Positions 1-32,063 of a stretch of 32,063 bases of DNA are shown here, piece after piece. The notes under the pieces are model-generated. The model saw only the letters and a list, made by a program, of their open reading frames with translations. It ran no database searches and was not told the origin of the DNA. The stretch comes from Candidatus Hodarchaeota archaeon. Its GTDB lineage: Archaea; Asgardarchaeota; Heimdallarchaeia; Hodarchaeales; Hodarchaeaceae. The stretch is taken from the NCBI GenBank assembly GCA_016839785.1, contig JAEOTQ010000191.1:1-32063 (forward strand), given 5' to 3'. Both the position numbers and the translations under genes were made by a program. Positions within the stretch are counted from its first letter, which is position 1. The number at the start of each line of letters is the position of its first letter.

Positions 1-573
1 CGCGGAAAATTGATAATGGTTACTGGACCCTCTGGTTCCGGAAAATCCACTTTATTAAATGTATTATCAGGGTTGGACAAACCCTCAGAGGGTAAAATTA
101 TTTTTAGTGACGAAGATATATCCGGTTGGGAAGAGGAAAGGCTCTCTAAATTTCGTCAAGAGAATATCGGGTTCATCTTTCAAAATTGGGAATTGATACG
201 TACATTAACAGCCCTAGAAAATATTGAAAGCCCCCTATACCCGTTGAAGATTAAAAGTAAAGAAATCCGTACCAGAGCAATTTCTCTATTAAAGCAGGTT
301 GGATTGTGGGATAAAGTAGATAATTATCCAGATGAGCTTTCAGGGGGCGAACAACAGCGTATTGGTATCGCTAGAGCTTTAGTCGGAAAACCCAAAATTA
401 TCTTTGCGGATGAACCGACAGGGAATCTTGATCTTGACAATGCTGGGTCAGTTATGCGATTATTGAAGAGTTTTACGAAACGTGACACTGCTATACTAGT
501 AGTTTCTCACAATGAAGAACTTAAAAAGTATTCAGACAATGCATATAGGATGTCCAATGGTCGATTTATATAA
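1..573 (+). CDS. ABC transporter ATP-binding protein, LolD/MacB-like (5'-truncated by window edge)
   Basis: Walker A GPSGSGKST, Q-loop GFIFQ, signature LSGGEQQR, Walker B IIFADEPTGNLD, H-loop VVSH. The frame is open back to base 1. Confidence 0.9.
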   Translation, partial: RGKLIMVTGPSGSGKSTLLNVLSGLDKPSEGKIIFSDEDISGWEEERLSKFRQENIGFIFQNWELIRTLTALENIESPLYPLKIKSKEIRTRAISLLKQVGLWDKVDNYPDELSGGEQQRIGIARALVGKPKIIFADEPTGNLDLDNAGSVMRLLKSFTKRDTAILVVSHNEELKKYSDNAYRMSNGRFI

Positions 574-577
574 AAGG

Positions 578-1375
578 TTACTTAAAACCCTCTAATAGAG
601 CCGAGGCTAGATTATCGATATGCTTCGAGAAGGGATGATCTGGATTTTTCAGACTAAAGATATTTCTGGAACCTTCTCGGGCCACTTCACAAAAACATGG
701 AATCGAGGTGAGAACATCCATCCGCATTTCACTTTTTATCGTACTTTCAAAGGTTTTGACGAGCTCCAAATCCGCACTACTCCAAACACCTTCCTCAGGA
801 GGACAAGTTTCAGCTACGACTCGATTCAAGACTACATAGTTAATACTATCAAGCAAGGAGTAAAGCTGGCTAACCATACTTTTTGTTCCAGAGATATCAA
901 AGTCATCTGCTTTTAACACAAGACAAGTGGCATCACTAATAACTAGACCATCTATACTTTCCATTTGGACGCCTGGTGATGTGTCAATAATTGTAAAATC
1001 GAAATTAGCGTCGCTTAGTTCGTCACGAAGTTTCAAAATACGTTTTAGAGAGCGTTGACGTTGTTTCTTATCTGCTCGTACAATTTCCCCCATTTTACGA
1101 AAGTCTGTAGAGGCAAAAGCCGCATATAATGGAATTTTATATTCTTCTTCAAAGGAGACTAAGATATCTTCAGATTTGAGATCAGGATCAAAAAGGAGGT
1201 CATTAATGGTTGTCTTGGTTTCAATCCCACACAAAGTTTGTAAGTTTGGACCTCTAAAATCAAGGTCTAGGATAACAGTTTTGAAACCACGACGTGCTAA
1301 TGCAGTCGCAAGGTTTGCACTAAGATGAGTTTTTCCCGTTCCACCCTTATATGAATGAAATGCAACAATCTTCAT
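578..1375 (-). CDS. MinD/ParA-family deviant Walker A ATPase
   Basis: N-terminal KIVAFHSYKGGTGKT (KGGxGKT), LDLDFRGPNL switch I, IIDTSPG Walker B. ATG at 1375; the ORF track extends to a TTG at 1384. Confidence 0.88.
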   Translation of the reverse strand: MKIVAFHSYKGGTGKTHLSANLATALARRGFKTVILDLDFRGPNLQTLCGIETKTTINDLLFDPDLKSEDILVSFEEEYKIPLYAAFASTDFRKMGEIVRADKKQRQRSLKRILKLRDELSDANFDFTIIDTSPGVQMESIDGLVISDATCLVLKADDFDISGTKSMVSQLYSLLDSINYVVLNRVVAETCPPEEGVWSSADLELVKTFESTIKSEMRMDVLTSIPCFCEVAREGSRNIFSLKNPDHPFSKHIDNLASALLEGFK

Positions 1376-1428
1376 GGTTATCAACTATCAGTAAGGTTAT
1401 TTATTAATCTGGTTGTGATTTCAAAAGA

Positions 1429-2034
1429 CTATTTAAGCTCTGCAGCATCTCGTACAGCCTTACGACGACGTTCAATAAAATCTTCAGGCGAATTTGAGTT
1501 GTTATTAGTATACGTACTGATGTCTTTCCATGGTTCGCCTGATTTAATGAAAAAAACCACTTTCTTTCTATTCTCACGGTCAGGTTTTTTCCTTAAATAC
1601 CCCATGTCCCATAGCTGATTAAGATAATCGCTTTCAAGGGGACGTGATTTACCTGTTTCATGAGAAACTTCAATTGCCGTTGCTCCAGATTCTTTTGTTA
1701 ACATGACTTTGTATGTTCTTCGGAGATGACTTGGGATATTCGTCAGTATATCTAAACCAGTAGAAATAAGTTCTGGTTCCTTTTCCACAATAAAATCTTC
1801 AGTTAAGGATTCTAATCGTTTTAAATTATTCTGAGCAAGAACCTTTATGGTATGAATTTCCTTTTCTATATCTGATAATGACTCTCGAACATCCTGAGTA
1901 ACATTCTTAATTTCCTCACGAACATCTTGGAAGTTCTCCTGAAGAAATAAGCGAAATTCCTCGTTAAGAGAGAAATAAAGGCTAGTTGAGGGTTTCTTGG
2001 ACGTATTTCTATTTGAAGGTTCTTGTGAGTTCAT
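1429..2034 (-). CDS. Archaeal-type DNA-binding protein: N-terminal coiled-coil-like region plus C-terminal winged HTH
   Basis: Heptad-like segment QDVREEIKNVTQDVRESLSDIEKEI followed by a wHTH-like segment IPSHLRRTYKVML..GATAIEVSHETGKSRPLESDYLNQLWDMGYLRK. Confidence 0.7.
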   Translation of the reverse strand: MNSQEPSNRNTSKKPSTSLYFSLNEEFRLFLQENFQDVREEIKNVTQDVRESLSDIEKEIHTIKVLAQNNLKRLESLTEDFIVEKEPELISTGLDILTNIPSHLRRTYKVMLTKESGATAIEVSHETGKSRPLESDYLNQLWDMGYLRKKPDRENRKKVVFFIKSGEPWKDISTYTNNNSNSPEDFIERRRKAVRDAAELK

Positions 2035-2169
2035 AATGAAACCCGAATGAAATTTGATAGTCTTTTTCGCGAATTACTATAGTACAAGGATATATTTTCT
2101 CCAAATATTCGCTAATCCATACATACAAACAAACTACATGCCTTCTTAAGAACTATTCGAATTGTACAG

Positions 2170-2211
2170 TAAATAAATAAAGAGAGGAAGAAACAAAGGA
2201 AGCCGTGCTTC
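2170..2211 (-). terminator. Possible terminator after the small wHTH gene
   Basis: GAAGC-(3 nt)-GCTTC hairpin at 2199-2211, followed on the minus strand by a long pyrimidine/T-rich tract, about 10 nt after the stop at 2221. Confidence 0.4.
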
Positions 2212-2220
2212 AATTATTCC

Positions 2221-2508
2221 TTAATTAATTGCATAAAAGTGAGTACGTAAATCGTGTAAGTCGGGTACGCGGCGGGCCATGTTTTCATCAACAAGTATTT
2301 TAAGGCCATAACGAATGGTACGATGAGATAATGAGGTATACAACCCAATTTCTCGGGGTTTGAGAGCGCCATTCGTCTGTAGGAGTTGATAAATTTCACG
2401 TGCCGACTTGGGTAATTTTGCTACCTTTTCGTCTTTTCCCCCAAAGTGTAAATCACTTACATCAGATTTTGATTCAATTGCTGCCATTTGGGTCACTACC
2501 TGTGTCAA
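2221..2508 (-). CDS. Small winged-helix (MarR/ArsR/TrmB-like) transcription regulator
   Basis: LPKSAREIYQLLQTNGALKPREIGLYTSLSHRTIRYGLKILVDENM..R..FY matches the archaeal LPxSA..RTxRYxL wHTH pattern. Alternative ATG start at 2487. Confidence 0.8.
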   Translation of the reverse strand: MTQVVTQMAAIESKSDVSDLHFGGKDEKVAKLPKSAREIYQLLQTNGALKPREIGLYTSLSHRTIRYGLKILVDENMARRVPDLHDLRTHFYAIN

Positions 2509-2517
2509 TTATGTGTT

Positions 2518-2737
2518 TCCAACAAATTATCAACACTTAATCAACATTTCATCATCAACACATCAACACTTATAAATATTATCCTTAATGCAGATATCTC
2601 TCAAATACCTCGAAAAATTATGATCAACCAGTAGAGCTGTTATATTTCCAATTTTGGACACATATAATTCAAAATTTAATAATGAAACCTGGTTTAGGTC
2701 AAAATTGAATTTTCATCAACATGATGCTTCATCAACA
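2518..2737. repeat. Cluster of ATCAACA direct repeats, five of them phased at 11 bp
   Basis: TCCAACA 2518, ATCAACA 2529, ATCAACA 2540, ATCATCA 2551, ATCAACA 2562, with an extra copy at 2554. Also ATCAACC at 2623 and TTCATCAACA at 2712 and 2728. Confidence 0.75.
2569..2577 (-). promoter_or_regulatory. Candidate TATA box for the wHTH gene
   Basis: TTTATAA on the minus strand, directly upstream of the repeat array and about 60-85 nt before the candidate start codons. Confidence 0.45.
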
Positions 2738-3039
2738 GTTCTCATATTGTGATAAGATTACTACTTTTTCCAGCTTACAAAACGGAAGTTTGGTGGCGAA
2801 CAATATTGGTATCTAACCCCTGATGAATCAGAACCAGTTAATACTGAATTAGAAAAAGTTGGATTATAATCTAAGGATTTATAAGTGGTAATTGTAGGTT
2901 TTGTAAGGTTTAATAAGATTCCTTCATTCCTTCGATAATACGTTTAGACTAGGTAATAATTTCAGATATCTGATTAGGAAATCCAAAAAGGAAATATTGT
3001 ACTCATCGACAACAAATATAAACCGAGATTTGATTAAAC

Positions 3040-4626
3040 ATGAATTGGTTACATCTAGGGGAAATGATTAAGGTCAATGCTCGTAAATATCCAAACAAAT
3101 TAGCAGTTAAGGATAGAAACCGTTCACTAACCTTCAGAGATTATGATATAAGAACAAATATGTTAGCGAACGGTTTACTCAAAAGAGGTTTGAAAAAAGG
3201 AGATAAAATAGCAGTTTTACTAAATAACTGCGTTGAATTTTTAGAAATTTATGGTGCAGCTGCAAAAGCTGGTCTTATCATTGTTCCCCTGAATTTCCGA
3301 CTTCTACCAGCTGATCTTTATTGGATAGTCCGAAATGCAGAAGTAGAAATGGTCATGGTTCAAGATAGATACTATGACATTACAATTGAAAGTTGGGATT
3401 TAATCATTGAATTTGGACTAGATAAACTTCAACATGTTTTGATAGGAGATATTCCAGTCGTAGAGAATTGGAGTTATTACAAGGATATTGTAAGAGAGGG
3501 TGAAGAACTATATCCTTCAGTACAGGTAGACCCCGAGGATACGTGGATTCTTCTATATACATCTGGTACAACTGGTAGCCCTAAGGGTGTAGTTCGCTCG
3601 CATCGCTCATACATATCTTTTTTTCTAATCAATGCAGCAGAATTCTCTTTCACTCCAGATGATTACGGTTTAGTGTTAATGCCATTATCCCATGTTAACT
3701 CTACATTTTATGGGTTTGTTTTTACATATATTGGGGCAAGCCTTTATGTTCACATTGAATATCAATTTAATCCTGAAGAAGTCTTACGAATTTTCGAACA
3801 AGAAAAAATTACATTCACTAGCATGATACCCACACATTATAATCTAATTCTTAGCCTCCCAGATGAAATCTTGAAGAAGTATGATCTTAGCTCCATTCTA
3901 TCTCTTTTAACATCCTCAGCTCCAGCTACAAAAAAGATGAAATACGAAGTTATGGAGCTTTTCAAGGGTGTAAGGCTTTTTGAGGCATATGGTTCAACAG
4001 AAGCAGGTCTAGTTACAATTTTAAGGCCAGAAGATCAGATCAAAAAAGCTGGATCAATTGGACTTGAATGCATAGGGACAGATACTATTAAAATATTAGA
4101 TAATACACGAAAGCCAGTACCTGAAGGAAAAATAGGAGAACTATTCTCTCGTGGTCCAATGCAGCATATTAAATACCATAAGTTACCAGAAAAAACTTTG
4201 GAAAGTATGGAGGATGGTTTTTTCAGTGCAGGAGATATGGCTAAAAGAGATGAGGATGGTTATTTATATCTCGTCGATAGAAAGGCGAACATGATAATTA
4301 CTGGAGGAGAACATGTTTTTCCTTCTGAGGTACAAAAGACCATTAATGAACTACCTTCTGTACTTGAATGTGCGGTGATAGGATTACAAGATTATAAATG
4401 GGGAGAGTTAGTTACCGCTATTTGTGTTCTGGGACCAGATTTTGAAGCTACCGAAGAGTTGGAAGATGAAATCAAAAACCATTGTAAAAAGGATTTAGCA
4501 AGGTTTAAGGTTCCGAAAAAGGTCTTTTTTATTGATTACGAGGATGTACCACGAACAGGCTCTGGTAAAATCATTCACAGAATTCTACGTGAGCGATACA
4601 ACGATTTACTTGCTCAAAAACATTAA
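3040..4626 (+). CDS. Acyl/aryl-CoA ligase (AMP-forming, CaiC/FadD-like)
   Basis: AMP-binding motif LLYTSGTTGSPKG, plus YGSTEAG, SAGDMA, DRKANMIITGGEHVFP and the terminal PRTGSGKI lysine motif. Confidence 0.9.
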   Translation: MNWLHLGEMIKVNARKYPNKLAVKDRNRSLTFRDYDIRTNMLANGLLKRGLKKGDKIAVLLNNCVEFLEIYGAAAKAGLIIVPLNFRLLPADLYWIVRNAEVEMVMVQDRYYDITIESWDLIIEFGLDKLQHVLIGDIPVVENWSYYKDIVREGEELYPSVQVDPEDTWILLYTSGTTGSPKGVVRSHRSYISFFLINAAEFSFTPDDYGLVLMPLSHVNSTFYGFVFTYIGASLYVHIEYQFNPEEVLRIFEQEKITFTSMIPTHYNLILSLPDEILKKYDLSSILSLLTSSAPATKKMKYEVMELFKGVRLFEAYGSTEAGLVTILRPEDQIKKAGSIGLECIGTDTIKILDNTRKPVPEGKIGELFSRGPMQHIKYHKLPEKTLESMEDGFFSAGDMAKRDEDGYLYLVDRKANMIITGGEHVFPSEVQKTINELPSVLECAVIGLQDYKWGELVTAICVLGPDFEATEELEDEIKNHCKKDLARFKVPKKVFFIDYEDVPRTGSGKIIHRILRERYNDLLAQKH

Positions 4627-4811
4627 TTTATGTGTAATTTAATTCTTCGTGATTGTACATTGAATAGAAATCTCTTGTATTTCTTGTTACTATGAATGTA
4701 ATTCACTTTTTATCTTCTTTTCAATGTCTAATATATACGAAAATTCTAAAAATACTCACTTATAATGAATTTTTACTTTCAACCATCATTTTATTAAACG
4801 GTGTTCATCAA

Positions 4812-5705
4812 ATGAAGATTCAAAATGTGAAAAAAATATGTGTTATAGGAGCAGGATTAATGGGTAATGGTATAGCTCAAGTCTGTGCTCAAGCTGGGTA
4901 TCAAGTTGCCATGAGGGACATTGAAGACCATTTTGTAGAGAAAGGTCTTTCTATGATTAATAAAAATTTATCACGTGGAGTCAAAAAAGGAAAAATGACT
5001 CAAGATCAAATGAACGAAATCCTCACAAGAATTAAAGGAACTACCGATTTGAAAGAAGCTACGGAAGGAGCTGATGTGGTCATTGAGGCTATCATTGAAA
5101 ATTTGGACTTAAAACGTAAAGTATTTGCAGAATTAGAAGAAATTTGCGATTCAAATGTAATTTTTGCTTCAAATACATCATCAATATCTATTACAGACAT
5201 GGCTGCAGCCACTAAACGTCCAAATAAGTTCATCGGTATGCATTTTTTCAACCCTGTGCCTGTGATGAGGTTGGTTGAAATAATTAAAGGATATGACACC
5301 TCAGATGAGACATATCAGTTCATTGATGAGCTTTCTCAAAAATTAGGGAAAGAGACTGTTCTTGTTAATGAAGCTCCTGGGTTCGCAGTAAATCGTCTCC
5401 TGTTACCATTCTTCCTTGAAGCAATTTTTACATTACAAGAAGGAGTAACAACGGTTGAGGATATGGATAAAGCAATAACTTTAGGTTTAAATCATCCTAT
5501 GGGTCCATTTACTTTGTTAGATTTTGTAGGTCTGGATACAACACTTTTTATAGCTGATTATTTCGTTACAGAATTTCAAGATTCTAAGTACCGTGTTCCC
5601 ACACTACTACGAAAAATGGTACGTGCAAATCATCTAGGGAGAAAAACAGGTAAAGGATTTTATGATTACTCTACTAATCCTCCTACACCTCGAAAATTCA
5701 TATAA
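4812..5705 (+). CDS. hbd: 3-hydroxybutyryl-CoA (3-hydroxyacyl-CoA) dehydrogenase
   Basis: VIGAGLMGNGIAQ Rossmann motif, ASNTSS, GMHFFNPVPVM catalytic His, HPMGPF, LGRKTGKGFY. Start set at ATG 4812 after a GGTG RBS; the ORF-track extension from 4692 is low-complexity. Confidence 0.9.
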   Translation: MKIQNVKKICVIGAGLMGNGIAQVCAQAGYQVAMRDIEDHFVEKGLSMINKNLSRGVKKGKMTQDQMNEILTRIKGTTDLKEATEGADVVIEAIIENLDLKRKVFAELEEICDSNVIFASNTSSISITDMAAATKRPNKFIGMHFFNPVPVMRLVEIIKGYDTSDETYQFIDELSQKLGKETVLVNEAPGFAVNRLLLPFFLEAIFTLQEGVTTVEDMDKAITLGLNHPMGPFTLLDFVGLDTTLFIADYFVTEFQDSKYRVPTLLRKMVRANHLGRKTGKGFYDYSTNPPTPRKFI

Positions 5706-5764
5706 TTAAGATTTGGACAGTAATAATGCAACCTTATTACAGTTCTGTCTTTTTTACCGATTTA

Positions 5765-6973
5765 TTAATTTTTAAGGACATTTATCACAATTGCAGCTGC
5801 GGAATCGCCTGCTGAACACCCTGCGAAAAGCCCATAACCTCCATTTTTTAAAGCTAATTCTTCAATAAGTTCAATGACTAATCGCATACCTGTTGGGGCT
5901 TGAGGATGCCCCCAAACGAGTGAAGACCCATAATTATTAATTGAATCAAGTGGAATACCCATTTCTCTACTAAAGTAGATATCATTGACAGTAAAGGGAT
6001 TATGAAGTTTAGTAGCACTAATGTCATCTACAGAAAGGTTAGCATATTTAAGCGCATTTTGTGCCGCAGGTACAGGTGCTGTTGGCATATAACCCTTCTT
6101 ACTCCGAGCTTGACTAAAAGATAGGACTTGGATTTCAATATCTTTGTTAAGAGATAATTCCTTTGCTTTTTCTTGAGTTGTCAAAACCAATCCACAATTC
6201 CCATCAGAAGGATGAGTTTGAGCACCATAAGTAACAGTTCCAGCCTTAAGAACAGGTTTTAGTCTTGCTAATCTCTCTGCTGTTGTTGTATGAACTCCTT
6301 CATCTTCTTCGACGTTTGCAATGATTCTCTTACCTGATTTAACTTCTACGGGGGTAATCATAAACCTTCGTAAGAATTCAGAATCATTTTTTAGCGCTTG
6401 AGCATACTGTTTATAGCGCAACAATACAACCTCTTCTTGGTCTTCACGAGTTATTCCAGCATCTCTAGCAACGTTTTCTGCTGTTTGAATCATAGGATTT
6501 TTGGCGTAGGGATCATAACCAAAATTGTCCCAGACCCAATTTTCCAGATCAGCTTTTCCTCCAGGAGCAAGAGGATTGGGATATAAAACCTGGGGACCAT
6601 TACTGGTACGATCACATGTTACAGTTAAAATGCAGTAATTGGGACTATTGCTGGTTTCTATTTCAGAGGCTGAATTTGCGATTACTCGAGCTGAGGTTGC
6701 ACATGCCTGAGCAATCATTGAACCCGTGATTGTAGGTGCACCAATAAGACCTGAAAGCCATGTTTGACCATAAAAGCTGTGTTTCTGTGGAATAGTTATC
6801 CCCAGATGAACTGAATTAAAGATTTCAGGAGGGATTTCGCATTTATTGAGAGCACGAGTCGTTATTTCAGCAGCAAATGTAATTGCATTTTGATTAGCAA
6901 AACTTCCCTGCCAGCGTACAAAGGGGGTACTCCAGTAGCATCCATATGGAATGAAGGTGTTTGAAAACTGCAT
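5765..6973 (-). CDS. Thiolase (acetyl-CoA C-acyltransferase), probably the 3-oxopimeloyl-CoA-type thiolase of the benzoyl-CoA pathway
   Basis: Catalytic Cys in QACATS, HNPF, NNYGSSLVWGHP, C-terminal GCSAG. Lies 9 bp downstream of oah on the same strand. Confidence 0.85.
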   Translation of the reverse strand: MQFSNTFIPYGCYWSTPFVRWQGSFANQNAITFAAEITTRALNKCEIPPEIFNSVHLGITIPQKHSFYGQTWLSGLIGAPTITGSMIAQACATSARVIANSASEIETSNSPNYCILTVTCDRTSNGPQVLYPNPLAPGGKADLENWVWDNFGYDPYAKNPMIQTAENVARDAGITREDQEEVVLLRYKQYAQALKNDSEFLRRFMITPVEVKSGKRIIANVEEDEGVHTTTAERLARLKPVLKAGTVTYGAQTHPSDGNCGLVLTTQEKAKELSLNKDIEIQVLSFSQARSKKGYMPTAPVPAAQNALKYANLSVDDISATKLHNPFTVNDIYFSREMGIPLDSINNYGSSLVWGHPQAPTGMRLVIELIEELALKNGGYGLFAGCSAGDSAAAIVINVLKN

Positions 6974-6982
6974 TTTGATTCC

Positions 6983-8086
6983 TCATTCATTAGTAGGTTT
7001 TGGTAGAACCATATCAATGAGCTCTTGATCAAATGGGTGAGCTTCAGCTAATAGTTGACGGTATTTAATGAAATCAATAACATCTTTTCCCGTTTGTTTT
7101 CTTTCATTAAAGGCTCTAAAACCAAGTAATGCCTCTGTGGTCATGTTAACAGATAGCCAATGACGATTAGCAAGCTTTGTTTGATCCCAAAAGAATTTTT
7201 TCTTCATTCGGATTCCATCGATAGATTTCATTAAACATCCCGGGAAAAGGTTTGCATAAGCCCAAATAGTTTCATCAATAGTTTTATCTAAAAAAGAAAG
7301 ATCAATTGTACAGCTTTTCATAAGTTGTCGTGCGTCTTTAAAGGCTTGACCGACAAGAAATTCACCGTAAATTATTTCCCCATCGTGAATATATTTATCA
7401 GTATGAACGGTAGGGTTTCTGATGAATTGGTCATCCTTTTTCAAGATTGGAACGACTTTTGAAATCATACCAAGATGTTTCATTTTGTAAGAACTCCATA
7501 ATTCACAAGAGACGCAATTCCACATAGCATCTTCAATTGAAAGCATCCAAGGAAGAAAATCTGTCGATCCACCATCTGGAGCAGAGCCATGACGAGGACC
7601 AGCTTGACCAAAAATTGCTGTATCTGCAGAGATTGTTATATCAGTAGCCATCCCAATTTCCTGTCCACCAGCCACGCGCATACCATTTGTTCGGCAAATA
7701 ACTGGTTTTTTACAATTTAATATCGCATCAACCATAGCGTTAAAGAGATCCATATAGAGGCCATATTCGTTAGGCTTACCAGAGTAATATTCAGCGTATT
7801 CTTTCGTATTTCCACCTGTACAGAAAGCTCTATCCCCTGCTCCTGTGAATACTACACTGACAACACTTCGATCCATTGAAGCTCTCGAGAAACCCGCAAT
7901 TACACCTTTTACCATTTGAGTAGTATAAGAATTTAGCTGGGCGGGATTATTAAGTATTATCCAAGCTGAATGGAGACCCTCAGCTGATTTTCTAGTTACA
8001 GGATTAACCAAGGGTCGAAGCTCATACGTAATACAAGGAGGTTCAGTTCCAAAAAATTCATCAGTCCAAAGATCATGGTTTTTCAT
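6983..8086 (-). CDS. oah: 6-oxocyclohex-1-ene-1-carbonyl-CoA hydrolase (ring-opening; Oah/BamA/BzdY)
   Basis: Diagnostic stretches AWIILNNPAQLNSYTT, AFCTGGNTKEYAEYY, NGMRVAGGQEIGMA and QAGPRHGSAPDGGSTDFLP. Confidence 0.93.
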   Translation of the reverse strand: MKNHDLWTDEFFGTEPPCITYELRPLVNPVTRKSAEGLHSAWIILNNPAQLNSYTTQMVKGVIAGFSRASMDRSVVSVVFTGAGDRAFCTGGNTKEYAEYYSGKPNEYGLYMDLFNAMVDAILNCKKPVICRTNGMRVAGGQEIGMATDITISADTAIFGQAGPRHGSAPDGGSTDFLPWMLSIEDAMWNCVSCELWSSYKMKHLGMISKVVPILKKDDQFIRNPTVHTDKYIHDGEIIYGEFLVGQAFKDARQLMKSCTIDLSFLDKTIDETIWAYANLFPGCLMKSIDGIRMKKKFFWDQTKLANRHWLSVNMTTEALLGFRAFNERKQTGKDVIDFIKYRQLLAEAHPFDQELIDMVLPKPTNE

Positions 8087-8270
8087 TTCTTTTATCCTTC
8101 CTAAGATTGTAAATTAAAATAAAAATGACAAGAAACAAGGAAGCATAAAAAATCTCTGATTAATATAAATCCAATATTTGAAAAGCAAAAGAGTGAAAAA
8201 ATCATCAAGCAATACGAAAAGGTAAGTCAAAAAAATAGATTCATAAATTTATTACTAGGTTGGATGAATA

Positions 8271-9470
8271 ATGATAGATTTTTCACTTGCAGAAGAACAA
8301 ATTATGCTCCGAGATAGCGTTAGAGATTTCACAGAACGTGAAATAGCCCCTAAAGTTAGCGACTATGATAAACAACAAAAAAGTCTTTATCCTGAAGTTC
8401 TTCCTAAAATGGGAGAGTTAGGTATACTTGGAGTATGTATACCTGAAAAATATGGTGGAGCAGGTTTTGATAATATCGCTCTTGCTCTTGTATGTGAAGA
8501 ATTAGAGCGAATTGATACCTCCTTAAGGGTAATTATGTCTGTTCATACTGCCTTGAACAGCTATACACTTTGGCAATGGGCAACGTCAGACCAGAAAGAA
8601 AAATATCTAATTCCACAAGCACAAGGAACAAAAATTGGTGCATTTGGTTTAACAGAGCCAGAGTGTGGTTCTGATGTTGCAAATTTACAAACACGAGCAG
8701 TCCGAGAAGGGGATGAATATATTTTAAACGGAGCAAAGCAATGGATTAGTCTTGTCGATGTAGCGGATAATTTTCTGATTTTTGCACGATTAGGAAAAGA
8801 AAAAGGTTACAAGAGTATTGTTGGATTTATTGTTGAAAAAAAATATCCAGGTGTCTCGACTAATTCTTTCCACGATAAATTAGGGATTAGAACAGGGGAT
8901 ACAGGTGAGATTATACTGCAGAATGTCAGAGTTCCAGCAGAGAATCTTCTTGGAAAAGAAACTGAAGGCTTTAAAATTGCTATGACTGCACTTGACAATG
9001 GCCGCTATACAGTTGCTGCTGGAGCTGTTGGTTCAATCAGAGCTAGTCTCGAAGCAGCAACAAAATATTCTCATGAAAGAAAAGCTTTCGGCCAAGAAAT
9101 TGGAAAATTACAATTAATTCAAGAACACATTGCATATATGCAAGCAGGATATGACCAGTCTCAGCTATTGGTATTTAAAGCAGGATGGGTAAGAAACCAA
9201 GGAATTCCAAGTACACGAGAAACAAGTATGGCAAAGTGGCAAGCTACAAATCATGCTTCTGATGCAGCCAATAGAGCGATCCAAATTCATGGAGCAATGG
9301 GATATAGTGGCGATTTCCCAGTAGAACGATCCTGGAGAAATGCACGTGCAAATACAATTCTAGAAGGGACAAATGAGATTCATAAACTAATTCAAGCTTC
9401 CTTCATACTTGGATATCGAAAGAAAGCAGAACTTCGATGCGAAATACCTCCATATAAATCAGGAGAATGA
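8271..9470 (+). CDS. Acyl-CoA dehydrogenase, candidate glutaryl-CoA dehydrogenase
   Basis: AFGLTEPECGSD, LNGAKQWIS, ERKAFGQEIG, IQIHGAMGYS, TILEGTNEI. The substrate is inferred from pathway context only. Confidence 0.85.
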   Translation: MIDFSLAEEQIMLRDSVRDFTEREIAPKVSDYDKQQKSLYPEVLPKMGELGILGVCIPEKYGGAGFDNIALALVCEELERIDTSLRVIMSVHTALNSYTLWQWATSDQKEKYLIPQAQGTKIGAFGLTEPECGSDVANLQTRAVREGDEYILNGAKQWISLVDVADNFLIFARLGKEKGYKSIVGFIVEKKYPGVSTNSFHDKLGIRTGDTGEIILQNVRVPAENLLGKETEGFKIAMTALDNGRYTVAAGAVGSIRASLEAATKYSHERKAFGQEIGKLQLIQEHIAYMQAGYDQSQLLVFKAGWVRNQGIPSTRETSMAKWQATNHASDAANRAIQIHGAMGYSGDFPVERSWRNARANTILEGTNEIHKLIQASFILGYRKKAELRCEIPPYKSGE

Positions 9471-9512
9471 ATTTTTCAAGATCTTATAATCAGAAAAGCT
9501 ATTATCTAAATC

Positions 9513-10724
9513 TTACATCCTCAATCCACCATCTACTTGGAGGATAGATCCAGTCATATAGTCAGAATCAGAACTAGCTAAAAATACAGCAATCTTAGCT
9601 ACATCTACAGGATATCCAATTCGCATTTGTGGGATCTGAGCAATTGTTTGCTCCTTATAGACTGCTGGTGTACCTGCAGTCATTGCTGTATCAATATATC
9701 CTGGCATTATACAATTCACGTTAACTTTATAACGAGCTAGTTCTCTTGCTGCGGTCTTTGAAAGAGCAATGGTTCCCCATTTAGATGCTGCATACGCTGC
9801 TTGGCCAACATTACCATATTTTGCAGCTGTTGACGTGAAATTGATGATCTTTCCACCAAGAGGTCTTTTCTTCATAAAATGAGGAGCGATAGCACGGATA
9901 CAATTGAATGTACCAGTTAAATTGATATTGATAACTGAATTCCAGATATCATCAGTCATTTTTGCGATTAAAGCACTACGAGTAATACCAGCGTTGTTTA
10001 CAAGTATATCCACTCTTTGATAATTTTCTAATGCTTCCCTCACTAAACGATTGACCTCTTCAACATTTGAAACGTCACATGTAATCGCAATAGCCTCTCC
10101 TCCTAACTCCATAATCTCATTCACAAGAGAATCAATGTCTGATTTTGTCCTAGCTGCGACAACAACCTTTGCTCCTTCTCTTGCGTATTCCAAGGCAATT
10201 TCTCTACCAATCCCTTTCCCTGCTCCTGTCACAATAGCCACTTTATTCATTAATCTTTTTGCCTTAACTTTAAACTCTTCAGTCACAGCAAGTTCTTCAG
10301 AGGAGATTGTTATGTCTTTACCTCTTAGAACTCGATAAATCACTCTATCTCCCTCGATAACCTCTGGTTTTACCAGTACATCCTCACCAATCTTAAGTGG
10401 ATCAGTAACGTCATCTACCCAAGCTACTACTCTCCCACCTTCCTTTAGATCAACAACTGTTACTGTGTATGGAGCAAAACGTTCAAAACCTGCAGGAGGG
10501 ATATGGACTTCAGAAAATGACAAAACTTTACCTTTTCCTGAAAACTCTGAAGGTTCTATGAATTTATCTGTAAGACATTCTTTACAAGTTGCTCTAGGAG
10601 GATAATAGAGAGTTGAACATTGACTACACTTCGTTCCTTCTAGCCTTCCTTCTCTCAAAGCTTTCAAAAAGCGCTCACCAATCTTTGATTGGGAAATATA
10701 GTTCTTATAACCAAATTGTTTCAT
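9513..10724 (-). CDS. Fusion protein: DUF35 (Zn-ribbon + OB-fold) N-terminus and FabG-like short-chain dehydrogenase/reductase C-terminus
   Basis: N-terminal KCSQCSTLYYPPRATCKEC and GKVLSFSEVHIPPAGF..PYTVTVVDL. C-terminal VTGAGKGIG, NNAGI, S..YAASK and GSILQVDGG. One continuous ORF; ATG at 10724 follows an AGGTGA RBS that overlaps the thiolase stop codon. Confidence 0.9.
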   Translation of the reverse strand: MKQFGYKNYISQSKIGERFLKALREGRLEGTKCSQCSTLYYPPRATCKECLTDKFIEPSEFSGKGKVLSFSEVHIPPAGFERFAPYTVTVVDLKEGGRVVAWVDDVTDPLKIGEDVLVKPEVIEGDRVIYRVLRGKDITISSEELAVTEEFKVKAKRLMNKVAIVTGAGKGIGREIALEYAREGAKVVVAARTKSDIDSLVNEIMELGGEAIAITCDVSNVEEVNRLVREALENYQRVDILVNNAGITRSALIAKMTDDIWNSVININLTGTFNCIRAIAPHFMKKRPLGGKIINFTSTAAKYGNVGQAAYAASKWGTIALSKTAARELARYKVNVNCIMPGYIDTAMTAGTPAVYKEQTIAQIPQMRIGYPVDVAKIAVFLASSDSDYMTGSILQVDGGLRM

Positions 10725-10734
10725 TGTTTCATCT

Positions 10735-11877
10735 TCACCTCGAAAGAATGTGAATAAGGCAATATTGACCGTGTCCACCTATGTTATGTGCTAATCCAAT
10801 CTCTGCTCCATCGACTTGATTCTTTCCTGCTTCTCCACGAAGTTGTTTGACGATTCCATAAACCTGTGAACATCCAGTGGCTCCTATTGGATGTCCTTTT
10901 GCCTTTAAACCACCGTCAACGTTGATAGGAATCTTACCACCAAGATAAGCTTCCTCTACAAACTCTCCCCCTTTCCCTCGGTCTGTAAATCCTAAGTCCT
11001 CATAAGCCATAATTTCAGCAATAGTAAAACAGTCGTGAACTTCTGCAACATCTATATCACTTGGATTAACTTTAGCCTGAGCATATGCTATTTGTGAAGC
11101 CTCTACTGCACTAGATAACGTAGTTAGTTCTGGACGGGTTAACAATGAGAAAGGAGCGGTTGCTGCACCAAGACCCGAAAGCCAAATAGGTGTATCAGAG
11201 AGTTGTTTAGATTTTTCTTCATTTGCTAGAATAATTGCTGCAGAACCATCTGCATTGGCACAGCAATCAAAGAGATGTAGTGGAGAGGCTATAATTTGTG
11301 ATTCTAAGACTCGCTCAATTGTAATTTCCTTTTGAAACATTGCTAATGGGTTCATTGAACCATAATGATGATTTTTAACTGCTACTGAAGCAAGTTGTTC
11401 CGATGTTGTACCGTATTTCGCCATATGAGAGTTTGCATACATTGCATAATAATTAGCAAAAGTTGTCCCAAAAGGAGCTTCGAACTGAACATCACCACTT
11501 CGTCCCATGATCTTGAGGATCTCTGAAGTTGGATTTTCTAGCATTTTCTGTACACCCAGTACTAAGACTATTTCATGCATTCCAGCTGTAATTAAAGCGT
11601 ATGCAGTTCGCAGAGCTGCTGCAGAGCTACCACAAGCTGCTTCTGTAAGCCAAACGGGTTGTGGATTCAAACCAAGATATTCAGTGATCGGTCCAGCAAT
11701 ACTACGTTGAGTCATATAGACTGGTGATGCACCAATAATGGTTGCATCAATATCTTGACGACGAATTCCTGCGTCATTCAACGCTTCAACAAAGGGCTCG
11801 AATGCAAGTTCTTGGACAGTTACATCATCCCGTCTTCCAAATTTACTATGGCCAATTCCGATAATACCTGCTTTCAT
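10735..11877 (-). CDS. SCP-x/archaeal-type thiolase (acetyl-CoA C-acetyltransferase), DUF35 partner
   Basis: EAACGSS catalytic Cys, AEVHDCFTIAE, NVDGGLKAKGHPIGATG, LAHNIGG. Start at ATG 11877 (ORF track 11943). Confidence 0.9.
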   Translation of the reverse strand: MKAGIIGIGHSKFGRRDDVTVQELAFEPFVEALNDAGIRRQDIDATIIGASPVYMTQRSIAGPITEYLGLNPQPVWLTEAACGSSAAALRTAYALITAGMHEIVLVLGVQKMLENPTSEILKIMGRSGDVQFEAPFGTTFANYYAMYANSHMAKYGTTSEQLASVAVKNHHYGSMNPLAMFQKEITIERVLESQIIASPLHLFDCCANADGSAAIILANEEKSKQLSDTPIWLSGLGAATAPFSLLTRPELTTLSSAVEASQIAYAQAKVNPSDIDVAEVHDCFTIAEIMAYEDLGFTDRGKGGEFVEEAYLGGKIPINVDGGLKAKGHPIGATGCSQVYGIVKQLRGEAGKNQVDGAEIGLAHNIGGHGQYCLIHILSR

Positions 11878-12018
11878 TATAATTCCATTCCTAAACAAAA
11901 GAAAAATTAATACTGATAATCTTGTTTTACATTTCCTGTTCATTTTTGAACAAGATAGATGTAGTTAAACTTAATAAATCTGTTGGAAAATAGGGAAAGA
12001 AGAAGAGAAATAGTTATA

Positions 12019-13065
12019 TTACTTTTGGCATAAAATAACCGTTCGAACACCTTCGCCACGACGCATAACATCAAAGGCCTCATTTATTTCAGAAAGAGGA
12101 TACTTTGCAGTTACAAGTGGTTCAACCACAATTCGCTTGTTTTTAACTAGCTCAATGATTCTAGGATAATCTACTGTGCGACAACCTAGACTTCCCATAA
12201 GTTCCATCTCACGAAACATTACACGACCAATATCAAAGCCATCCCATCGTTTAGGAGAATAACCAACCGCAACCAATCGGCCACCAGTCCTTAAACTATT
12301 GAATGCTTGTTTAAAGGTAGCTGGATTGCCAATAGCCTCAAATGCAATGTCTGCACCCCCACCTGTAAGTTTTCGAATAGCTCCGACAATTCCACGATCA
12401 TCCATTTCTTTTGCTGATATTGTTTCCACAGCGCCTAATTTTTTGGCAATATCCAATTTTTCAGGTACAATATCGACAGCGATAGGTAAACCACCTGCTA
12501 CTTTAATATTTTGAACTAAATTCAAACCTATCCCACCACAACCGATCACAACAGTCCAATCTCCAGGTTTAACCTGTCCCCGATTTTTAACAGCATGATA
12601 TGGAGTAGAAATTGCATCAGCGATAATACATCCCTCTTCTAATGGAACTTCTGAAGGAAGATGGAAAATATCTTTAGCTGGAACCATAATTTGTTCCGCA
12701 AAACCACCATCAACATTGCTACCAAAGAAGATTTGCTTTGAACAAATATTCTCACGTCCAGTTCTGCACTGAAAACAATTTCCACAGGATATTACGGCAG
12801 GAATTAGGACATGATCACCTTGTTTAAATAGTTTAACATCACCACTTATTTCTTTGACTACCCCTGACATTTCATGTCCTAGAATTAAAGGCGGAGATTT
12901 CCCTGTTGGCACACCATGATCAAGAAATCCCAAATCAGTGTGACATACTCCGCATGCAGTAATATCAACAATTACTTGTCCTGTTACCCCATCAATATTT
13001 GGGGAGTCATAATCATCCACTACTTTTAATGGTTCTTTTACTTTTTCAAAGACAGCAGCTCTCAT
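12019..13065 (-). CDS. had: 6-hydroxycyclohex-1-ene-1-carbonyl-CoA dehydrogenase (Zn-dependent MDR; Had/BzdX/BamQ)
   Basis: CGVCHTDL..GV.T..PLILGHE, structural Zn motif CGNCFQCRTGRENIC, IADAISTPYHA, GSLGC. Directly downstream of dch. Confidence 0.85.
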   Translation of the reverse strand: MRAAVFEKVKEPLKVVDDYDSPNIDGVTGQVIVDITACGVCHTDLGFLDHGVPTGKSPPLILGHEMSGVVKEISGDVKLFKQGDHVLIPAVISCGNCFQCRTGRENICSKQIFFGSNVDGGFAEQIMVPAKDIFHLPSEVPLEEGCIIADAISTPYHAVKNRGQVKPGDWTVVIGCGGIGLNLVQNIKVAGGLPIAVDIVPEKLDIAKKLGAVETISAKEMDDRGIVGAIRKLTGGGADIAFEAIGNPATFKQAFNSLRTGGRLVAVGYSPKRWDGFDIGRVMFREMELMGSLGCRTVDYPRIIELVKNKRIVVEPLVTAKYPLSEINEAFDVMRRGEGVRTVILCQK

Positions 13066-13101
13066 ATTAACAACTTCCTGTATTGTATTCATTCAAATAA
13101 T

Positions 13102-13869
13102 CTAACGATTTTCCCATTTAGGAGCACGTTTCTCGATAAAAGCTTGTAAACCTTCATTTGCGTCATGTGTTTTCATGAGCTGATTAAGGTAAAGATCCTC
13201 TACTTCATCTAATTTCTTATCAAAATCAGAATCTATACTCATTTTGACTGCTTTTTTAGTGTATTGTAATACAACTTTGCTCAATTTAGTAAATCTGTCA
13301 ATAAATGCAGATACTTCTTGATCATAAGTTTCTAGTGGGAAAACATGATTAACAAGGCCTATTCTATGTGATTCAATAGCATTGATGACTTCCCCCTGTA
13401 ATATAAGTTCAAATGCTTTCTTTTCTCCGAGGATAAAAGGAAATATAACAGCTGATACAGGAGGGAATACTCCTACCTTTATTTCTGGATTTCCAAATTT
13501 AGACTTTTCAGAAGCCAGAATGATATCACAAAACGCAGCTACCTCACAACCTCCTCCTAAAGCTGCTCCTTTAGTGCAAGCTACAGTAGGAATTTTCATT
13601 CGATTTAATCTTTTAAACATTCCATGAAATACTTCTATCATTTTTTTAGCTGTTTCTCCCATATGCTCCCCTACATCTACTCCTGCGGAAAATGATTTGC
13701 CATTGTGACTCAAAACAACTACTTTTAGAGTATCGTCATTTAAAAATTCGTCAAGTGCTTCATTAATCTGTTCCATCATTGCAATATTTAAAATATTCAA
13801 CGAACCGTTGTTAAAAATAATTTTTCCAATATTCCCTTCTTTTTCGATTATAATTAATTTATTGTTCAA
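13102..13869 (-). CDS. dch: Cyclohexa-1,5-diene-1-carbonyl-CoA hydratase (Dch/BzdW/BamR)
   Basis: Crotonase fold with LNILNIAMMEQIN, FSAGVDVGEH, ALGGGCE, PEIKVGVFPP, LYLNQLMKTHDANEGL. Probable TTG start at 13869 after GGAG (ORF track 13890). Confidence 0.85.
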   Translation of the reverse strand: MNNKLIIIEKEGNIGKIIFNNGSLNILNIAMMEQINEALDEFLNDDTLKVVVLSHNGKSFSAGVDVGEHMGETAKKMIEVFHGMFKRLNRMKIPTVACTKGAALGGGCEVAAFCDIILASEKSKFGNPEIKVGVFPPVSAVIFPFILGEKKAFELILQGEVINAIESHRIGLVNHVFPLETYDQEVSAFIDRFTKLSKVVLQYTKKAVKMSIDSDFDKKLDEVEDLYLNQLMKTHDANEGLQAFIEKRAPKWENR

Positions 13870-13905
13870 TTTTCTTCTCCACATCTTCATTTTTTCTCAT
13901 TATAG

Positions 13906-13921
13906 AATAATCAGTATTATT
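13906..13921 (-). promoter_or_regulatory. Palindromic candidate operator upstream of the dch-had operon
   Basis: AATAAT-ACTG-ATTATT on the minus strand: a 6-bp inverted repeat with a 4-bp spacer, similar to the palindrome at 18834-18853. Confidence 0.45.
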
Positions 13922-14093
13922 ATTAATGTCAATCAAGCTAGAGTCTATTTCTGCATCGTTCGCTCTTATAGCGACATAATGATACAATTCTAGTGTCATG
14001 AGATTGTTTAACCAAAACACTACAGTGGAAATTTAATCCTAGTTTAAAGGTTATTCTATAAAATGAGGTCATCGACTAGCATATTACTACCGG

Positions 14094-14203
14094 TATGTTA
14101 TGGGCACCATTCACATTTGCATTAATAATGGGACCTTTAGAATATCCAAATTTGGTCTGTTCGCGAAAATGGGTTTCTCCAGTAATTATGTTGGAAATGA
14201 GCA
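14094..14203 (-). pseudogene. Possible degenerate IS200/IS605-family TnpB C-terminal fragment
   Basis: Minus strand 14150-14094 reads FGYSKGPIINANVNGAHNI, resembling the TnpB RuvC-III motif INADVNGAxNI with Asp changed to Asn. A CSF codon triplet lies slightly upstream in another frame. Confidence 0.4.
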
Positions 14204-14280
14204 AGATAGATTATTAGAAAGTTTAAAGCATATTGACTGGTGAAAAATTTGTATATAAAATAAATAAATGTAGAGTAATA

Positions 14281-15831
14281 ATGATGAACTCAACGAATGA
14301 AATTGTTGACCAAATTAGACAATTCCTCTCAAATTGGCAAGTTTTAACTGACATTGAAGATAGGTATGTATATTCATTTGAGAAGATATATTCTAAAGCA
14401 GCCTATCCATTACCAGATATTGTGGTGAGGATTAATCGACCTGAAGATTCTATAAAATTTTCAGAGTGGATAAAAGATCAGGATCTCACCTTAATTACTA
14501 GAAATTTACGTGGTTCTTGGACTGAAAATGATCATAAAAAAGTAACCATCCTCCTAGATGATATCGTAAGACCTGAAATGAGCAGGATATCAGAGGATCC
14601 AAAGAATTTTAGATATTTGTTTAAGCACAGGATGAATAAAAATGCACATAGTATCTATAATAACATTTCAATGGCTATACATTTTATGATGTCTGAAGAG
14701 AGCTTAAGCACATGTTTACAACGCGATGTTTGGGGAGGATATTGTACTATCACTCCCTCTTATAAGGGAATTGAGACATGGTCTTCTAAAGGAAGATTTC
14801 TCCTAATTAGAGGTTTAACAAGAAGAGATTTAAACCTTTCACAGAAGGTCATTGATGTAATATATGCCTGTAGTAAGTGTGGTAATTGTTTTGGAGAATG
14901 TTTTGAACAAGTAGACTTTCACAAGGCAATTACTCAAATCAGGCAAATTATTGCAGAAAAGAAATTAGCTCCAGAAGTATTTCAAGCGACTGCGAGGAAT
15001 ATCACAACTACTGGAGACCCTGCAGCTACCTCCATTGAAAAGCGTTTTGCATGGTTAAAGAAGGTATCTGATATGAAATTATCGGATAAACCAGACATTC
15101 TCTATTGGGCTGGATGTATGGTCTCATATCGTACTCCTAAATCAGCATTTGCATTTTATAATATTTTAAAAAAGTATCAGGCTGATTTTACAGTTTTGAA
15201 AAAGAACGAAGGATGCTGTGGGTATGTATTATTTTCTTCAGGCTTATGGAAAGAAGCGAAAAAGAATGCAAAAACTATAATCGAAAAAATAGACAAATTA
15301 GGAATTAAACAACTAATTACCCCATGTTCAGGATGTTACTACACATTCACGAAGCTATTTCCAGAGATAGCCGACATTCATCTACCTTGTGAAATTCTCC
15401 ATTCGTCACAATTCATTGAAAATAAATTGAAAAGTGAACAGTTTAGTCTTAAACCAATAAATTCAAGAATCACATATCACGATCCATGTTCACTTGGTAG
15501 ACACTGTGGGGTTTATGACCCCCCTCGTAACATACTGAAAATGATCCCAAATCTCAAAATAACAGAAATGGATCTCAATAGATCTCAAGCACGTTGTTGT
15601 GGAGGGGGAGGTGGATTGTGGAACTACAATCATCAAATTAGTCTAGAAGCGGCATCAACTAGATTGTATGAAGATTTCTTACCATTGAATACCGATATAT
15701 TGACAACAGCTTGTCCACTTTGTCAAATGAACTTCCGAATCACAGCAAAAAGACTTTCTATCCCACTTAAAGTTAATGACATCACAGAAGTAATCGATTC
15801 TGTTTTGATCAGGACTCCTGAAAAGCATTAA
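14281..15831 (+). CDS. Fe-S oxidoreductase with two CCG domains (HdrD/GlcF-like)
   Basis: CSKCGNCFGEC, YWAGC, EGCCG, TPCSGC, YHDPCSLGR, CCGGGGG, TACPLC. The N-terminus resembles the start of FAD-linked oxidases. ATG at 14281 (ORF track TTG 14233). Confidence 0.85.
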   Translation: MMNSTNEIVDQIRQFLSNWQVLTDIEDRYVYSFEKIYSKAAYPLPDIVVRINRPEDSIKFSEWIKDQDLTLITRNLRGSWTENDHKKVTILLDDIVRPEMSRISEDPKNFRYLFKHRMNKNAHSIYNNISMAIHFMMSEESLSTCLQRDVWGGYCTITPSYKGIETWSSKGRFLLIRGLTRRDLNLSQKVIDVIYACSKCGNCFGECFEQVDFHKAITQIRQIIAEKKLAPEVFQATARNITTTGDPAATSIEKRFAWLKKVSDMKLSDKPDILYWAGCMVSYRTPKSAFAFYNILKKYQADFTVLKKNEGCCGYVLFSSGLWKEAKKNAKTIIEKIDKLGIKQLITPCSGCYYTFTKLFPEIADIHLPCEILHSSQFIENKLKSEQFSLKPINSRITYHDPCSLGRHCGVYDPPRNILKMIPNLKITEMDLNRSQARCCGGGGGLWNYNHQISLEAASTRLYEDFLPLNTDILTTACPLCQMNFRITAKRLSIPLKVNDITEVIDSVLIRTPEKH

Positions 15832-16328
15832 GTTGCTGATAGCAATTTCTGCATCAATTCTGAAAACTTCTGGGCTGCAGCTTTACGTTTCAGGAAATTC
15901 ATTGTTGTTGCCTCAATAAATTGAAGTGCTTTGGGTTCACAGTTTTTTACACATAATGGATCTCCATCACAAAGATCGCATTTCTTAATTTGTCCATCTA
16001 TACCTAATATAATCCCACCAAAAGGACAATGAGTAACACACAGCTTACAACCAACACATAAATCATAGTTTATTAGCATAGCTCCTGTATTTTCATCTCT
16101 ATATACGGCTCCCATTGGACAAACAGTCTCACAAATTGGATCTTCACACTGTTGGCACACCATCGGTATGTACACTCCTGAACTTTCCCATTTGATCACT
16201 TGTATTCGAGCATGGGCAGGATTACAAACTTTTTCGTGTTGAAGAGAACACACTGTTTCACATATACGACATCCAGAACATTTTTCAGGATTAACAAATA
16301 GGAATTTTTTCATCAGGGTGTTCTCCAT
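15828..16328 (-). CDS. Polyferredoxin-type 4x[4Fe-4S] electron-transfer subunit of aldehyde oxidoreductase (DmsB/CooF-like)
   Basis: CSGCRICETVC, CQQCEDPICETVCP, CVGCKLCVTHCP, KCDLCDGDPLCVKNC. Starts 1 bp after the aor stop. Confidence 0.9.
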   Translation of the reverse strand: MENTLMKKFLFVNPEKCSGCRICETVCSLQHEKVCNPAHARIQVIKWESSGVYIPMVCQQCEDPICETVCPMGAVYRDENTGAMLINYDLCVGCKLCVTHCPFGGIILGIDGQIKKCDLCDGDPLCVKNCEPKALQFIEATTMNFLKRKAAAQKFSELMQKLLSAT

Positions 16329-16329
16329 T

Positions 16330-18222
16330 TTAGGTCTTTAAAGGTTGTTTGTTTTCTATTCCAAGTTCTCTAAGAGTTTCATCACGAGGAATACCGTTGT
16401 TATCCCATCCATGTAAGGAATAATATTCCTCGATCAACGTATTGAATTTATCTCTATCGATTGTTTTTCCTTTAACAATCGGAAATCCTAATTTTGTTGG
16501 TTCTTTAAAGAAACGTTCGGGTAGTTTATCGTCCTTTCTGGAAAATCCTTCACGATTATTGAACATCCGCTCCACAGTTAGAACCCTTTCACCAATCTCC
16601 ATAATTTGAGGTTTTGAAAGCTTCATACCAGATGTTAAATTAATAAGTTTTGAAAATTCTTCGAATTTTGGAGCATTTACAGCACAAAAAACGGTCTGAA
16701 ACTTACATATACCAATTGAATCTGTGATTGCATATAAAAGTTCTTGCCACCAAACCATACGACTTTTTCCCTTATATGACGTATAATTTGAGGACACGGG
16801 TGCACCATATATCTCTTCTAGGAGTTCTTCTGGGAGTCCATACAGATCTATCGCAGGTCTGCTTCTTAAATGATCTGCCCCTCGCGTTGAAGTTGCGATC
16901 CCTAGTGCTAAACTGGGTGTTGGACGTTCATCGGAATGTAAATTACTCATCCCTTTAATTTGCATAGCATAATACTCTGATTCCTTCCCAATCTTTGCTA
17001 TTGCTGGTAAGAATCCATCAGCAAGTAAATTTCCTAAATAACCTTCTCTTTTGCTAATTTTTTTGATGAGTTCATAAACTGCTTCTTCATTTCCCCACGA
17101 TAGATCAAATCCATCAATCATTTTTTCTGTAAGGAGCTCTTTCTCATAGAGTTCCATAATCCAGGCGATAATGCCCCCAATTTCTAATGTGTCAATCCCA
17201 TATTTGTTCACAAGATGATTGGCAACCAGAACAGTGTCCATTTTCCTACAATCAACCATGGTTCCAAAAGCACCGAGTGAAGTATATTCTGGCCCTTCGC
17301 CAAAGATAGGAGCATATGGTCCTTCTTTTAACACATATCGATGACGACAATGGACACTACAACCATAGCAGCCAGACATACCAATAGTGTATTCATCCAT
17401 TACTTCAGGTTCTAAATTTTCACCATCCTCTAGTAAATTAAGTTGAAAGTTACGTGTTCGAATCAAGCCAGTGGTATTTGTGTTGCTGTAGATTATGAGT
17501 GTCCCCCATTTTGATTGTGCTCGTGCCCATCGTGATCCTGTGATCATATTGTTCATTTCAGAACAATAATCTAATAATTGGTCAGGATATGGAAATTCTA
17601 GATCCATTGTTCCACGAGCTGCAACGGCTTTCAAATTTTTTGACCCCATCACGCATCCCATCCCTGTACGGCCAGCAGCATTCTTCATCCCCGTTCTTAC
17701 ATTTGCATATCGAACAAGATTTTCTCCTGCCTCACCAATAACTAAACTCTTGATCTGTTCGTCATTGTGATCTGATCGGATTTGATCTTGAGTTTCAAAA
17801 GTATCTTTCCCCCATAGATGGGATGCGTCACGGATTTCCACTTCTCCATTATTTATCCAGATATAACTTGGCTTTGCAGCTTTCCCAGTAATCATCAAAT
17901 GATCAAAACCAGCAAATCTTAATTCAGGAGCAAAAAACCCACCAATGTTTGAATCACCTACGGCACCTGTTAAGGGTGATTTTGCTGCAATATCGCACCT
18001 ACCTGCACCAAGAGCAGGAATTCCAGTAAGTAAGCCAGTACCTATGAGTAAAACGTTTTCAGGCCCTAGGGGATCAATACCAGGAGCAATTTGATGATAC
18101 AAATGATACATGTTAATGCCTCTCCCTCCAAGAAATTGATTCCGAAGTGATTTGGAGATTGTTTTAATTTTGAATTTACTTGATGTCAAATCAATATAAG
18201 CAATTTTCCTATTCCAAACCAT
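16330..18222 (-). CDS. aor: Tungsten-dependent aldehyde:ferredoxin oxidoreductase family catalytic subunit
   Basis: LGGRG, KSPLTG, AAGRTGMGCVMGSKNLKA, CYGCSVHC [4Fe-4S], GPEY, GIDT, RGADH, DSIGIC, YYSLHGWDNNGIP. ATG at 18222. Confidence 0.92.
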   Translation of the reverse strand: MVWNRKIAYIDLTSSKFKIKTISKSLRNQFLGGRGINMYHLYHQIAPGIDPLGPENVLLIGTGLLTGIPALGAGRCDIAAKSPLTGAVGDSNIGGFFAPELRFAGFDHLMITGKAAKPSYIWINNGEVEIRDASHLWGKDTFETQDQIRSDHNDEQIKSLVIGEAGENLVRYANVRTGMKNAAGRTGMGCVMGSKNLKAVAARGTMDLEFPYPDQLLDYCSEMNNMITGSRWARAQSKWGTLIIYSNTNTTGLIRTRNFQLNLLEDGENLEPEVMDEYTIGMSGCYGCSVHCRHRYVLKEGPYAPIFGEGPEYTSLGAFGTMVDCRKMDTVLVANHLVNKYGIDTLEIGGIIAWIMELYEKELLTEKMIDGFDLSWGNEEAVYELIKKISKREGYLGNLLADGFLPAIAKIGKESEYYAMQIKGMSNLHSDERPTPSLALGIATSTRGADHLRSRPAIDLYGLPEELLEEIYGAPVSSNYTSYKGKSRMVWWQELLYAITDSIGICKFQTVFCAVNAPKFEEFSKLINLTSGMKLSKPQIMEIGERVLTVERMFNNREGFSRKDDKLPERFFKEPTKLGFPIVKGKTIDRDKFNTLIEEYYSLHGWDNNGIPRDETLRELGIENKQPLKT

Positions 18223-18240
18223 AGTCAAAGCCTCTAACAA

Positions 18241-18387
18241 TTATTTTGCTAATCCACGAATCTTAGGCTGGTCTGGGTTTGGCCAAGAGATTCTATATTT
18301 GGTATTACATTGAGGACATTCAGCTTGTTCAGTATTTAGTTGAACTTGAAAACGGTTCAAACAATTTAAGCATCTAACTTCATTCAT
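18241..18387 (-). CDS. 48-aa zinc-ribbon (CxxC...CxxC) protein, not in the ORF track
   Basis: Hand translation: MNEVRCLNCLNRFQVQLNTEQAECPQCNTKYRISWPNPDQPKIRGLAK*. It has an AGGTG RBS and fills the gap between the MoaD-like gene and aor. Confidence 0.8.
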   Translation of the reverse strand: MNEVRCLNCLNRFQVQLNTEQAECPQCNTKYRISWPNPDQPKIRGLAK

Positions 18388-18402
18388 AACAATAACACCT
18401 TT

Positions 18403-18687
18403 TTAACCCCCACCTACAGGAAGACTGAAAATTAAGACATCCTTATCTTTGATCTTTTCATCAATTTCTCTAATACCTTTTCCATTCAACATCACAAGGA
18501 TATCATTAGAAATTTTATTTGTTTGAGGATTTACAATATTAAAAAAGTCATTTCCGTACTTTTTTGCTAATTCTGCCAAAATTTCTCCAAATGTACAATC
18601 TTCATTAATCTGTTCAACGATTTTTCGTTTTTTAGTAATTTCTCTGAAAGTTGCTTGAAATAGTATTTCTATTTTGCCTGTTATCAT
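18403..18687 (-). CDS. MoaD/ThiS/SAMP-family sulfur carrier (ubiquitin-like fold)
   Basis: FQATFREIT N-terminus, VMLNGK, C-terminal LPVGGG di-glycine. First gene of the aor operon. Confidence 0.88.
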   Translation of the reverse strand: MITGKIEILFQATFREITKKRKIVEQINEDCTFGEILAELAKKYGNDFFNIVNPQTNKISNDILVMLNGKGIREIDEKIKDKDVLIFSLPVGGG

Positions 18688-18826
18688 AATTTTCAATCTC
18701 AAAGCAATAATCTTCAAATGGAATATTGGCATTCTTCAGATTTTTCATATAAAAAATATTTCTGAGCTAAACTGAATTATCAATATATAAGTAGTATCAC
18801 ATAGTGAATCCAATTCAGCCACAAGG

Positions 18827-18853
18827 TATATATATAGTAATACTAATTACTAT
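18827..18853 (+). promoter_or_regulatory. TATA box with abutting perfect palindrome (candidate operator) for the DUF2080-GNAT-bzd operon
   Basis: TATATATA at 18827-18834 followed by ATAGTAAT-ACTA-ATTACTAT (8-bp inverted repeat, 18834-18853). Confidence 0.55.
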
Positions 18854-18924
18854 TTTGACTATTTTAGGAGGGTTCTATTATAACCGAATCTCCTGAGAAA
18901 CAGCTGAAACGTATAGAAAATACG

Positions 18925-19119
18925 GTGAATAACGTGACTGAGCCAGTAGAAGAGTTACATTCGGAATTTATCGTTAAAGGATATGAAATGATTGATAGAG
19001 AAGTAAAACAAAGTGGGAATACAGGCCGTGTTTATTTACCGAAAAACTGGATTGGATCTAAAGTTAAGATCATACGTGTGTCAAAAATAAAGGGAAATTC
19101 AGATAAAATCAATGAGTGA
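18925..19119 (+). CDS. DUF2080-family small protein (AbrB-like swapped hairpin, putative DNA-binding)
   Basis: GYEMIDREVKQSGNTGRVYLPKNWIGSKVKIIR is the typical family pattern. Confidence 0.8.
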   Translation: MNNVTEPVEELHSEFIVKGYEMIDREVKQSGNTGRVYLPKNWIGSKVKIIRVSKIKGNSDKINE

Positions 19120-19586
19120 TAAACAAATATCTTGAGATGATCACTGTGAACACAAATGAGAGTATTATCATTAGAAGAATGAAAGATTCAGATATCGATC
19201 CAATTATCAAAATGGACAAAAGGATTTCAGGTGTTTTCCGACCCGAAATGTGGAAAGCTGAAATTGAGCACTACTTAAAGAATAATAGTATTGGTATTGT
19301 TGCTGAAATTCAAGAGCAAGTTGTAGGATTTATGATTGGTACCATGCATCCTTGGCTTTTTGGTATTGAGAATGGAGGATGGATTGAAGTTCTAGGGGTA
19401 CACCCTGATCATACAGCAAAAGGAGTAGGAAAAAAACTCGGTAATAGACTTTTTAAAGAATTTAAAGCTCACAACATTAAGGTAGCTTATACCTGTGTTG
19501 AATGGACTTCAAGTGACTTATTGGAATTTTTTAGAACCTTGGAAATGACTAAAAGCGATTTTATTACTCTAATGAAAAAGTTATAA
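19116..19586 (+). CDS. GNAT-family acetyltransferase, BadL-like single domain
   Basis: IRRMKDSDIDPIIKMD..SG..R, VVGFMIG, WIEVLGVHPDHTAKGVGKKL acetyl-CoA-binding loop, LLEFFR. The GTG start overlaps the DUF2080 stop; alternative ATG at 19137. Confidence 0.85.
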   Translation: MINKYLEMITVNTNESIIIRRMKDSDIDPIIKMDKRISGVFRPEMWKAEIEHYLKNNSIGIVAEIQEQVVGFMIGTMHPWLFGIENGGWIEVLGVHPDHTAKGVGKKLGNRLFKEFKAHNIKVAYTCVEWTSSDLLEFFRTLEMTKSDFITLMKKL

Positions 19587-19670
19587 TGAACAGAAGTAAG
19601 GTAAAACTCTCAAAGAATGCGAAAAGTAAGACTATGAAAGAAATCTAATTTGATGAAAGGAGTTTATATC

Positions 19671-20819
19671 ATGGTAACTGTGCAGATGGAAGAAAAAGGA
19701 ATATTTGATCAGTTTAAGGATTGGTATACAAATCGTCATGAATACGCAAAAGCTTGGAAAGAAAAGGGTGGTAAGGTAATGGGTTATTTCTGTACTTACG
19801 TACCAGAAGAAATACTCTATGCTGCCAATATACTTCCAGTTCGGATTCTAGGTAGTCATGAACCTCAAGATGTAACAGAACCCCATATTTTTGCAATGTT
19901 CTGTCCATTTTGTCGTGACTGCCTTGCACAAGGATTGAAAGGTCGTTATGATTATCTCGATGGAATTATGATTGCTCAAAGTTGTCTTCATATTAGACAA
20001 ACATACACAAGTTGGGATCTTCATATCCCAACGGATTATAGCTATTATTTGCCTCATCCAATGCATGTACAAAGTCCTCAAGCTACCCCTTACTTGCGAG
20101 AGGAGTTGATTCAATTCAAAAAATCTGTTGAAGATTGGATAGATAAACCTATTACTAATTATGATTTAAAAAGGGGAATCGAAATAATGAATGCAAATCG
20201 ACGTTTAATGAATCAAGTGTATGAGCTTAGAAAAAAACGCAATCCACCTGTTACAGGTTTAGAAGCCATGTATATGGTTGTATCAAGTCAAATGACAGAT
20301 AAACATGAACATAACCGTGAACTAGAATCACTCCTTCAAAAGCTCTCCACACGTGATATAGGTGACCCTGGAGAGAGATTAATGATTATAGGGTCTGAAG
20401 ATGATGATACAGAGTTTTTAGCAATGGTCGAAGATCTAGGTGCAACTTTTGTGACTGATGACCATTGTACTGGTACCCGCTATTTCCAAGAAGAGGTAAA
20501 TCCATCTGAAGACTTATTGAATGCAATAGCAGAACGATATGTGAAACGAGTACCCTGTCCGAGTAAAGATTGGCCGAAACGCACTAGACTTGATCACATT
20601 ATACGAATGAGCAAAGAATATGATGTACAAGGAGCAATATTGATTCAACAGAAATTTTGTGATCCACACGAATTAGATACTCCCGCAATAAAAGAAGAAT
20701 TAGAAAAAAATGGAATTGCAACTTTATTTCTGGAATTTGATGTTACTGTACCAATTGGCCAGTTTAAAACCCGTGTGGAGGCGTTTCTTGAAATAATGCG
20801 AGAGGAGGATTTGTTTTAG
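19671..20819 (+). CDS. bzdN: Benzoyl-CoA reductase, bzd-type, subunit N
   Basis: [76 protein letters not shown] at 19671 after AAGGAG. Confidence 0.93.
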
Positions 20820-20830
20820 GAGGAATTAAG

Positions 20831-22144
20831 ATGAGTACTACAAAATATCCTAGTGAGAGATTAAAAAGCTGGGGAAAAGCGAAAACACTTCGTGAGAATT
20901 ATTACAGAGACTTCGCAGAAGCTCATGATAAAGGAGGAATTCGTTGGGCTGGAGGTGCTTGGTCTTTCGATGCTATTCCTGCTGGTTTGGGTGAAGATGT
21001 TTGGTGCTTAACAGGGGAACCTTATGGAGCAACCGTAGCATTTAATAAAGAATTAGCTTTGGAATGTCAAGAAGCTATTGAAACTAAAGGTTTCGCGAGA
21101 GACCTTTGTTCATACATGCGTAATTATTGGGGGTCAATCATTCTTAATAAATACGCCTGGCCACAATACTCGGAGGAATTCCCTAAACCTGATTTTATGT
21201 GGCAAGATCATATATGCTGTTCACATGCAAAATGGTATCAGGTTGCTAGTGACCTTGAAGGAGGGATTCCAACGTTTAGCATTGATGTATCAGTAGGTCC
21301 TTATGAAGAATTAACTGAAAGCAGACTAAATTATATTGTTGGTCAAATGCATGATGGCATAAAATGGCTAGAAAAAACAACAAGTAGAGATTACAACGAT
21401 GAACTCCTGATTAAAGCAGTTCAAAATGAATTTCGTACATGTCATTATTGGGCTGCGATTTGTGAGCTAAATAAAACAATACCTGCACCCTTAGATGAAA
21501 AATCTATGTATGCATTATACGTCTTAGGCACACTAAGAAAGTCTTCACAGTGGACAGCAGATTATTATGAGAAAGAACTATATCCTGAGATTAAAGATCG
21601 AGTGAAGCGAGGAATAGCTGCTGTTGAAAACGAGCAATGTCGTATTATGACCGATACACAACCTCCATGGGCATTCCTAAAAGTTTTCCGTTATTTAGAA
21701 AAATATGGTTGTGTTTCAATAGGAAGTCTGTATACCTTCTCACTCATTGGTTTATGGGAAGATAAAGAAGATGGCACATGGGGACCAAGATCCATTCCCG
21801 AGATTGAAATAACAAATCGAGATGAAGCTTTGCGAGCTCTAGCTGAATGGAATTTAAGCAAACCAGAATGGCAGCACTTCTATCATCCAAAATTGAAATC
21901 TGAAATGATGATTCGGATTGCACGTGAATGGAAACTTGATGGAGTTCTTCTGCACTTTAATAGAGGTTGTGAAGGCTTAAGTCTTGGTATCGCAGAAAAT
22001 CGTTTAGCGATTCAGAAAGCTGGATTTCCAGTAATGCCATTTGAAGGTAATATGGGGGATGAAAGAGAATTCGACCTAACTAGAACAATGGCACGAATAG
22101 ACGCATTCATGGAAAGTCTTGGAATGAAAAAATTAGTTGATTAA
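20831..22144 (+). CDS. bzdO: Benzoyl-CoA reductase, bzd-type, subunit O
   Basis: [75 protein letters not shown]. Confidence 0.93.
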
Positions 22145-22159
22145 CAACGGTGAATTCTT

Positions 22160-22948
22160 ATGACAACAATTGGAATTGATTTAGGAGCAAAAAATACGAA
22201 AGTAGTGATATTAAGGGACGGTGAAATTCTGACTACTGCCTCGGTTCTAAGTGGATTTGATCAAAAAGCTTCTGCGGATGAAGCTGTAAACAACGCATTG
22301 AGAAATGTTGGAATAGCTCGTGATGAAATTAAATACATCACAGCAACAGGAGCAGGGATGGATGCTATTACTTTCGCAAATGATACAGTGACTGAAATAA
22401 GTGCAAATGCACGTGGAATAACTGCAGTTTTTCCTTCCGTACGTACTGTAATTGATGTTGGCGCCGAAGAAGGGCGAGTAATTCGTTTAAATGAGAACGG
22501 AAAGGTTGTAGATTTTGGGATAAATGAAAAATGTGCTGCAGGCGCAGGTGCTTTCACAGAAGCCATGGCAAGAGCCTTGGAAGTTGATCTGGAAAAAATG
22601 GGAGAAATGTCATTGAAATCTACAAAAGCAGTTCCTATGAACGCACAATGTACTATTTTCGCAGAATCAGAAGTTGTCTCATTAATCCACCAAAAAACAC
22701 CGAAGGAAGATATTATTCGAGCAGTACATGACGCTATTGCCGATCGAATCACTAGCATGGCTCGTAGAGTCGGTATTGAGAAAGAAGTAGCTCTAGTTGG
22801 GGGAGTTGCTAATAATATTGGATTTGTTGATTCAATGACACGAAACCTTGGATACGATCTTCTGGTGCCTAAAGATCCTGTAGTGCCAGAGTTTATACCA
22901 GCTTATGGAGCCGCTCTTTTAGCTCAGGATGAATTGAATGGAGGATAA
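22160..22948 (+). CDS. bzdP: Benzoyl-CoA reductase ATPase subunit P
   Basis: ASKHA motifs GIDLGAKNTK and IDVGAEEGR; cluster ligands NEKCAAGAG and AQCTIFAESE; position between bzdO and bzdQ. Confidence 0.88.
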   Translation: MTTIGIDLGAKNTKVVILRDGEILTTASVLSGFDQKASADEAVNNALRNVGIARDEIKYITATGAGMDAITFANDTVTEISANARGITAVFPSVRTVIDVGAEEGRVIRLNENGKVVDFGINEKCAAGAGAFTEAMARALEVDLEKMGEMSLKSTKAVPMNAQCTIFAESEVVSLIHQKTPKEDIIRAVHDAIADRITSMARRVGIEKEVALVGGVANNIGFVDSMTRNLGYDLLVPKDPVVPEFIPAYGAALLAQDELNGG

Positions 22949-22952
22949 AAAC

Positions 22953-23834
22953 ATGGCTAATTCAGAAAGTAAAGAGTATTGGAGATGGACTGAATCGCGT
23001 TGGACCAATCCAGATCTTGATTGGAAAGACGGAGATATAATTTCCGCAGGAGTAGATGTAGGTTCAGTTAGTACACAATCGGTTGTTATGGTTGATGGTG
23101 AATTATTTTGTTATGCTAATATGAGAACTGGAAGTGATAGCCCAGATAGTGCAAATAATTCAATGAACTGGGCATTAGATGGGACTGGTCTTCCTTTGGA
23201 TAAAATCGAATATGCTGTAGGTACAGGTTATGGCCGTGTAAACGTTCCTTTCGCAAAACGAGCCCTCACCGAAATTGCCTGCCATGCTCGTGGGGCTAAT
23301 TTTATGTACGGTCCTTCAATTCGTACAGTACTAGACATGGGAGGCCAAGATTGTAAAGCAATACGTTGTGACCATCGAGGTAAAGTTACTGCATTTTTAA
23401 TGAATGACAAATGCGCCGCAGGAACAGGAAGAGGCATGGAAGTGTTCGCAGATCTTCTTCAGATCCATATTAATGATGTAGGACGAATGTCGTTAGTTGA
23501 TGTAGAACCAGAACCAGTAAGTAGTACTTGTGTTGTTTTTGCTAAATCCGAAGCAGTTGCCTTGCTACGAAAAGGATGGAGCAAAGAAAAAGTCTTAGCT
23601 GCTTATTGTGGAGCAATGGCTCATCGTGTTGTAACTCTTCTAGAACGACTTGGAGTGGAAAATGATTTCGCAATCACAGGAGGAATTGCGAAAAATATTG
23701 GCGTTGTATCTCGAATTGAAAAGGAATTAAAGGTCACTGCTCCTGAACCAAGTATTGATCCACAACTTGCTGGTGCTATAGGTGGTGCTTTGTTTGGGAA
23801 AGCTCTGGTTGAAAAAGCTAGAAAGAAGGCTTAA
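22953..23834 (+). CDS. bzdQ: Benzoyl-CoA reductase ATPase subunit Q
   Basis: BzdQ-like N-terminus EYWRWTESRW..DWK, AGVDVGSVS, TEIACHARG, DMGGQDCK, MNDKCAAGTGRG, SSTCVVFAKSE. ATG at 22953 after GGAGG. Confidence 0.92.
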   Translation: MANSESKEYWRWTESRWTNPDLDWKDGDIISAGVDVGSVSTQSVVMVDGELFCYANMRTGSDSPDSANNSMNWALDGTGLPLDKIEYAVGTGYGRVNVPFAKRALTEIACHARGANFMYGPSIRTVLDMGGQDCKAIRCDHRGKVTAFLMNDKCAAGTGRGMEVFADLLQIHINDVGRMSLVDVEPEPVSSTCVVFAKSEAVALLRKGWSKEKVLAAYCGAMAHRVVTLLERLGVENDFAITGGIAKNIGVVSRIEKELKVTAPEPSIDPQLAGAIGGALFGKALVEKARKKA

Positions 23835-23872
23835 AAAAGTGGTTATCATACTATCTATAAAGTGAGTACAAA

Positions 23873-24160
23873 ATGAAAGCAAATTACGGCTATAAAGACG
23901 GTTCGGGAGAATATTATATCACTATTGACACCGAACTCTGCAATGGATGCACTAAATGTGTCGAAGCCTGCCCTGAAAATGTCTTGGAAGTAGTTGAAAA
24001 TGAAATGGATCCTTTAGCGGAGGATCTCGTGGCAAGGGTTTCTGATGAGCATCGTAAGAAAATTAAATATTCCTGTGCTCCTTGCAAACCTACTACTGAA
24101 CCAAGAACTCTACCTTGTGTTCAAAGTTGTGAACCTGGTGCTATTTCCCATTCATGGTAA
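23873..24160 (+). CDS. bzdM: Ferredoxin of the benzoyl-CoA reductase (BzdM-type)
   Basis: MKANYGYKDGSGEYYITID..CNGCTKCVEACP..KIKYSCAPCKP..LPCVQSC..AISHSW. Confidence 0.88.
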   Translation: MKANYGYKDGSGEYYITIDTELCNGCTKCVEACPENVLEVVENEMDPLAEDLVARVSDEHRKKIKYSCAPCKPTTEPRTLPCVQSCEPGAISHSW

Positions 24161-24238
24161 CATAATTCCTCATTAATATGATCTTAACAATGTTTTGATC
24201 TCACAAAGAAGGAAATTATACATCTGGGAGTAAAGGAA

Positions 24239-26764
24239 ATGGAAAAAGTCAATATCACGATAAATGGTGCAGATTATTCTGTAGAAAAGGGAATATCAAT
24301 ACTGGAAGCAGCAGAAGTTTCTGAAATCTATATACCACGACTTTGTGCACATCCTGACTTATCATCTGCTCAAGGAATGAAACCAGTAGAATCTGTGTAC
24401 CAAGGTACGGTACAGTACAAAACTGATAATTCTTTACAAGAACATGAGGGGTGCCAACTTTGTATGGTGAAAATAGAAGGAGAGGAAGAGCTAGTAACAT
24501 CATGTAACAGAATGACAGAAGAAAATTTGAAGATTTGGACGGATACCTCCGATATCAAAGATTATCGGAGAGAGAAAATGAAGAATATTCTCTCAAGACA
24601 CCGTCATGCCTGTTTAACTTGTACTCAACAGAAAGGATGCAGTCGTGAACCTTGTTCAACGAATGTTCCAGTAGAAGAAAGATGTTGTCCAGAATTTGGA
24701 CGATGTGAATTGCAGAAAGTTGCAGAATACATTGGAATCAGAGAAGATACACCACGTTATATACCCAAGGAATTAACTGTAATTGAGGATGAACCTCTAT
24801 TTATTCGAAATTATGAGCTATGTATTGGTTGTACCCGATGTGTAAGAATATGTCGGGATGTAAAGGGAGTAGATGCACTTGGTTTCGTTTTTTCAGATGG
24901 TGAAACGATCGTAGGAAGTATTGAATCTACATTAAAAGAATCAGGATGTAAATTCTGTGGTGCTTGTGTAGAAGTATGTCCGACAGGCGCGCTATCAGAC
25001 AAAGATATTCTTTGGGCTGAACGTGAACGAGCTCTTGTTCCATGTCGCGATAATTGCCCTTTAGAAGCGGATGTTCCCCGTTATATTCGTCATATCGCTA
25101 ATAGAAATTTTGATCAAGCTGCGGCAGTTATTCGAGAGAAAACTCCTTTTCCTTCAGTACTTGGGAGGATTTGTTTTCATGTATGCGAGGAAAGCTGTCG
25201 TCGGAGTCAGATTAACGAACCAATTGCTATATGTGCACTCAAACGATTTGCCCTAAATCATGATTCAGAACCATGGAAATCACAAAGATTTACTATACCC
25301 TCTACAGGGAAAAAGATCGCAGTTGTAGGTTCTGGACCAACTGGACTCACTGCTGCTTTTTATTTAGCGAAAGCTGGCCATTCATTAACGGTATTTGAAG
25401 CTGAAGCAAACCTGGGAGGTATGCTGAGTTTTGGTATACCAAAGTATAGATTACCAAGAGAAATCCTTCAGAAAGATCTTGAATATATTTTGAACTCAGG
25501 AATAGAAATAGAAACTGATGCGATTATTGGAAAGCAATTAACTCTCGCGGATCTGGATTCTCAAGGATATGAGGCAATATTTCTAGCAATTGGGGCTCAA
25601 CAGGCAAAAAAATTGAGAATTGATGGTATAGAATCTGATAACGTGCTTTGGGGATTGGATTTTCTAAAGAATGTTAATTCAAATCTTGAAACTAAGGTAG
25701 AAGAACATGTCCTTGTTATAGGTGGAGGAAATGTTGCAATGGATGTAGCATTAACTGCTCTTCGACAAGGGGCAAGTAAAGTCCAAGTATTCTGCTTAGA
25801 ATCTAGAGAAGAGATGCCAGCCCACGAATGGGAGATTACAGAAATATTAGATGAAGGAATTGATCTTAATTGTTCATGGGGACCCTATAAGATAATTGGA
25901 AAGGATGGAAAAGTGACTGGAGTCGAATTAATTAAATGTACTAGTGTCTTTGATACCAAAGGAAATTTCAACCCTATTTTTGACGATACAATAATACATT
26001 CTGTTGATACTGACATGATAATACTGGCAATCGGACAAAAGACCGATTTATCGGTTTTAAGCACGAAAGCTGATGTCGATCTCTCTCCTGAAGGATTTGT
26101 TAGAATTAAAGAAACCACTCTAGAAACTTCCACTCCAGGAGTGTTTGCAGGAGGAGAAGTGACAGAAGGGCCCATTTCCGTTGTTGAAGCAATTGAATTA
26201 GGTCGAAAGGCTGCTCGTTCAATTGATAAATACTTAGGAGGAACTGGTGAAATCAATGAAGAACTCACAGAAGACATGGCTTCTAACCAATGGATTGGAC
26301 GTGATAAAGATTTTTACGACAAAAAACGTGTTATAATGCCAAGTTTATCAATTTCAGATCGTTTAAAAGGCTATGATGAAATAGAATTAGGTTACAATGA
26401 AGAGATGGCTGTTGAAGAAGCAGAACGATGTTTAGAATGTGATCTAAGGCTCCAGATATCATCTGTAACTTTTCCCCCAGAGAAATGGATCGAATTGTTG
26501 AAAGAGAATTTGGCAGCTGTTCCTGAAAGTGAAGGCGCGTTTCATCTTTTTGACGAAAATAAACAAATCATACTCATTCAAGGAACACAAAATCTGCAAT
26601 TTGCATTAGAAGAGCAATTAATTAGTAATCCAAAAGCTCGCTACTTTAGTTACGAGGAAGATCCCATGTATACTAAGAAAGAGAGTGAATTATTGCAGGA
26701 ATTCATGCTAGAATTCGGAAGAATGCCAGAGGGCAATGATGATCTGCAGGATGATCTTTTTTAA
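24239..26764 (+). CDS. bzdV: BzdV-like NAD(P)H:ferredoxin oxidoreductase (NuoG-like Fe-S module + GltD-like flavoprotein + C-terminal extra domain)
   Basis: [2Fe-2S] PRLC..CQLC..TSC, HRHACLTC, CIGCTRCVRIC, CKFCGACVEVCP, GltD-type PCRDNCP and ICFHVCEESC, VVGSGPTG, VIGGGNVAMD. Directly follows bzdM. Confidence 0.8.
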   Translation: MEKVNITINGADYSVEKGISILEAAEVSEIYIPRLCAHPDLSSAQGMKPVESVYQGTVQYKTDNSLQEHEGCQLCMVKIEGEEELVTSCNRMTEENLKIWTDTSDIKDYRREKMKNILSRHRHACLTCTQQKGCSREPCSTNVPVEERCCPEFGRCELQKVAEYIGIREDTPRYIPKELTVIEDEPLFIRNYELCIGCTRCVRICRDVKGVDALGFVFSDGETIVGSIESTLKESGCKFCGACVEVCPTGALSDKDILWAERERALVPCRDNCPLEADVPRYIRHIANRNFDQAAAVIREKTPFPSVLGRICFHVCEESCRRSQINEPIAICALKRFALNHDSEPWKSQRFTIPSTGKKIAVVGSGPTGLTAAFYLAKAGHSLTVFEAEANLGGMLSFGIPKYRLPREILQKDLEYILNSGIEIETDAIIGKQLTLADLDSQGYEAIFLAIGAQQAKKLRIDGIESDNVLWGLDFLKNVNSNLETKVEEHVLVIGGGNVAMDVALTALRQGASKVQVFCLESREEMPAHEWEITEILDEGIDLNCSWGPYKIIGKDGKVTGVELIKCTSVFDTKGNFNPIFDDTIIHSVDTDMIILAIGQKTDLSVLSTKADVDLSPEGFVRIKETTLETSTPGVFAGGEVTEGPISVVEAIELGRKAARSIDKYLGGTGEINEELTEDMASNQWIGRDKDFYDKKRVIMPSLSISDRLKGYDEIELGYNEEMAVEEAERCLECDLRLQISSVTFPPEKWIELLKENLAAVPESEGAFHLFDENKQIILIQGTQNLQFALEEQLISNPKARYFSYEEDPMYTKKESELLQEFMLEFGRMPEGNDDLQDDLF

Positions 26765-26796
26765 ATATAATAGACTGTAAAAATGATAGGATATTT

Positions 26797-27066
26797 TTGA
26801 AAAACGGCACTGCAAAAGGAAAATCACAATTAGAGGAGAAAGGGTGGGAAAGGAAATTTATTATTGAAGAACATCGAGTGATCGAGTACGTAGAATTATA
26901 TGAATCATTGGATCAACAAGTACGAGTTGAACCTGTGATTCCCAGTGAGATGGAGGGTTGTAGTGAATGTTTTAAGGTGGAATGTAGTAGTTATCGTGTA
27001 ATCTACACACGAAGACCAAGAAAGTTCAGAACTGAAGAGAAAAAGTCCTCTAATCAGATATACTAG
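26797..27066 (+). CDS. Small hypothetical protein with CxxC, last gene of the bzd operon
   Basis: 89-aa ORF 32 bp after bzdV with protein-like composition (LEEKGWERKF..YVELYESL..VRVEP..CSECF..YRVIYTR). Confidence 0.7.
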   Translation: MKNGTAKGKSQLEEKGWERKFIIEEHRVIEYVELYESLDQQVRVEPVIPSEMEGCSECFKVECSSYRVIYTRRPRKFRTEEKKSSNQIY

Positions 27067-27109
27067 TTTCTTAAGAATAACAAAATTCAACGAAGTACTC
27101 AATTTCATT

Positions 27110-28057
27110 TTAATATTTCGTTTCCATAGCACGGACAAAAGAGGTAGTGGCCTCATTAAATGGTACAGGAATATTATGCTTGTTGCCTAATTCCACAATT
27201 TTCCCATTTAAATAATCAATCTCTGTTGGATTTCGATTCTCTATATCAATTAACATAGAAGGTTTATGATGACCCCCCTTGGATAAATATCCCATACAAA
27301 TCTTATGAAAATCTGGACCAAATGAAATACCGATGGCGTTTGTAACTGCAATACCCTCTTTAATTATTTCACTTGCGAGTTTGTTTGTATCTGTAAAGTC
27401 CATTGCATCTTTCATTGTTTGACCTGTAATTGCACATACTGGAGCTAAAGCAGAATTTAATATCACTTTCTTCCAAACAGCTGGTTGAATATCTTCGATA
27501 GAGGTTGTTTGAAATTCGGGTGAATTCATCAATTCGGCGATATCCTGAGCTTTTTCTTCCATTTGGGGTGAAATTGCACCGACAAAATTTGGTGGATTAA
27601 AAAAAGTCATATCAATCTTTCCTGGACCAACTATGTTTCCAGCATAGTTAATTACATTACGAAATGATCGTTCTCTACCGAATGTCTCTGAAATCACTTT
27701 TTCTGTGTGCAAACCATTTTGATGACTTACAATTAGAGAATCATCTGAAATTACCTCTTTTAACTCATCAACAACGTGTTTTAAATATGGTGTTTTCGTT
27801 GCAATAAAAATTAAGTTAACAGTTGATTCTTTAAGATCCTTTACAGATGTTTTTAGATGATCTGTATCAAAGTGGACTTTCATCTTGGAAACACCTTCAA
27901 TTTGTAGTCCATTTTGTTTAATCGCTTCAATATGGTCTTTCCAAATATCCACTAAAGTAACATCCACCCCTTTTTGAGACAAAAATGCTCCTAGAATACC
28001 ACCAGAAGGGCCTACTCCAACAATTGCTACATCATATTCCGACTTAGTCATTATCAA
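27110..28057 (-). CDS. panE: 2-dehydropantoate 2-reductase (PanE/ApbA family)
   Basis: IVGVGPSGG, IATKT, HQNGL, WKKVILN, PSMLIDI..RNPTEIDYLNG, VPFN. Confidence 0.85.
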   Translation of the reverse strand: MIMTKSEYDVAIVGVGPSGGILGAFLSQKGVDVTLVDIWKDHIEAIKQNGLQIEGVSKMKVHFDTDHLKTSVKDLKESTVNLIFIATKTPYLKHVVDELKEVISDDSLIVSHQNGLHTEKVISETFGRERSFRNVINYAGNIVGPGKIDMTFFNPPNFVGAISPQMEEKAQDIAELMNSPEFQTTSIEDIQPAVWKKVILNSALAPVCAITGQTMKDAMDFTDTNKLASEIIKEGIAVTNAIGISFGPDFHKICMGYLSKGGHHKPSMLIDIENRNPTEIDYLNGKIVELGNKHNIPVPFNEATTSFVRAMETKY

Positions 28058-28201
28058 TACCTCTGAGGTGAGTAGTTAACATCAAGTACAAGTACTTTGA
28101 TTGAAAATTAAACGATGTATTCATTTAATAATTATTTCATGAAGACTCTTGAGCTTTATGATATTGATTACTTCTTATTGAAAACAGAAAACTAACCTTT
28201 T

Positions 28202-28993
28202 TTACTTATTTTGTCCTTCATTAGCATAGATTGCCGCTCCTAATGCAACAAATGATTGAGGAGATTGAGGAACAGAAACAGATTTTCCTAATAGCTCTTC
28301 AAATATATTTACGATGACTGGATTGTGTGCGATAACCCCGCCTGTTAAAACAACTCTATTATCTAAACTGTCAATTTCTATAACTCGGTTGACTATAGAA
28401 TAAAATGCTCCTCGAACCATATCCTCGACTTTTGCTCCTTCTCTTATACGACTTAAAATTTCAGTTCCAGCAAACACTGTACAATAGCTACTAATTTTTA
28501 CAGGGTTTCTGGATTGTTCCCCAAGGTGATTTAACTCTTTGAGATCTATTCGTAATTTTAGGGCAAGTTCTTCAAGAAATGTACCTGTCCCAGCTGCACA
28601 CTTCCGATTCATCTTGAAACTGAAACGTTTGCCGCCTTTTATTTTAATTATCTTGGTATCTTGCCCTCCTATGTCGATAATTGTAATGTCATCCTTTGGA
28701 TATAGATATTTTGCCGCCTTTGCAGAACATGAAATTTCTGTAATATTCGAGATAGAGAAATCCTCAAGATGCGCATTCTTACGACCGAAGCCTGTTGTTA
28801 CAATATTTTTAACTTGATTCTTTTTCTTTTCGGTTGAAAGAGACTCTTCTAGTGCTTTATATGCCGCGTCTCTTAAGTTTATTCCTGAATGTACAACACT
28901 CAATCCTACTACCTTTTTTTCGGCATTAATTAAAATAGCCTTAGTAAAAGAAGAGCCAATATCAATTCCTGCAAAGAGTGAGTTATCAGACAC
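28202..28993 (-). CDS. Acyl-CoA dehydratase activase / BcrAD-BadFG-family ATPase (HgdC-like)
   Basis: GIDIGSSFTK, TTGFGR, IDIGGQDTK, MNRKCAAGTG, SSYCTVFA, LTGG, ALGAA. Confidence 0.9.
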   Translation of the reverse strand: MSDNSLFAGIDIGSSFTKAILINAEKKVVGLSVVHSGINLRDAAYKALEESLSTEKKKNQVKNIVTTGFGRKNAHLEDFSISNITEISCSAKAAKYLYPKDDITIIDIGGQDTKIIKIKGGKRFSFKMNRKCAAGTGTFLEELALKLRIDLKELNHLGEQSRNPVKISSYCTVFAGTEILSRIREGAKVEDMVRGAFYSIVNRVIEIDSLDNRVVLTGGVIAHNPVIVNIFEELLGKSVSVPQSPQSFVALGAAIYANEGQNK

Positions 28994-29034
28994 AGATTAT
29001 TCTCCATTTTGGTCATTATACTTGTATTACTCTT

Positions 29035-30261
29035 TTAAATTCCTGCAAGTTGTTCAATAAATGCTTCAATATTTGTTTTAGTTTGTTCCTCACTGTAAAC
29101 ATTTAAATCATTAAGATCAGCATCGATTTGTAAAGAGGGAATTCCTGTCTGATTTTGTAAACGTTTTGGCATCCCATAATTTGTGTTGGAATTATTTGGG
29201 CAAGTCCTAGCATTATGGTATATCATTCCATCAACGCTAAATTTATCCATCATTTTTTTTAGATATTTTTCTTTGCTGGATTCAGATCTATTTATGAATA
29301 ATTCAGTGTATGCTTTTGCCATACTCCTGAAAGGTTCTTGTGGATTGAAATCACTGAAGATCCAACTATTACAATAAGTTGACGCAACAATACACGTCTT
29401 CAATTCTGAAAATTGATTAGATAATGCTCTTAATTTTCCCCAGATAGGCATTCCTTCCCAAAAACATCTAAATGATTCCTCTACAACGGCTGCAATTCCG
29501 TTTTCAATCCTGAGTTTGAGTTCTTGTTCTAGCTTATCATAATATTCAACTGCAATTTCTGTTCCTCGTAAAACTACTGCAGGAAGCATATGAATACAGC
29601 CATCAAAAAACGTTAAAGGTGAGGGAATAGACGAGGCTGTTTCTAAGACAGAATTCCATTTATTACTGCACTCAAGTGAAAGTTGCAGCCTAAGTTCTAA
29701 CTTTTTTCTTTCAAAACTCTGATCTGTGATTTTTTCAAGTGTTTCTGAAATCTTTTTTATCTGTTCTTCCACAGTTTTAACATGAGTGTTAGATAATTCA
29801 TCAATGAAGGTAGGGGAATTTATTCCTAGGATTGGGACTTGAAATTCTTTTGCATAATATTTAAACCAATCTTGTACATCACGACATTGATTTGTGTTAT
29901 AAATGAGAATATCTGGTTTTGGTACTTTTTCTATACCATAGGCTCTCTTTAATCCTGTTTCCTTTTTTATATAAGCACCTATGTCACTCGTGAGATAAGA
30001 ACATATTTCTGGGGAATAACCCTGAGCCACTGCTACTGGAATGTATTTATTTGCACTTCGACTAGCGCCTAAAATGGCGGTATGATTTTCTGGATAATAT
30101 ACGTTGTAATCAAATGCTAATAGGAGTTCTGCGGGGCCTACACTAGAACACCAAGCAATGTTTTTACGTGGATCTTTTGACGCTTTATCCAAATTCTGAT
30201 AGTATTCTGTAGCTATTTTTCTAAGTTCGTGGGCAGATTTAATCTCATTTTCGGGGGTCAT
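29035..30261 (-). CDS. 2-hydroxyacyl-CoA dehydratase / benzoyl-CoA reductase beta-type subunit (HgdAB/FldBC family)
   Basis: AWCSSVGPAELL, YPENH, GYSPEICSY, NTNQC, WEGMPIW, DGMIYHNARTC, IDADLND, TNIEAFIEQL. Confidence 0.88.
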   Translation of the reverse strand: MTPENEIKSAHELRKIATEYYQNLDKASKDPRKNIAWCSSVGPAELLLAFDYNVYYPENHTAILGASRSANKYIPVAVAQGYSPEICSYLTSDIGAYIKKETGLKRAYGIEKVPKPDILIYNTNQCRDVQDWFKYYAKEFQVPILGINSPTFIDELSNTHVKTVEEQIKKISETLEKITDQSFERKKLELRLQLSLECSNKWNSVLETASSIPSPLTFFDGCIHMLPAVVLRGTEIAVEYYDKLEQELKLRIENGIAAVVEESFRCFWEGMPIWGKLRALSNQFSELKTCIVASTYCNSWIFSDFNPQEPFRSMAKAYTELFINRSESSKEKYLKKMMDKFSVDGMIYHNARTCPNNSNTNYGMPKRLQNQTGIPSLQIDADLNDLNVYSEEQTKTNIEAFIEQLAGI

Positions 30262-30366
30262 CTCTTTCCTATCATCAAAATTTTGAATAAAAGTATTTGG
30301 GATGAAAATGGAAACAAGCTTCTTATAATAATTTAGCTGCGTTTATAGCTGTTATTATATCTGGTA

Positions 30367-30891
30367 TTAATCAAGTTGTTTAAAATTCTCTCTGTATCGT
30401 TTTGGCAGTGTTTGATAAAGTTTAGTTGCCCACCAGCTATATTCACGGTGTGAATCGGAAAGTTTGCCAATTACTTTACCAGGAATACCTACTACAATGC
30501 TTTCATCCTCAATTATCATTTTTCTTGGCACTAATGCGCCTTCACCAATGATGCAATTGTCTCCAATCTCGGCCCAATCCCCAATTACAGCCTTTATTCC
30601 AACGAGGACATGTTTTCCCAAAGTTGCTTGATGTACAACGGCACCATGGCCAATATGACAATTTTCACTTAAAGAAGTAGTTCCGTCAGGCACCGAGTGA
30701 AAAACACAAGTATCTTGAATGTTTGATCCATTTCCTATAACAATGGAACCCCAATCTCCTCTTAGAACCGCGTTCGGGCCAATGAAACAATTTTCACCAA
30801 TTTTTACATCTCCTATAACCGTGGCAGTAGGAAATACATAAGCAGTTTCTGAAATCTCAGGTTTTTTCCCCTCAAATTCATATAATACCAT
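30367..30891 (-). CDS. Gamma-carbonic-anhydrase-like hexapeptide-repeat protein (PaaY/CaiE-like)
   Basis: YEFEGKKP, VIGDVKIG, AVLRGDWG, SNIQDTCVFH, HIGHGAVVH metal-binding histidines. ATG at 30891. Confidence 0.85.
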   Translation of the reverse strand: MVLYEFEGKKPEISETAYVFPTATVIGDVKIGENCFIGPNAVLRGDWGSIVIGNGSNIQDTCVFHSVPDGTTSLSENCHIGHGAVVHQATLGKHVLVGIKAVIGDWAEIGDNCIIGEGALVPRKMIIEDESIVVGIPGKVIGKLSDSHREYSWWATKLYQTLPKRYRENFKQLD

Positions 30892-30930
30892 TTTTAACAC
30901 AGATAGAAACAATCACTGGTAGAGATTTAA

Positions 30931-31377
30931 AGCCAATCTTCCCCATCATCACACTTAGGCCAGGTTACATTAACTACCTCTCAAGGTGTAGATGAACTAC
31001 CAATTAATCCTCATGCAAGAATTCTTGGAACTGGTGCTTCATTAATAGCAATAAGTTTTAGTACTGATAGCAAGCATTTACAGGTTATAATTGAGAAGGC
31101 CTTAAATCATCACGGTTTTTCTATCATAGAAGTGCTCTGTCCTCGCCTTACTTTTAATAAATTTAATAGCTATGACTGGTTTCATAAAAAAGGATATAGG
31201 CTTGATGAGAATAATGATCAAACCCATAATAAGGCTGTTTTCGCAAAATCACAGGATTAGGCTGATAGAATTCCTCTAGGAAATATCTACAAGTCTGAAA
31301 GGTCTTCATTACATGATATTGATCCCGTAACAAAGAATAGGATTCCTATAAAAGATCCTATTGGATTCAAAACTTAA
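30931..31377 (+). pseudogene. korB: Pseudogene: C-terminal half of a 2-oxoacid:ferredoxin oxidoreductase beta subunit
   Basis: Hand translation SQSSPSSHLGQVTLTTSQG..PINP..GASLIA..KHLQVIIEKALNHHGFSIIEVLCPRLTFNKFNSYDWF..QD*ADRIPLG. No start codon, no TPP-binding N-half, in-frame TAG at 31258-31260, and the conserved PC motif reads PR. Confidence 0.8.
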
Positions 31378-31485
31378 AGGATTGATATTCAAAAAGTATT
31401 GATGATTTTAGATAGTTTTCAACCCATAGAATCAGTGAAAACACTTATCCCATGATTATACAATTGAAATTGGAGTGATAAAATT

Positions 31486-32063
31486 ATGTATAAGAATCTA
31501 AATTTTGAAGTTACAGATGAAGGTATTGCTATACTTAAATTCACAAGAACTAAAGCACTTAATGCTATTAACAATGAAACAGCGAAAGAATTAGACCAAA
31601 TCATTCACATAGTCGAAAACGATTCCTCGATACGAGTTTTAGTGTTCCAAGGATCTGGTAAAGCATTCGTTGCGGGCGCTGATATTTCAGAATTCAAAGA
31701 AAGATCTGTTGTTGAGACAAAAACCTTTTCTCAATTTTTGCAAAATATTTATAACCGGATTGAAATGTTACCAATGCCAATGATAGCGGCAATTAACGGG
31801 TATTGTCTTGGTGGTGGATTAGAGCTGGCAATGGCCTGTGATCTTCGAATTGCATCATCAAAAGCCATATTTGGACAACCAGAAATAAAATTAGGGTTAA
31901 TCCCTGGTGCAGGAGGAACACAACGCCTTCCACGATTAATAGGAAAGACTATGGCAAAAGAATTAATTCTTCTTGGAGAATCAATTAATGCGGAAAAAGC
32001 ATTATCAATTGGGCTCTTAAATAAAGTTGTAGATCCTGAAAAACTGGAAATAACTGTTATGGA
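31486..32063 (+). CDS. crt: Enoyl-CoA hydratase (crotonase), 3'-truncated by window edge; not in the ORF track
   Basis: Hand translation MYKNLNFEV..KALNAIN..KAFVAGADISEF..AAINGYCLGGGLELAMACDLRIAS..FGQPEIKLGLIPGAGGTQRLPRLIG. GGAGTGA RBS upstream. Confidence 0.9.
   Translation, partial: MYKNLNFEVTDEGIAILKFTRTKALNAINNETAKELDQIIHIVENDSSIRVLVFQGSGKAFVAGADISEFKERSVVETKTFSQFLQNIYNRIEMLPMPMIAAINGYCLGGGLELAMACDLRIASSKAIFGQPEIKLGLIPGAGGTQRLPRLIGKTMAKELILLGESINAEKALSIGLLNKVVDPEKLEITVM

Follow-up and report, generated by a model that had tools for sequence, protein, structure and literature searches.

Does this stretch of archaeal DNA encode anaerobic reduction and opening of the benzene ring by an Asgard archaeon, and how far does the encoded route extend? 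The window, i.e., the whole stretch of 32,063 nucleotides analysed here, had been predicted from its sequence to carry an apparently complete route from benzoyl-CoA to acetyl-CoA, and the open reading frame (ORF) list together with Pfam and NCBIfam matches locates every gene named in that original prediction where it was placed. We propose, with a probability of roughly 85%, that the window belongs to the chromosome of an uncultured Asgard archaeon near Hodarchaeales/Heimdallarchaeia and encodes the central bzd-type (Azoarcus/Aromatoleum) anaerobic benzoyl-CoA pathway.

A compact operon encodes the benzoyl-CoA reductase

The genes from bzdN to a bzdV-like gene all lie on the + strand with intergenic gaps of −11 to 78 bp. 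BzdN (19650..20819), the [8Fe-9S] double-cubane subunit, scores 484.9 bits against TIGR03190 (cut-off 453.8) and 465 bits against the solved BzdN of Aromatoleum BzdNO (8s02_B); the latter alignment begins at query residue 16, and the real start of the gene is probably a few codons downstream. BzdO (20831..22144), which binds the substrate and carries the catalytic [4Fe-4S]-OH2 cluster, reaches 690.6 bits against TIGR03191 (cut-off 448.6) and 663 bits against the solved Aromatoleum BzdO (8s02_A), with 67 of 102 positions identical in the first aligned block as counted by eye. The two subunits are followed by a BzdP-like ATPase of the BcrAD/BadFG family (22160..22948; Pfam BcrAD_BadFG; activase model TIGR00241, 224 bits, cut-off 125.4), the BzdQ ATPase (22938..23834; TIGR03192, 421.8 bits, cut-off 380.2), a 2x[4Fe-4S]-type ferredoxin at the BzdM position (23873..24160; Pfam Fer4 families; 8 Cys in 95 aa) and a BzdV-like 2Fe-2S/4Fe-4S/GltD-type NAD(P)H flavoprotein of 841 aa (24239..26764; Pfam Fer2_4, Fer4_Nqo3, Fer4_20 and Pyr_redox_2), whose NF009410 score of 464.8 bits lies under the cut-off of 516. 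With BzdN, BzdO and BzdQ above their equivalog cut-offs and with such tight spacing, the predicted single bzdN-O-P-Q-M-V operon is confirmed. By analogy with BzdM (PMC5658619), the ferredoxin is the likely electron donor of the reductase. The BzdV-like protein is a putative ferredoxin-regenerating oxidoreductase, and BzdV is named a "putative NADPH:ferredoxin oxidoreductase" in the same paper.

The layout recurs in the Asgard-side loci, as defined by the BzdO comparison below. Among those with enough downstream flank, the BzdP-like ATPase and the ferredoxin are present in 29/29 and the bzdV-like gene in 27/29, while homologues (48-84% identity) of a conserved 89-aa ORF downstream of the bzdV-like gene (26797..27066, + strand), which gave no match in Pfam and NCBIfam searches, occur in 23/29. 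On the upstream side, a GNAT acetyltransferase gene (19116..19586, + strand; Pfam Acetyltransf_1) ends 63 bp before bzdN, and such a gene immediately precedes bzdN in 10 of 32 Asgard-side loci.

BzdN and BzdO retain the reductase active site

Because they share the Pfam family HGD-D and have HadB and HadC as next-best solved relatives, BzdN and BzdO might instead be 2-hydroxyacyl-CoA dehydratase subunits of amino-acid fermentation and form no benzoyl-CoA reductase. However, the HadB and HadC models give 126 and 191 bits (cut-offs 750 and 700), whereas the Bzd models give 691 and 485 bits and both pass. The cluster ligands, acid/base residues and substrate contacts of the solved Aromatoleum BzdNO have been named (PMC11971306). 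Specifically, BzdO keeps C95, C128, C380, E65, H131, W46, Y97, Q274, Y298, L302 and L383, and BzdN keeps R53, R267, R290, H330, S239 and Q324 together with seven of the eight Cys of the solved chain; its [8Fe-9S] cysteine pattern is retained. BzdO S44 is replaced by Gly in the window and in 72/72 relatives examined; barring S44 and some variations in BzdN, the named residues are kept in the window and in 72/72 BzdO and 55/55 BzdN relatives. H131 is Ala in HadB (PMC11971306), yet the window and all 72 relatives have His, and a separate HadB-like protein of the window (29035-30261) has Val at this position, unlike BzdO. The equivalog scores and the conserved BzdNO residues therefore indicate that these proteins are not amino-acid dehydratases, an alternative that we regard as extremely improbable, and bear out the predicted class I, ATP-dependent reductase of the Bzd type. 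The identity of the genes and of their active-site residues is thereby demonstrated.

The contig is of Asgard origin

The closest kin of the contig are Hodarchaeales/Heimdallarchaeia, whose BzdO is 92-94% identical to that of the window. Within the best 80 of 335 relatives found among genome representatives, 50 have a BzdO at least 82% identical to that of the window, and 49 of these 50 Asgard-side entries are titled Asgard or "uncultured archaeon", the titles being those that submitters gave to metagenome bins. An unrooted BzdO tree of the same 80, built by a "quick" method and containing no Azoarcus, Thauera, Geobacter or Ferroglobus sequences, places the 50 on one side of a branch (support 100, length 0.3) and the window inside a group of six Hodarchaeota/Heimdallarchaeota entries (support 96). 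In line with this, the best named relatives of the ring hydrolase Oah, a gene whose region lies outside the coverage of the loci, come from Hodarchaeota, Hodarchaeales, Hermod- and Heimdallarchaeota at 76-85% identity.

A bacterial contig, or a bacterial/archaeal chimera misbinned as Asgard, would fit the observations that every relative comes from a metagenome bin, that the one exception among the 50 (L032), with a near-identical BzdO, is titled Halanaerobiales, and that BzdO and Oah have their next-nearest relatives in bacteria or Thermoplasmata (68-75% identity). It is nevertheless very unlikely, since the cluster lies on two closed Asgard chromosomes (CP070695.1 and CP070831.1; loci L006 and L037) and four independent contigs of the Asgard-side set share 15-19 kb of collinear sequence with the window at ~80% nucleotide identity, non-pathway genes (GNAT, MoaD, PanE) included. 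Additionally, a flanking MinD-like gene (578-1384) has archaeal nearest clusters, and tetranucleotide composition is even, with r of 0.95-0.96 among window quarters, 0.96-0.98 against Hodarchaeota/Heimdallarchaeota loci and 0.26-0.92 against five non-Asgard loci (four bacterial, one Thermoplasmata). G+C stays at 0.33-0.40 along the whole window, and the earlier label "AT-rich" is therefore correct. Taken together, BzdO identity, the tree, collinearity, the Oah matches, the MinD-like gene and uniform composition demonstrate the archaeal origin, and the Asgard affiliation, which had been put forward as a possibility.

Ring-opening genes accompany the reductase

The predicted dch-had and oah-thiolase operons are present, and their assignments differ in strength. 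Oah (6983..8086, − strand) passes its curated cut-off (TIGR03200, 557.5 bits against 464.45) and gives only 108 bits with the BadI model; 9 bp downstream begins a thiolase of the acetyl-CoA C-acyltransferase type (5765..6973, − strand; Pfam Thiolase_N/C), at 189 bits under the TIGR01930 cut-off of 240.55. The had-like gene (12019..13092, − strand) and the dch-like gene (13102..13890, − strand) have TIGR03201 and TIGR03189 as best NCBIfam matches, but at 224.6 and 185.8 bits both fall below the curated cut-offs (338.65 and 292.5), and the latter score is just 11 bits over that of a generic crotonase model. Of 32 Asgard-side loci, 23 carry a had-like orthologue (72-90% identity) no more than 10 kb from bzdO, and 24 have the dch-like gene near bzd. 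These matches support the assignment of predicted ring-opening enzymes of the Thauera/Azoarcus type alongside the reductase.

The beta-oxidation genes form a partial set

An AMP-binding acyl-CoA ligase (3040..4626, + strand; Pfam AMP-binding with C-terminal domain) shows similarity to fatty-acyl, feruloyl and malonyl-CoA ligases: NCBIfam ranks a long-chain fatty-acid CoA ligase model first (414 bits, under the cut-off of 476), the closest solved proteins are FadD5 (225 bits) and feruloyl-CoA synthetase (223 bits), and its best 25 NCBIfam matches include no benzoate-CoA ligase model. Of the 32 Asgard-side loci whose upstream flank is long enough, 15 have an orthologue (63-67% identity) near bzd. 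The ligase is followed by a 3-hydroxyacyl/3-hydroxybutyryl-CoA dehydrogenase, Hbd (4692..5705, + strand; NF004474, 421.4 bits against 408; Pfam 3HCDH_N and 3HCDH). An acyl-CoA dehydrogenase (8271..9470, + strand) scores 363 bits with the AcrC model (cut-off 640) and 344.7 bits with the non-decarboxylating glutaryl-CoA dehydrogenase model (cut-off 470); among solved proteins it matches 4l1f (323 bits) and 5ol2 (301 bits), deposited just as "acyl-CoA dehydrogenase" and presumably butyryl-CoA dehydrogenases, and the glutaryl-CoA dehydrogenase 3mpi (269 bits). Its predicted type is thus ambiguous between glutaryl-CoA and butyryl-CoA.

A second thiolase-like protein (10735..11943, − strand; NF004720, 480 bits against 420), of the DUF35-pairing type, is 84-86% identical to its counterparts in loci L001 and L005 and gives 186 bits with the model of the benzoylsuccinyl-CoA thiolase BbsB. 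The end of its gene is overlapped by 44 nt by a single ORF of uncertain start codon that fuses a DUF35 zinc-ribbon/OB-fold to a FabG-like short-chain dehydrogenase (9513..10778, − strand; Pfam zf-ChsH2, OB_ChsH2_C and adh_short). A short-chain enoyl-CoA hydratase, or crotonase (31486..32061, + strand; Pfam ECH_1), is cut by the window end, its NF004475 score of 244 bits covering 192 of ~260 residues. Pfam and NCBIfam detect neither a glutaconyl-CoA decarboxylase nor an Etf within the window. With Dch and Had sub-threshold, the decarboxylase missing from the window, the ligase lacking a benzoate-CoA ligase assignment and the acyl-CoA dehydrogenase ambiguous, "complete to acetyl-CoA" is an overstatement.

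Additional genes may feed aromatic compounds into benzoyl-CoA

Between dch/had and bzdN lie a tungsten-type aldehyde:ferredoxin oxidoreductase, AOR (16330..18240, − strand; Pfam AFOR_N and AFOR_C), a poly-[4Fe-4S] AorA-like subunit (15828..16328, − strand), a MoaD/ThiS-family small protein (18403..18732, − strand; Pfam ThiS; TIGR01687, 46.6 bits, slightly under the cut-off of 49.5) and a soluble Fe-S protein with two CCG domains, HdrD/TfrB/GlpC-like (14233..15831, + strand; Pfam CCG twice). The CCG protein contains 19 Cys, no hydrophobic segment and an N-terminal part of ~200 aa lacking a family assignment; it scores 158 bits with the TfrB model, below cut-off, and has counterparts of 50-60% identity in L001, L002, L005 and L011. 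The original prediction is silent on these four genes (AOR, AorA-like and MoaD-like at 15828-18732), which lie inside the span it covers, as it is on the GNAT gene and the DUF35-SDR fusion.

In the Bam complex, BamB belongs to the AOR family, BamC is a poly-ferredoxin and BamD is HdrD-like. The AOR, Fe-S and CCG genes (14233-18240) superficially resemble this trio, as if the organism had both a class I and a class II, ATP-independent reductase. Such a reading is scarcely credible, and AOR was rejected as BamB: it scores 354, 344 and 319 bits against the aldehyde oxidoreductases 1aor, 9mqx and 8c0z but 245 bits against BamB (4z3w), with the best stretch covering just residues 15-232; the AorA-like protein gives 131.6 bits with its best solved relative, the aldehyde oxidoreductase Fe-S subunit 8c0z_C, and only 48 with BamC (4z3w_E), and the CCG gene lies on the opposite strand. 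We take 8c0z to be an Aromatoleum enzyme.

Downstream of the reductase operon, at 27110-30912, stand four more genes that the prediction left unmentioned: a PanE/ApbA-family 2-oxoacid (ketopantoate-type) reductase (27110..28057, − strand; TIGR00745, 180 bits against 141), a second acyl-CoA dehydratase-type activase ATPase (28202..28993, − strand; TIGR00241, 212 bits against 125.4), an orphan HadB-like subunit of the HGD-D family (29035..30261, − strand; Pfam HGD-D; HadB model 209 bits, cut-off 750) and a PaaY/gamma-carbonic-anhydrase-like hexapeptide protein (30367..30912, − strand; Pfam Hexapep; PaaY model 171.8 bits, below the cut-off of 319.6). The HadB-like protein matches solved HadB, MbdO and BzdO at 163, 110 and 72 bits and retains the three cluster Cys and the Glu; in 18/18 aligned family members Val, Met and Trp replace H131, Q274 and L302. 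To our knowledge, 2-hydroxyacyl-CoA dehydratases are heterodimers.

These genes, with the ligase, suggest a tentative extension that is compatible with the main explanation: the cluster may mainly funnel aromatic acids and aldehydes that stem from protein or lignin into benzoyl-CoA, rather than serve as a free-benzoate pathway, although we consider this clearly less probable than not. Candidate inputs are phenylpropanoids, aryl-2-oxo/2-hydroxy acids and aromatic aldehydes. Ligase, thiolase and hydratases would carry out side-chain beta-oxidation; the PanE-like reductase, activase and HadB-like subunit would act as in the aryl-lactyl-CoA dehydratase route; and AOR would oxidise aromatic aldehydes and supply reduced ferredoxin to the reductase. 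Consistent with such a funnel are the feruloyl-CoA synthetase among the ligase's solved relatives, the unmatched benzoate-CoA ligase models and the similarity of AOR and its Fe-S subunit to aldehyde oxidoreductases, 8c0z included. Gene neighbourhoods also agree: the Loki/Hermod layout (L064) groups ligase, thiolase and HadB-like gene with two MaoC hydratases, 10 of 22 non-Asgard loci have a HadB-like homologue (45-58% identity) adjoining bzd, and 8 of 32 Asgard-side loci have the AOR/AorA-like/MoaD-like genes between dch/had and bzdN, as does one Thermoplasmata locus (43% identity). Adjacency by itself, however, is weak evidence; the substrates of ligase, AOR, HadB-like protein and the others are putative, the HadB-like gene has no partner subunit beside it in the window or in L064, and every solved relative of the PanE-like protein is named 2-dehydropantoate 2-reductase.

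Proposed pathway and comparison with known systems

For the central bzd-type pathway, we infer each mechanistic step from characterised bacterial enzymes; enzyme activity, the real substrate range, the match of genes to steps in beta-oxidation and completion to acetyl-CoA are likewise inferred. BzdP and BzdQ would hydrolyse ATP to drive electrons from the adjacent ferredoxin through BzdN, with its [8Fe-9S] cluster, to the [4Fe-4S] cluster with bound water in BzdO, where benzoyl-CoA would be reduced to cyclohexa-1,5-diene-1-carbonyl-CoA; the ferredoxin would be re-reduced, probably by the BzdV-like flavoprotein. The Dch-like protein would then hydrate, the Had-like protein oxidise and Oah hydrolytically open the ring to 3-hydroxypimelyl-CoA, and the dehydrogenases, thiolases, acyl-CoA dehydrogenase and crotonase of the window may perform some of the beta-oxidation that follows. 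An ATP-consuming class I reductase is energetically awkward in a presumed fermentative strict anaerobe, as authors describing such a reductase in Asgard archaea also remarked (bioRxiv 10.1101/763623).

The novelty implied by the original prediction does not hold. A Bzd-type reductase was reported in Loki-, Thor- and Heimdallarchaeota in 2019 (bioRxiv 10.1101/763623), and a 2021 study described the full cluster with Dch, Had, Oah, BzdV and ferredoxin in Hermodarchaeota, and Bcr genes in three Heimdall- and three Lokiarchaeota genomes (PMC8163825); NCBI names for these proteins already stand in Hodarchaeales genome bins. Since the capacity for anaerobic benzene-ring breakdown has thus been reported for Asgard genomes, the Asgard bzd cluster is a well-supported, previously known capacity. 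Two features appear less described: the tungsten aldehyde oxidoreductase cassette of AorAB type that lies between dch/had and bzdN, and the orphan HadB-like subunit, which has an activase of its own. The reductase operon itself repeats the bacterial arrangement, as the bzdNOPQ-ferredoxin-BzdV order of the window is the same as the order bzdNOPQM...V of Azoarcus (PMC5658619).

A Bzd-type class I reductase with a conserved active site

The window encodes 30 genes by ORF listing, Pfam and NCBIfam, with a G+C content of 0.33-0.40, and every gene named in the original prediction is found among them. The block extending from a GNAT gene (19116-19586, +) to an 89-aa ORF lies entirely on the + strand, and adjacent genes are spaced by -11 to 78 bp. 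Within this block, bzdN (19650-20819, +), bzdO (20831-22144, +) and bzdQ (22938-23834, +) each pass their NCBIfam equivalog models, TIGR03190 (484.9 versus a cut-off of 453.8), TIGR03191 (690.6 versus 448.6) and TIGR03192 (421.8 versus 380.2), respectively. The bzdP-like ATPase gene (22160-22948, +) passes the activase domain model TIGR00241 alone (224 versus 125.4), with no BzdP-specific model among its NCBIfam matches. Two BcrAD/BadFG-family ATPase genes stand beside bzdN and bzdO, the arrangement of a class I reductase. Downstream follow genes for a ferredoxin with 8 Cys (23873-24160, +) and an 841-aa BzdV-like flavoprotein of the 2Fe-2S/4Fe-4S/GltD type (24239-26764, +), and directly 3' of the latter lies the 89-aa ORF (26797-27066, +), which is conserved, carries 3 Cys and belongs to no family.

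Because the original prediction had allowed that BzdN and BzdO might be look-alikes from the 2-hydroxyacyl-CoA dehydratases, both were compared with solved structures and with the corresponding models. Against the solved Aromatoleum BzdNO (PDB 8s02), BzdO and BzdN reach 663 and 465 bits, whereas the solved HadB and HadC of 2-hydroxyisocaproyl-CoA dehydratase give only 101 and 167 bits. A HadBC-type dehydratase is likewise rejected by NCBIfam, whose HadB and HadC models score 126 and 191 versus cut-offs of 750 and 700.

The structure study of BzdNO (PMC11971306) names C95, C128 and C380 as ligands of the BzdO [4Fe-4S] cluster, E65 and H131 as catalytic residues, and W46, Y97, Q274, Y298, L302 and L383 as the benzoyl pocket, together with R53, R267, R290, H330, S239 and Q324 of BzdN; it also reports that the position of H131 is occupied by Ala in HadB. 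We mapped these residues through printed 8s02 alignments and examined their conservation by aligning the window proteins with 72 BzdO and 55 BzdN relatives, which are translations of the retrieved loci. All the named BzdO ligands, E65, H131 and the pocket residues are kept in the window and in 72/72 relatives, the H131 position thus being His, unlike the Ala of HadB. Ser44, which in Aromatoleum BzdO forms a hydrogen bond to the catalytic Glu, is replaced by Gly in the window (residue 42) and in all 72 relatives. In BzdN, the six named residues are all kept in the window, while among 30 Asgard-labelled BzdN proteins Q324 (window residue 334) is Met in 17 and H330 (window residue 340) is Trp in three. 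For the double-cubane [8Fe-9S] site of BzdN, which has six Cys ligands, seven of the eight Cys present in the solved chain are kept, a count that does not single out the six ligands.

Taken together, solved-structure scores, residue identities and the His at the H131 position argue against dehydratase look-alikes, and we assign BzdNOPQ from its sequence as a genuine, canonical Bzd-type class I benzoyl-CoA reductase. The predicted reaction is an ATP-dependent reduction of benzoyl-CoA that yields cyclohexa-1,5-diene-1-carbonyl-CoA. Since the predicted active site agrees with the 2025 BzdNO structure, the Asgard enzymes appear canonical and would be good candidates for heterologous assay.

The contig belongs with Hodarchaeales-like Asgard genomes

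To place the contig, BzdO was scanned against genome representatives, one genome per species, which gave 335 relatives, the best 80 of which were kept as loci. In 50 of these best 80 loci, BzdO is at least 82% identical to that of the window; 49 of the 50 are titled Hodarchaeota, Heimdallarchaeota, Promethearchaeota (Loki), Hermodarchaeota, Odinarchaeota or "uncultured archaeon", and two (L006 and L037) are closed chromosomes. The other 30 have 67-75% BzdO identity and come from bacteria (Planctomycetota, Ignavibacteriota, Bacteroidota, Gemmatimonadota and others) and two Thermoplasmata. The one exception among the 50, L032 (DAOVRZ010000160.1), is a 7.9-kb contig titled Halanaerobiales; it falls within the Asgard clade, its BzdO is nearly identical to that of the Heimdallarchaeota bin L025, and it is probably a mis-binned contig.

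A BzdO tree of 73 rows (quick method, unrooted, eight loci with matches shorter than 400 aa left out, and built without Azoarcus, Thauera, Geobacter or Ferroglobus sequences) separates 47 Asgard-side rows, including the window, from the rest by a branch of length 0.3 with support 100. Within the Asgard side, the window sits in a group of six Hodarchaeota/Heimdallarchaeota rows (support 96). In line with this, blastn collinearity extends over 19.5 kb in L005, 18.1 kb in L001, 15.3 kb in L004 (one block, 81.8%) and 14.7 kb in L002, so the window represents a relative, not a copy, of these four genomes. A BzdO protein search returned unnamed proteins at 98% identity and, among others with names, Hodarchaeales, Candidatus Hodarchaeum mangrovi and B3_Heim at 92-93%, with an identity gap between 83% and 75%.

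The left part of the window, which lies beyond the reach of the fetched loci, behaves similarly: the best named matches of Oah (76-85%) are from Hodarchaeota, Hodarchaeales, Hermodarchaeota and Heimdallarchaeota, and the clusters nearest to a MinD-like gene (578-1384) are archaeal. Tetranucleotide usage correlates at 0.95-0.96 between quarters of the window and at 0.96-0.98 with Hodarchaeota/Heimdallarchaeota loci. No signs of a chimera were seen in relatives, synteny or composition across the window. The window contains no ribosomal or other phylogenetic marker gene, and Rfam and tRNA scans gave no match, so its placement rests on its own genes and on the submitters' labels. A repeat scan found no mobile-element ends and no arrays; the only repeats were short, 20-24 nt, and in two copies. 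Nearest relatives, synteny and composition all match Asgard genomes across the window, and they identify the contig, to the extent its genes can tell, as Asgard and Hodarchaeales-like (Hodarchaeales/Heimdallarchaeia); an Asgard origin had been cautiously suggested in the original prediction.

The central ring-opening steps are encoded, with a less defined periphery

The ring-opening genes lie in two operons on the - strand, one of Dch-like, Had-like and thiolase-like genes and a DUF35-SDR fusion (13890 down to 9513), the other of oah followed by a thiolase gene (8086 down to 5765). Oah passes the equivalog model TIGR03200 over its full length (557.5 versus a cut-off of 464.45). The best model of the Had-like protein is TIGR03201, but its score of 224.6 lies below the cut-off of 338.65; that of the Dch-like protein is TIGR03189, but it scores 185.8 versus 292.5, close to the 175 of a generic crotonase model, so that neither qualifies as an equivalog. 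Gene neighbourhoods were surveyed by tblastn of all window proteins against the 80 loci, using the 32 Asgard-side loci with at least 6.5 kb of upstream sequence for upstream counts and the 29 with at least 9 kb downstream for downstream counts. The Dch-like gene is near bzd in 24 of the 32 loci, and the position of the Had-like gene beside the Dch-like gene and bzd is kept in 23/32, a conservation that supports a Had role, not formal family membership.

In the same operon, one ORF within 9513-11943 (-) joins DUF35 (zinc ribbon plus OB fold) to a short-chain dehydrogenase of FabG-like type, and it shares 44 nt with the end of the thiolase-like gene, a type that pairs with DUF35 proteins. Sharing an operon with the Dch-like and Had-like genes, the two may form a scaffolded 3-hydroxyacyl-CoA dehydrogenase/thiolase pair.

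The remaining genes of the predicted pathway encode an acyl-CoA ligase, Hbd, an acyl-CoA dehydrogenase and a truncated crotonase. No benzoate-CoA ligase model is among the best 25 NCBIfam matches of the ligase, and its top solved relatives are FadD5, feruloyl-CoA and malonyl-CoA ligases. The region upstream of the ligase gene encodes, at 1429-2508 (-), two putative winged-helix regulators of small size: the 201-aa protein matches TrmB weakly, and the 95-aa protein has no family match but a helix-turn-helix-like sequence; the adjoining 2509-3039 (~530 bp) holds no ORF longer than 60 aa and no Rfam match. The acyl-CoA dehydrogenase gives 323 bits to 4l1f, 301 to 5ol2 and 269 to the glutaryl-CoA dehydrogenase 3mpi. 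The first two, deposited only as "acyl-CoA dehydrogenase", we take to be butyryl-CoA dehydrogenases. With the NCBIfam scores for AcrC and for the Desulfococcus-type glutaryl-CoA dehydrogenase both below cut-off, the sequence leaves the type of this enzyme ambiguous. Neither glutaconyl-CoA decarboxylase nor Etf was found in the window by Pfam or NCBIfam; these and other such functions may be encoded elsewhere in the genome.

Taken together, the window is predicted to cover the central steps, namely reductase, hydratase, dehydrogenase and hydrolase. The pathway had thus been identified correctly as a Bzd-type benzoyl-CoA reductase with ring-opening enzymes, yet its description as apparently complete was somewhat too strong: it holds for the central steps, but for the periphery and the lower pathway the window does not demonstrate completeness.

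Asgard bzd clusters occur in at least two upstream layouts

The core of the cluster is nearly invariant, with BzdP, BzdQ and ferredoxin in 29/29 Asgard-side loci and the BzdV-like protein in 27/29. The 89-aa ORF is present in 23/29 and also in two bacterial loci (L072 and L076) at 33-45% identity. Upstream of bzd, at least two layouts are observed. In most Loki/Hermod-labelled loci, Dch, Had and bzdNOPQ are co-directional; in L064, a locus of this type, a divergent block of MaoC, HadB-like, thiolase, ligase and MaoC genes lies upstream of Dch-Had-bzdNOPQ. The window and its nearest relatives have an inverted Dch-Had, parted from bzdN by CCG, AorA-like, AOR, MoaD-like and GNAT genes. Specifically, AorA-like, AOR, MoaD-like and GNAT genes lie directly upstream of bzdN in 8/32 loci, plus L004, which has a shorter flank. 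Four of the loci with this AOR layout also carry the CCG Fe-S gene (50-60% identical); it adjoins the inverted Dch gene in L001, L002 and L005, with Had beyond Dch in L001 and L005. The main texts of the literature on Asgard bzd clusters contain no description that we found of this AOR-linked layout with inverted Dch-Had.

The GNAT gene is separated by 63 bp from bzdN, which follows it, and keeps this place in 10/32 Asgard-side loci; weaker homologues (30-42%) occur near bzd in Thermoplasmata (L053 and L080), a Gemmatimonadota locus (L076) and a locus titled Eubacteriales (L078). The protein could be a regulator.

An aldehyde oxidoreductase cassette and a HadB-like/activase pair

Between dch/had and bzdN, genes for an AorA-like poly-ferredoxin, a tungsten-type AOR and a MoaD-like protein occupy 15828-18732 (-). 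The AOR matches aldehyde oxidoreductase with 354 bits versus 245 for BamB, and the AorA-like Fe-S protein matches the Fe-S subunit of 8c0z with 131.6 bits versus 48 for BamC. A class II reductase (BamB/BamC), considered for the AOR, Fe-S and CCG genes, is ruled out by these solved-structure scores, and the AOR is accordingly annotated, by similarity, as an aldehyde oxidoreductase rather than as BamB. One Thermoplasmata locus (L053) also has the cassette, at 43% identity. The CCG gene (14233-15831, +), convergent with the AorA-like gene, encodes a soluble protein of 532 aa with 19 Cys and two CCG domains (HdrD/TfrB-like), whose N-terminal ~200 residues have no family match; it is 50-60% conserved, versus 65-89% for its neighbours.

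A second HGD-D gene, HadB-like (29035-30261, -), forms with its own activase gene a pair spanning 28202-30261, and its counterpart in L064 lies at 586-1818 of that locus. No second dehydratase subunit is encoded alongside. The three cluster Cys and the Glu are kept, and Val, Met and Trp occupy the positions of H131, Q274 and L302 in 18/18 aligned members. The family is large and unnamed, with at least 7464 matches among 8000 candidates scored, and its sole label is "2-hydroxyacyl-CoA dehydratase subunit D". Homologues stand beside bzd in 10/22 non-Asgard loci, including Ignavibacteriota/Bacteroidota, and recur in Asgard loci too. The solved relatives of a PanE-like protein are all ketopantoate reductases, which do not tell its possible functions apart.

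In the Hodarchaeales-type layout, these genes might form a funnel that converts aromatic aldehydes and aryl-2-oxo/2-hydroxy acids, products of protein or lignin breakdown, into benzoyl-CoA, a proposal that we put at roughly one chance in five. In this proposal, an AorAB-type tungsten aldehyde oxidoreductase, the MoaD-like gene and the CCG Fe-S protein would be physically wired to the reductase, and aldehyde oxidation would yield the very low-potential ferredoxin needed by ATP-dependent ring reduction. The orphan single-subunit HadB-like radical enzyme, its own activase and the PanE-like protein as 2-oxoacid reductase would make up a second module, wired to the reductase in the same way. If true, the funnel would be a previously undescribed coupling and would assign a function to a large uncharacterised HGD-D subfamily.

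Relation to reported Asgard clusters and to known systems

The sense of novelty in the original prediction did not survive comparison with the literature, as Asgard Bzd/Bcr clusters are already published in bioRxiv 10.1101/763623 and PMC8163825. The former reports a Bzd-class reductase in Loki-, Thor- and Heimdallarchaeota bins from the Costa Rica margin. The latter describes four Hermodarchaeota genomes with bcr genes clustered on one contig and with Dch, Had and Oah genes, one of them having BzdV, ferredoxin, Dch and Had on the bcr contig as well; it also reports bcr-like transcripts and, in a survey of 118 genomes, finds Bcr genes in 3 Heimdall-, 3 Loki- and 4 Hermodarchaeota. Its Fig. 5 gives contig maps and its Supplementary Table 9 may list more such genes, and its mention of AOR is a general one that does not concern the bzd neighbourhood. 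In two further papers, the same benzoyl-CoA route in Asgard bins is discussed (PMC8072921) and isotope-probing evidence links Loki-3 to lignin/humic degradation (PMC8027215); in the Hodarchaeales papers examined, benzoyl-CoA appears in reference lists only.

The window is one more well-preserved Asgard contig that carries, in one piece, a class I benzoyl-CoA reductase and ring-opening genes. It opens no new question, but it adds to the genomic evidence already in place that anaerobic attack on aromatic rings in sediments lies within the capacity of relatives of the eukaryotic ancestor, and it shows the bzd cluster in distinct layouts. The AOR cassette and the HadB-like/activase pair offer testable leads on feeding substrates and on the source of reduced ferredoxin, and the pair together with the AOR-linked layout might be the sole parts worth further work.

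Among known systems, the cassette resembles AorABC (PDB 8c0z), presumably the Aromatoleum aromaticum enzyme, in its AOR catalytic subunit (319 bits), the adjoining poly-[4Fe-4S] subunit (131.6 bits) and the MoaD-like gene. AorC is the FAD subunit of AorABC; no such subunit was recognised alongside the window cassette, which has a convergent CCG-domain Fe-S protein instead. Ferroglobus placidus, according to the abstract of PMC6500515, is a cultured archaeon that has genes to break down benzoate anaerobically through benzoyl-CoA. Archaeoglobi are absent from the best 80 of the 335 BzdO relatives, and Ferroglobus is therefore not the nearest source.

The bzd cluster of Azoarcus/Aromatoleum sp. 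CIB, bzdNOPQMSTUVWXYZA (PMC5658619), shares with the window a Bzd-type class I reductase of four subunits, with ferredoxin and BzdV-like oxidoreductase genes after it (PMC5658619, PMC11971306), Dch/Had/Oah-type ring opening, and the cluster ligands and catalytic Glu/His. The window differs in its archaeal host, in having dch/had and oah in separate inverted operons, not downstream of bzdV, in lacking a BzdA-type benzoate-CoA ligase equivalog, in the replacement of S44 by Gly, and in the interleaved AOR cassette, GNAT gene and extra HadB-like/activase pair. With the Hermod-, Loki- and Heimdallarchaeota clusters of PMC8163825 and bioRxiv 10.1101/763623, the window shares the same clade (BzdO 83-94% identical), the core of bzdNOPQ, ferredoxin and BzdV, and Dch and Had nearby. 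In the common Loki/Hermod layout represented by L064, however, Dch-Had-bzdNOPQ is one co-directional block, with ligase, thiolase and HadB-like genes upstream.

Follow-up and report, generated by a model that had tools for sequence, protein, structure and literature searches.

A DUF35-SDR fusion paired with an SCP2-type thiolase in Hodarchaeales is a candidate 3-hydroxypimeloyl-CoA dehydrogenase/thiolase unit

In a 32,063-nucleotide stretch of DNA from a Candidatus Hodarchaeota archaeon (the window), a thiolase gene is followed directly by a gene in which a DUF35 module is joined to an SDR enzyme, which raises the question of what reaction has been tied to the thiolase and in which direction it runs. 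The fusion gene (9513..10724, minus strand) encodes 403 aa plus the stop, counted from an ATG at 10724-10722. The longest open frame (9513..10778, minus strand) gives 421 aa from a GTG at 10778, and the ATG is the likely true start, judging by its match to relatives, which are mostly 403 aa. Pfam bears out the proposal of an initial annotation that a single ORF joins a zinc ribbon/OB-fold to a complete FabG-like SDR. A rubredoxin-like zinc ribbon (residues 21-54; 10563..10664, minus strand; C33, C36, C47 and C50) matches PF12172 (zf-ChsH2; E 1.7e-10, 40.9 bits against a gathering score of 23.2), and the DUF35 OB-fold domain (residues 60-116; 10377..10547, minus strand) matches PF01796 (OB_ChsH2_C; E 2.1e-15, 56.8 bits against 27.1), in the same place that is recovered by a whole-genome scan for DUF35. 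A complete FabG-like classical SDR domain occupies residues 161-403 (9516..10244, minus strand), with adh_short PF00106 at residues 161-351 (E 2.5e-63). All Pfam scores on the fusion and the thiolase exceed the curated cut-offs. The two halves are separated by a linker of about 25 residues (approximately 135-160; 10245..10322, minus strand) that varies in sequence and length, and of which residues 140-154 show a pLDDT below 50 in the predicted structure and fall in unconserved alignment columns. The CxxC-x10-CxxC, GKGIG and VAART motifs that the annotation had picked out are present in the translation as CSQC-x10-CKEC, GAGKGIG and VVVAART. In 27 of 27 fused relatives, the zinc-ribbon residues C33, C36 and C47 are invariant, with the fourth Cys shifted or missing in a subgroup, as are TGxGxGIG, A191-R192-T193 and N268/S298/Y311/K315 of the SDR. 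The catalytic and cofactor motifs of the SDR are intact: T166-G173, N243-N244-A245-G246 and the Asn-Ser-Tyr-Lys positions are invariant and correspond to the TGxxxGxG, NNAG and catalytic Asn-Ser-Tyr-Lys motifs of classical SDRs.

Since the initial annotation had called for a look across the domain junction and for a survey of similar architectures, we did both. Contigs from three metagenome runs of two studies, one of which may be the window's own source, span 10250-10330 without insertion or deletion. The same fused architecture is present in 66 of the best 120 database clusters, from several sources, and all the named ones are Asgard archaea. Together with the invariant motifs, these findings make it exceedingly improbable that the fusion arose from faulty assembly or gene calling, or that its product is an inactive pseudo-enzyme. 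In a set of 400 Asgard species genomes, 15 (14 of them from one genus) contain the fusion and 385 lack it. The ring hydrolase Oah (E ≤ 1e-100) is found in 16, including all 15 with the fusion, a co-occurrence that represents two lineages (one genus, with the genes mostly linked, and one other genome) and not 15 independent observations. Genome G069 (70% complete) has Oah and no fusion, and in genome G402 the thiolase-fusion pair is on a separate contig from oah and bzdO, both of which are present.

We also looked for other fusions of this kind. A word-based search with residues 1-150 recovered 51 proteins among 392 candidates, all of the same fused family, while residues 1-135, run with HMMER against 1.84 billion representatives, had 3194 matches. 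Only four of the best 150 of these 3194 are longer than 210 aa (a member of the Asgard fusion family, P0045, two tandem DUF35 proteins, and one protein with DUF35 and phage-sheath domains), and no independent DUF35-SDR fusion is among these best 150. No thiolase-DUF35-SDR triple fusion scored among 472 longer candidates, which is weak evidence, and an unfused SDR (P0072) used as a query over the 400 genomes matched fused genes only. A metagenome scan with a single protein, P0066, returned one relevant 2.6-kb contig. In the open-access literature and bioRxiv, we found no published description of a DUF35-SDR fusion, and the literature there on Hodarchaeales benzoyl-CoA and oxopimeloyl-CoA was likewise without one.

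The neighbouring gene (10735..11877, minus strand) encodes an SCP2-type thiolase of 380 aa, with MKAGIIG at 11877 as its likely start. It matches Thiolase_C_1 (PF22691; E 1.6e-45, 154.8 bits) and Thiolase_N (E 5.6e-18) and passes NF004720 in NCBIfam, with 480 bits against a cut-off of 420. Its catalytic motifs are intact as well: none of the 12 sequences compared departs from C82, H281-D282-C283-F284 or G328-H329-P330, in keeping with an SCP2-type thiolase. Active ACAT units are described with a catalytic Cys, HDxF and GHx in the accessible text of one report (PMC12960953). The closest solved relatives are archaeal acetoacetyl-CoA thiolases, 7yvy (1.7e-74) and then 6esq (2.8e-69). At the junction (10725..10740, minus strand), the TGA stop of the thiolase (10737-10735) lies within AGGTGA, and the ATG of the fusion starts 10 nt past this stop. 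The claim that the RBS overlaps the thiolase stop codon therefore stands, since AGGTGA contains the TGA and a GGTGA- or GGTG-type motif lies around the thiolase stop, 4-11 nt ahead of the start, in 14 of 14 junctions compared. The pair is adjacent in all 13 loci examined besides the window, and in the window's genome all 3 thiolase genes with a DUF35 partner are ordered thiolase, then DUF35.

Along with this adjacency, a complex prediction of the kind that the initial annotation had suggested gives in silico backing to its proposal that a reductase/dehydrogenase is tethered to the thiolase. The DUF35 part was predicted to dock on the neighbouring thiolase with an ipSAE of 0.89, whereas the highest-scoring of 3 controls had 0.00. 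Of 80 solved complexes 58 attain this mark, as do 2 of the 110 mismatched pairs, although the pass may reflect the model's prior exposure to like complexes that have already been solved (6esq, 7pxp, 6ok1 and 5m3k). Three runs share at least 95% of the contacts, with a partner pLDDT of at least 91. Both halves match chains of the solved DUF35/thiolase-fold complexes 6esq/6et9, 6ok1, 7pxp and 5m3k. By the model and by analogy with these complexes, the fusion would physically bind the thiolase via its DUF35 part.

What might this pair do? The first gene of its operon encodes a dch-like enoyl-CoA hydratase (13102..13890, minus strand; best NCBIfam TIGR03189, 185.8 bits, below the cut-off of 292.5), and the same operon includes a had-like Zn-dependent dehydrogenase (12019..13092, minus strand; best NCBIfam TIGR03201, 224.6 bits, below 338.65). 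Convergent with the fusion gene is an acyl-CoA dehydrogenase gene (8271..9470, plus strand) for a candidate glutaryl-CoA dehydrogenase, whose best NCBIfam matches, AcrC (363 bits) and the glutaryl-CoA dehydrogenase Acd (344.7 bits), are both below cut-offs. Oah is encoded at 6983..8086 (minus strand; TIGR03200, 557.5 bits against 464.45), and bzd-type class I benzoyl-CoA reductase genes N, O, P-like subunit and Q are at 19650..23834 (plus strand), with 484.9 bits for BzdN (cut-off 453.8), 690.6 for BzdO (448.6) and 421.8 for BzdQ (380.2). A GltD-like iron-sulfur oxidoreductase is encoded after bzdNOPQ. The cluster also has a second dehydrogenase/thiolase set (4692..6973), made up of a 3-hydroxybutyryl-CoA dehydrogenase (3HCDH; 4692-5705, plus strand; NF004474, 421 bits against 408) and a class II thiolase (5765-6973, minus strand; TIGR01930, 189 bits, below 240.55). 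All 12 related loci retain the order had-thiolase-fusion; this set includes neither the more distant fused relatives, at 52-62% identity, nor the unfused SDRs P0072 and P0073. Upstream of it, dch is found in 10 loci, and the remaining two are cut off short of where it would lie. Only 4 of the 12 have oah inside the fetched 10 kb, and only 4 have 3HCDH and the class II thiolase adjacent; the tightest linkage of the pair is with dch-had. The neighbours in other loci are of a degradative kind, with acyl-CoA dehydrogenases in L004 and L008 and, in L004, ETF as well. Neither a MaoC dehydratase nor an enoyl reductase is found in the Pfam-annotated window and L004, L008 and L031 neighbourhoods, and no bss or bbs genes were seen within the window.

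We put at about 60% the probability that the fusion is a 3-hydroxypimeloyl-CoA dehydrogenase (EC 1.1.1.259) tethered to a 3-oxopimeloyl-CoA thiolase in the lower benzoyl-CoA pathway; we infer which substrate this unit uses, in which direction it runs and that NADP+ is its acceptor. The zinc-ribbon/OB N-terminal module would dock on the SCP2-type thiolase, and the flexible linker would keep the FabG-like SDR close by. Oah would supply 3-hydroxypimeloyl-CoA, from which the SDR would make 3-oxopimeloyl-CoA by oxidation, and this the tethered thiolase would at once split into glutaryl-CoA and acetyl-CoA, and this immediate cleavage would pull the unfavourable oxidation forward. As a further speculation, the NADPH formed might feed the GltD-like oxidoreductase. 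The context favours degradation, with a conserved dch-had operon and co-occurrence with Oah, and 3-hydroxypimeloyl-CoA dehydrogenase and the thiolase are the only pathway steps that have no other dedicated candidate in this operon. An ATP-dependent bzd-type benzoyl-CoA reductase also argues for degradative flow. Among the outcomes floated in the initial annotation, the release of glutaryl-CoA from 3-hydroxypimeloyl-CoA is the one favoured by operon context and Oah co-occurrence, whereas the release of benzoyl-CoA in the BbsAB manner finds no support, with only 186 bits for the BbsB equivalog model NF053628, whose cut-off is 750. Several observations count against the dehydrogenase/thiolase reading: the SDR, FabG-like and of NADP(H) type, looks reductive or biosynthetic by its sequence, oah is seldom near, the pair stands alone in G402, and the fusion is missing from G069. 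In addition, 3HCDH and the class II thiolase of the same cluster could in principle do the same two steps.

We examined the SDR half for signs of its cofactor and closest relatives. The top Foldseek match is 4nbu_A (E 1e-27, TM 0.90 on target), and the best matches are FabG and acetoacetyl-CoA reductases. Ala-Arg replaces the Asp of the NAD-type relative 4nbu, a signature that fits NADP(H) and makes the cofactor preference suggested in the initial annotation a reasonable one. The yeast (3R)-hydroxyacyl-CoA dehydrogenase 2et6 was considered as the nearest PDB relative and rejected: it heads the PDB matches only by virtue of carrying two SDR domains, at 118 and 140 bits, and it is no closer than the FabGs.

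A FabG-like SDR with such a signature would also suit a condensing module, that is, a covalent version of the first two archaeal fatty-acid synthase steps (ketothiolase/DUF35 plus an NADPH-dependent, (R)-specific ketoacyl-CoA reductase) or a PhaA/PhaB-like route to (R)-3-hydroxyacyl-CoA, in which reduction would pull the unfavourable Claisen condensation. In Sulfolobus acidocaldarius, a ketothiolase/DUF35 pair associates with an SDR reductase that is a protein of its own, and the resulting complex drives condensation, according to the available text of a preprint (10.1101/2024.07.05.601840). The kinship of the thiolase with the acetoacetyl-CoA thiolases 7yvy and 6esq and the isolation of the pair from aromatic genes in G402 point the same way. 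We nevertheless consider this rather unlikely, since had precedes the pair in every related locus and dch lies upstream in most, and since 385 of the 400 Asgard genomes lack the pair, which turns up in none without Oah. In contrast, multiple thiolase/DUF35 pairs are found in 67% of 62 Asgard genomes in the same preprint, as far as its available text goes (10.1101/2024.07.05.601840). Of the archaeal fatty-acid synthase parts, ketothiolase, DUF35 and SDR are present, but MaoC and MDR enoyl reductase are absent from the window, L004, L008 and L031; the benzoyl-CoA reductase, moreover, is of the ATP-dependent bzd type generally read as degradative. ACP-independent chain synthesis, as first proposed, is retained as a doubtful alternative, with no dehydratase or enoyl reductase nearby. 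It is similarly doubtful that the pair is a reversible NADP(H)-linked C-C bond module that is also condensing in Heimdall/Hod-type Asgard archaea. If true, the reversible fusion would serve, in a single polypeptide, as a "Rosetta stone" of the archaeal fatty-acid synthase with its thiolase, DUF35 and ketoreductase, and ACP-independent chain extension (glutaryl-CoA plus acetyl-CoA, or acetyl-CoA plus acyl-CoA) would be hard-wired in Asgard archaea, from which eukaryotes are thought to derive (10.1101/2024.07.05.601840).

The presence of a second dehydrogenase/thiolase set invites another explanation, in which 3HCDH and the class II thiolase take 3-hydroxypimeloyl-CoA and the pair acts on a different CoA ester from the anaerobic breakdown of aromatic or alicyclic compounds, e.g., a substituted or methylated pimeloyl-type ester or an (R)-hydroxyacyl-CoA. 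BbsCD and BbsAB, an SDR and then a DUF35/SCP2-thiolase, act in this way on bulky aromatic succinyl-CoA esters, and BbsD, at 164.7 bits, and the BbsA and BbsB chains of 7pxp are among the matches here. However, the BbsB equivalog score is far below its cut-off, the window shows no bss or bbs genes, the pair is linked more tightly to dch-had than to the seldom adjacent 3HCDH/thiolase II genes, and 3HCDH passes a 3-hydroxybutyryl-CoA dehydrogenase model, which together make this explanation quite improbable.

How does the fusion compare with known systems? The S. acidocaldarius complex is one of the closest, both being archaeal: an SCP2-type thiolase and DUF35 recruit an NADP(H)-type SDR that acts on the 3-oxo/3-hydroxyacyl-CoA of the thiolase, and its reductase is NADPH-specific and (R)-specific in the available text of Schmerling et al. 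2024 (10.1101/2024.07.05.601840). There, however, the SDR is separate and non-covalently bound, and the system is biosynthetic, with a MaoC dehydratase and an enoyl reductase, whereas in our case DUF35 and SDR form one protein, its gene belongs to an operon for benzoyl-CoA degradation, and neither a dehydratase nor an enoyl reductase is nearby. That available text makes no mention of a DUF35-SDR fusion (10.1101/2024.07.05.601840). In layout, the fusion resembles Shy of Comamonas, in which an N-terminal DUF35 precedes a MaoC domain and whose gene lies downstream of that for the thiolase-like Sal; Shy uses its DUF35 part to bind Sal and carries out the preceding step, as the accessible text describes (PMC11321319). 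Both Shy-Sal and the actinobacterial ChsH1-ChsH2-Ltp2, from steroid side-chain degradation, are like our proposal in fusing DUF35 to the enzyme of the step before a thiolase-fold C-C cleaver, but there a MaoC hydratase is fused and the partner is a retro-aldolase, while here an SDR is fused and the partner keeps Cys/HDCF/GHP. The 6esq/6et9 complex, which among solved structures comes first for the DUF35 half (1.5e-18) and second, after 7yvy, for the thiolase half, likewise uses DUF35 as a scaffold coupling thiolase to the next enzyme, which in that case is HMG-CoA synthase, with a free-standing DUF35; a fused HMGS-DUF35 form is on record in Pseudomonas. The view that DUF35 proteins normally stand alone is incomplete in that ChsH2 and Shy (with MaoC) and HMGS-DUF35 fusions have been characterised. 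BbsAB/BbsCD of anaerobic toluene degradation (PDB 7pxp, 7pcs) share with our pair three homologous proteins and the sequence SDR, then DUF35/SCP2-thiolase, in anaerobic aromatic catabolism, but they are separate proteins with another substrate. The same two reactions have been proposed for AabC (3-hydroxypimelyl-CoA dehydrogenase) and AabD (3-oxopimelyl-CoA thiolase), downstream of the bzd pathway in Aromatoleum sp. CIB, an assignment based on similarity, on induction and on the lag-phase phenotype of a mutant (PMC9795900). Set side by side by description, these differ in being bacterial and encoded by separate genes of a beta-oxidation cluster away from dch and had, with no DUF35 mentioned in the accessible text (PMC9795900).

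ChsH2-Ltp2, Shy-Sal, HMGS-DUF35 and the Sulfolobus complex already exemplify the principle of tethering through DUF35, and since the family is also narrow, we regard the finding as useful rather than surprising. To the enzymes tethered in this way, MaoC hydratases and HMG-CoA synthase, it adds an SDR. As a gene fusion, it also backs, independently of biochemistry, the Sulfolobus report that DUF35 brings a ketoacyl/hydroxyacyl-CoA SDR to an archaeal thiolase. In the accessible text of Price et al. 2022, a curated pathway resource, the 3-hydroxypimeloyl-CoA dehydrogenase of the anaerobic benzoate pathway is called unknown and has no sequence-defined family (PMC9007349). The fusion is a cloneable candidate for this unassigned enzyme and the thiolase that follows it, at least in archaea.

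Finally, public databases label the named fused relatives "3-oxoacyl-ACP reductase FabG" or "glucose 1-dehydrogenase". The FabG equivalog cut-offs are missed (NF004198, 273.9 against 296; TIGR01830, 268.8 against 297.75), so the database name FabG is not secured for the fusion, and the sole pass among FabG-type NCBIfam models is a subfamily model (NF009466, 231 against 222). Both names are probably wrong where the relevant partner is a CoA-dependent thiolase.

The fusion is encoded on the minus strand by an ORF open from a GTG at 10778 down to 9513, in which an in-frame ATG at 10724 yields a 403-aa protein, matching the length of most relatives. Pfam identified a ChsH2-type zinc ribbon (residues 21–54, numbered from the ATG, E 1.7e-10), a DUF35 OB fold (residues 60–116, E 2.1e-15), and a complete short-chain dehydrogenase (SDR; residues 161–351, E 2.5e-63), with adh_short_C2 reaching residue 401 and every score exceeding its curated cut-off. 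The CSQC-x10-CKEC, TGAGKGIG, and VVVAART motifs described in the initial annotation are all present in the translation. Its reading of a single unbroken gene also stood up: contigs from two marine-sediment studies (three runs, one of them possibly the window's own source) span the interdomain region without insertion or deletion. An AlphaFold model, computed with an alignment of 27 relatives, shows two folded domains (mean pLDDT 79.5, pTM 0.61) with pLDDT below 50 for residues 140–154, with the C-terminal one aligning structurally to FabG entries (4nbu_A, E 1e-27, TM 0.90 on target).

The same architecture, DUF35 plus SDR at ~400 aa, was found in 66 of the 120 best clusters matched by the whole fusion protein, where all named clusters are labeled Asgard archaea and annotated "3-oxoacyl-ACP reductase FabG" or "glucose 1-dehydrogenase." Across 27 fused relatives, with identity down to 53%, ribbon cysteines C33, C36, and C47 are invariant, as are the SDR glycine motif T166–G173, A191-R192-T193, N268, S298, Y311, and K315, and around residues 131–157 the relatives differ in both sequence and length. 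The fourth ribbon cysteine is displaced in many of them (CTAKC or CTNQC; alignment A2 columns 56–62, window residues 47–51), and a subgroup including Kariarchaeaceae-labeled proteins has CTKND instead, leaving three ribbon cysteines only. Two unfused SDRs (P0072 and P0073) resemble the fused members, with 61–63% identity to the window's SDR domain, so the fusion was gained or lost within the family.

DUF35 is an established scaffold on SCP2-type thiolases, and its fusion to neighboring pathway enzymes (MaoC hydratase, HMG-CoA synthase) is established as well. No description of a DUF35-SDR polypeptide was found in the literature searched, nor any further such fusion among the other long DUF35 proteins inspected (those within the best 150 of 3,194 matches). 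In the library of representative proteins, one 376-aa protein (P0266) carries a DUF35 zinc ribbon/OB N-terminal to phage tail-sheath domains, an odd fusion unless it is a chimera created by gene calling.

Directly upstream of the fusion lies an SCP2-type thiolase gene (10735–11877, minus strand; PF22691 C-terminal domain, E 1.6e-45), whose product starts MKAGIIG, as in its relatives, and passes NCBIfam NF004720 (480 bits versus a cut-off of 420). Its TGA stop (10737–10735) sits within AGGTGA, 10 nt from the fusion ATG, and a GGTGA/GGTG-type motif occurs at the thiolase stop, 4–11 nt ahead of the fusion start, in all 14 junctions compared. The DUF35 half matches the DUF35 chain of the archaeal thiolase/HMG-CoA synthase/DUF35 complex (6esq, 6et9; 1.5e-18), ChsH2(DUF35)-Ltp2 (6ok1; 3.5e-10), BbsAB (7pxp; 1.5e-7), and PhlABC (5m3k; 1.2e-6), and the thiolase matches thiolase-fold chains in the same entries. 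When the thiolase was modeled with fusion residues 1–135, ipSAE was 0.89, and the highest-scoring of three controls gave 0.00. Of the reference pairs, 58 of 80 solved complexes and 2 of 110 mismatched ones passed the mark applied; runs had at least 95% of contacts in common, with partner pLDDT of at least 91. Ten of the 21 invariant DUF35 residues (G5, Y9, S13, P42, S69, P77, G79, Y86, G97, and R98) fall in the predicted interface. The tethering proposed initially thus gains a predicted docking; since similar complexes are already solved, the prediction may only reproduce them, and it shows likeness rather than binding. All three DUF35 matches in the window's genome lie immediately 3' of an SCP2-type thiolase gene. 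The other two pairs, also ordered thiolase then DUF35, lie at C100:31606–33147 (L037) and C105:4404–6407 (L038), the latter combining an unusually long DUF35 protein (220 aa) with a 442-aa thiolase.

Overall, the window constitutes an island of benzoyl-CoA breakdown genes. Equivalog cut-offs are exceeded by bzdN, bzdO, and bzdQ (484.9/453.8, 690.6/448.6, and 421.8/380.2 bits) and by the ring hydrolase Oah (557.5/464.45). The best models for two same-strand genes upstream of the thiolase are the dienoyl-CoA hydratase Dch and the dehydrogenase Had, with scores below cut-off (185.8/292.5 and 224.6/338.65). Also encoded are an acyl-CoA dehydrogenase with glutaryl-CoA dehydrogenase among its best matches, a 3-hydroxybutyryl-CoA dehydrogenase (421/408), a class II thiolase, a CoA ligase, and a crotonase.

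We compared 12 loci from named Asgard MAGs, each encoding a full-length fusion relative at 71–84% identity. The order and strand of had-thiolase-fusion are identical and uninterrupted in all 12; dch lies upstream in 10, the remaining two stopping short of its place, and in four oah, thiolase II, 3HCDH, and ligase come next. Where oah is not adjacent, it was found elsewhere in five of five genomes checked, with bzdO above cut-off in four. Extra genes lie between dch and had in L002, L005, and L008 (6012–7641 in L008, including a nitroreductase-family gene). Among 400 species genomes of the phylum, 15 have a full-length fusion match (E ≤ 1e-90): the window's own, 13 of 21 other species of its genus, and G402 from another family. 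Oah (E ≤ 1e-100) occurs in 16, namely all 15 plus G069 (70% complete), in which neither a full-length fusion match nor, with the window's thiolase as query, an SCP2-type thiolase was found. In G402, the thiolase-fusion pair lies amid unrelated genes (MtrH, PIN, TldD), with oah and bzdO on other contigs. Since kin are not independent, this co-occurrence amounts to two lineages, not 15 observations.

Once Dch, Had, and Oah have acted, two further enzymes are required before glutaryl-CoA dehydrogenase: 3-hydroxypimeloyl-CoA dehydrogenase and 3-oxopimeloyl-CoA thiolase. Within the dch-had operon, only the SDR and the thiolase lack another assignment, and their chemical types fit, so we reasoned that they probably form this dehydrogenase/thiolase couple (probability roughly 0.6). 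DUF35 would tether the dehydrogenase at the thiolase, where thiolysis would pull the unfavorable oxidation, as is general in β-oxidation. Price et al. 2022 called this dehydrogenase unknown (PMC9007349). For Aromatoleum sp. CIB, aabC and aabD have been proposed for both steps on the basis of similarity, induction, and the phenotype of a lag-phase mutant (PMC9795900). A likeness is offered by Shy-Sal (PMC11321319): Shy is an N-terminal DUF35 fused to the preceding-step enzyme, binds Sal through DUF35, and is likewise encoded downstream of its thiolase-fold partner. The fusion is chiefly useful for giving an unassigned pathway step a candidate enzyme that can be tested, and as genetic support for a thiolase/DUF35/reductase assembly.

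The pair might instead condense acyl chains, like a fatty-acid synthase. The SDR domain is closest to FabG and acetoacetyl-CoA reductases and carries, after strand 2, Ala-Arg versus Asp in the NAD-type relative 4nbu, plus a Lys in the glycine motif, which we take to mark NADP(H) preference. This fits the Sulfolobus fatty-acid synthase complex, where a preprint reports non-covalent SDR recruitment to ketothiolase/DUF35, the reductase being NADPH-dependent and (R)-specific (bioRxiv 10.1101/2024.07.05.601840). Although this profile keeps condensation conceivable, the narrow, Oah-bound distribution, the ATP-dependent type of the benzoyl-CoA reductase, and the finding of no dehydratase or enoyl reductase in any annotated neighborhood of the pair make it unlikely. 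For the degradative couple, NADP+ as acceptor is not absurd, since bzdNOPQ is followed by a gene for a GltD-like NADPH-type iron-sulfur oxidoreductase; Zhang et al. 2021 (PMC8163825) proposed that such an enzyme regenerates ferredoxin in Asgard bcr clusters. Linking it to NADP+ use by the fusion is speculation.

That 841-aa protein (24239–26764, plus strand), encoded directly 3' of bzdNOPQ, has 2Fe-2S, 4Fe-4S, and GltD-like NAD(P)H-binding pyridine-nucleotide oxidoreductase domains and may regenerate ferredoxin as a partner of the benzoyl-CoA reductase. Divergent from dch, a CCG-domain (HdrD/GlpC/TfrB-like) iron-sulfur protein gene (14233–15831, plus strand) adjoins dch in nine of the 12 loci (47–71% identity; truncated in L010), and its product may take up electrons from the acyl-CoA dehydrogenase. 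Between the dch operon and bzdN (15828–18732, minus strand) lie an aldehyde:ferredoxin oxidoreductase-family gene, far below the AOR equivalog cut-off (206 versus 868), a 4Fe-4S protein gene, and a ThiS/MoaD-like gene, whose relatives adjoin one another in L001 and L011. Depositor labels of the 12 MAGs vary (Hod-, Heimdall-, Thor-, Hermod-, or Promethearchaeota), yet 14 of the 15 fusion-bearing species belong to a single genus in the genome collection, and these labels seem inconsistent. Finally, at 27110–30261 (minus strand), genes for a second HGD-D-type subunit (HadB-like at 209 bits, below its cut-off), a dedicated activase-type ATPase, and a ketopantoate-reductase-like protein are grouped together. 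This cluster, in which one large subunit only was seen, looks like a 2-hydroxyacyl-CoA dehydratase-type system.

Follow-up and report, generated by a model that had tools for sequence, protein, structure and literature searches.

A DUF2080–GNAT gene pair heads benzoyl-CoA reductase operons of both classes and is a candidate transcriptional control module

Results

A two-gene pair precedes a Bzd-type reductase operon in a Hodarchaeales contig

We analyzed a 32,063 nt stretch of a Candidatus Hodarchaeota archaeon (contig JAEOTQ010000191.1, positions 1–32,063, assembly GCA_016839785.1), hereafter the window, in which ORFs for a small DUF2080 protein (18925–19119) and a GNAT (19116/19137–19586) lie just upstream of bzdNOPQ. 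This confirms the position directly before bzdN given in a preliminary description of this DNA. The features that concern us are as follows.

18790–18809, no strand assigned: conserved upstream element AGTAGTATCACATAGTGAAT, kept in 5 to 6 of the 6 nearest orthologous promoters, the flanking intergenic columns being variable
18827–18836, forward strand: TATATATATA run, probable archaeal TATA box of the DUF2080–GNAT–bzd unit, conserved in the six nearest loci
18834–18853, no strand assigned: inverted repeat ATAGTAAT-ACTA-ATTACTAT (N4 spacer), with 8 nt arms that are 100% complementary; candidate DUF2080 site
18867–18872, forward strand: GGAGGG, of which GGAGG is invariant in all promoters aligned
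18868–18924, forward strand: conserved leader whose reading frame continues into DUF2080; in 12 of 12 loci no stop interrupts it between GGAGG and the GTG, and the encoded peptide is conserved
18925–19119, forward strand: DUF2080 gene, GTG start, 64 aa; proposed DNA-binding repressor
19137–19586, forward strand: GNAT gene, 149 aa from a conserved ATG (156 aa from a GTG at 19116)
19653–20819, forward strand: bzdN (TIGR03190, 484.9 bits; cut-off 453.8)
20831–22144, forward strand: bzdO (TIGR03191, 690.6 bits; cut-off 448.6)
22160–22948, forward strand: bzdP-like ATPase subunit, the second BcrAD-type ATPase (PF01869, 174.7 bits; TIGR00241, 224 bits)
22938–23834, forward strand: bzdQ (TIGR03192, 421.8 bits; cut-off 380.2)
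23873–24160, forward strand: ferredoxin (Fer4 families)
24239–26764, forward strand: 841 aa Fe-S/flavin NAD(P) oxidoreductase, probable electron-donor regenerating enzyme (Pfam and NCBIfam matches)

Because bzdN, bzdO, and bzdQ score above their NCBIfam equivalog cut-offs and lie in order with a second ATPase and a ferredoxin, we assign the operon, from these family matches, to the Bzd-type class I benzoyl-CoA reductases. The bzdN ORF opens at a TTG (19650) and has ATG codons at 19653 and 19671, the latter 8 nt past AAAGGAG. The ferredoxin and oxidoreductase genes are syntenic in the 9 of 11 related loci whose sequence stretch reaches them. The window also encodes an AOR, which we ruled out as BamB, since its closest relative is a Pyrococcus-type AOR (354 bits) and BamB matches its N-terminal third only. 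Contigs of two metatranscriptome runs (one study, small shares) cover pieces of bzdN within 19645–20300 only and no part of DUF2080 or the GNAT, too little to bear on transcription.

The locus had been described as lacking a recognizable BzdR-, BadR-, or BadM-like regulator, and this held. Pfam scans of 31 window ORFs matched no Rrf2, MarR, or XRE-type regulator, no BzdR-type protein (HTH plus shikimate-kinase-like domain) was found in the window, and a single weak match is MsvR-like (ORF 1429–2034, reverse strand, 21 bits against a cut-off of 220).

Identity and boundaries of the two genes

The DUF2080 protein matches PF09853 (24.6 bits; cut-off 21.5), as do all 36 aligned relatives, and NF033496 (67.6 bits; cut-off 22). 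It is 67 to 90% identical to its copies in 11 orthologous loci, and across the 36 sequences, which span three phyla, the residues E21, V27, S30, G31, G34, R35, Y37, L38, P39, W42, G44, V47, and R51 are invariant. The GNAT matches PF00583 (40.1 bits; cut-off 20.7) and is 69 to 81% identical across the same 11 loci; G96 and G98 of its G-x-G are invariant in 32 sequences, and we take these to be the acetyl-CoA-binding loop.

The two genes had been read as overlapping at a GTGA. Both ORFs are real and the GTGA is present, but the overlap is not conserved: a GTG stands at this position in only 3 of 12 orthologous loci, whereas the ATG of a conserved GAGATG (19137 in the window) occurs in all 12, 14 to 43 nt past the DUF2080 stop codon. 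Adjacency with a 17 nt spacer is therefore more likely than overlap. At the 5′ end of the pair, the GGAGG lies 58 to 67 nt before the annotated DUF2080 start in 12 of 12 loci, and an Ile codon (GTG in L007) follows it by 7 to 9 nt in most of them. The leader at 18868–18924 may thus be an N-terminal extension of DUF2080 translated from a noncanonical start.

The family label "transposon-/transposase-associated" does not fit the window DUF2080, because its neighbors are a ThiS-like gene and the GNAT, no transposase family was matched by Pfam scans among the 31 ORFs, and a GNAT adjoins DUF2080 in 70 of the 80 closest loci (see below). The protein had also been called AbrB-like. In line with this, 28 of the 36 DUF2080 members match PF04014 (MazE_antitoxin, the SpoVT/AbrB–MazE swapped-hairpin domain), all below the cut-off, the best E-value being 0.0033; the window protein, at 14.4 bits, stays under the threshold of 24.7. 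On the other side, hhalign against 18 Asgard PF04014 domains gave 59.5% probability over 13 columns only, and two fold searches with an AF2 monomer model (pLDDT 78.1, two strands) came back empty. Foldseek against the PDB gave nothing at E ≤ 0.001 and only a weak row to the designed DZBB barrel, and the VIA wide fold search gave no chain at Z ≥ 2, the monomer of an intertwined dimer being perhaps not comparable. These matches are weak evidence and suggest homology to AbrB/MazE at the level of the motif only.

The pair is linked to both classes of benzoyl-CoA reductase across phyla

The order DUF2080–GNAT–bzdN is kept in 11 of 11 related Hodarchaeales/Heimdall loci. Because two of these (L013 and L014) retain it despite a different upstream neighborhood, we ruled out that the pair is part of the divergent ThiS–AOR operon. 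A survey of 83 genomes of the class gave 15 full-length bzdN places that pass the family cut-off; each has DUF2080 600 to 700 nt upstream on the same strand. Four genus members without bzdN retain only the other DUF2080 copy.

On a wider scale, species-representative genomes gave at least 598 relatives of DUF2080, of which we took the best 80. This GNAT lies within 200 nt downstream of DUF2080 in 67 of these closest loci. A benzoyl-CoA reductase operon, of the ATP-dependent Bzd type or of the tungsten Bam type, follows in 55 of the 80. The genes that follow the pair are a BamB-type AOR with Fe-S and CCG genes in 29 loci, close bzd genes in 19, and distant bzd-like genes in 5; in two further loci, DUF2080 directly precedes bamB. 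The AOR-like protein of one locus (L108) is a BamB orthologue (1175 bits to PDB 4z3w_A). The pair is linked to both reductase classes in Asgard archaea, Thermoplasmatota, and Thermodesulfobacteriota. Co-occurrence with bzd clusters is thus strongly positive within and beyond the class, in support of the original proposal of a regulatory module tied to benzoyl-CoA reductase genes, as far as the tie is concerned; regulation itself is what the arrangement of sequences suggests.

Mapped on the GNAT tree, bamB and bzdN each require five or more changes; the association with two unrelated enzymes has therefore arisen or switched more than once. The module is also optional, since 39 of 67 assessable bamB loci have neither DUF2080 nor GNAT within 10 kb, and in six bamB loci DUF2080 alone lies immediately upstream. 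The genes upstream of bamB at loci without the pair include TetR-family regulators (eight seen) and one GNAT+Rrf2 pair; the DUF2080–GNAT pair fills the slot that is held at other bamB loci by TetR-type regulators or by GNAT+Rrf2 (BadL/BadM-like).

Nor is the pair exclusive to bzd. The genome of the window carries a second DUF2080/GNAT pair elsewhere, in reversed order and with no reductase genes beside it, and lone DUF2080 genes adjoin MoaC/MoaB genes in a sister family. As neither is tied to ring reductases, the DUF2080 and GNAT proteins have a wider role.

The GNAT resembles an Rrf2-paired, BadL-like acetyltransferase

BadL had been offered from the start as the comparison for the GNAT, and profile scores bear this out. 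An HMM of the GNAT family scores the genome's own two copies at 185.6 (window) and 161.7 bits, the Rrf2-paired GNAT beside bamB at locus L238 at 105.9 bits, and that of L203 at 115.5 bits; the best unrelated GNAT of the genome reaches 57.6 bits. Alignment of the L238 GNAT to the GNAT family by hhalign runs end to end (148 columns, probability 99.7%). The window GNAT is thus closer to the BadL-like, Rrf2-paired GNAT than to any other, unrelated GNAT of its own genome. From its Rrf2 neighbor, we infer that the L238 protein is truly orthologous to BadL. On the GNAT tree, it branches outside a clade made up of the DUF2080-linked GNATs (95/82 support).

A search for longer, fused GNAT relatives (294 to 2000 aa), in itself weak evidence, returned none at E ≤ 1e-8. 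A search among proteins of near length with the Asgard GNAT alignment gave at least 120 matches; of the 120 listed, those with names are Asgard GNATs, and none is named BadL or BamK. BamK (Gmet_2077) is annotated as an N-acetyltransferase in the bam cluster of Geobacter metallireducens and is induced 21.8-fold on benzoate (PMC1924859). It is likened to the window GNAT by description only, as a benzoate-induced GNAT within a class II reductase cluster.

A phased direct repeat accompanies DUF2080 and bamB promoters

In bacteria and Thermoplasmatota, a conserved promoter upstream of DUF2080 contains TRTAGYTA repeats with 11 nt spacing. TTGACA lies upstream in 41 of 54 non-Asgard loci and is followed by the repeats in most of those shown; arrays are found upstream of DUF2080 in 37 of the 54, and 57 of 80 successive 8-mer pairs show the 11 nt spacing. 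In the 300 nt upstream, the density of the degenerate 8-mer is 12.0 per kb, compared with 0.46 per kb in the remaining 403 kb, the pattern having been derived from the same loci in which the enrichment was counted.

Of the 39 loci without the pair within 10 kb, 20 have the same arrays before bamB, as do all six loci with DUF2080 alone. DUF2080 was encoded elsewhere in 10 of 10 tested genomes with bamB arrays, compared with 2 of 10 whose bamB promoter lacks phased arrays (Fisher p = 0.0007), where both sets were chosen from motif counts, one control (L170) has two scattered matches, and related genomes are not independent. The gap from GNAT to bamB (median ~115 nt) is such that the bam genes may own separate promoters; the motif is not enriched in these gaps (0.85 per kb). 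From GNAT to bzdN, the median gap is 32 nt (14 loci; 66–84 nt in the window). The promoter of the second pair of the genome (type A) has no TRTAGYTA arrays; its conserved element is an inverted repeat of another kind, which surrounds an AT-rich box.

In the window, the palindrome at the promoter had been proposed as the DUF2080 operator. The inverted repeat is there, and its arms are fully complementary, but its right arm is not conserved in 10 other aligned promoters, so that no conserved operator is represented by it. The left arm and the TATA-like run are conserved only in the six nearest loci. ATAGTRAT is found four times in the window against 3.4 expected, two of the four forming the inverted repeat at 18834–18853. 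The window's own motif evidence is weak, because ATAGTRAT occurs at chance frequency and the right arm is not conserved. Outside the window, the conserved element is a phased direct repeat. The TATATATATA run lies ~30 nt before the invariant GGAGG and, from this position, is a probable TATA box. By eye and unscored, the half-site ATAGTAAT resembles the phased direct repeat of other genomes; AGTAGTATCACATAGTGAAT contains two TAG-centered units 10 nt apart, which resemble the TRTAGYTA repeats, likewise by eye and unscored.

Discussion

In anaerobic aromatic degradation, the key step, and a costly one in energy, is the reduction of the benzene ring. To our knowledge, the regulation of ring reductases is known only from a few cultured Proteobacteria, through BzdR, BadR/BadM/BadL, BamVW, and BgeR. 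In the literature that we searched, we found no description of a DUF2080–GNAT module at reductase operons, and the DUF2080 literature yielded nothing on aromatic degradation. The ORM2a paper remarked on a GNAT/transposase-associated pair beside bamQ and then set it aside. Where papers name AbrB together with benzoyl-CoA reductase, they do so by citing Bullows et al. 2024 (PMC11497800), whose subject is a different one, a classical AbrB that acts on rpoN in Geotalea daltonii.

We think it probable that DUF2080 and the GNAT together control the transcription of benzoyl-CoA (aryl-CoA) ring-reductase operons as a module of two proteins. The pair is most likely an undescribed on/off switch for ring-reductase genes, both in this Asgard archaeon and in many anaerobes, bacterial and archaeal, that are unrelated to it. 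DUF2080 (~50–80 aa, with an invariant SGN(S/T)GR(V/I)YLP..W.G..VK..R core) would be a DNA-binding repressor. Its sites in bacteria and Thermoplasmatota would be the tandem TRTAGYTA units, which would overlap the -10/start region of a near-consensus promoter; in archaea, the sites would be found downstream of the TATA box and ahead of the start codon. Candidate sites in the window are ATAGTGA at 18801–18807 and the two inverted ATAGTAAT units at 18834–18853, on and just after the TATA-like run. The GNAT, related to the BadL type, would set the state of the repressor. It may do so by acylating a small molecule into an effector, in the manner of BadL toward BadM, or by binding an acyl-CoA (benzoyl-CoA or acetyl-CoA) and acting on DUF2080. 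The pair is probably cotranscribed with bzdNOPQ in the window, and the unit would therefore be autoregulated and substrate-induced.

Two known systems invite comparison. In the BzdR-PN system of Azoarcus/Aromatoleum sp. CIB, BzdR is a benzoyl-CoA-responsive repressor of bzdNOPQ. There, as here, a regulator gene stands first at a bzd-type operon whose promoter is covered by operator sites (candidate sites in our case), but BzdR is a single protein with an HTH and a shikimate-kinase-like domain, of which the window has no counterpart. In Rhodopseudomonas palustris, BadL makes acetamidobenzoates, which release the Rrf2 repressor BadM from the badDEFGAB promoter (PMC6191541). Both that system and the pair combine a small GNAT with a small regulator at benzoyl-CoA reductase genes; they differ in that the partner here is DUF2080 and not Rrf2, which is missing from the window, and in that the candidate operator is a phased direct repeat.

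GNAT toxin–antitoxin pairs are known as TacAT, AtaRT, KacAT, and ItaRT, with antitoxins of the ribbon-helix-helix/DUF1778 type. A GNAT toxin–antitoxin pair was also raised as an alternative in the preliminary description. Such a reading would make the GNAT a type II toxin that acetylates charged tRNA and DUF2080 its antitoxin and autorepressor, the two being kept beside catabolic genes because they stabilize mobile aromatic-degradation islands. The likeness is in the build, a small upstream gene closely followed by that of a ~150 aa GNAT, and both gene orders occur within one genome. The weak PF04014 (MazE_antitoxin) matches also point this way, as do two reports on proteins of the same Pfam family as the window DUF2080: in the NetFlax study, a DUF2080-domain protein was validated as an antitoxin to nuclease toxins (PMC10440598), and CalpT joins a MazF-like domain to a C-terminal DUF2080 domain (bioRxiv 10.1101/2024.05.08.593097). 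DUF2080 there has nuclease toxin partners or a fused MazF-like domain in defense contexts, and neither a GNAT nor a catabolic operon is involved. In the window, the partner matches DUF2080 only and not RHH/DUF1778, and no PADLOC family matches the window proteins. When the GNAT profile was compared with the PDB, the best 60 entries bore the names of generic small GNATs such as YpeA, Naa-type, and RimI, and none was named as a toxin; among distinct GNATs, the nearest is that of the BadL-like, Rrf2-paired type. A fixed place before the first reductase gene across phyla is unlike the usual patchy, mobile distribution of toxin–antitoxin systems. The copy number is low (one to two per genome at syntenic sites in 19 of 21 genus members), and DUF2080 shows unusual conservation, its second copy being 90 to 100% identical where the flanking genes are 44 to 85% identical. 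With operator-like arrays standing before bamB far from any pair as well, we regard a toxin–antitoxin system as very improbable.

It is somewhat less remote, though still unlikely, that the GNAT is a pathway or housekeeping enzyme that acetylates aminobenzoates, other aromatic amines, or a protein in detoxification or metabolism, while DUF2080 regulates only the promoter of the pair and the linkage reflects shared substrates. Pairs away from reductases adjoin genes for CoA-transferases, CoA ligases, ETF, and acid transporters, one such reductase-free pair lies in the genome of the window, and the gaps of ~115 nt between GNAT and bamB are devoid of motif enrichment. Against this stand the arrays before bamB itself in about half of the pair-less loci, which track DUF2080 in the genome, the array-bearing bamB loci headed by DUF2080 alone, and the short distance that separates bzd-linked pairs from bzdN. 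Alternatively, the arrays could be bound by another factor, and DUF2080, rather than binding DNA, could serve as a small adaptor for the GNAT or for the electron-input proteins of the reductase, or as their inhibitor. The monomer model matches no DNA-binding fold, the AbrB similarity is short, and two of the ten array-less genomes still encode DUF2080, all of which would suit such a role; yet arrays and DUF2080 go together in the genome comparison, arrays lie upstream of DUF2080 in most non-Asgard loci and in every bamB locus with DUF2080 alone, and the two reductase classes share no subunit for an adaptor to serve. We hold this last reading to be highly unlikely, and the control module remains the one that we favor.

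A bolder form of the module proposal is possible, and we put it forward tentatively. One minimal β-hairpin regulator of ~50 residues, reading TRTAGYTA repeats phased at 11 bp, would govern an aryl-CoA dearomatization regulon in Bacteria and in Archaea, and a dedicated GNAT related to BadL would set its state. The regulator would act on σ70 as well as on archaeal TATA/TFB promoters and would have moved between domains with either reductase class. DUF2080 would then be a new sequence-specific DNA-binding family rather than a transposon accessory, and the GNAT a sensor of acyl-CoA or aromatic acids rather than a bulk enzyme. DUF2080 loci are carried by the cultured Desulfocarbo indianensis (L163) and Dethiosulfatarculus sandiegensis (L105), and the module hypothesis is therefore directly testable.

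If the proposed module is real, the reductase operons of Asgard archaea, of Thermoplasmatota, and of many sulfate-reducing or syntrophic Thermodesulfobacteriota would gain a candidate regulator, and a promoter/operator signature would be at hand by which aromatic-degradation regulons could be predicted in metagenomes. The module would give a function to DUF2080 and would carry the principle of BadL, in which acylation of a small molecule exerts control, over to the archaea and to another DNA-binding partner.

Genes and start sites of the DUF2080–GNAT pair

The genome of origin (4.04 Mb, 84.5% complete) carries the window as contig C171. Two genes, encoding a DUF2080 protein and a GNAT, precede the benzoyl-CoA reductase genes there, and both are real. 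The features of the window are as follows.

1429–2034, minus strand: ORF with a weak MsvR-like match, its sole match
5′ of the DUF2080 gene, divergent: ThiS-like gene, zinc-ribbon gene, aldehyde:ferredoxin oxidoreductase (AOR), 4Fe-4S protein
18925–19119, plus strand: DUF2080 gene, GTG start, 64 aa; PF09853 24.6 bits (cut-off 21.5), NF033496 67.6 bits (cut-off 22)
19116–19586, plus strand: GNAT gene, PF00583 40.1 bits
3′ of the GNAT gene, in this order: bzdN, bzdO, bzdP-like ATPase, bzdQ, ferredoxin, 841-aa Fe-S flavoprotein
28202–30261, minus strand: second activase/dehydratase-like pair, consisting of another HGD-D protein and BcrAD-type ATPase, adjoined by a ketopantoate-reductase-like gene

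The bzdN, bzdO, and bzdQ genes exceeded NCBIfam equivalog cut-offs, and no Rrf2, MarR, or XRE-type regulators were found among the 31 window ORFs scanned. The divergent block at 14233–18732, in which the ThiS/MoaD-like, zinc-ribbon, AOR, and 4Fe-4S genes are accompanied by an opposed gene for a CCG-domain protein, has the domain make-up of BamBCD. Its AOR part is syntenic in nine of the 11 related loci, and the CCG gene was seen in five. The AOR was considered as BamB, the active-site subunit of the tungsten-containing class II reductase, and rejected as a generic Pyrococcus-type AOR.

The GTGA overlap of the two genes noted in the preliminary description is present in the window sequence but is unlikely to be the true junction, since a GTG occupies that spot in only three of 12 loci when the window is compared with 11 orthologous ones. 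The GNAT most likely starts at position 19137, because an ATG within a conserved GAGATG is found there in all 12 loci, 14 to 43 nt past the DUF2080 stop. Farther upstream, GGAGG (18867–18871) is invariant across the 11 aligned promoters. From there to the annotated GTG (18868–18924), the DUF2080 frame is open and the peptide conserved in 12 of 12 loci, so the protein may be ~19 residues longer, beginning at a non-canonical codon. Most loci have an Ile codon (one has GTG instead) 7 to 9 nt past GGAGG, a possible non-canonical start.

Linkage to aromatic ring reductases

The proposed co-occurrence of the pair with bzd clusters was upheld: the order DUF2080–GNAT–bzdN–bzdO recurs in each of the 11 related loci retrieved by means of the GNAT, and the nine with a long enough retrieved stretch also keep bzdP and bzdQ along with the ferredoxin and oxidoreductase genes. 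Identities across these loci are 67 to 90% for DUF2080, 69 to 81% for the GNAT, and 81 to 90% for BzdN. Two of them (L013 and L014) lack the upstream AOR neighborhood or have it displaced but still have the pair next to bzd. We found DUF2080 in 30 of 83 genomes of this Asgard class and bzdN above its cut-off at 15 sites, spread over 14 of the genomes; by coordinate comparison, DUF2080 lies 600 to 700 nt upstream on the same strand at all 15. The other DUF2080 copy is the sole one in genus members without bzdN (genomes G050, G053, G059, and G068), and G064 has an extra lone DUF2080. A four-gene reductase headed by the pair in genomes G060/G061 and loci L091/L092 is only 22 to 25% identical to BzdN/BzdO where compared. 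The ATPase subunits of this reductase at L245 (G060, contig C89), L091, and L092 are 32 to 42% identical, and it may be a different type of aryl-CoA reductase.

A pattern scan of species-representative genomes yielded at least 598 stretches encoding DUF2080 relatives. We analyzed the best 80, which are those nearest to the window protein, include a few near-duplicates (e.g., L118 and L119), and do not describe the other ~520. Many are from Thermodesulfobacteriota (Desulfarculaceae, Desulfobacterales, Syntrophorhabdus, and Syntrophaceae), and Thermoplasmatota and Methanomassiliicoccales are also represented. A GNAT gene follows within 200 nt downstream in 67 of these 80 loci and lies upstream in three (the second Asgard type), while ten have DUF2080 without a GNAT. 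The 67 downstream pairs are followed by AOR-like, 4Fe-4S, and CCG genes in 29 cases, by close bzd genes in 19, by distant bzd-like genes in five, and by none of these within the available stretch in 14 (several contigs end there); in two more of the 80, DUF2080 stands straight before an AOR-like gene. The AOR-like protein of locus L108 is a BamB orthologue (1175 bits to PDB 4z3w_A), to which ~31 of the AOR-like genes are at least 55% identical. In other contexts, the neighbors of the pair belong mostly to acyl-CoA metabolism, with genes for CoA-transferases, CoA ligases, ETF, and acid transporters. Five Desulfarculaceae-type loci (L133, L153, L163, L149, and L258) have two tandem DUF2080(-GNAT) copies within 1 to 4 kb, before bzd genes. 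The link to ring-reductase operons proposed in the preliminary description is strongly borne out and holds for both enzyme classes and in both prokaryotic domains.

In the reverse direction, we took the best 80 of at least 587 bamB loci, picked by BamB alone; 67 had at least 800 nt upstream and were assessable. DUF2080–GNAT is immediately upstream of bamB in 12 and DUF2080 alone in six; in ten, one or both genes lie elsewhere within 10 kb, and 39 have neither gene within 10 kb. The module thus occurs often at bamB but is optional. Upstream genes in loci without the pair include TetR-family regulators (eight seen). Those at L170, L172, and L182 are unusually long (418–435 aa), with two TetR_N DNA-binding domains each.

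Promoter repeats and DUF2080

The palindrome ATAGTAAT-N4-ATTACTAT (18834–18853), earlier proposed as the DUF2080 site, is a real inverted repeat, but it is not conserved as a whole. Across 11 aligned promoters, its left arm alone is conserved, together with the adjoining TATATATA run, and this in the six nearest loci only. Among 54 non-Asgard loci, 41 have TTGACA 5′ of the DUF2080 gene, often after a T-run, and then tandem units (e.g., TTATAGTTAAn or TGTAGCTACA). The 8-mer [AT][AG]TA[GA][CT][TC]A, a pattern derived from the same sequences in which its enrichment was counted, has 195 matches in the 16.2 kb upstream (12.0 per kb) versus 187 in the other 403 kb of these loci (0.46 per kb). Successive forward matches are exactly 11 nt apart in 57 of 80 cases; at least two are present in 37 of the 54 loci and at least three in 23. 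In Thermoplasmatota loci, the units lie right before a Shine–Dalgarno-like sequence and start codon.

In the window, the half-site ATAGTAAT and ATAGTGA (18801–18807) look by eye like the TRTAGYTA unit; they lie on and after a TATA-like run, as the units do in Thermoplasmatota. ATAGTRAT occurs four times in the window versus 3.4 expected, and the motif statistics of the window alone prove nothing. A third exact ATAGTAAT at 2073–2080 (minus strand), ~40 nt upstream of the MsvR-like ORF, may be chance.

Motif enrichment was not found in the GNAT-to-bamB gaps. At L121 and L146, this gap contains a second T-run/TTGAGA-type promoter and then an inverted repeat (GTGTAAATATTCACA), which may give bamB a promoter and operator of its own. 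Unexpectedly, the 39 loci without the pair show motif enrichment ahead of bamB (4.68 per kb over 400 nt), and 20 of them have arrays. Ten of these 20 array genomes were tested, and all ten encode DUF2080 elsewhere, at 16 loci, 12 of them paired with a GNAT and some before bzdN. By comparison, DUF2080 is encoded by two of ten genomes without phased arrays at the bamB promoter (nine with fewer than two matches; L170 with two scattered matches) and by none of the five TetR-headed ones. The difference (10/10 versus 2/10) has p = 0.0007 by Fisher's exact test, a value subject to our own grouping, incomplete genomes, and relatedness. This co-occurrence of arrays before bamB with DUF2080 in the genome is our main argument that DUF2080 would be the factor reading the repeats.

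DUF2080 and GNAT outside ring reduction

A second pair in the same genome (contig C161, 963–1596 of locus L001) has the reversed order, a 157-aa GNAT and then a 48-aa DUF2080, and is flanked by genes for an M28-type peptidase and a HEAT-repeat protein. Its GNAT is 27% identical to that of the window. Synteny of this type of pair extends over 19 loci of the genus, with DUF2080 90 to 100% identical versus 44 to 85% for the flanking genes; its promoter also has a conserved inverted repeat, but a different one that surrounds an AT-rich box. A lone DUF2080, without a GNAT, is found in a sister Heimdall family (L039–L046, L112, L136, and L157) beside molybdenum-cofactor genes of the MoaC and MoaB/MogA types; an ORF for a small membrane protein often comes next. 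Given this reductase-free pair and these lone copies, the two proteins are not tied to ring reduction alone.

Mechanism and alternatives

On a family HMM built from 32 DUF2080-linked GNATs, the window GNAT scored 185.6 bits, the C161 GNAT 161.7, the GNAT of locus L203 115.5, and the Rrf2-paired GNAT of L238 105.9; the best other GNAT of the genome scored 57.6. L238 is a bamB locus of a Geobacteraceae MAG that lacks the DUF2080–GNAT pair and where the GNAT adjoins an Rrf2 regulator, as in the BadL/BadM arrangement; its GNAT aligned with the family over 148 columns at 99.7% probability (hhalign). We built a maximum-likelihood tree from 75 GNAT rows, in which the genes of L097, L141, and L144 were each entered twice as split hits. 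The DUF2080-linked GNATs formed one group (support 95/82), and the labels bamB and bzdN each required at least five changes.

We found no published proposal of DUF2080–GNAT as a ring-reductase regulator in the literature searched. DUF2080 is described there as an antitoxin domain (PMC10440598) and as part of CalpT (bioRxiv 10.1101/2024.05.08.593097), and a toxin–antitoxin pair has been the alternative reading from the outset; PADLOC matched no family among the window proteins, the 60 best PDB matches of the GNAT are generic small GNATs, the pair keeps company with reductase operons, and we regard this reading as improbable. That the GNAT is an enzyme, with self-regulation only, is unlikely; the arrays at bamB promoters without an adjacent pair suggest a reach beyond the pair's own promoter. 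In published bam clusters, bamK (Gmet_2077) is given as an N-acetyltransferase with 21.8-fold induction on benzoate (Butler et al. 2007, PMC1924859). The ORM2a paper has a GNAT/transposase-associated pair beside bamQ, with neither protein in the proteome, and its authors set the pair aside.

A role of DUF2080 away from DNA also has little probability in our estimation. The AF2 monomer model (pLDDT 78.1) has two strands, and neither Foldseek on the PDB (E ≤ 0.001) nor a wide VIA search (Z ≥ 2) found a solved fold resembling it. PF04014 was weakly matched by 28 of 36 DUF2080 members, and hhalign against 18 Asgard AbrB/MazE domains placed only SGNxGRVYLPxxW onto xxxxGqItIPKxi, at 59.5% probability, which leaves "AbrB-like" plausible but unproven. 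The repeats that track DUF2080 point toward DNA. The nearest worked-out system is BadL/BadM (PMC6191541). The most likely mechanism, which we hold with somewhat more belief than doubt, is that DUF2080 would act as a repressor on the phased repeats and that the BadL-related GNAT would make or sense the signal.
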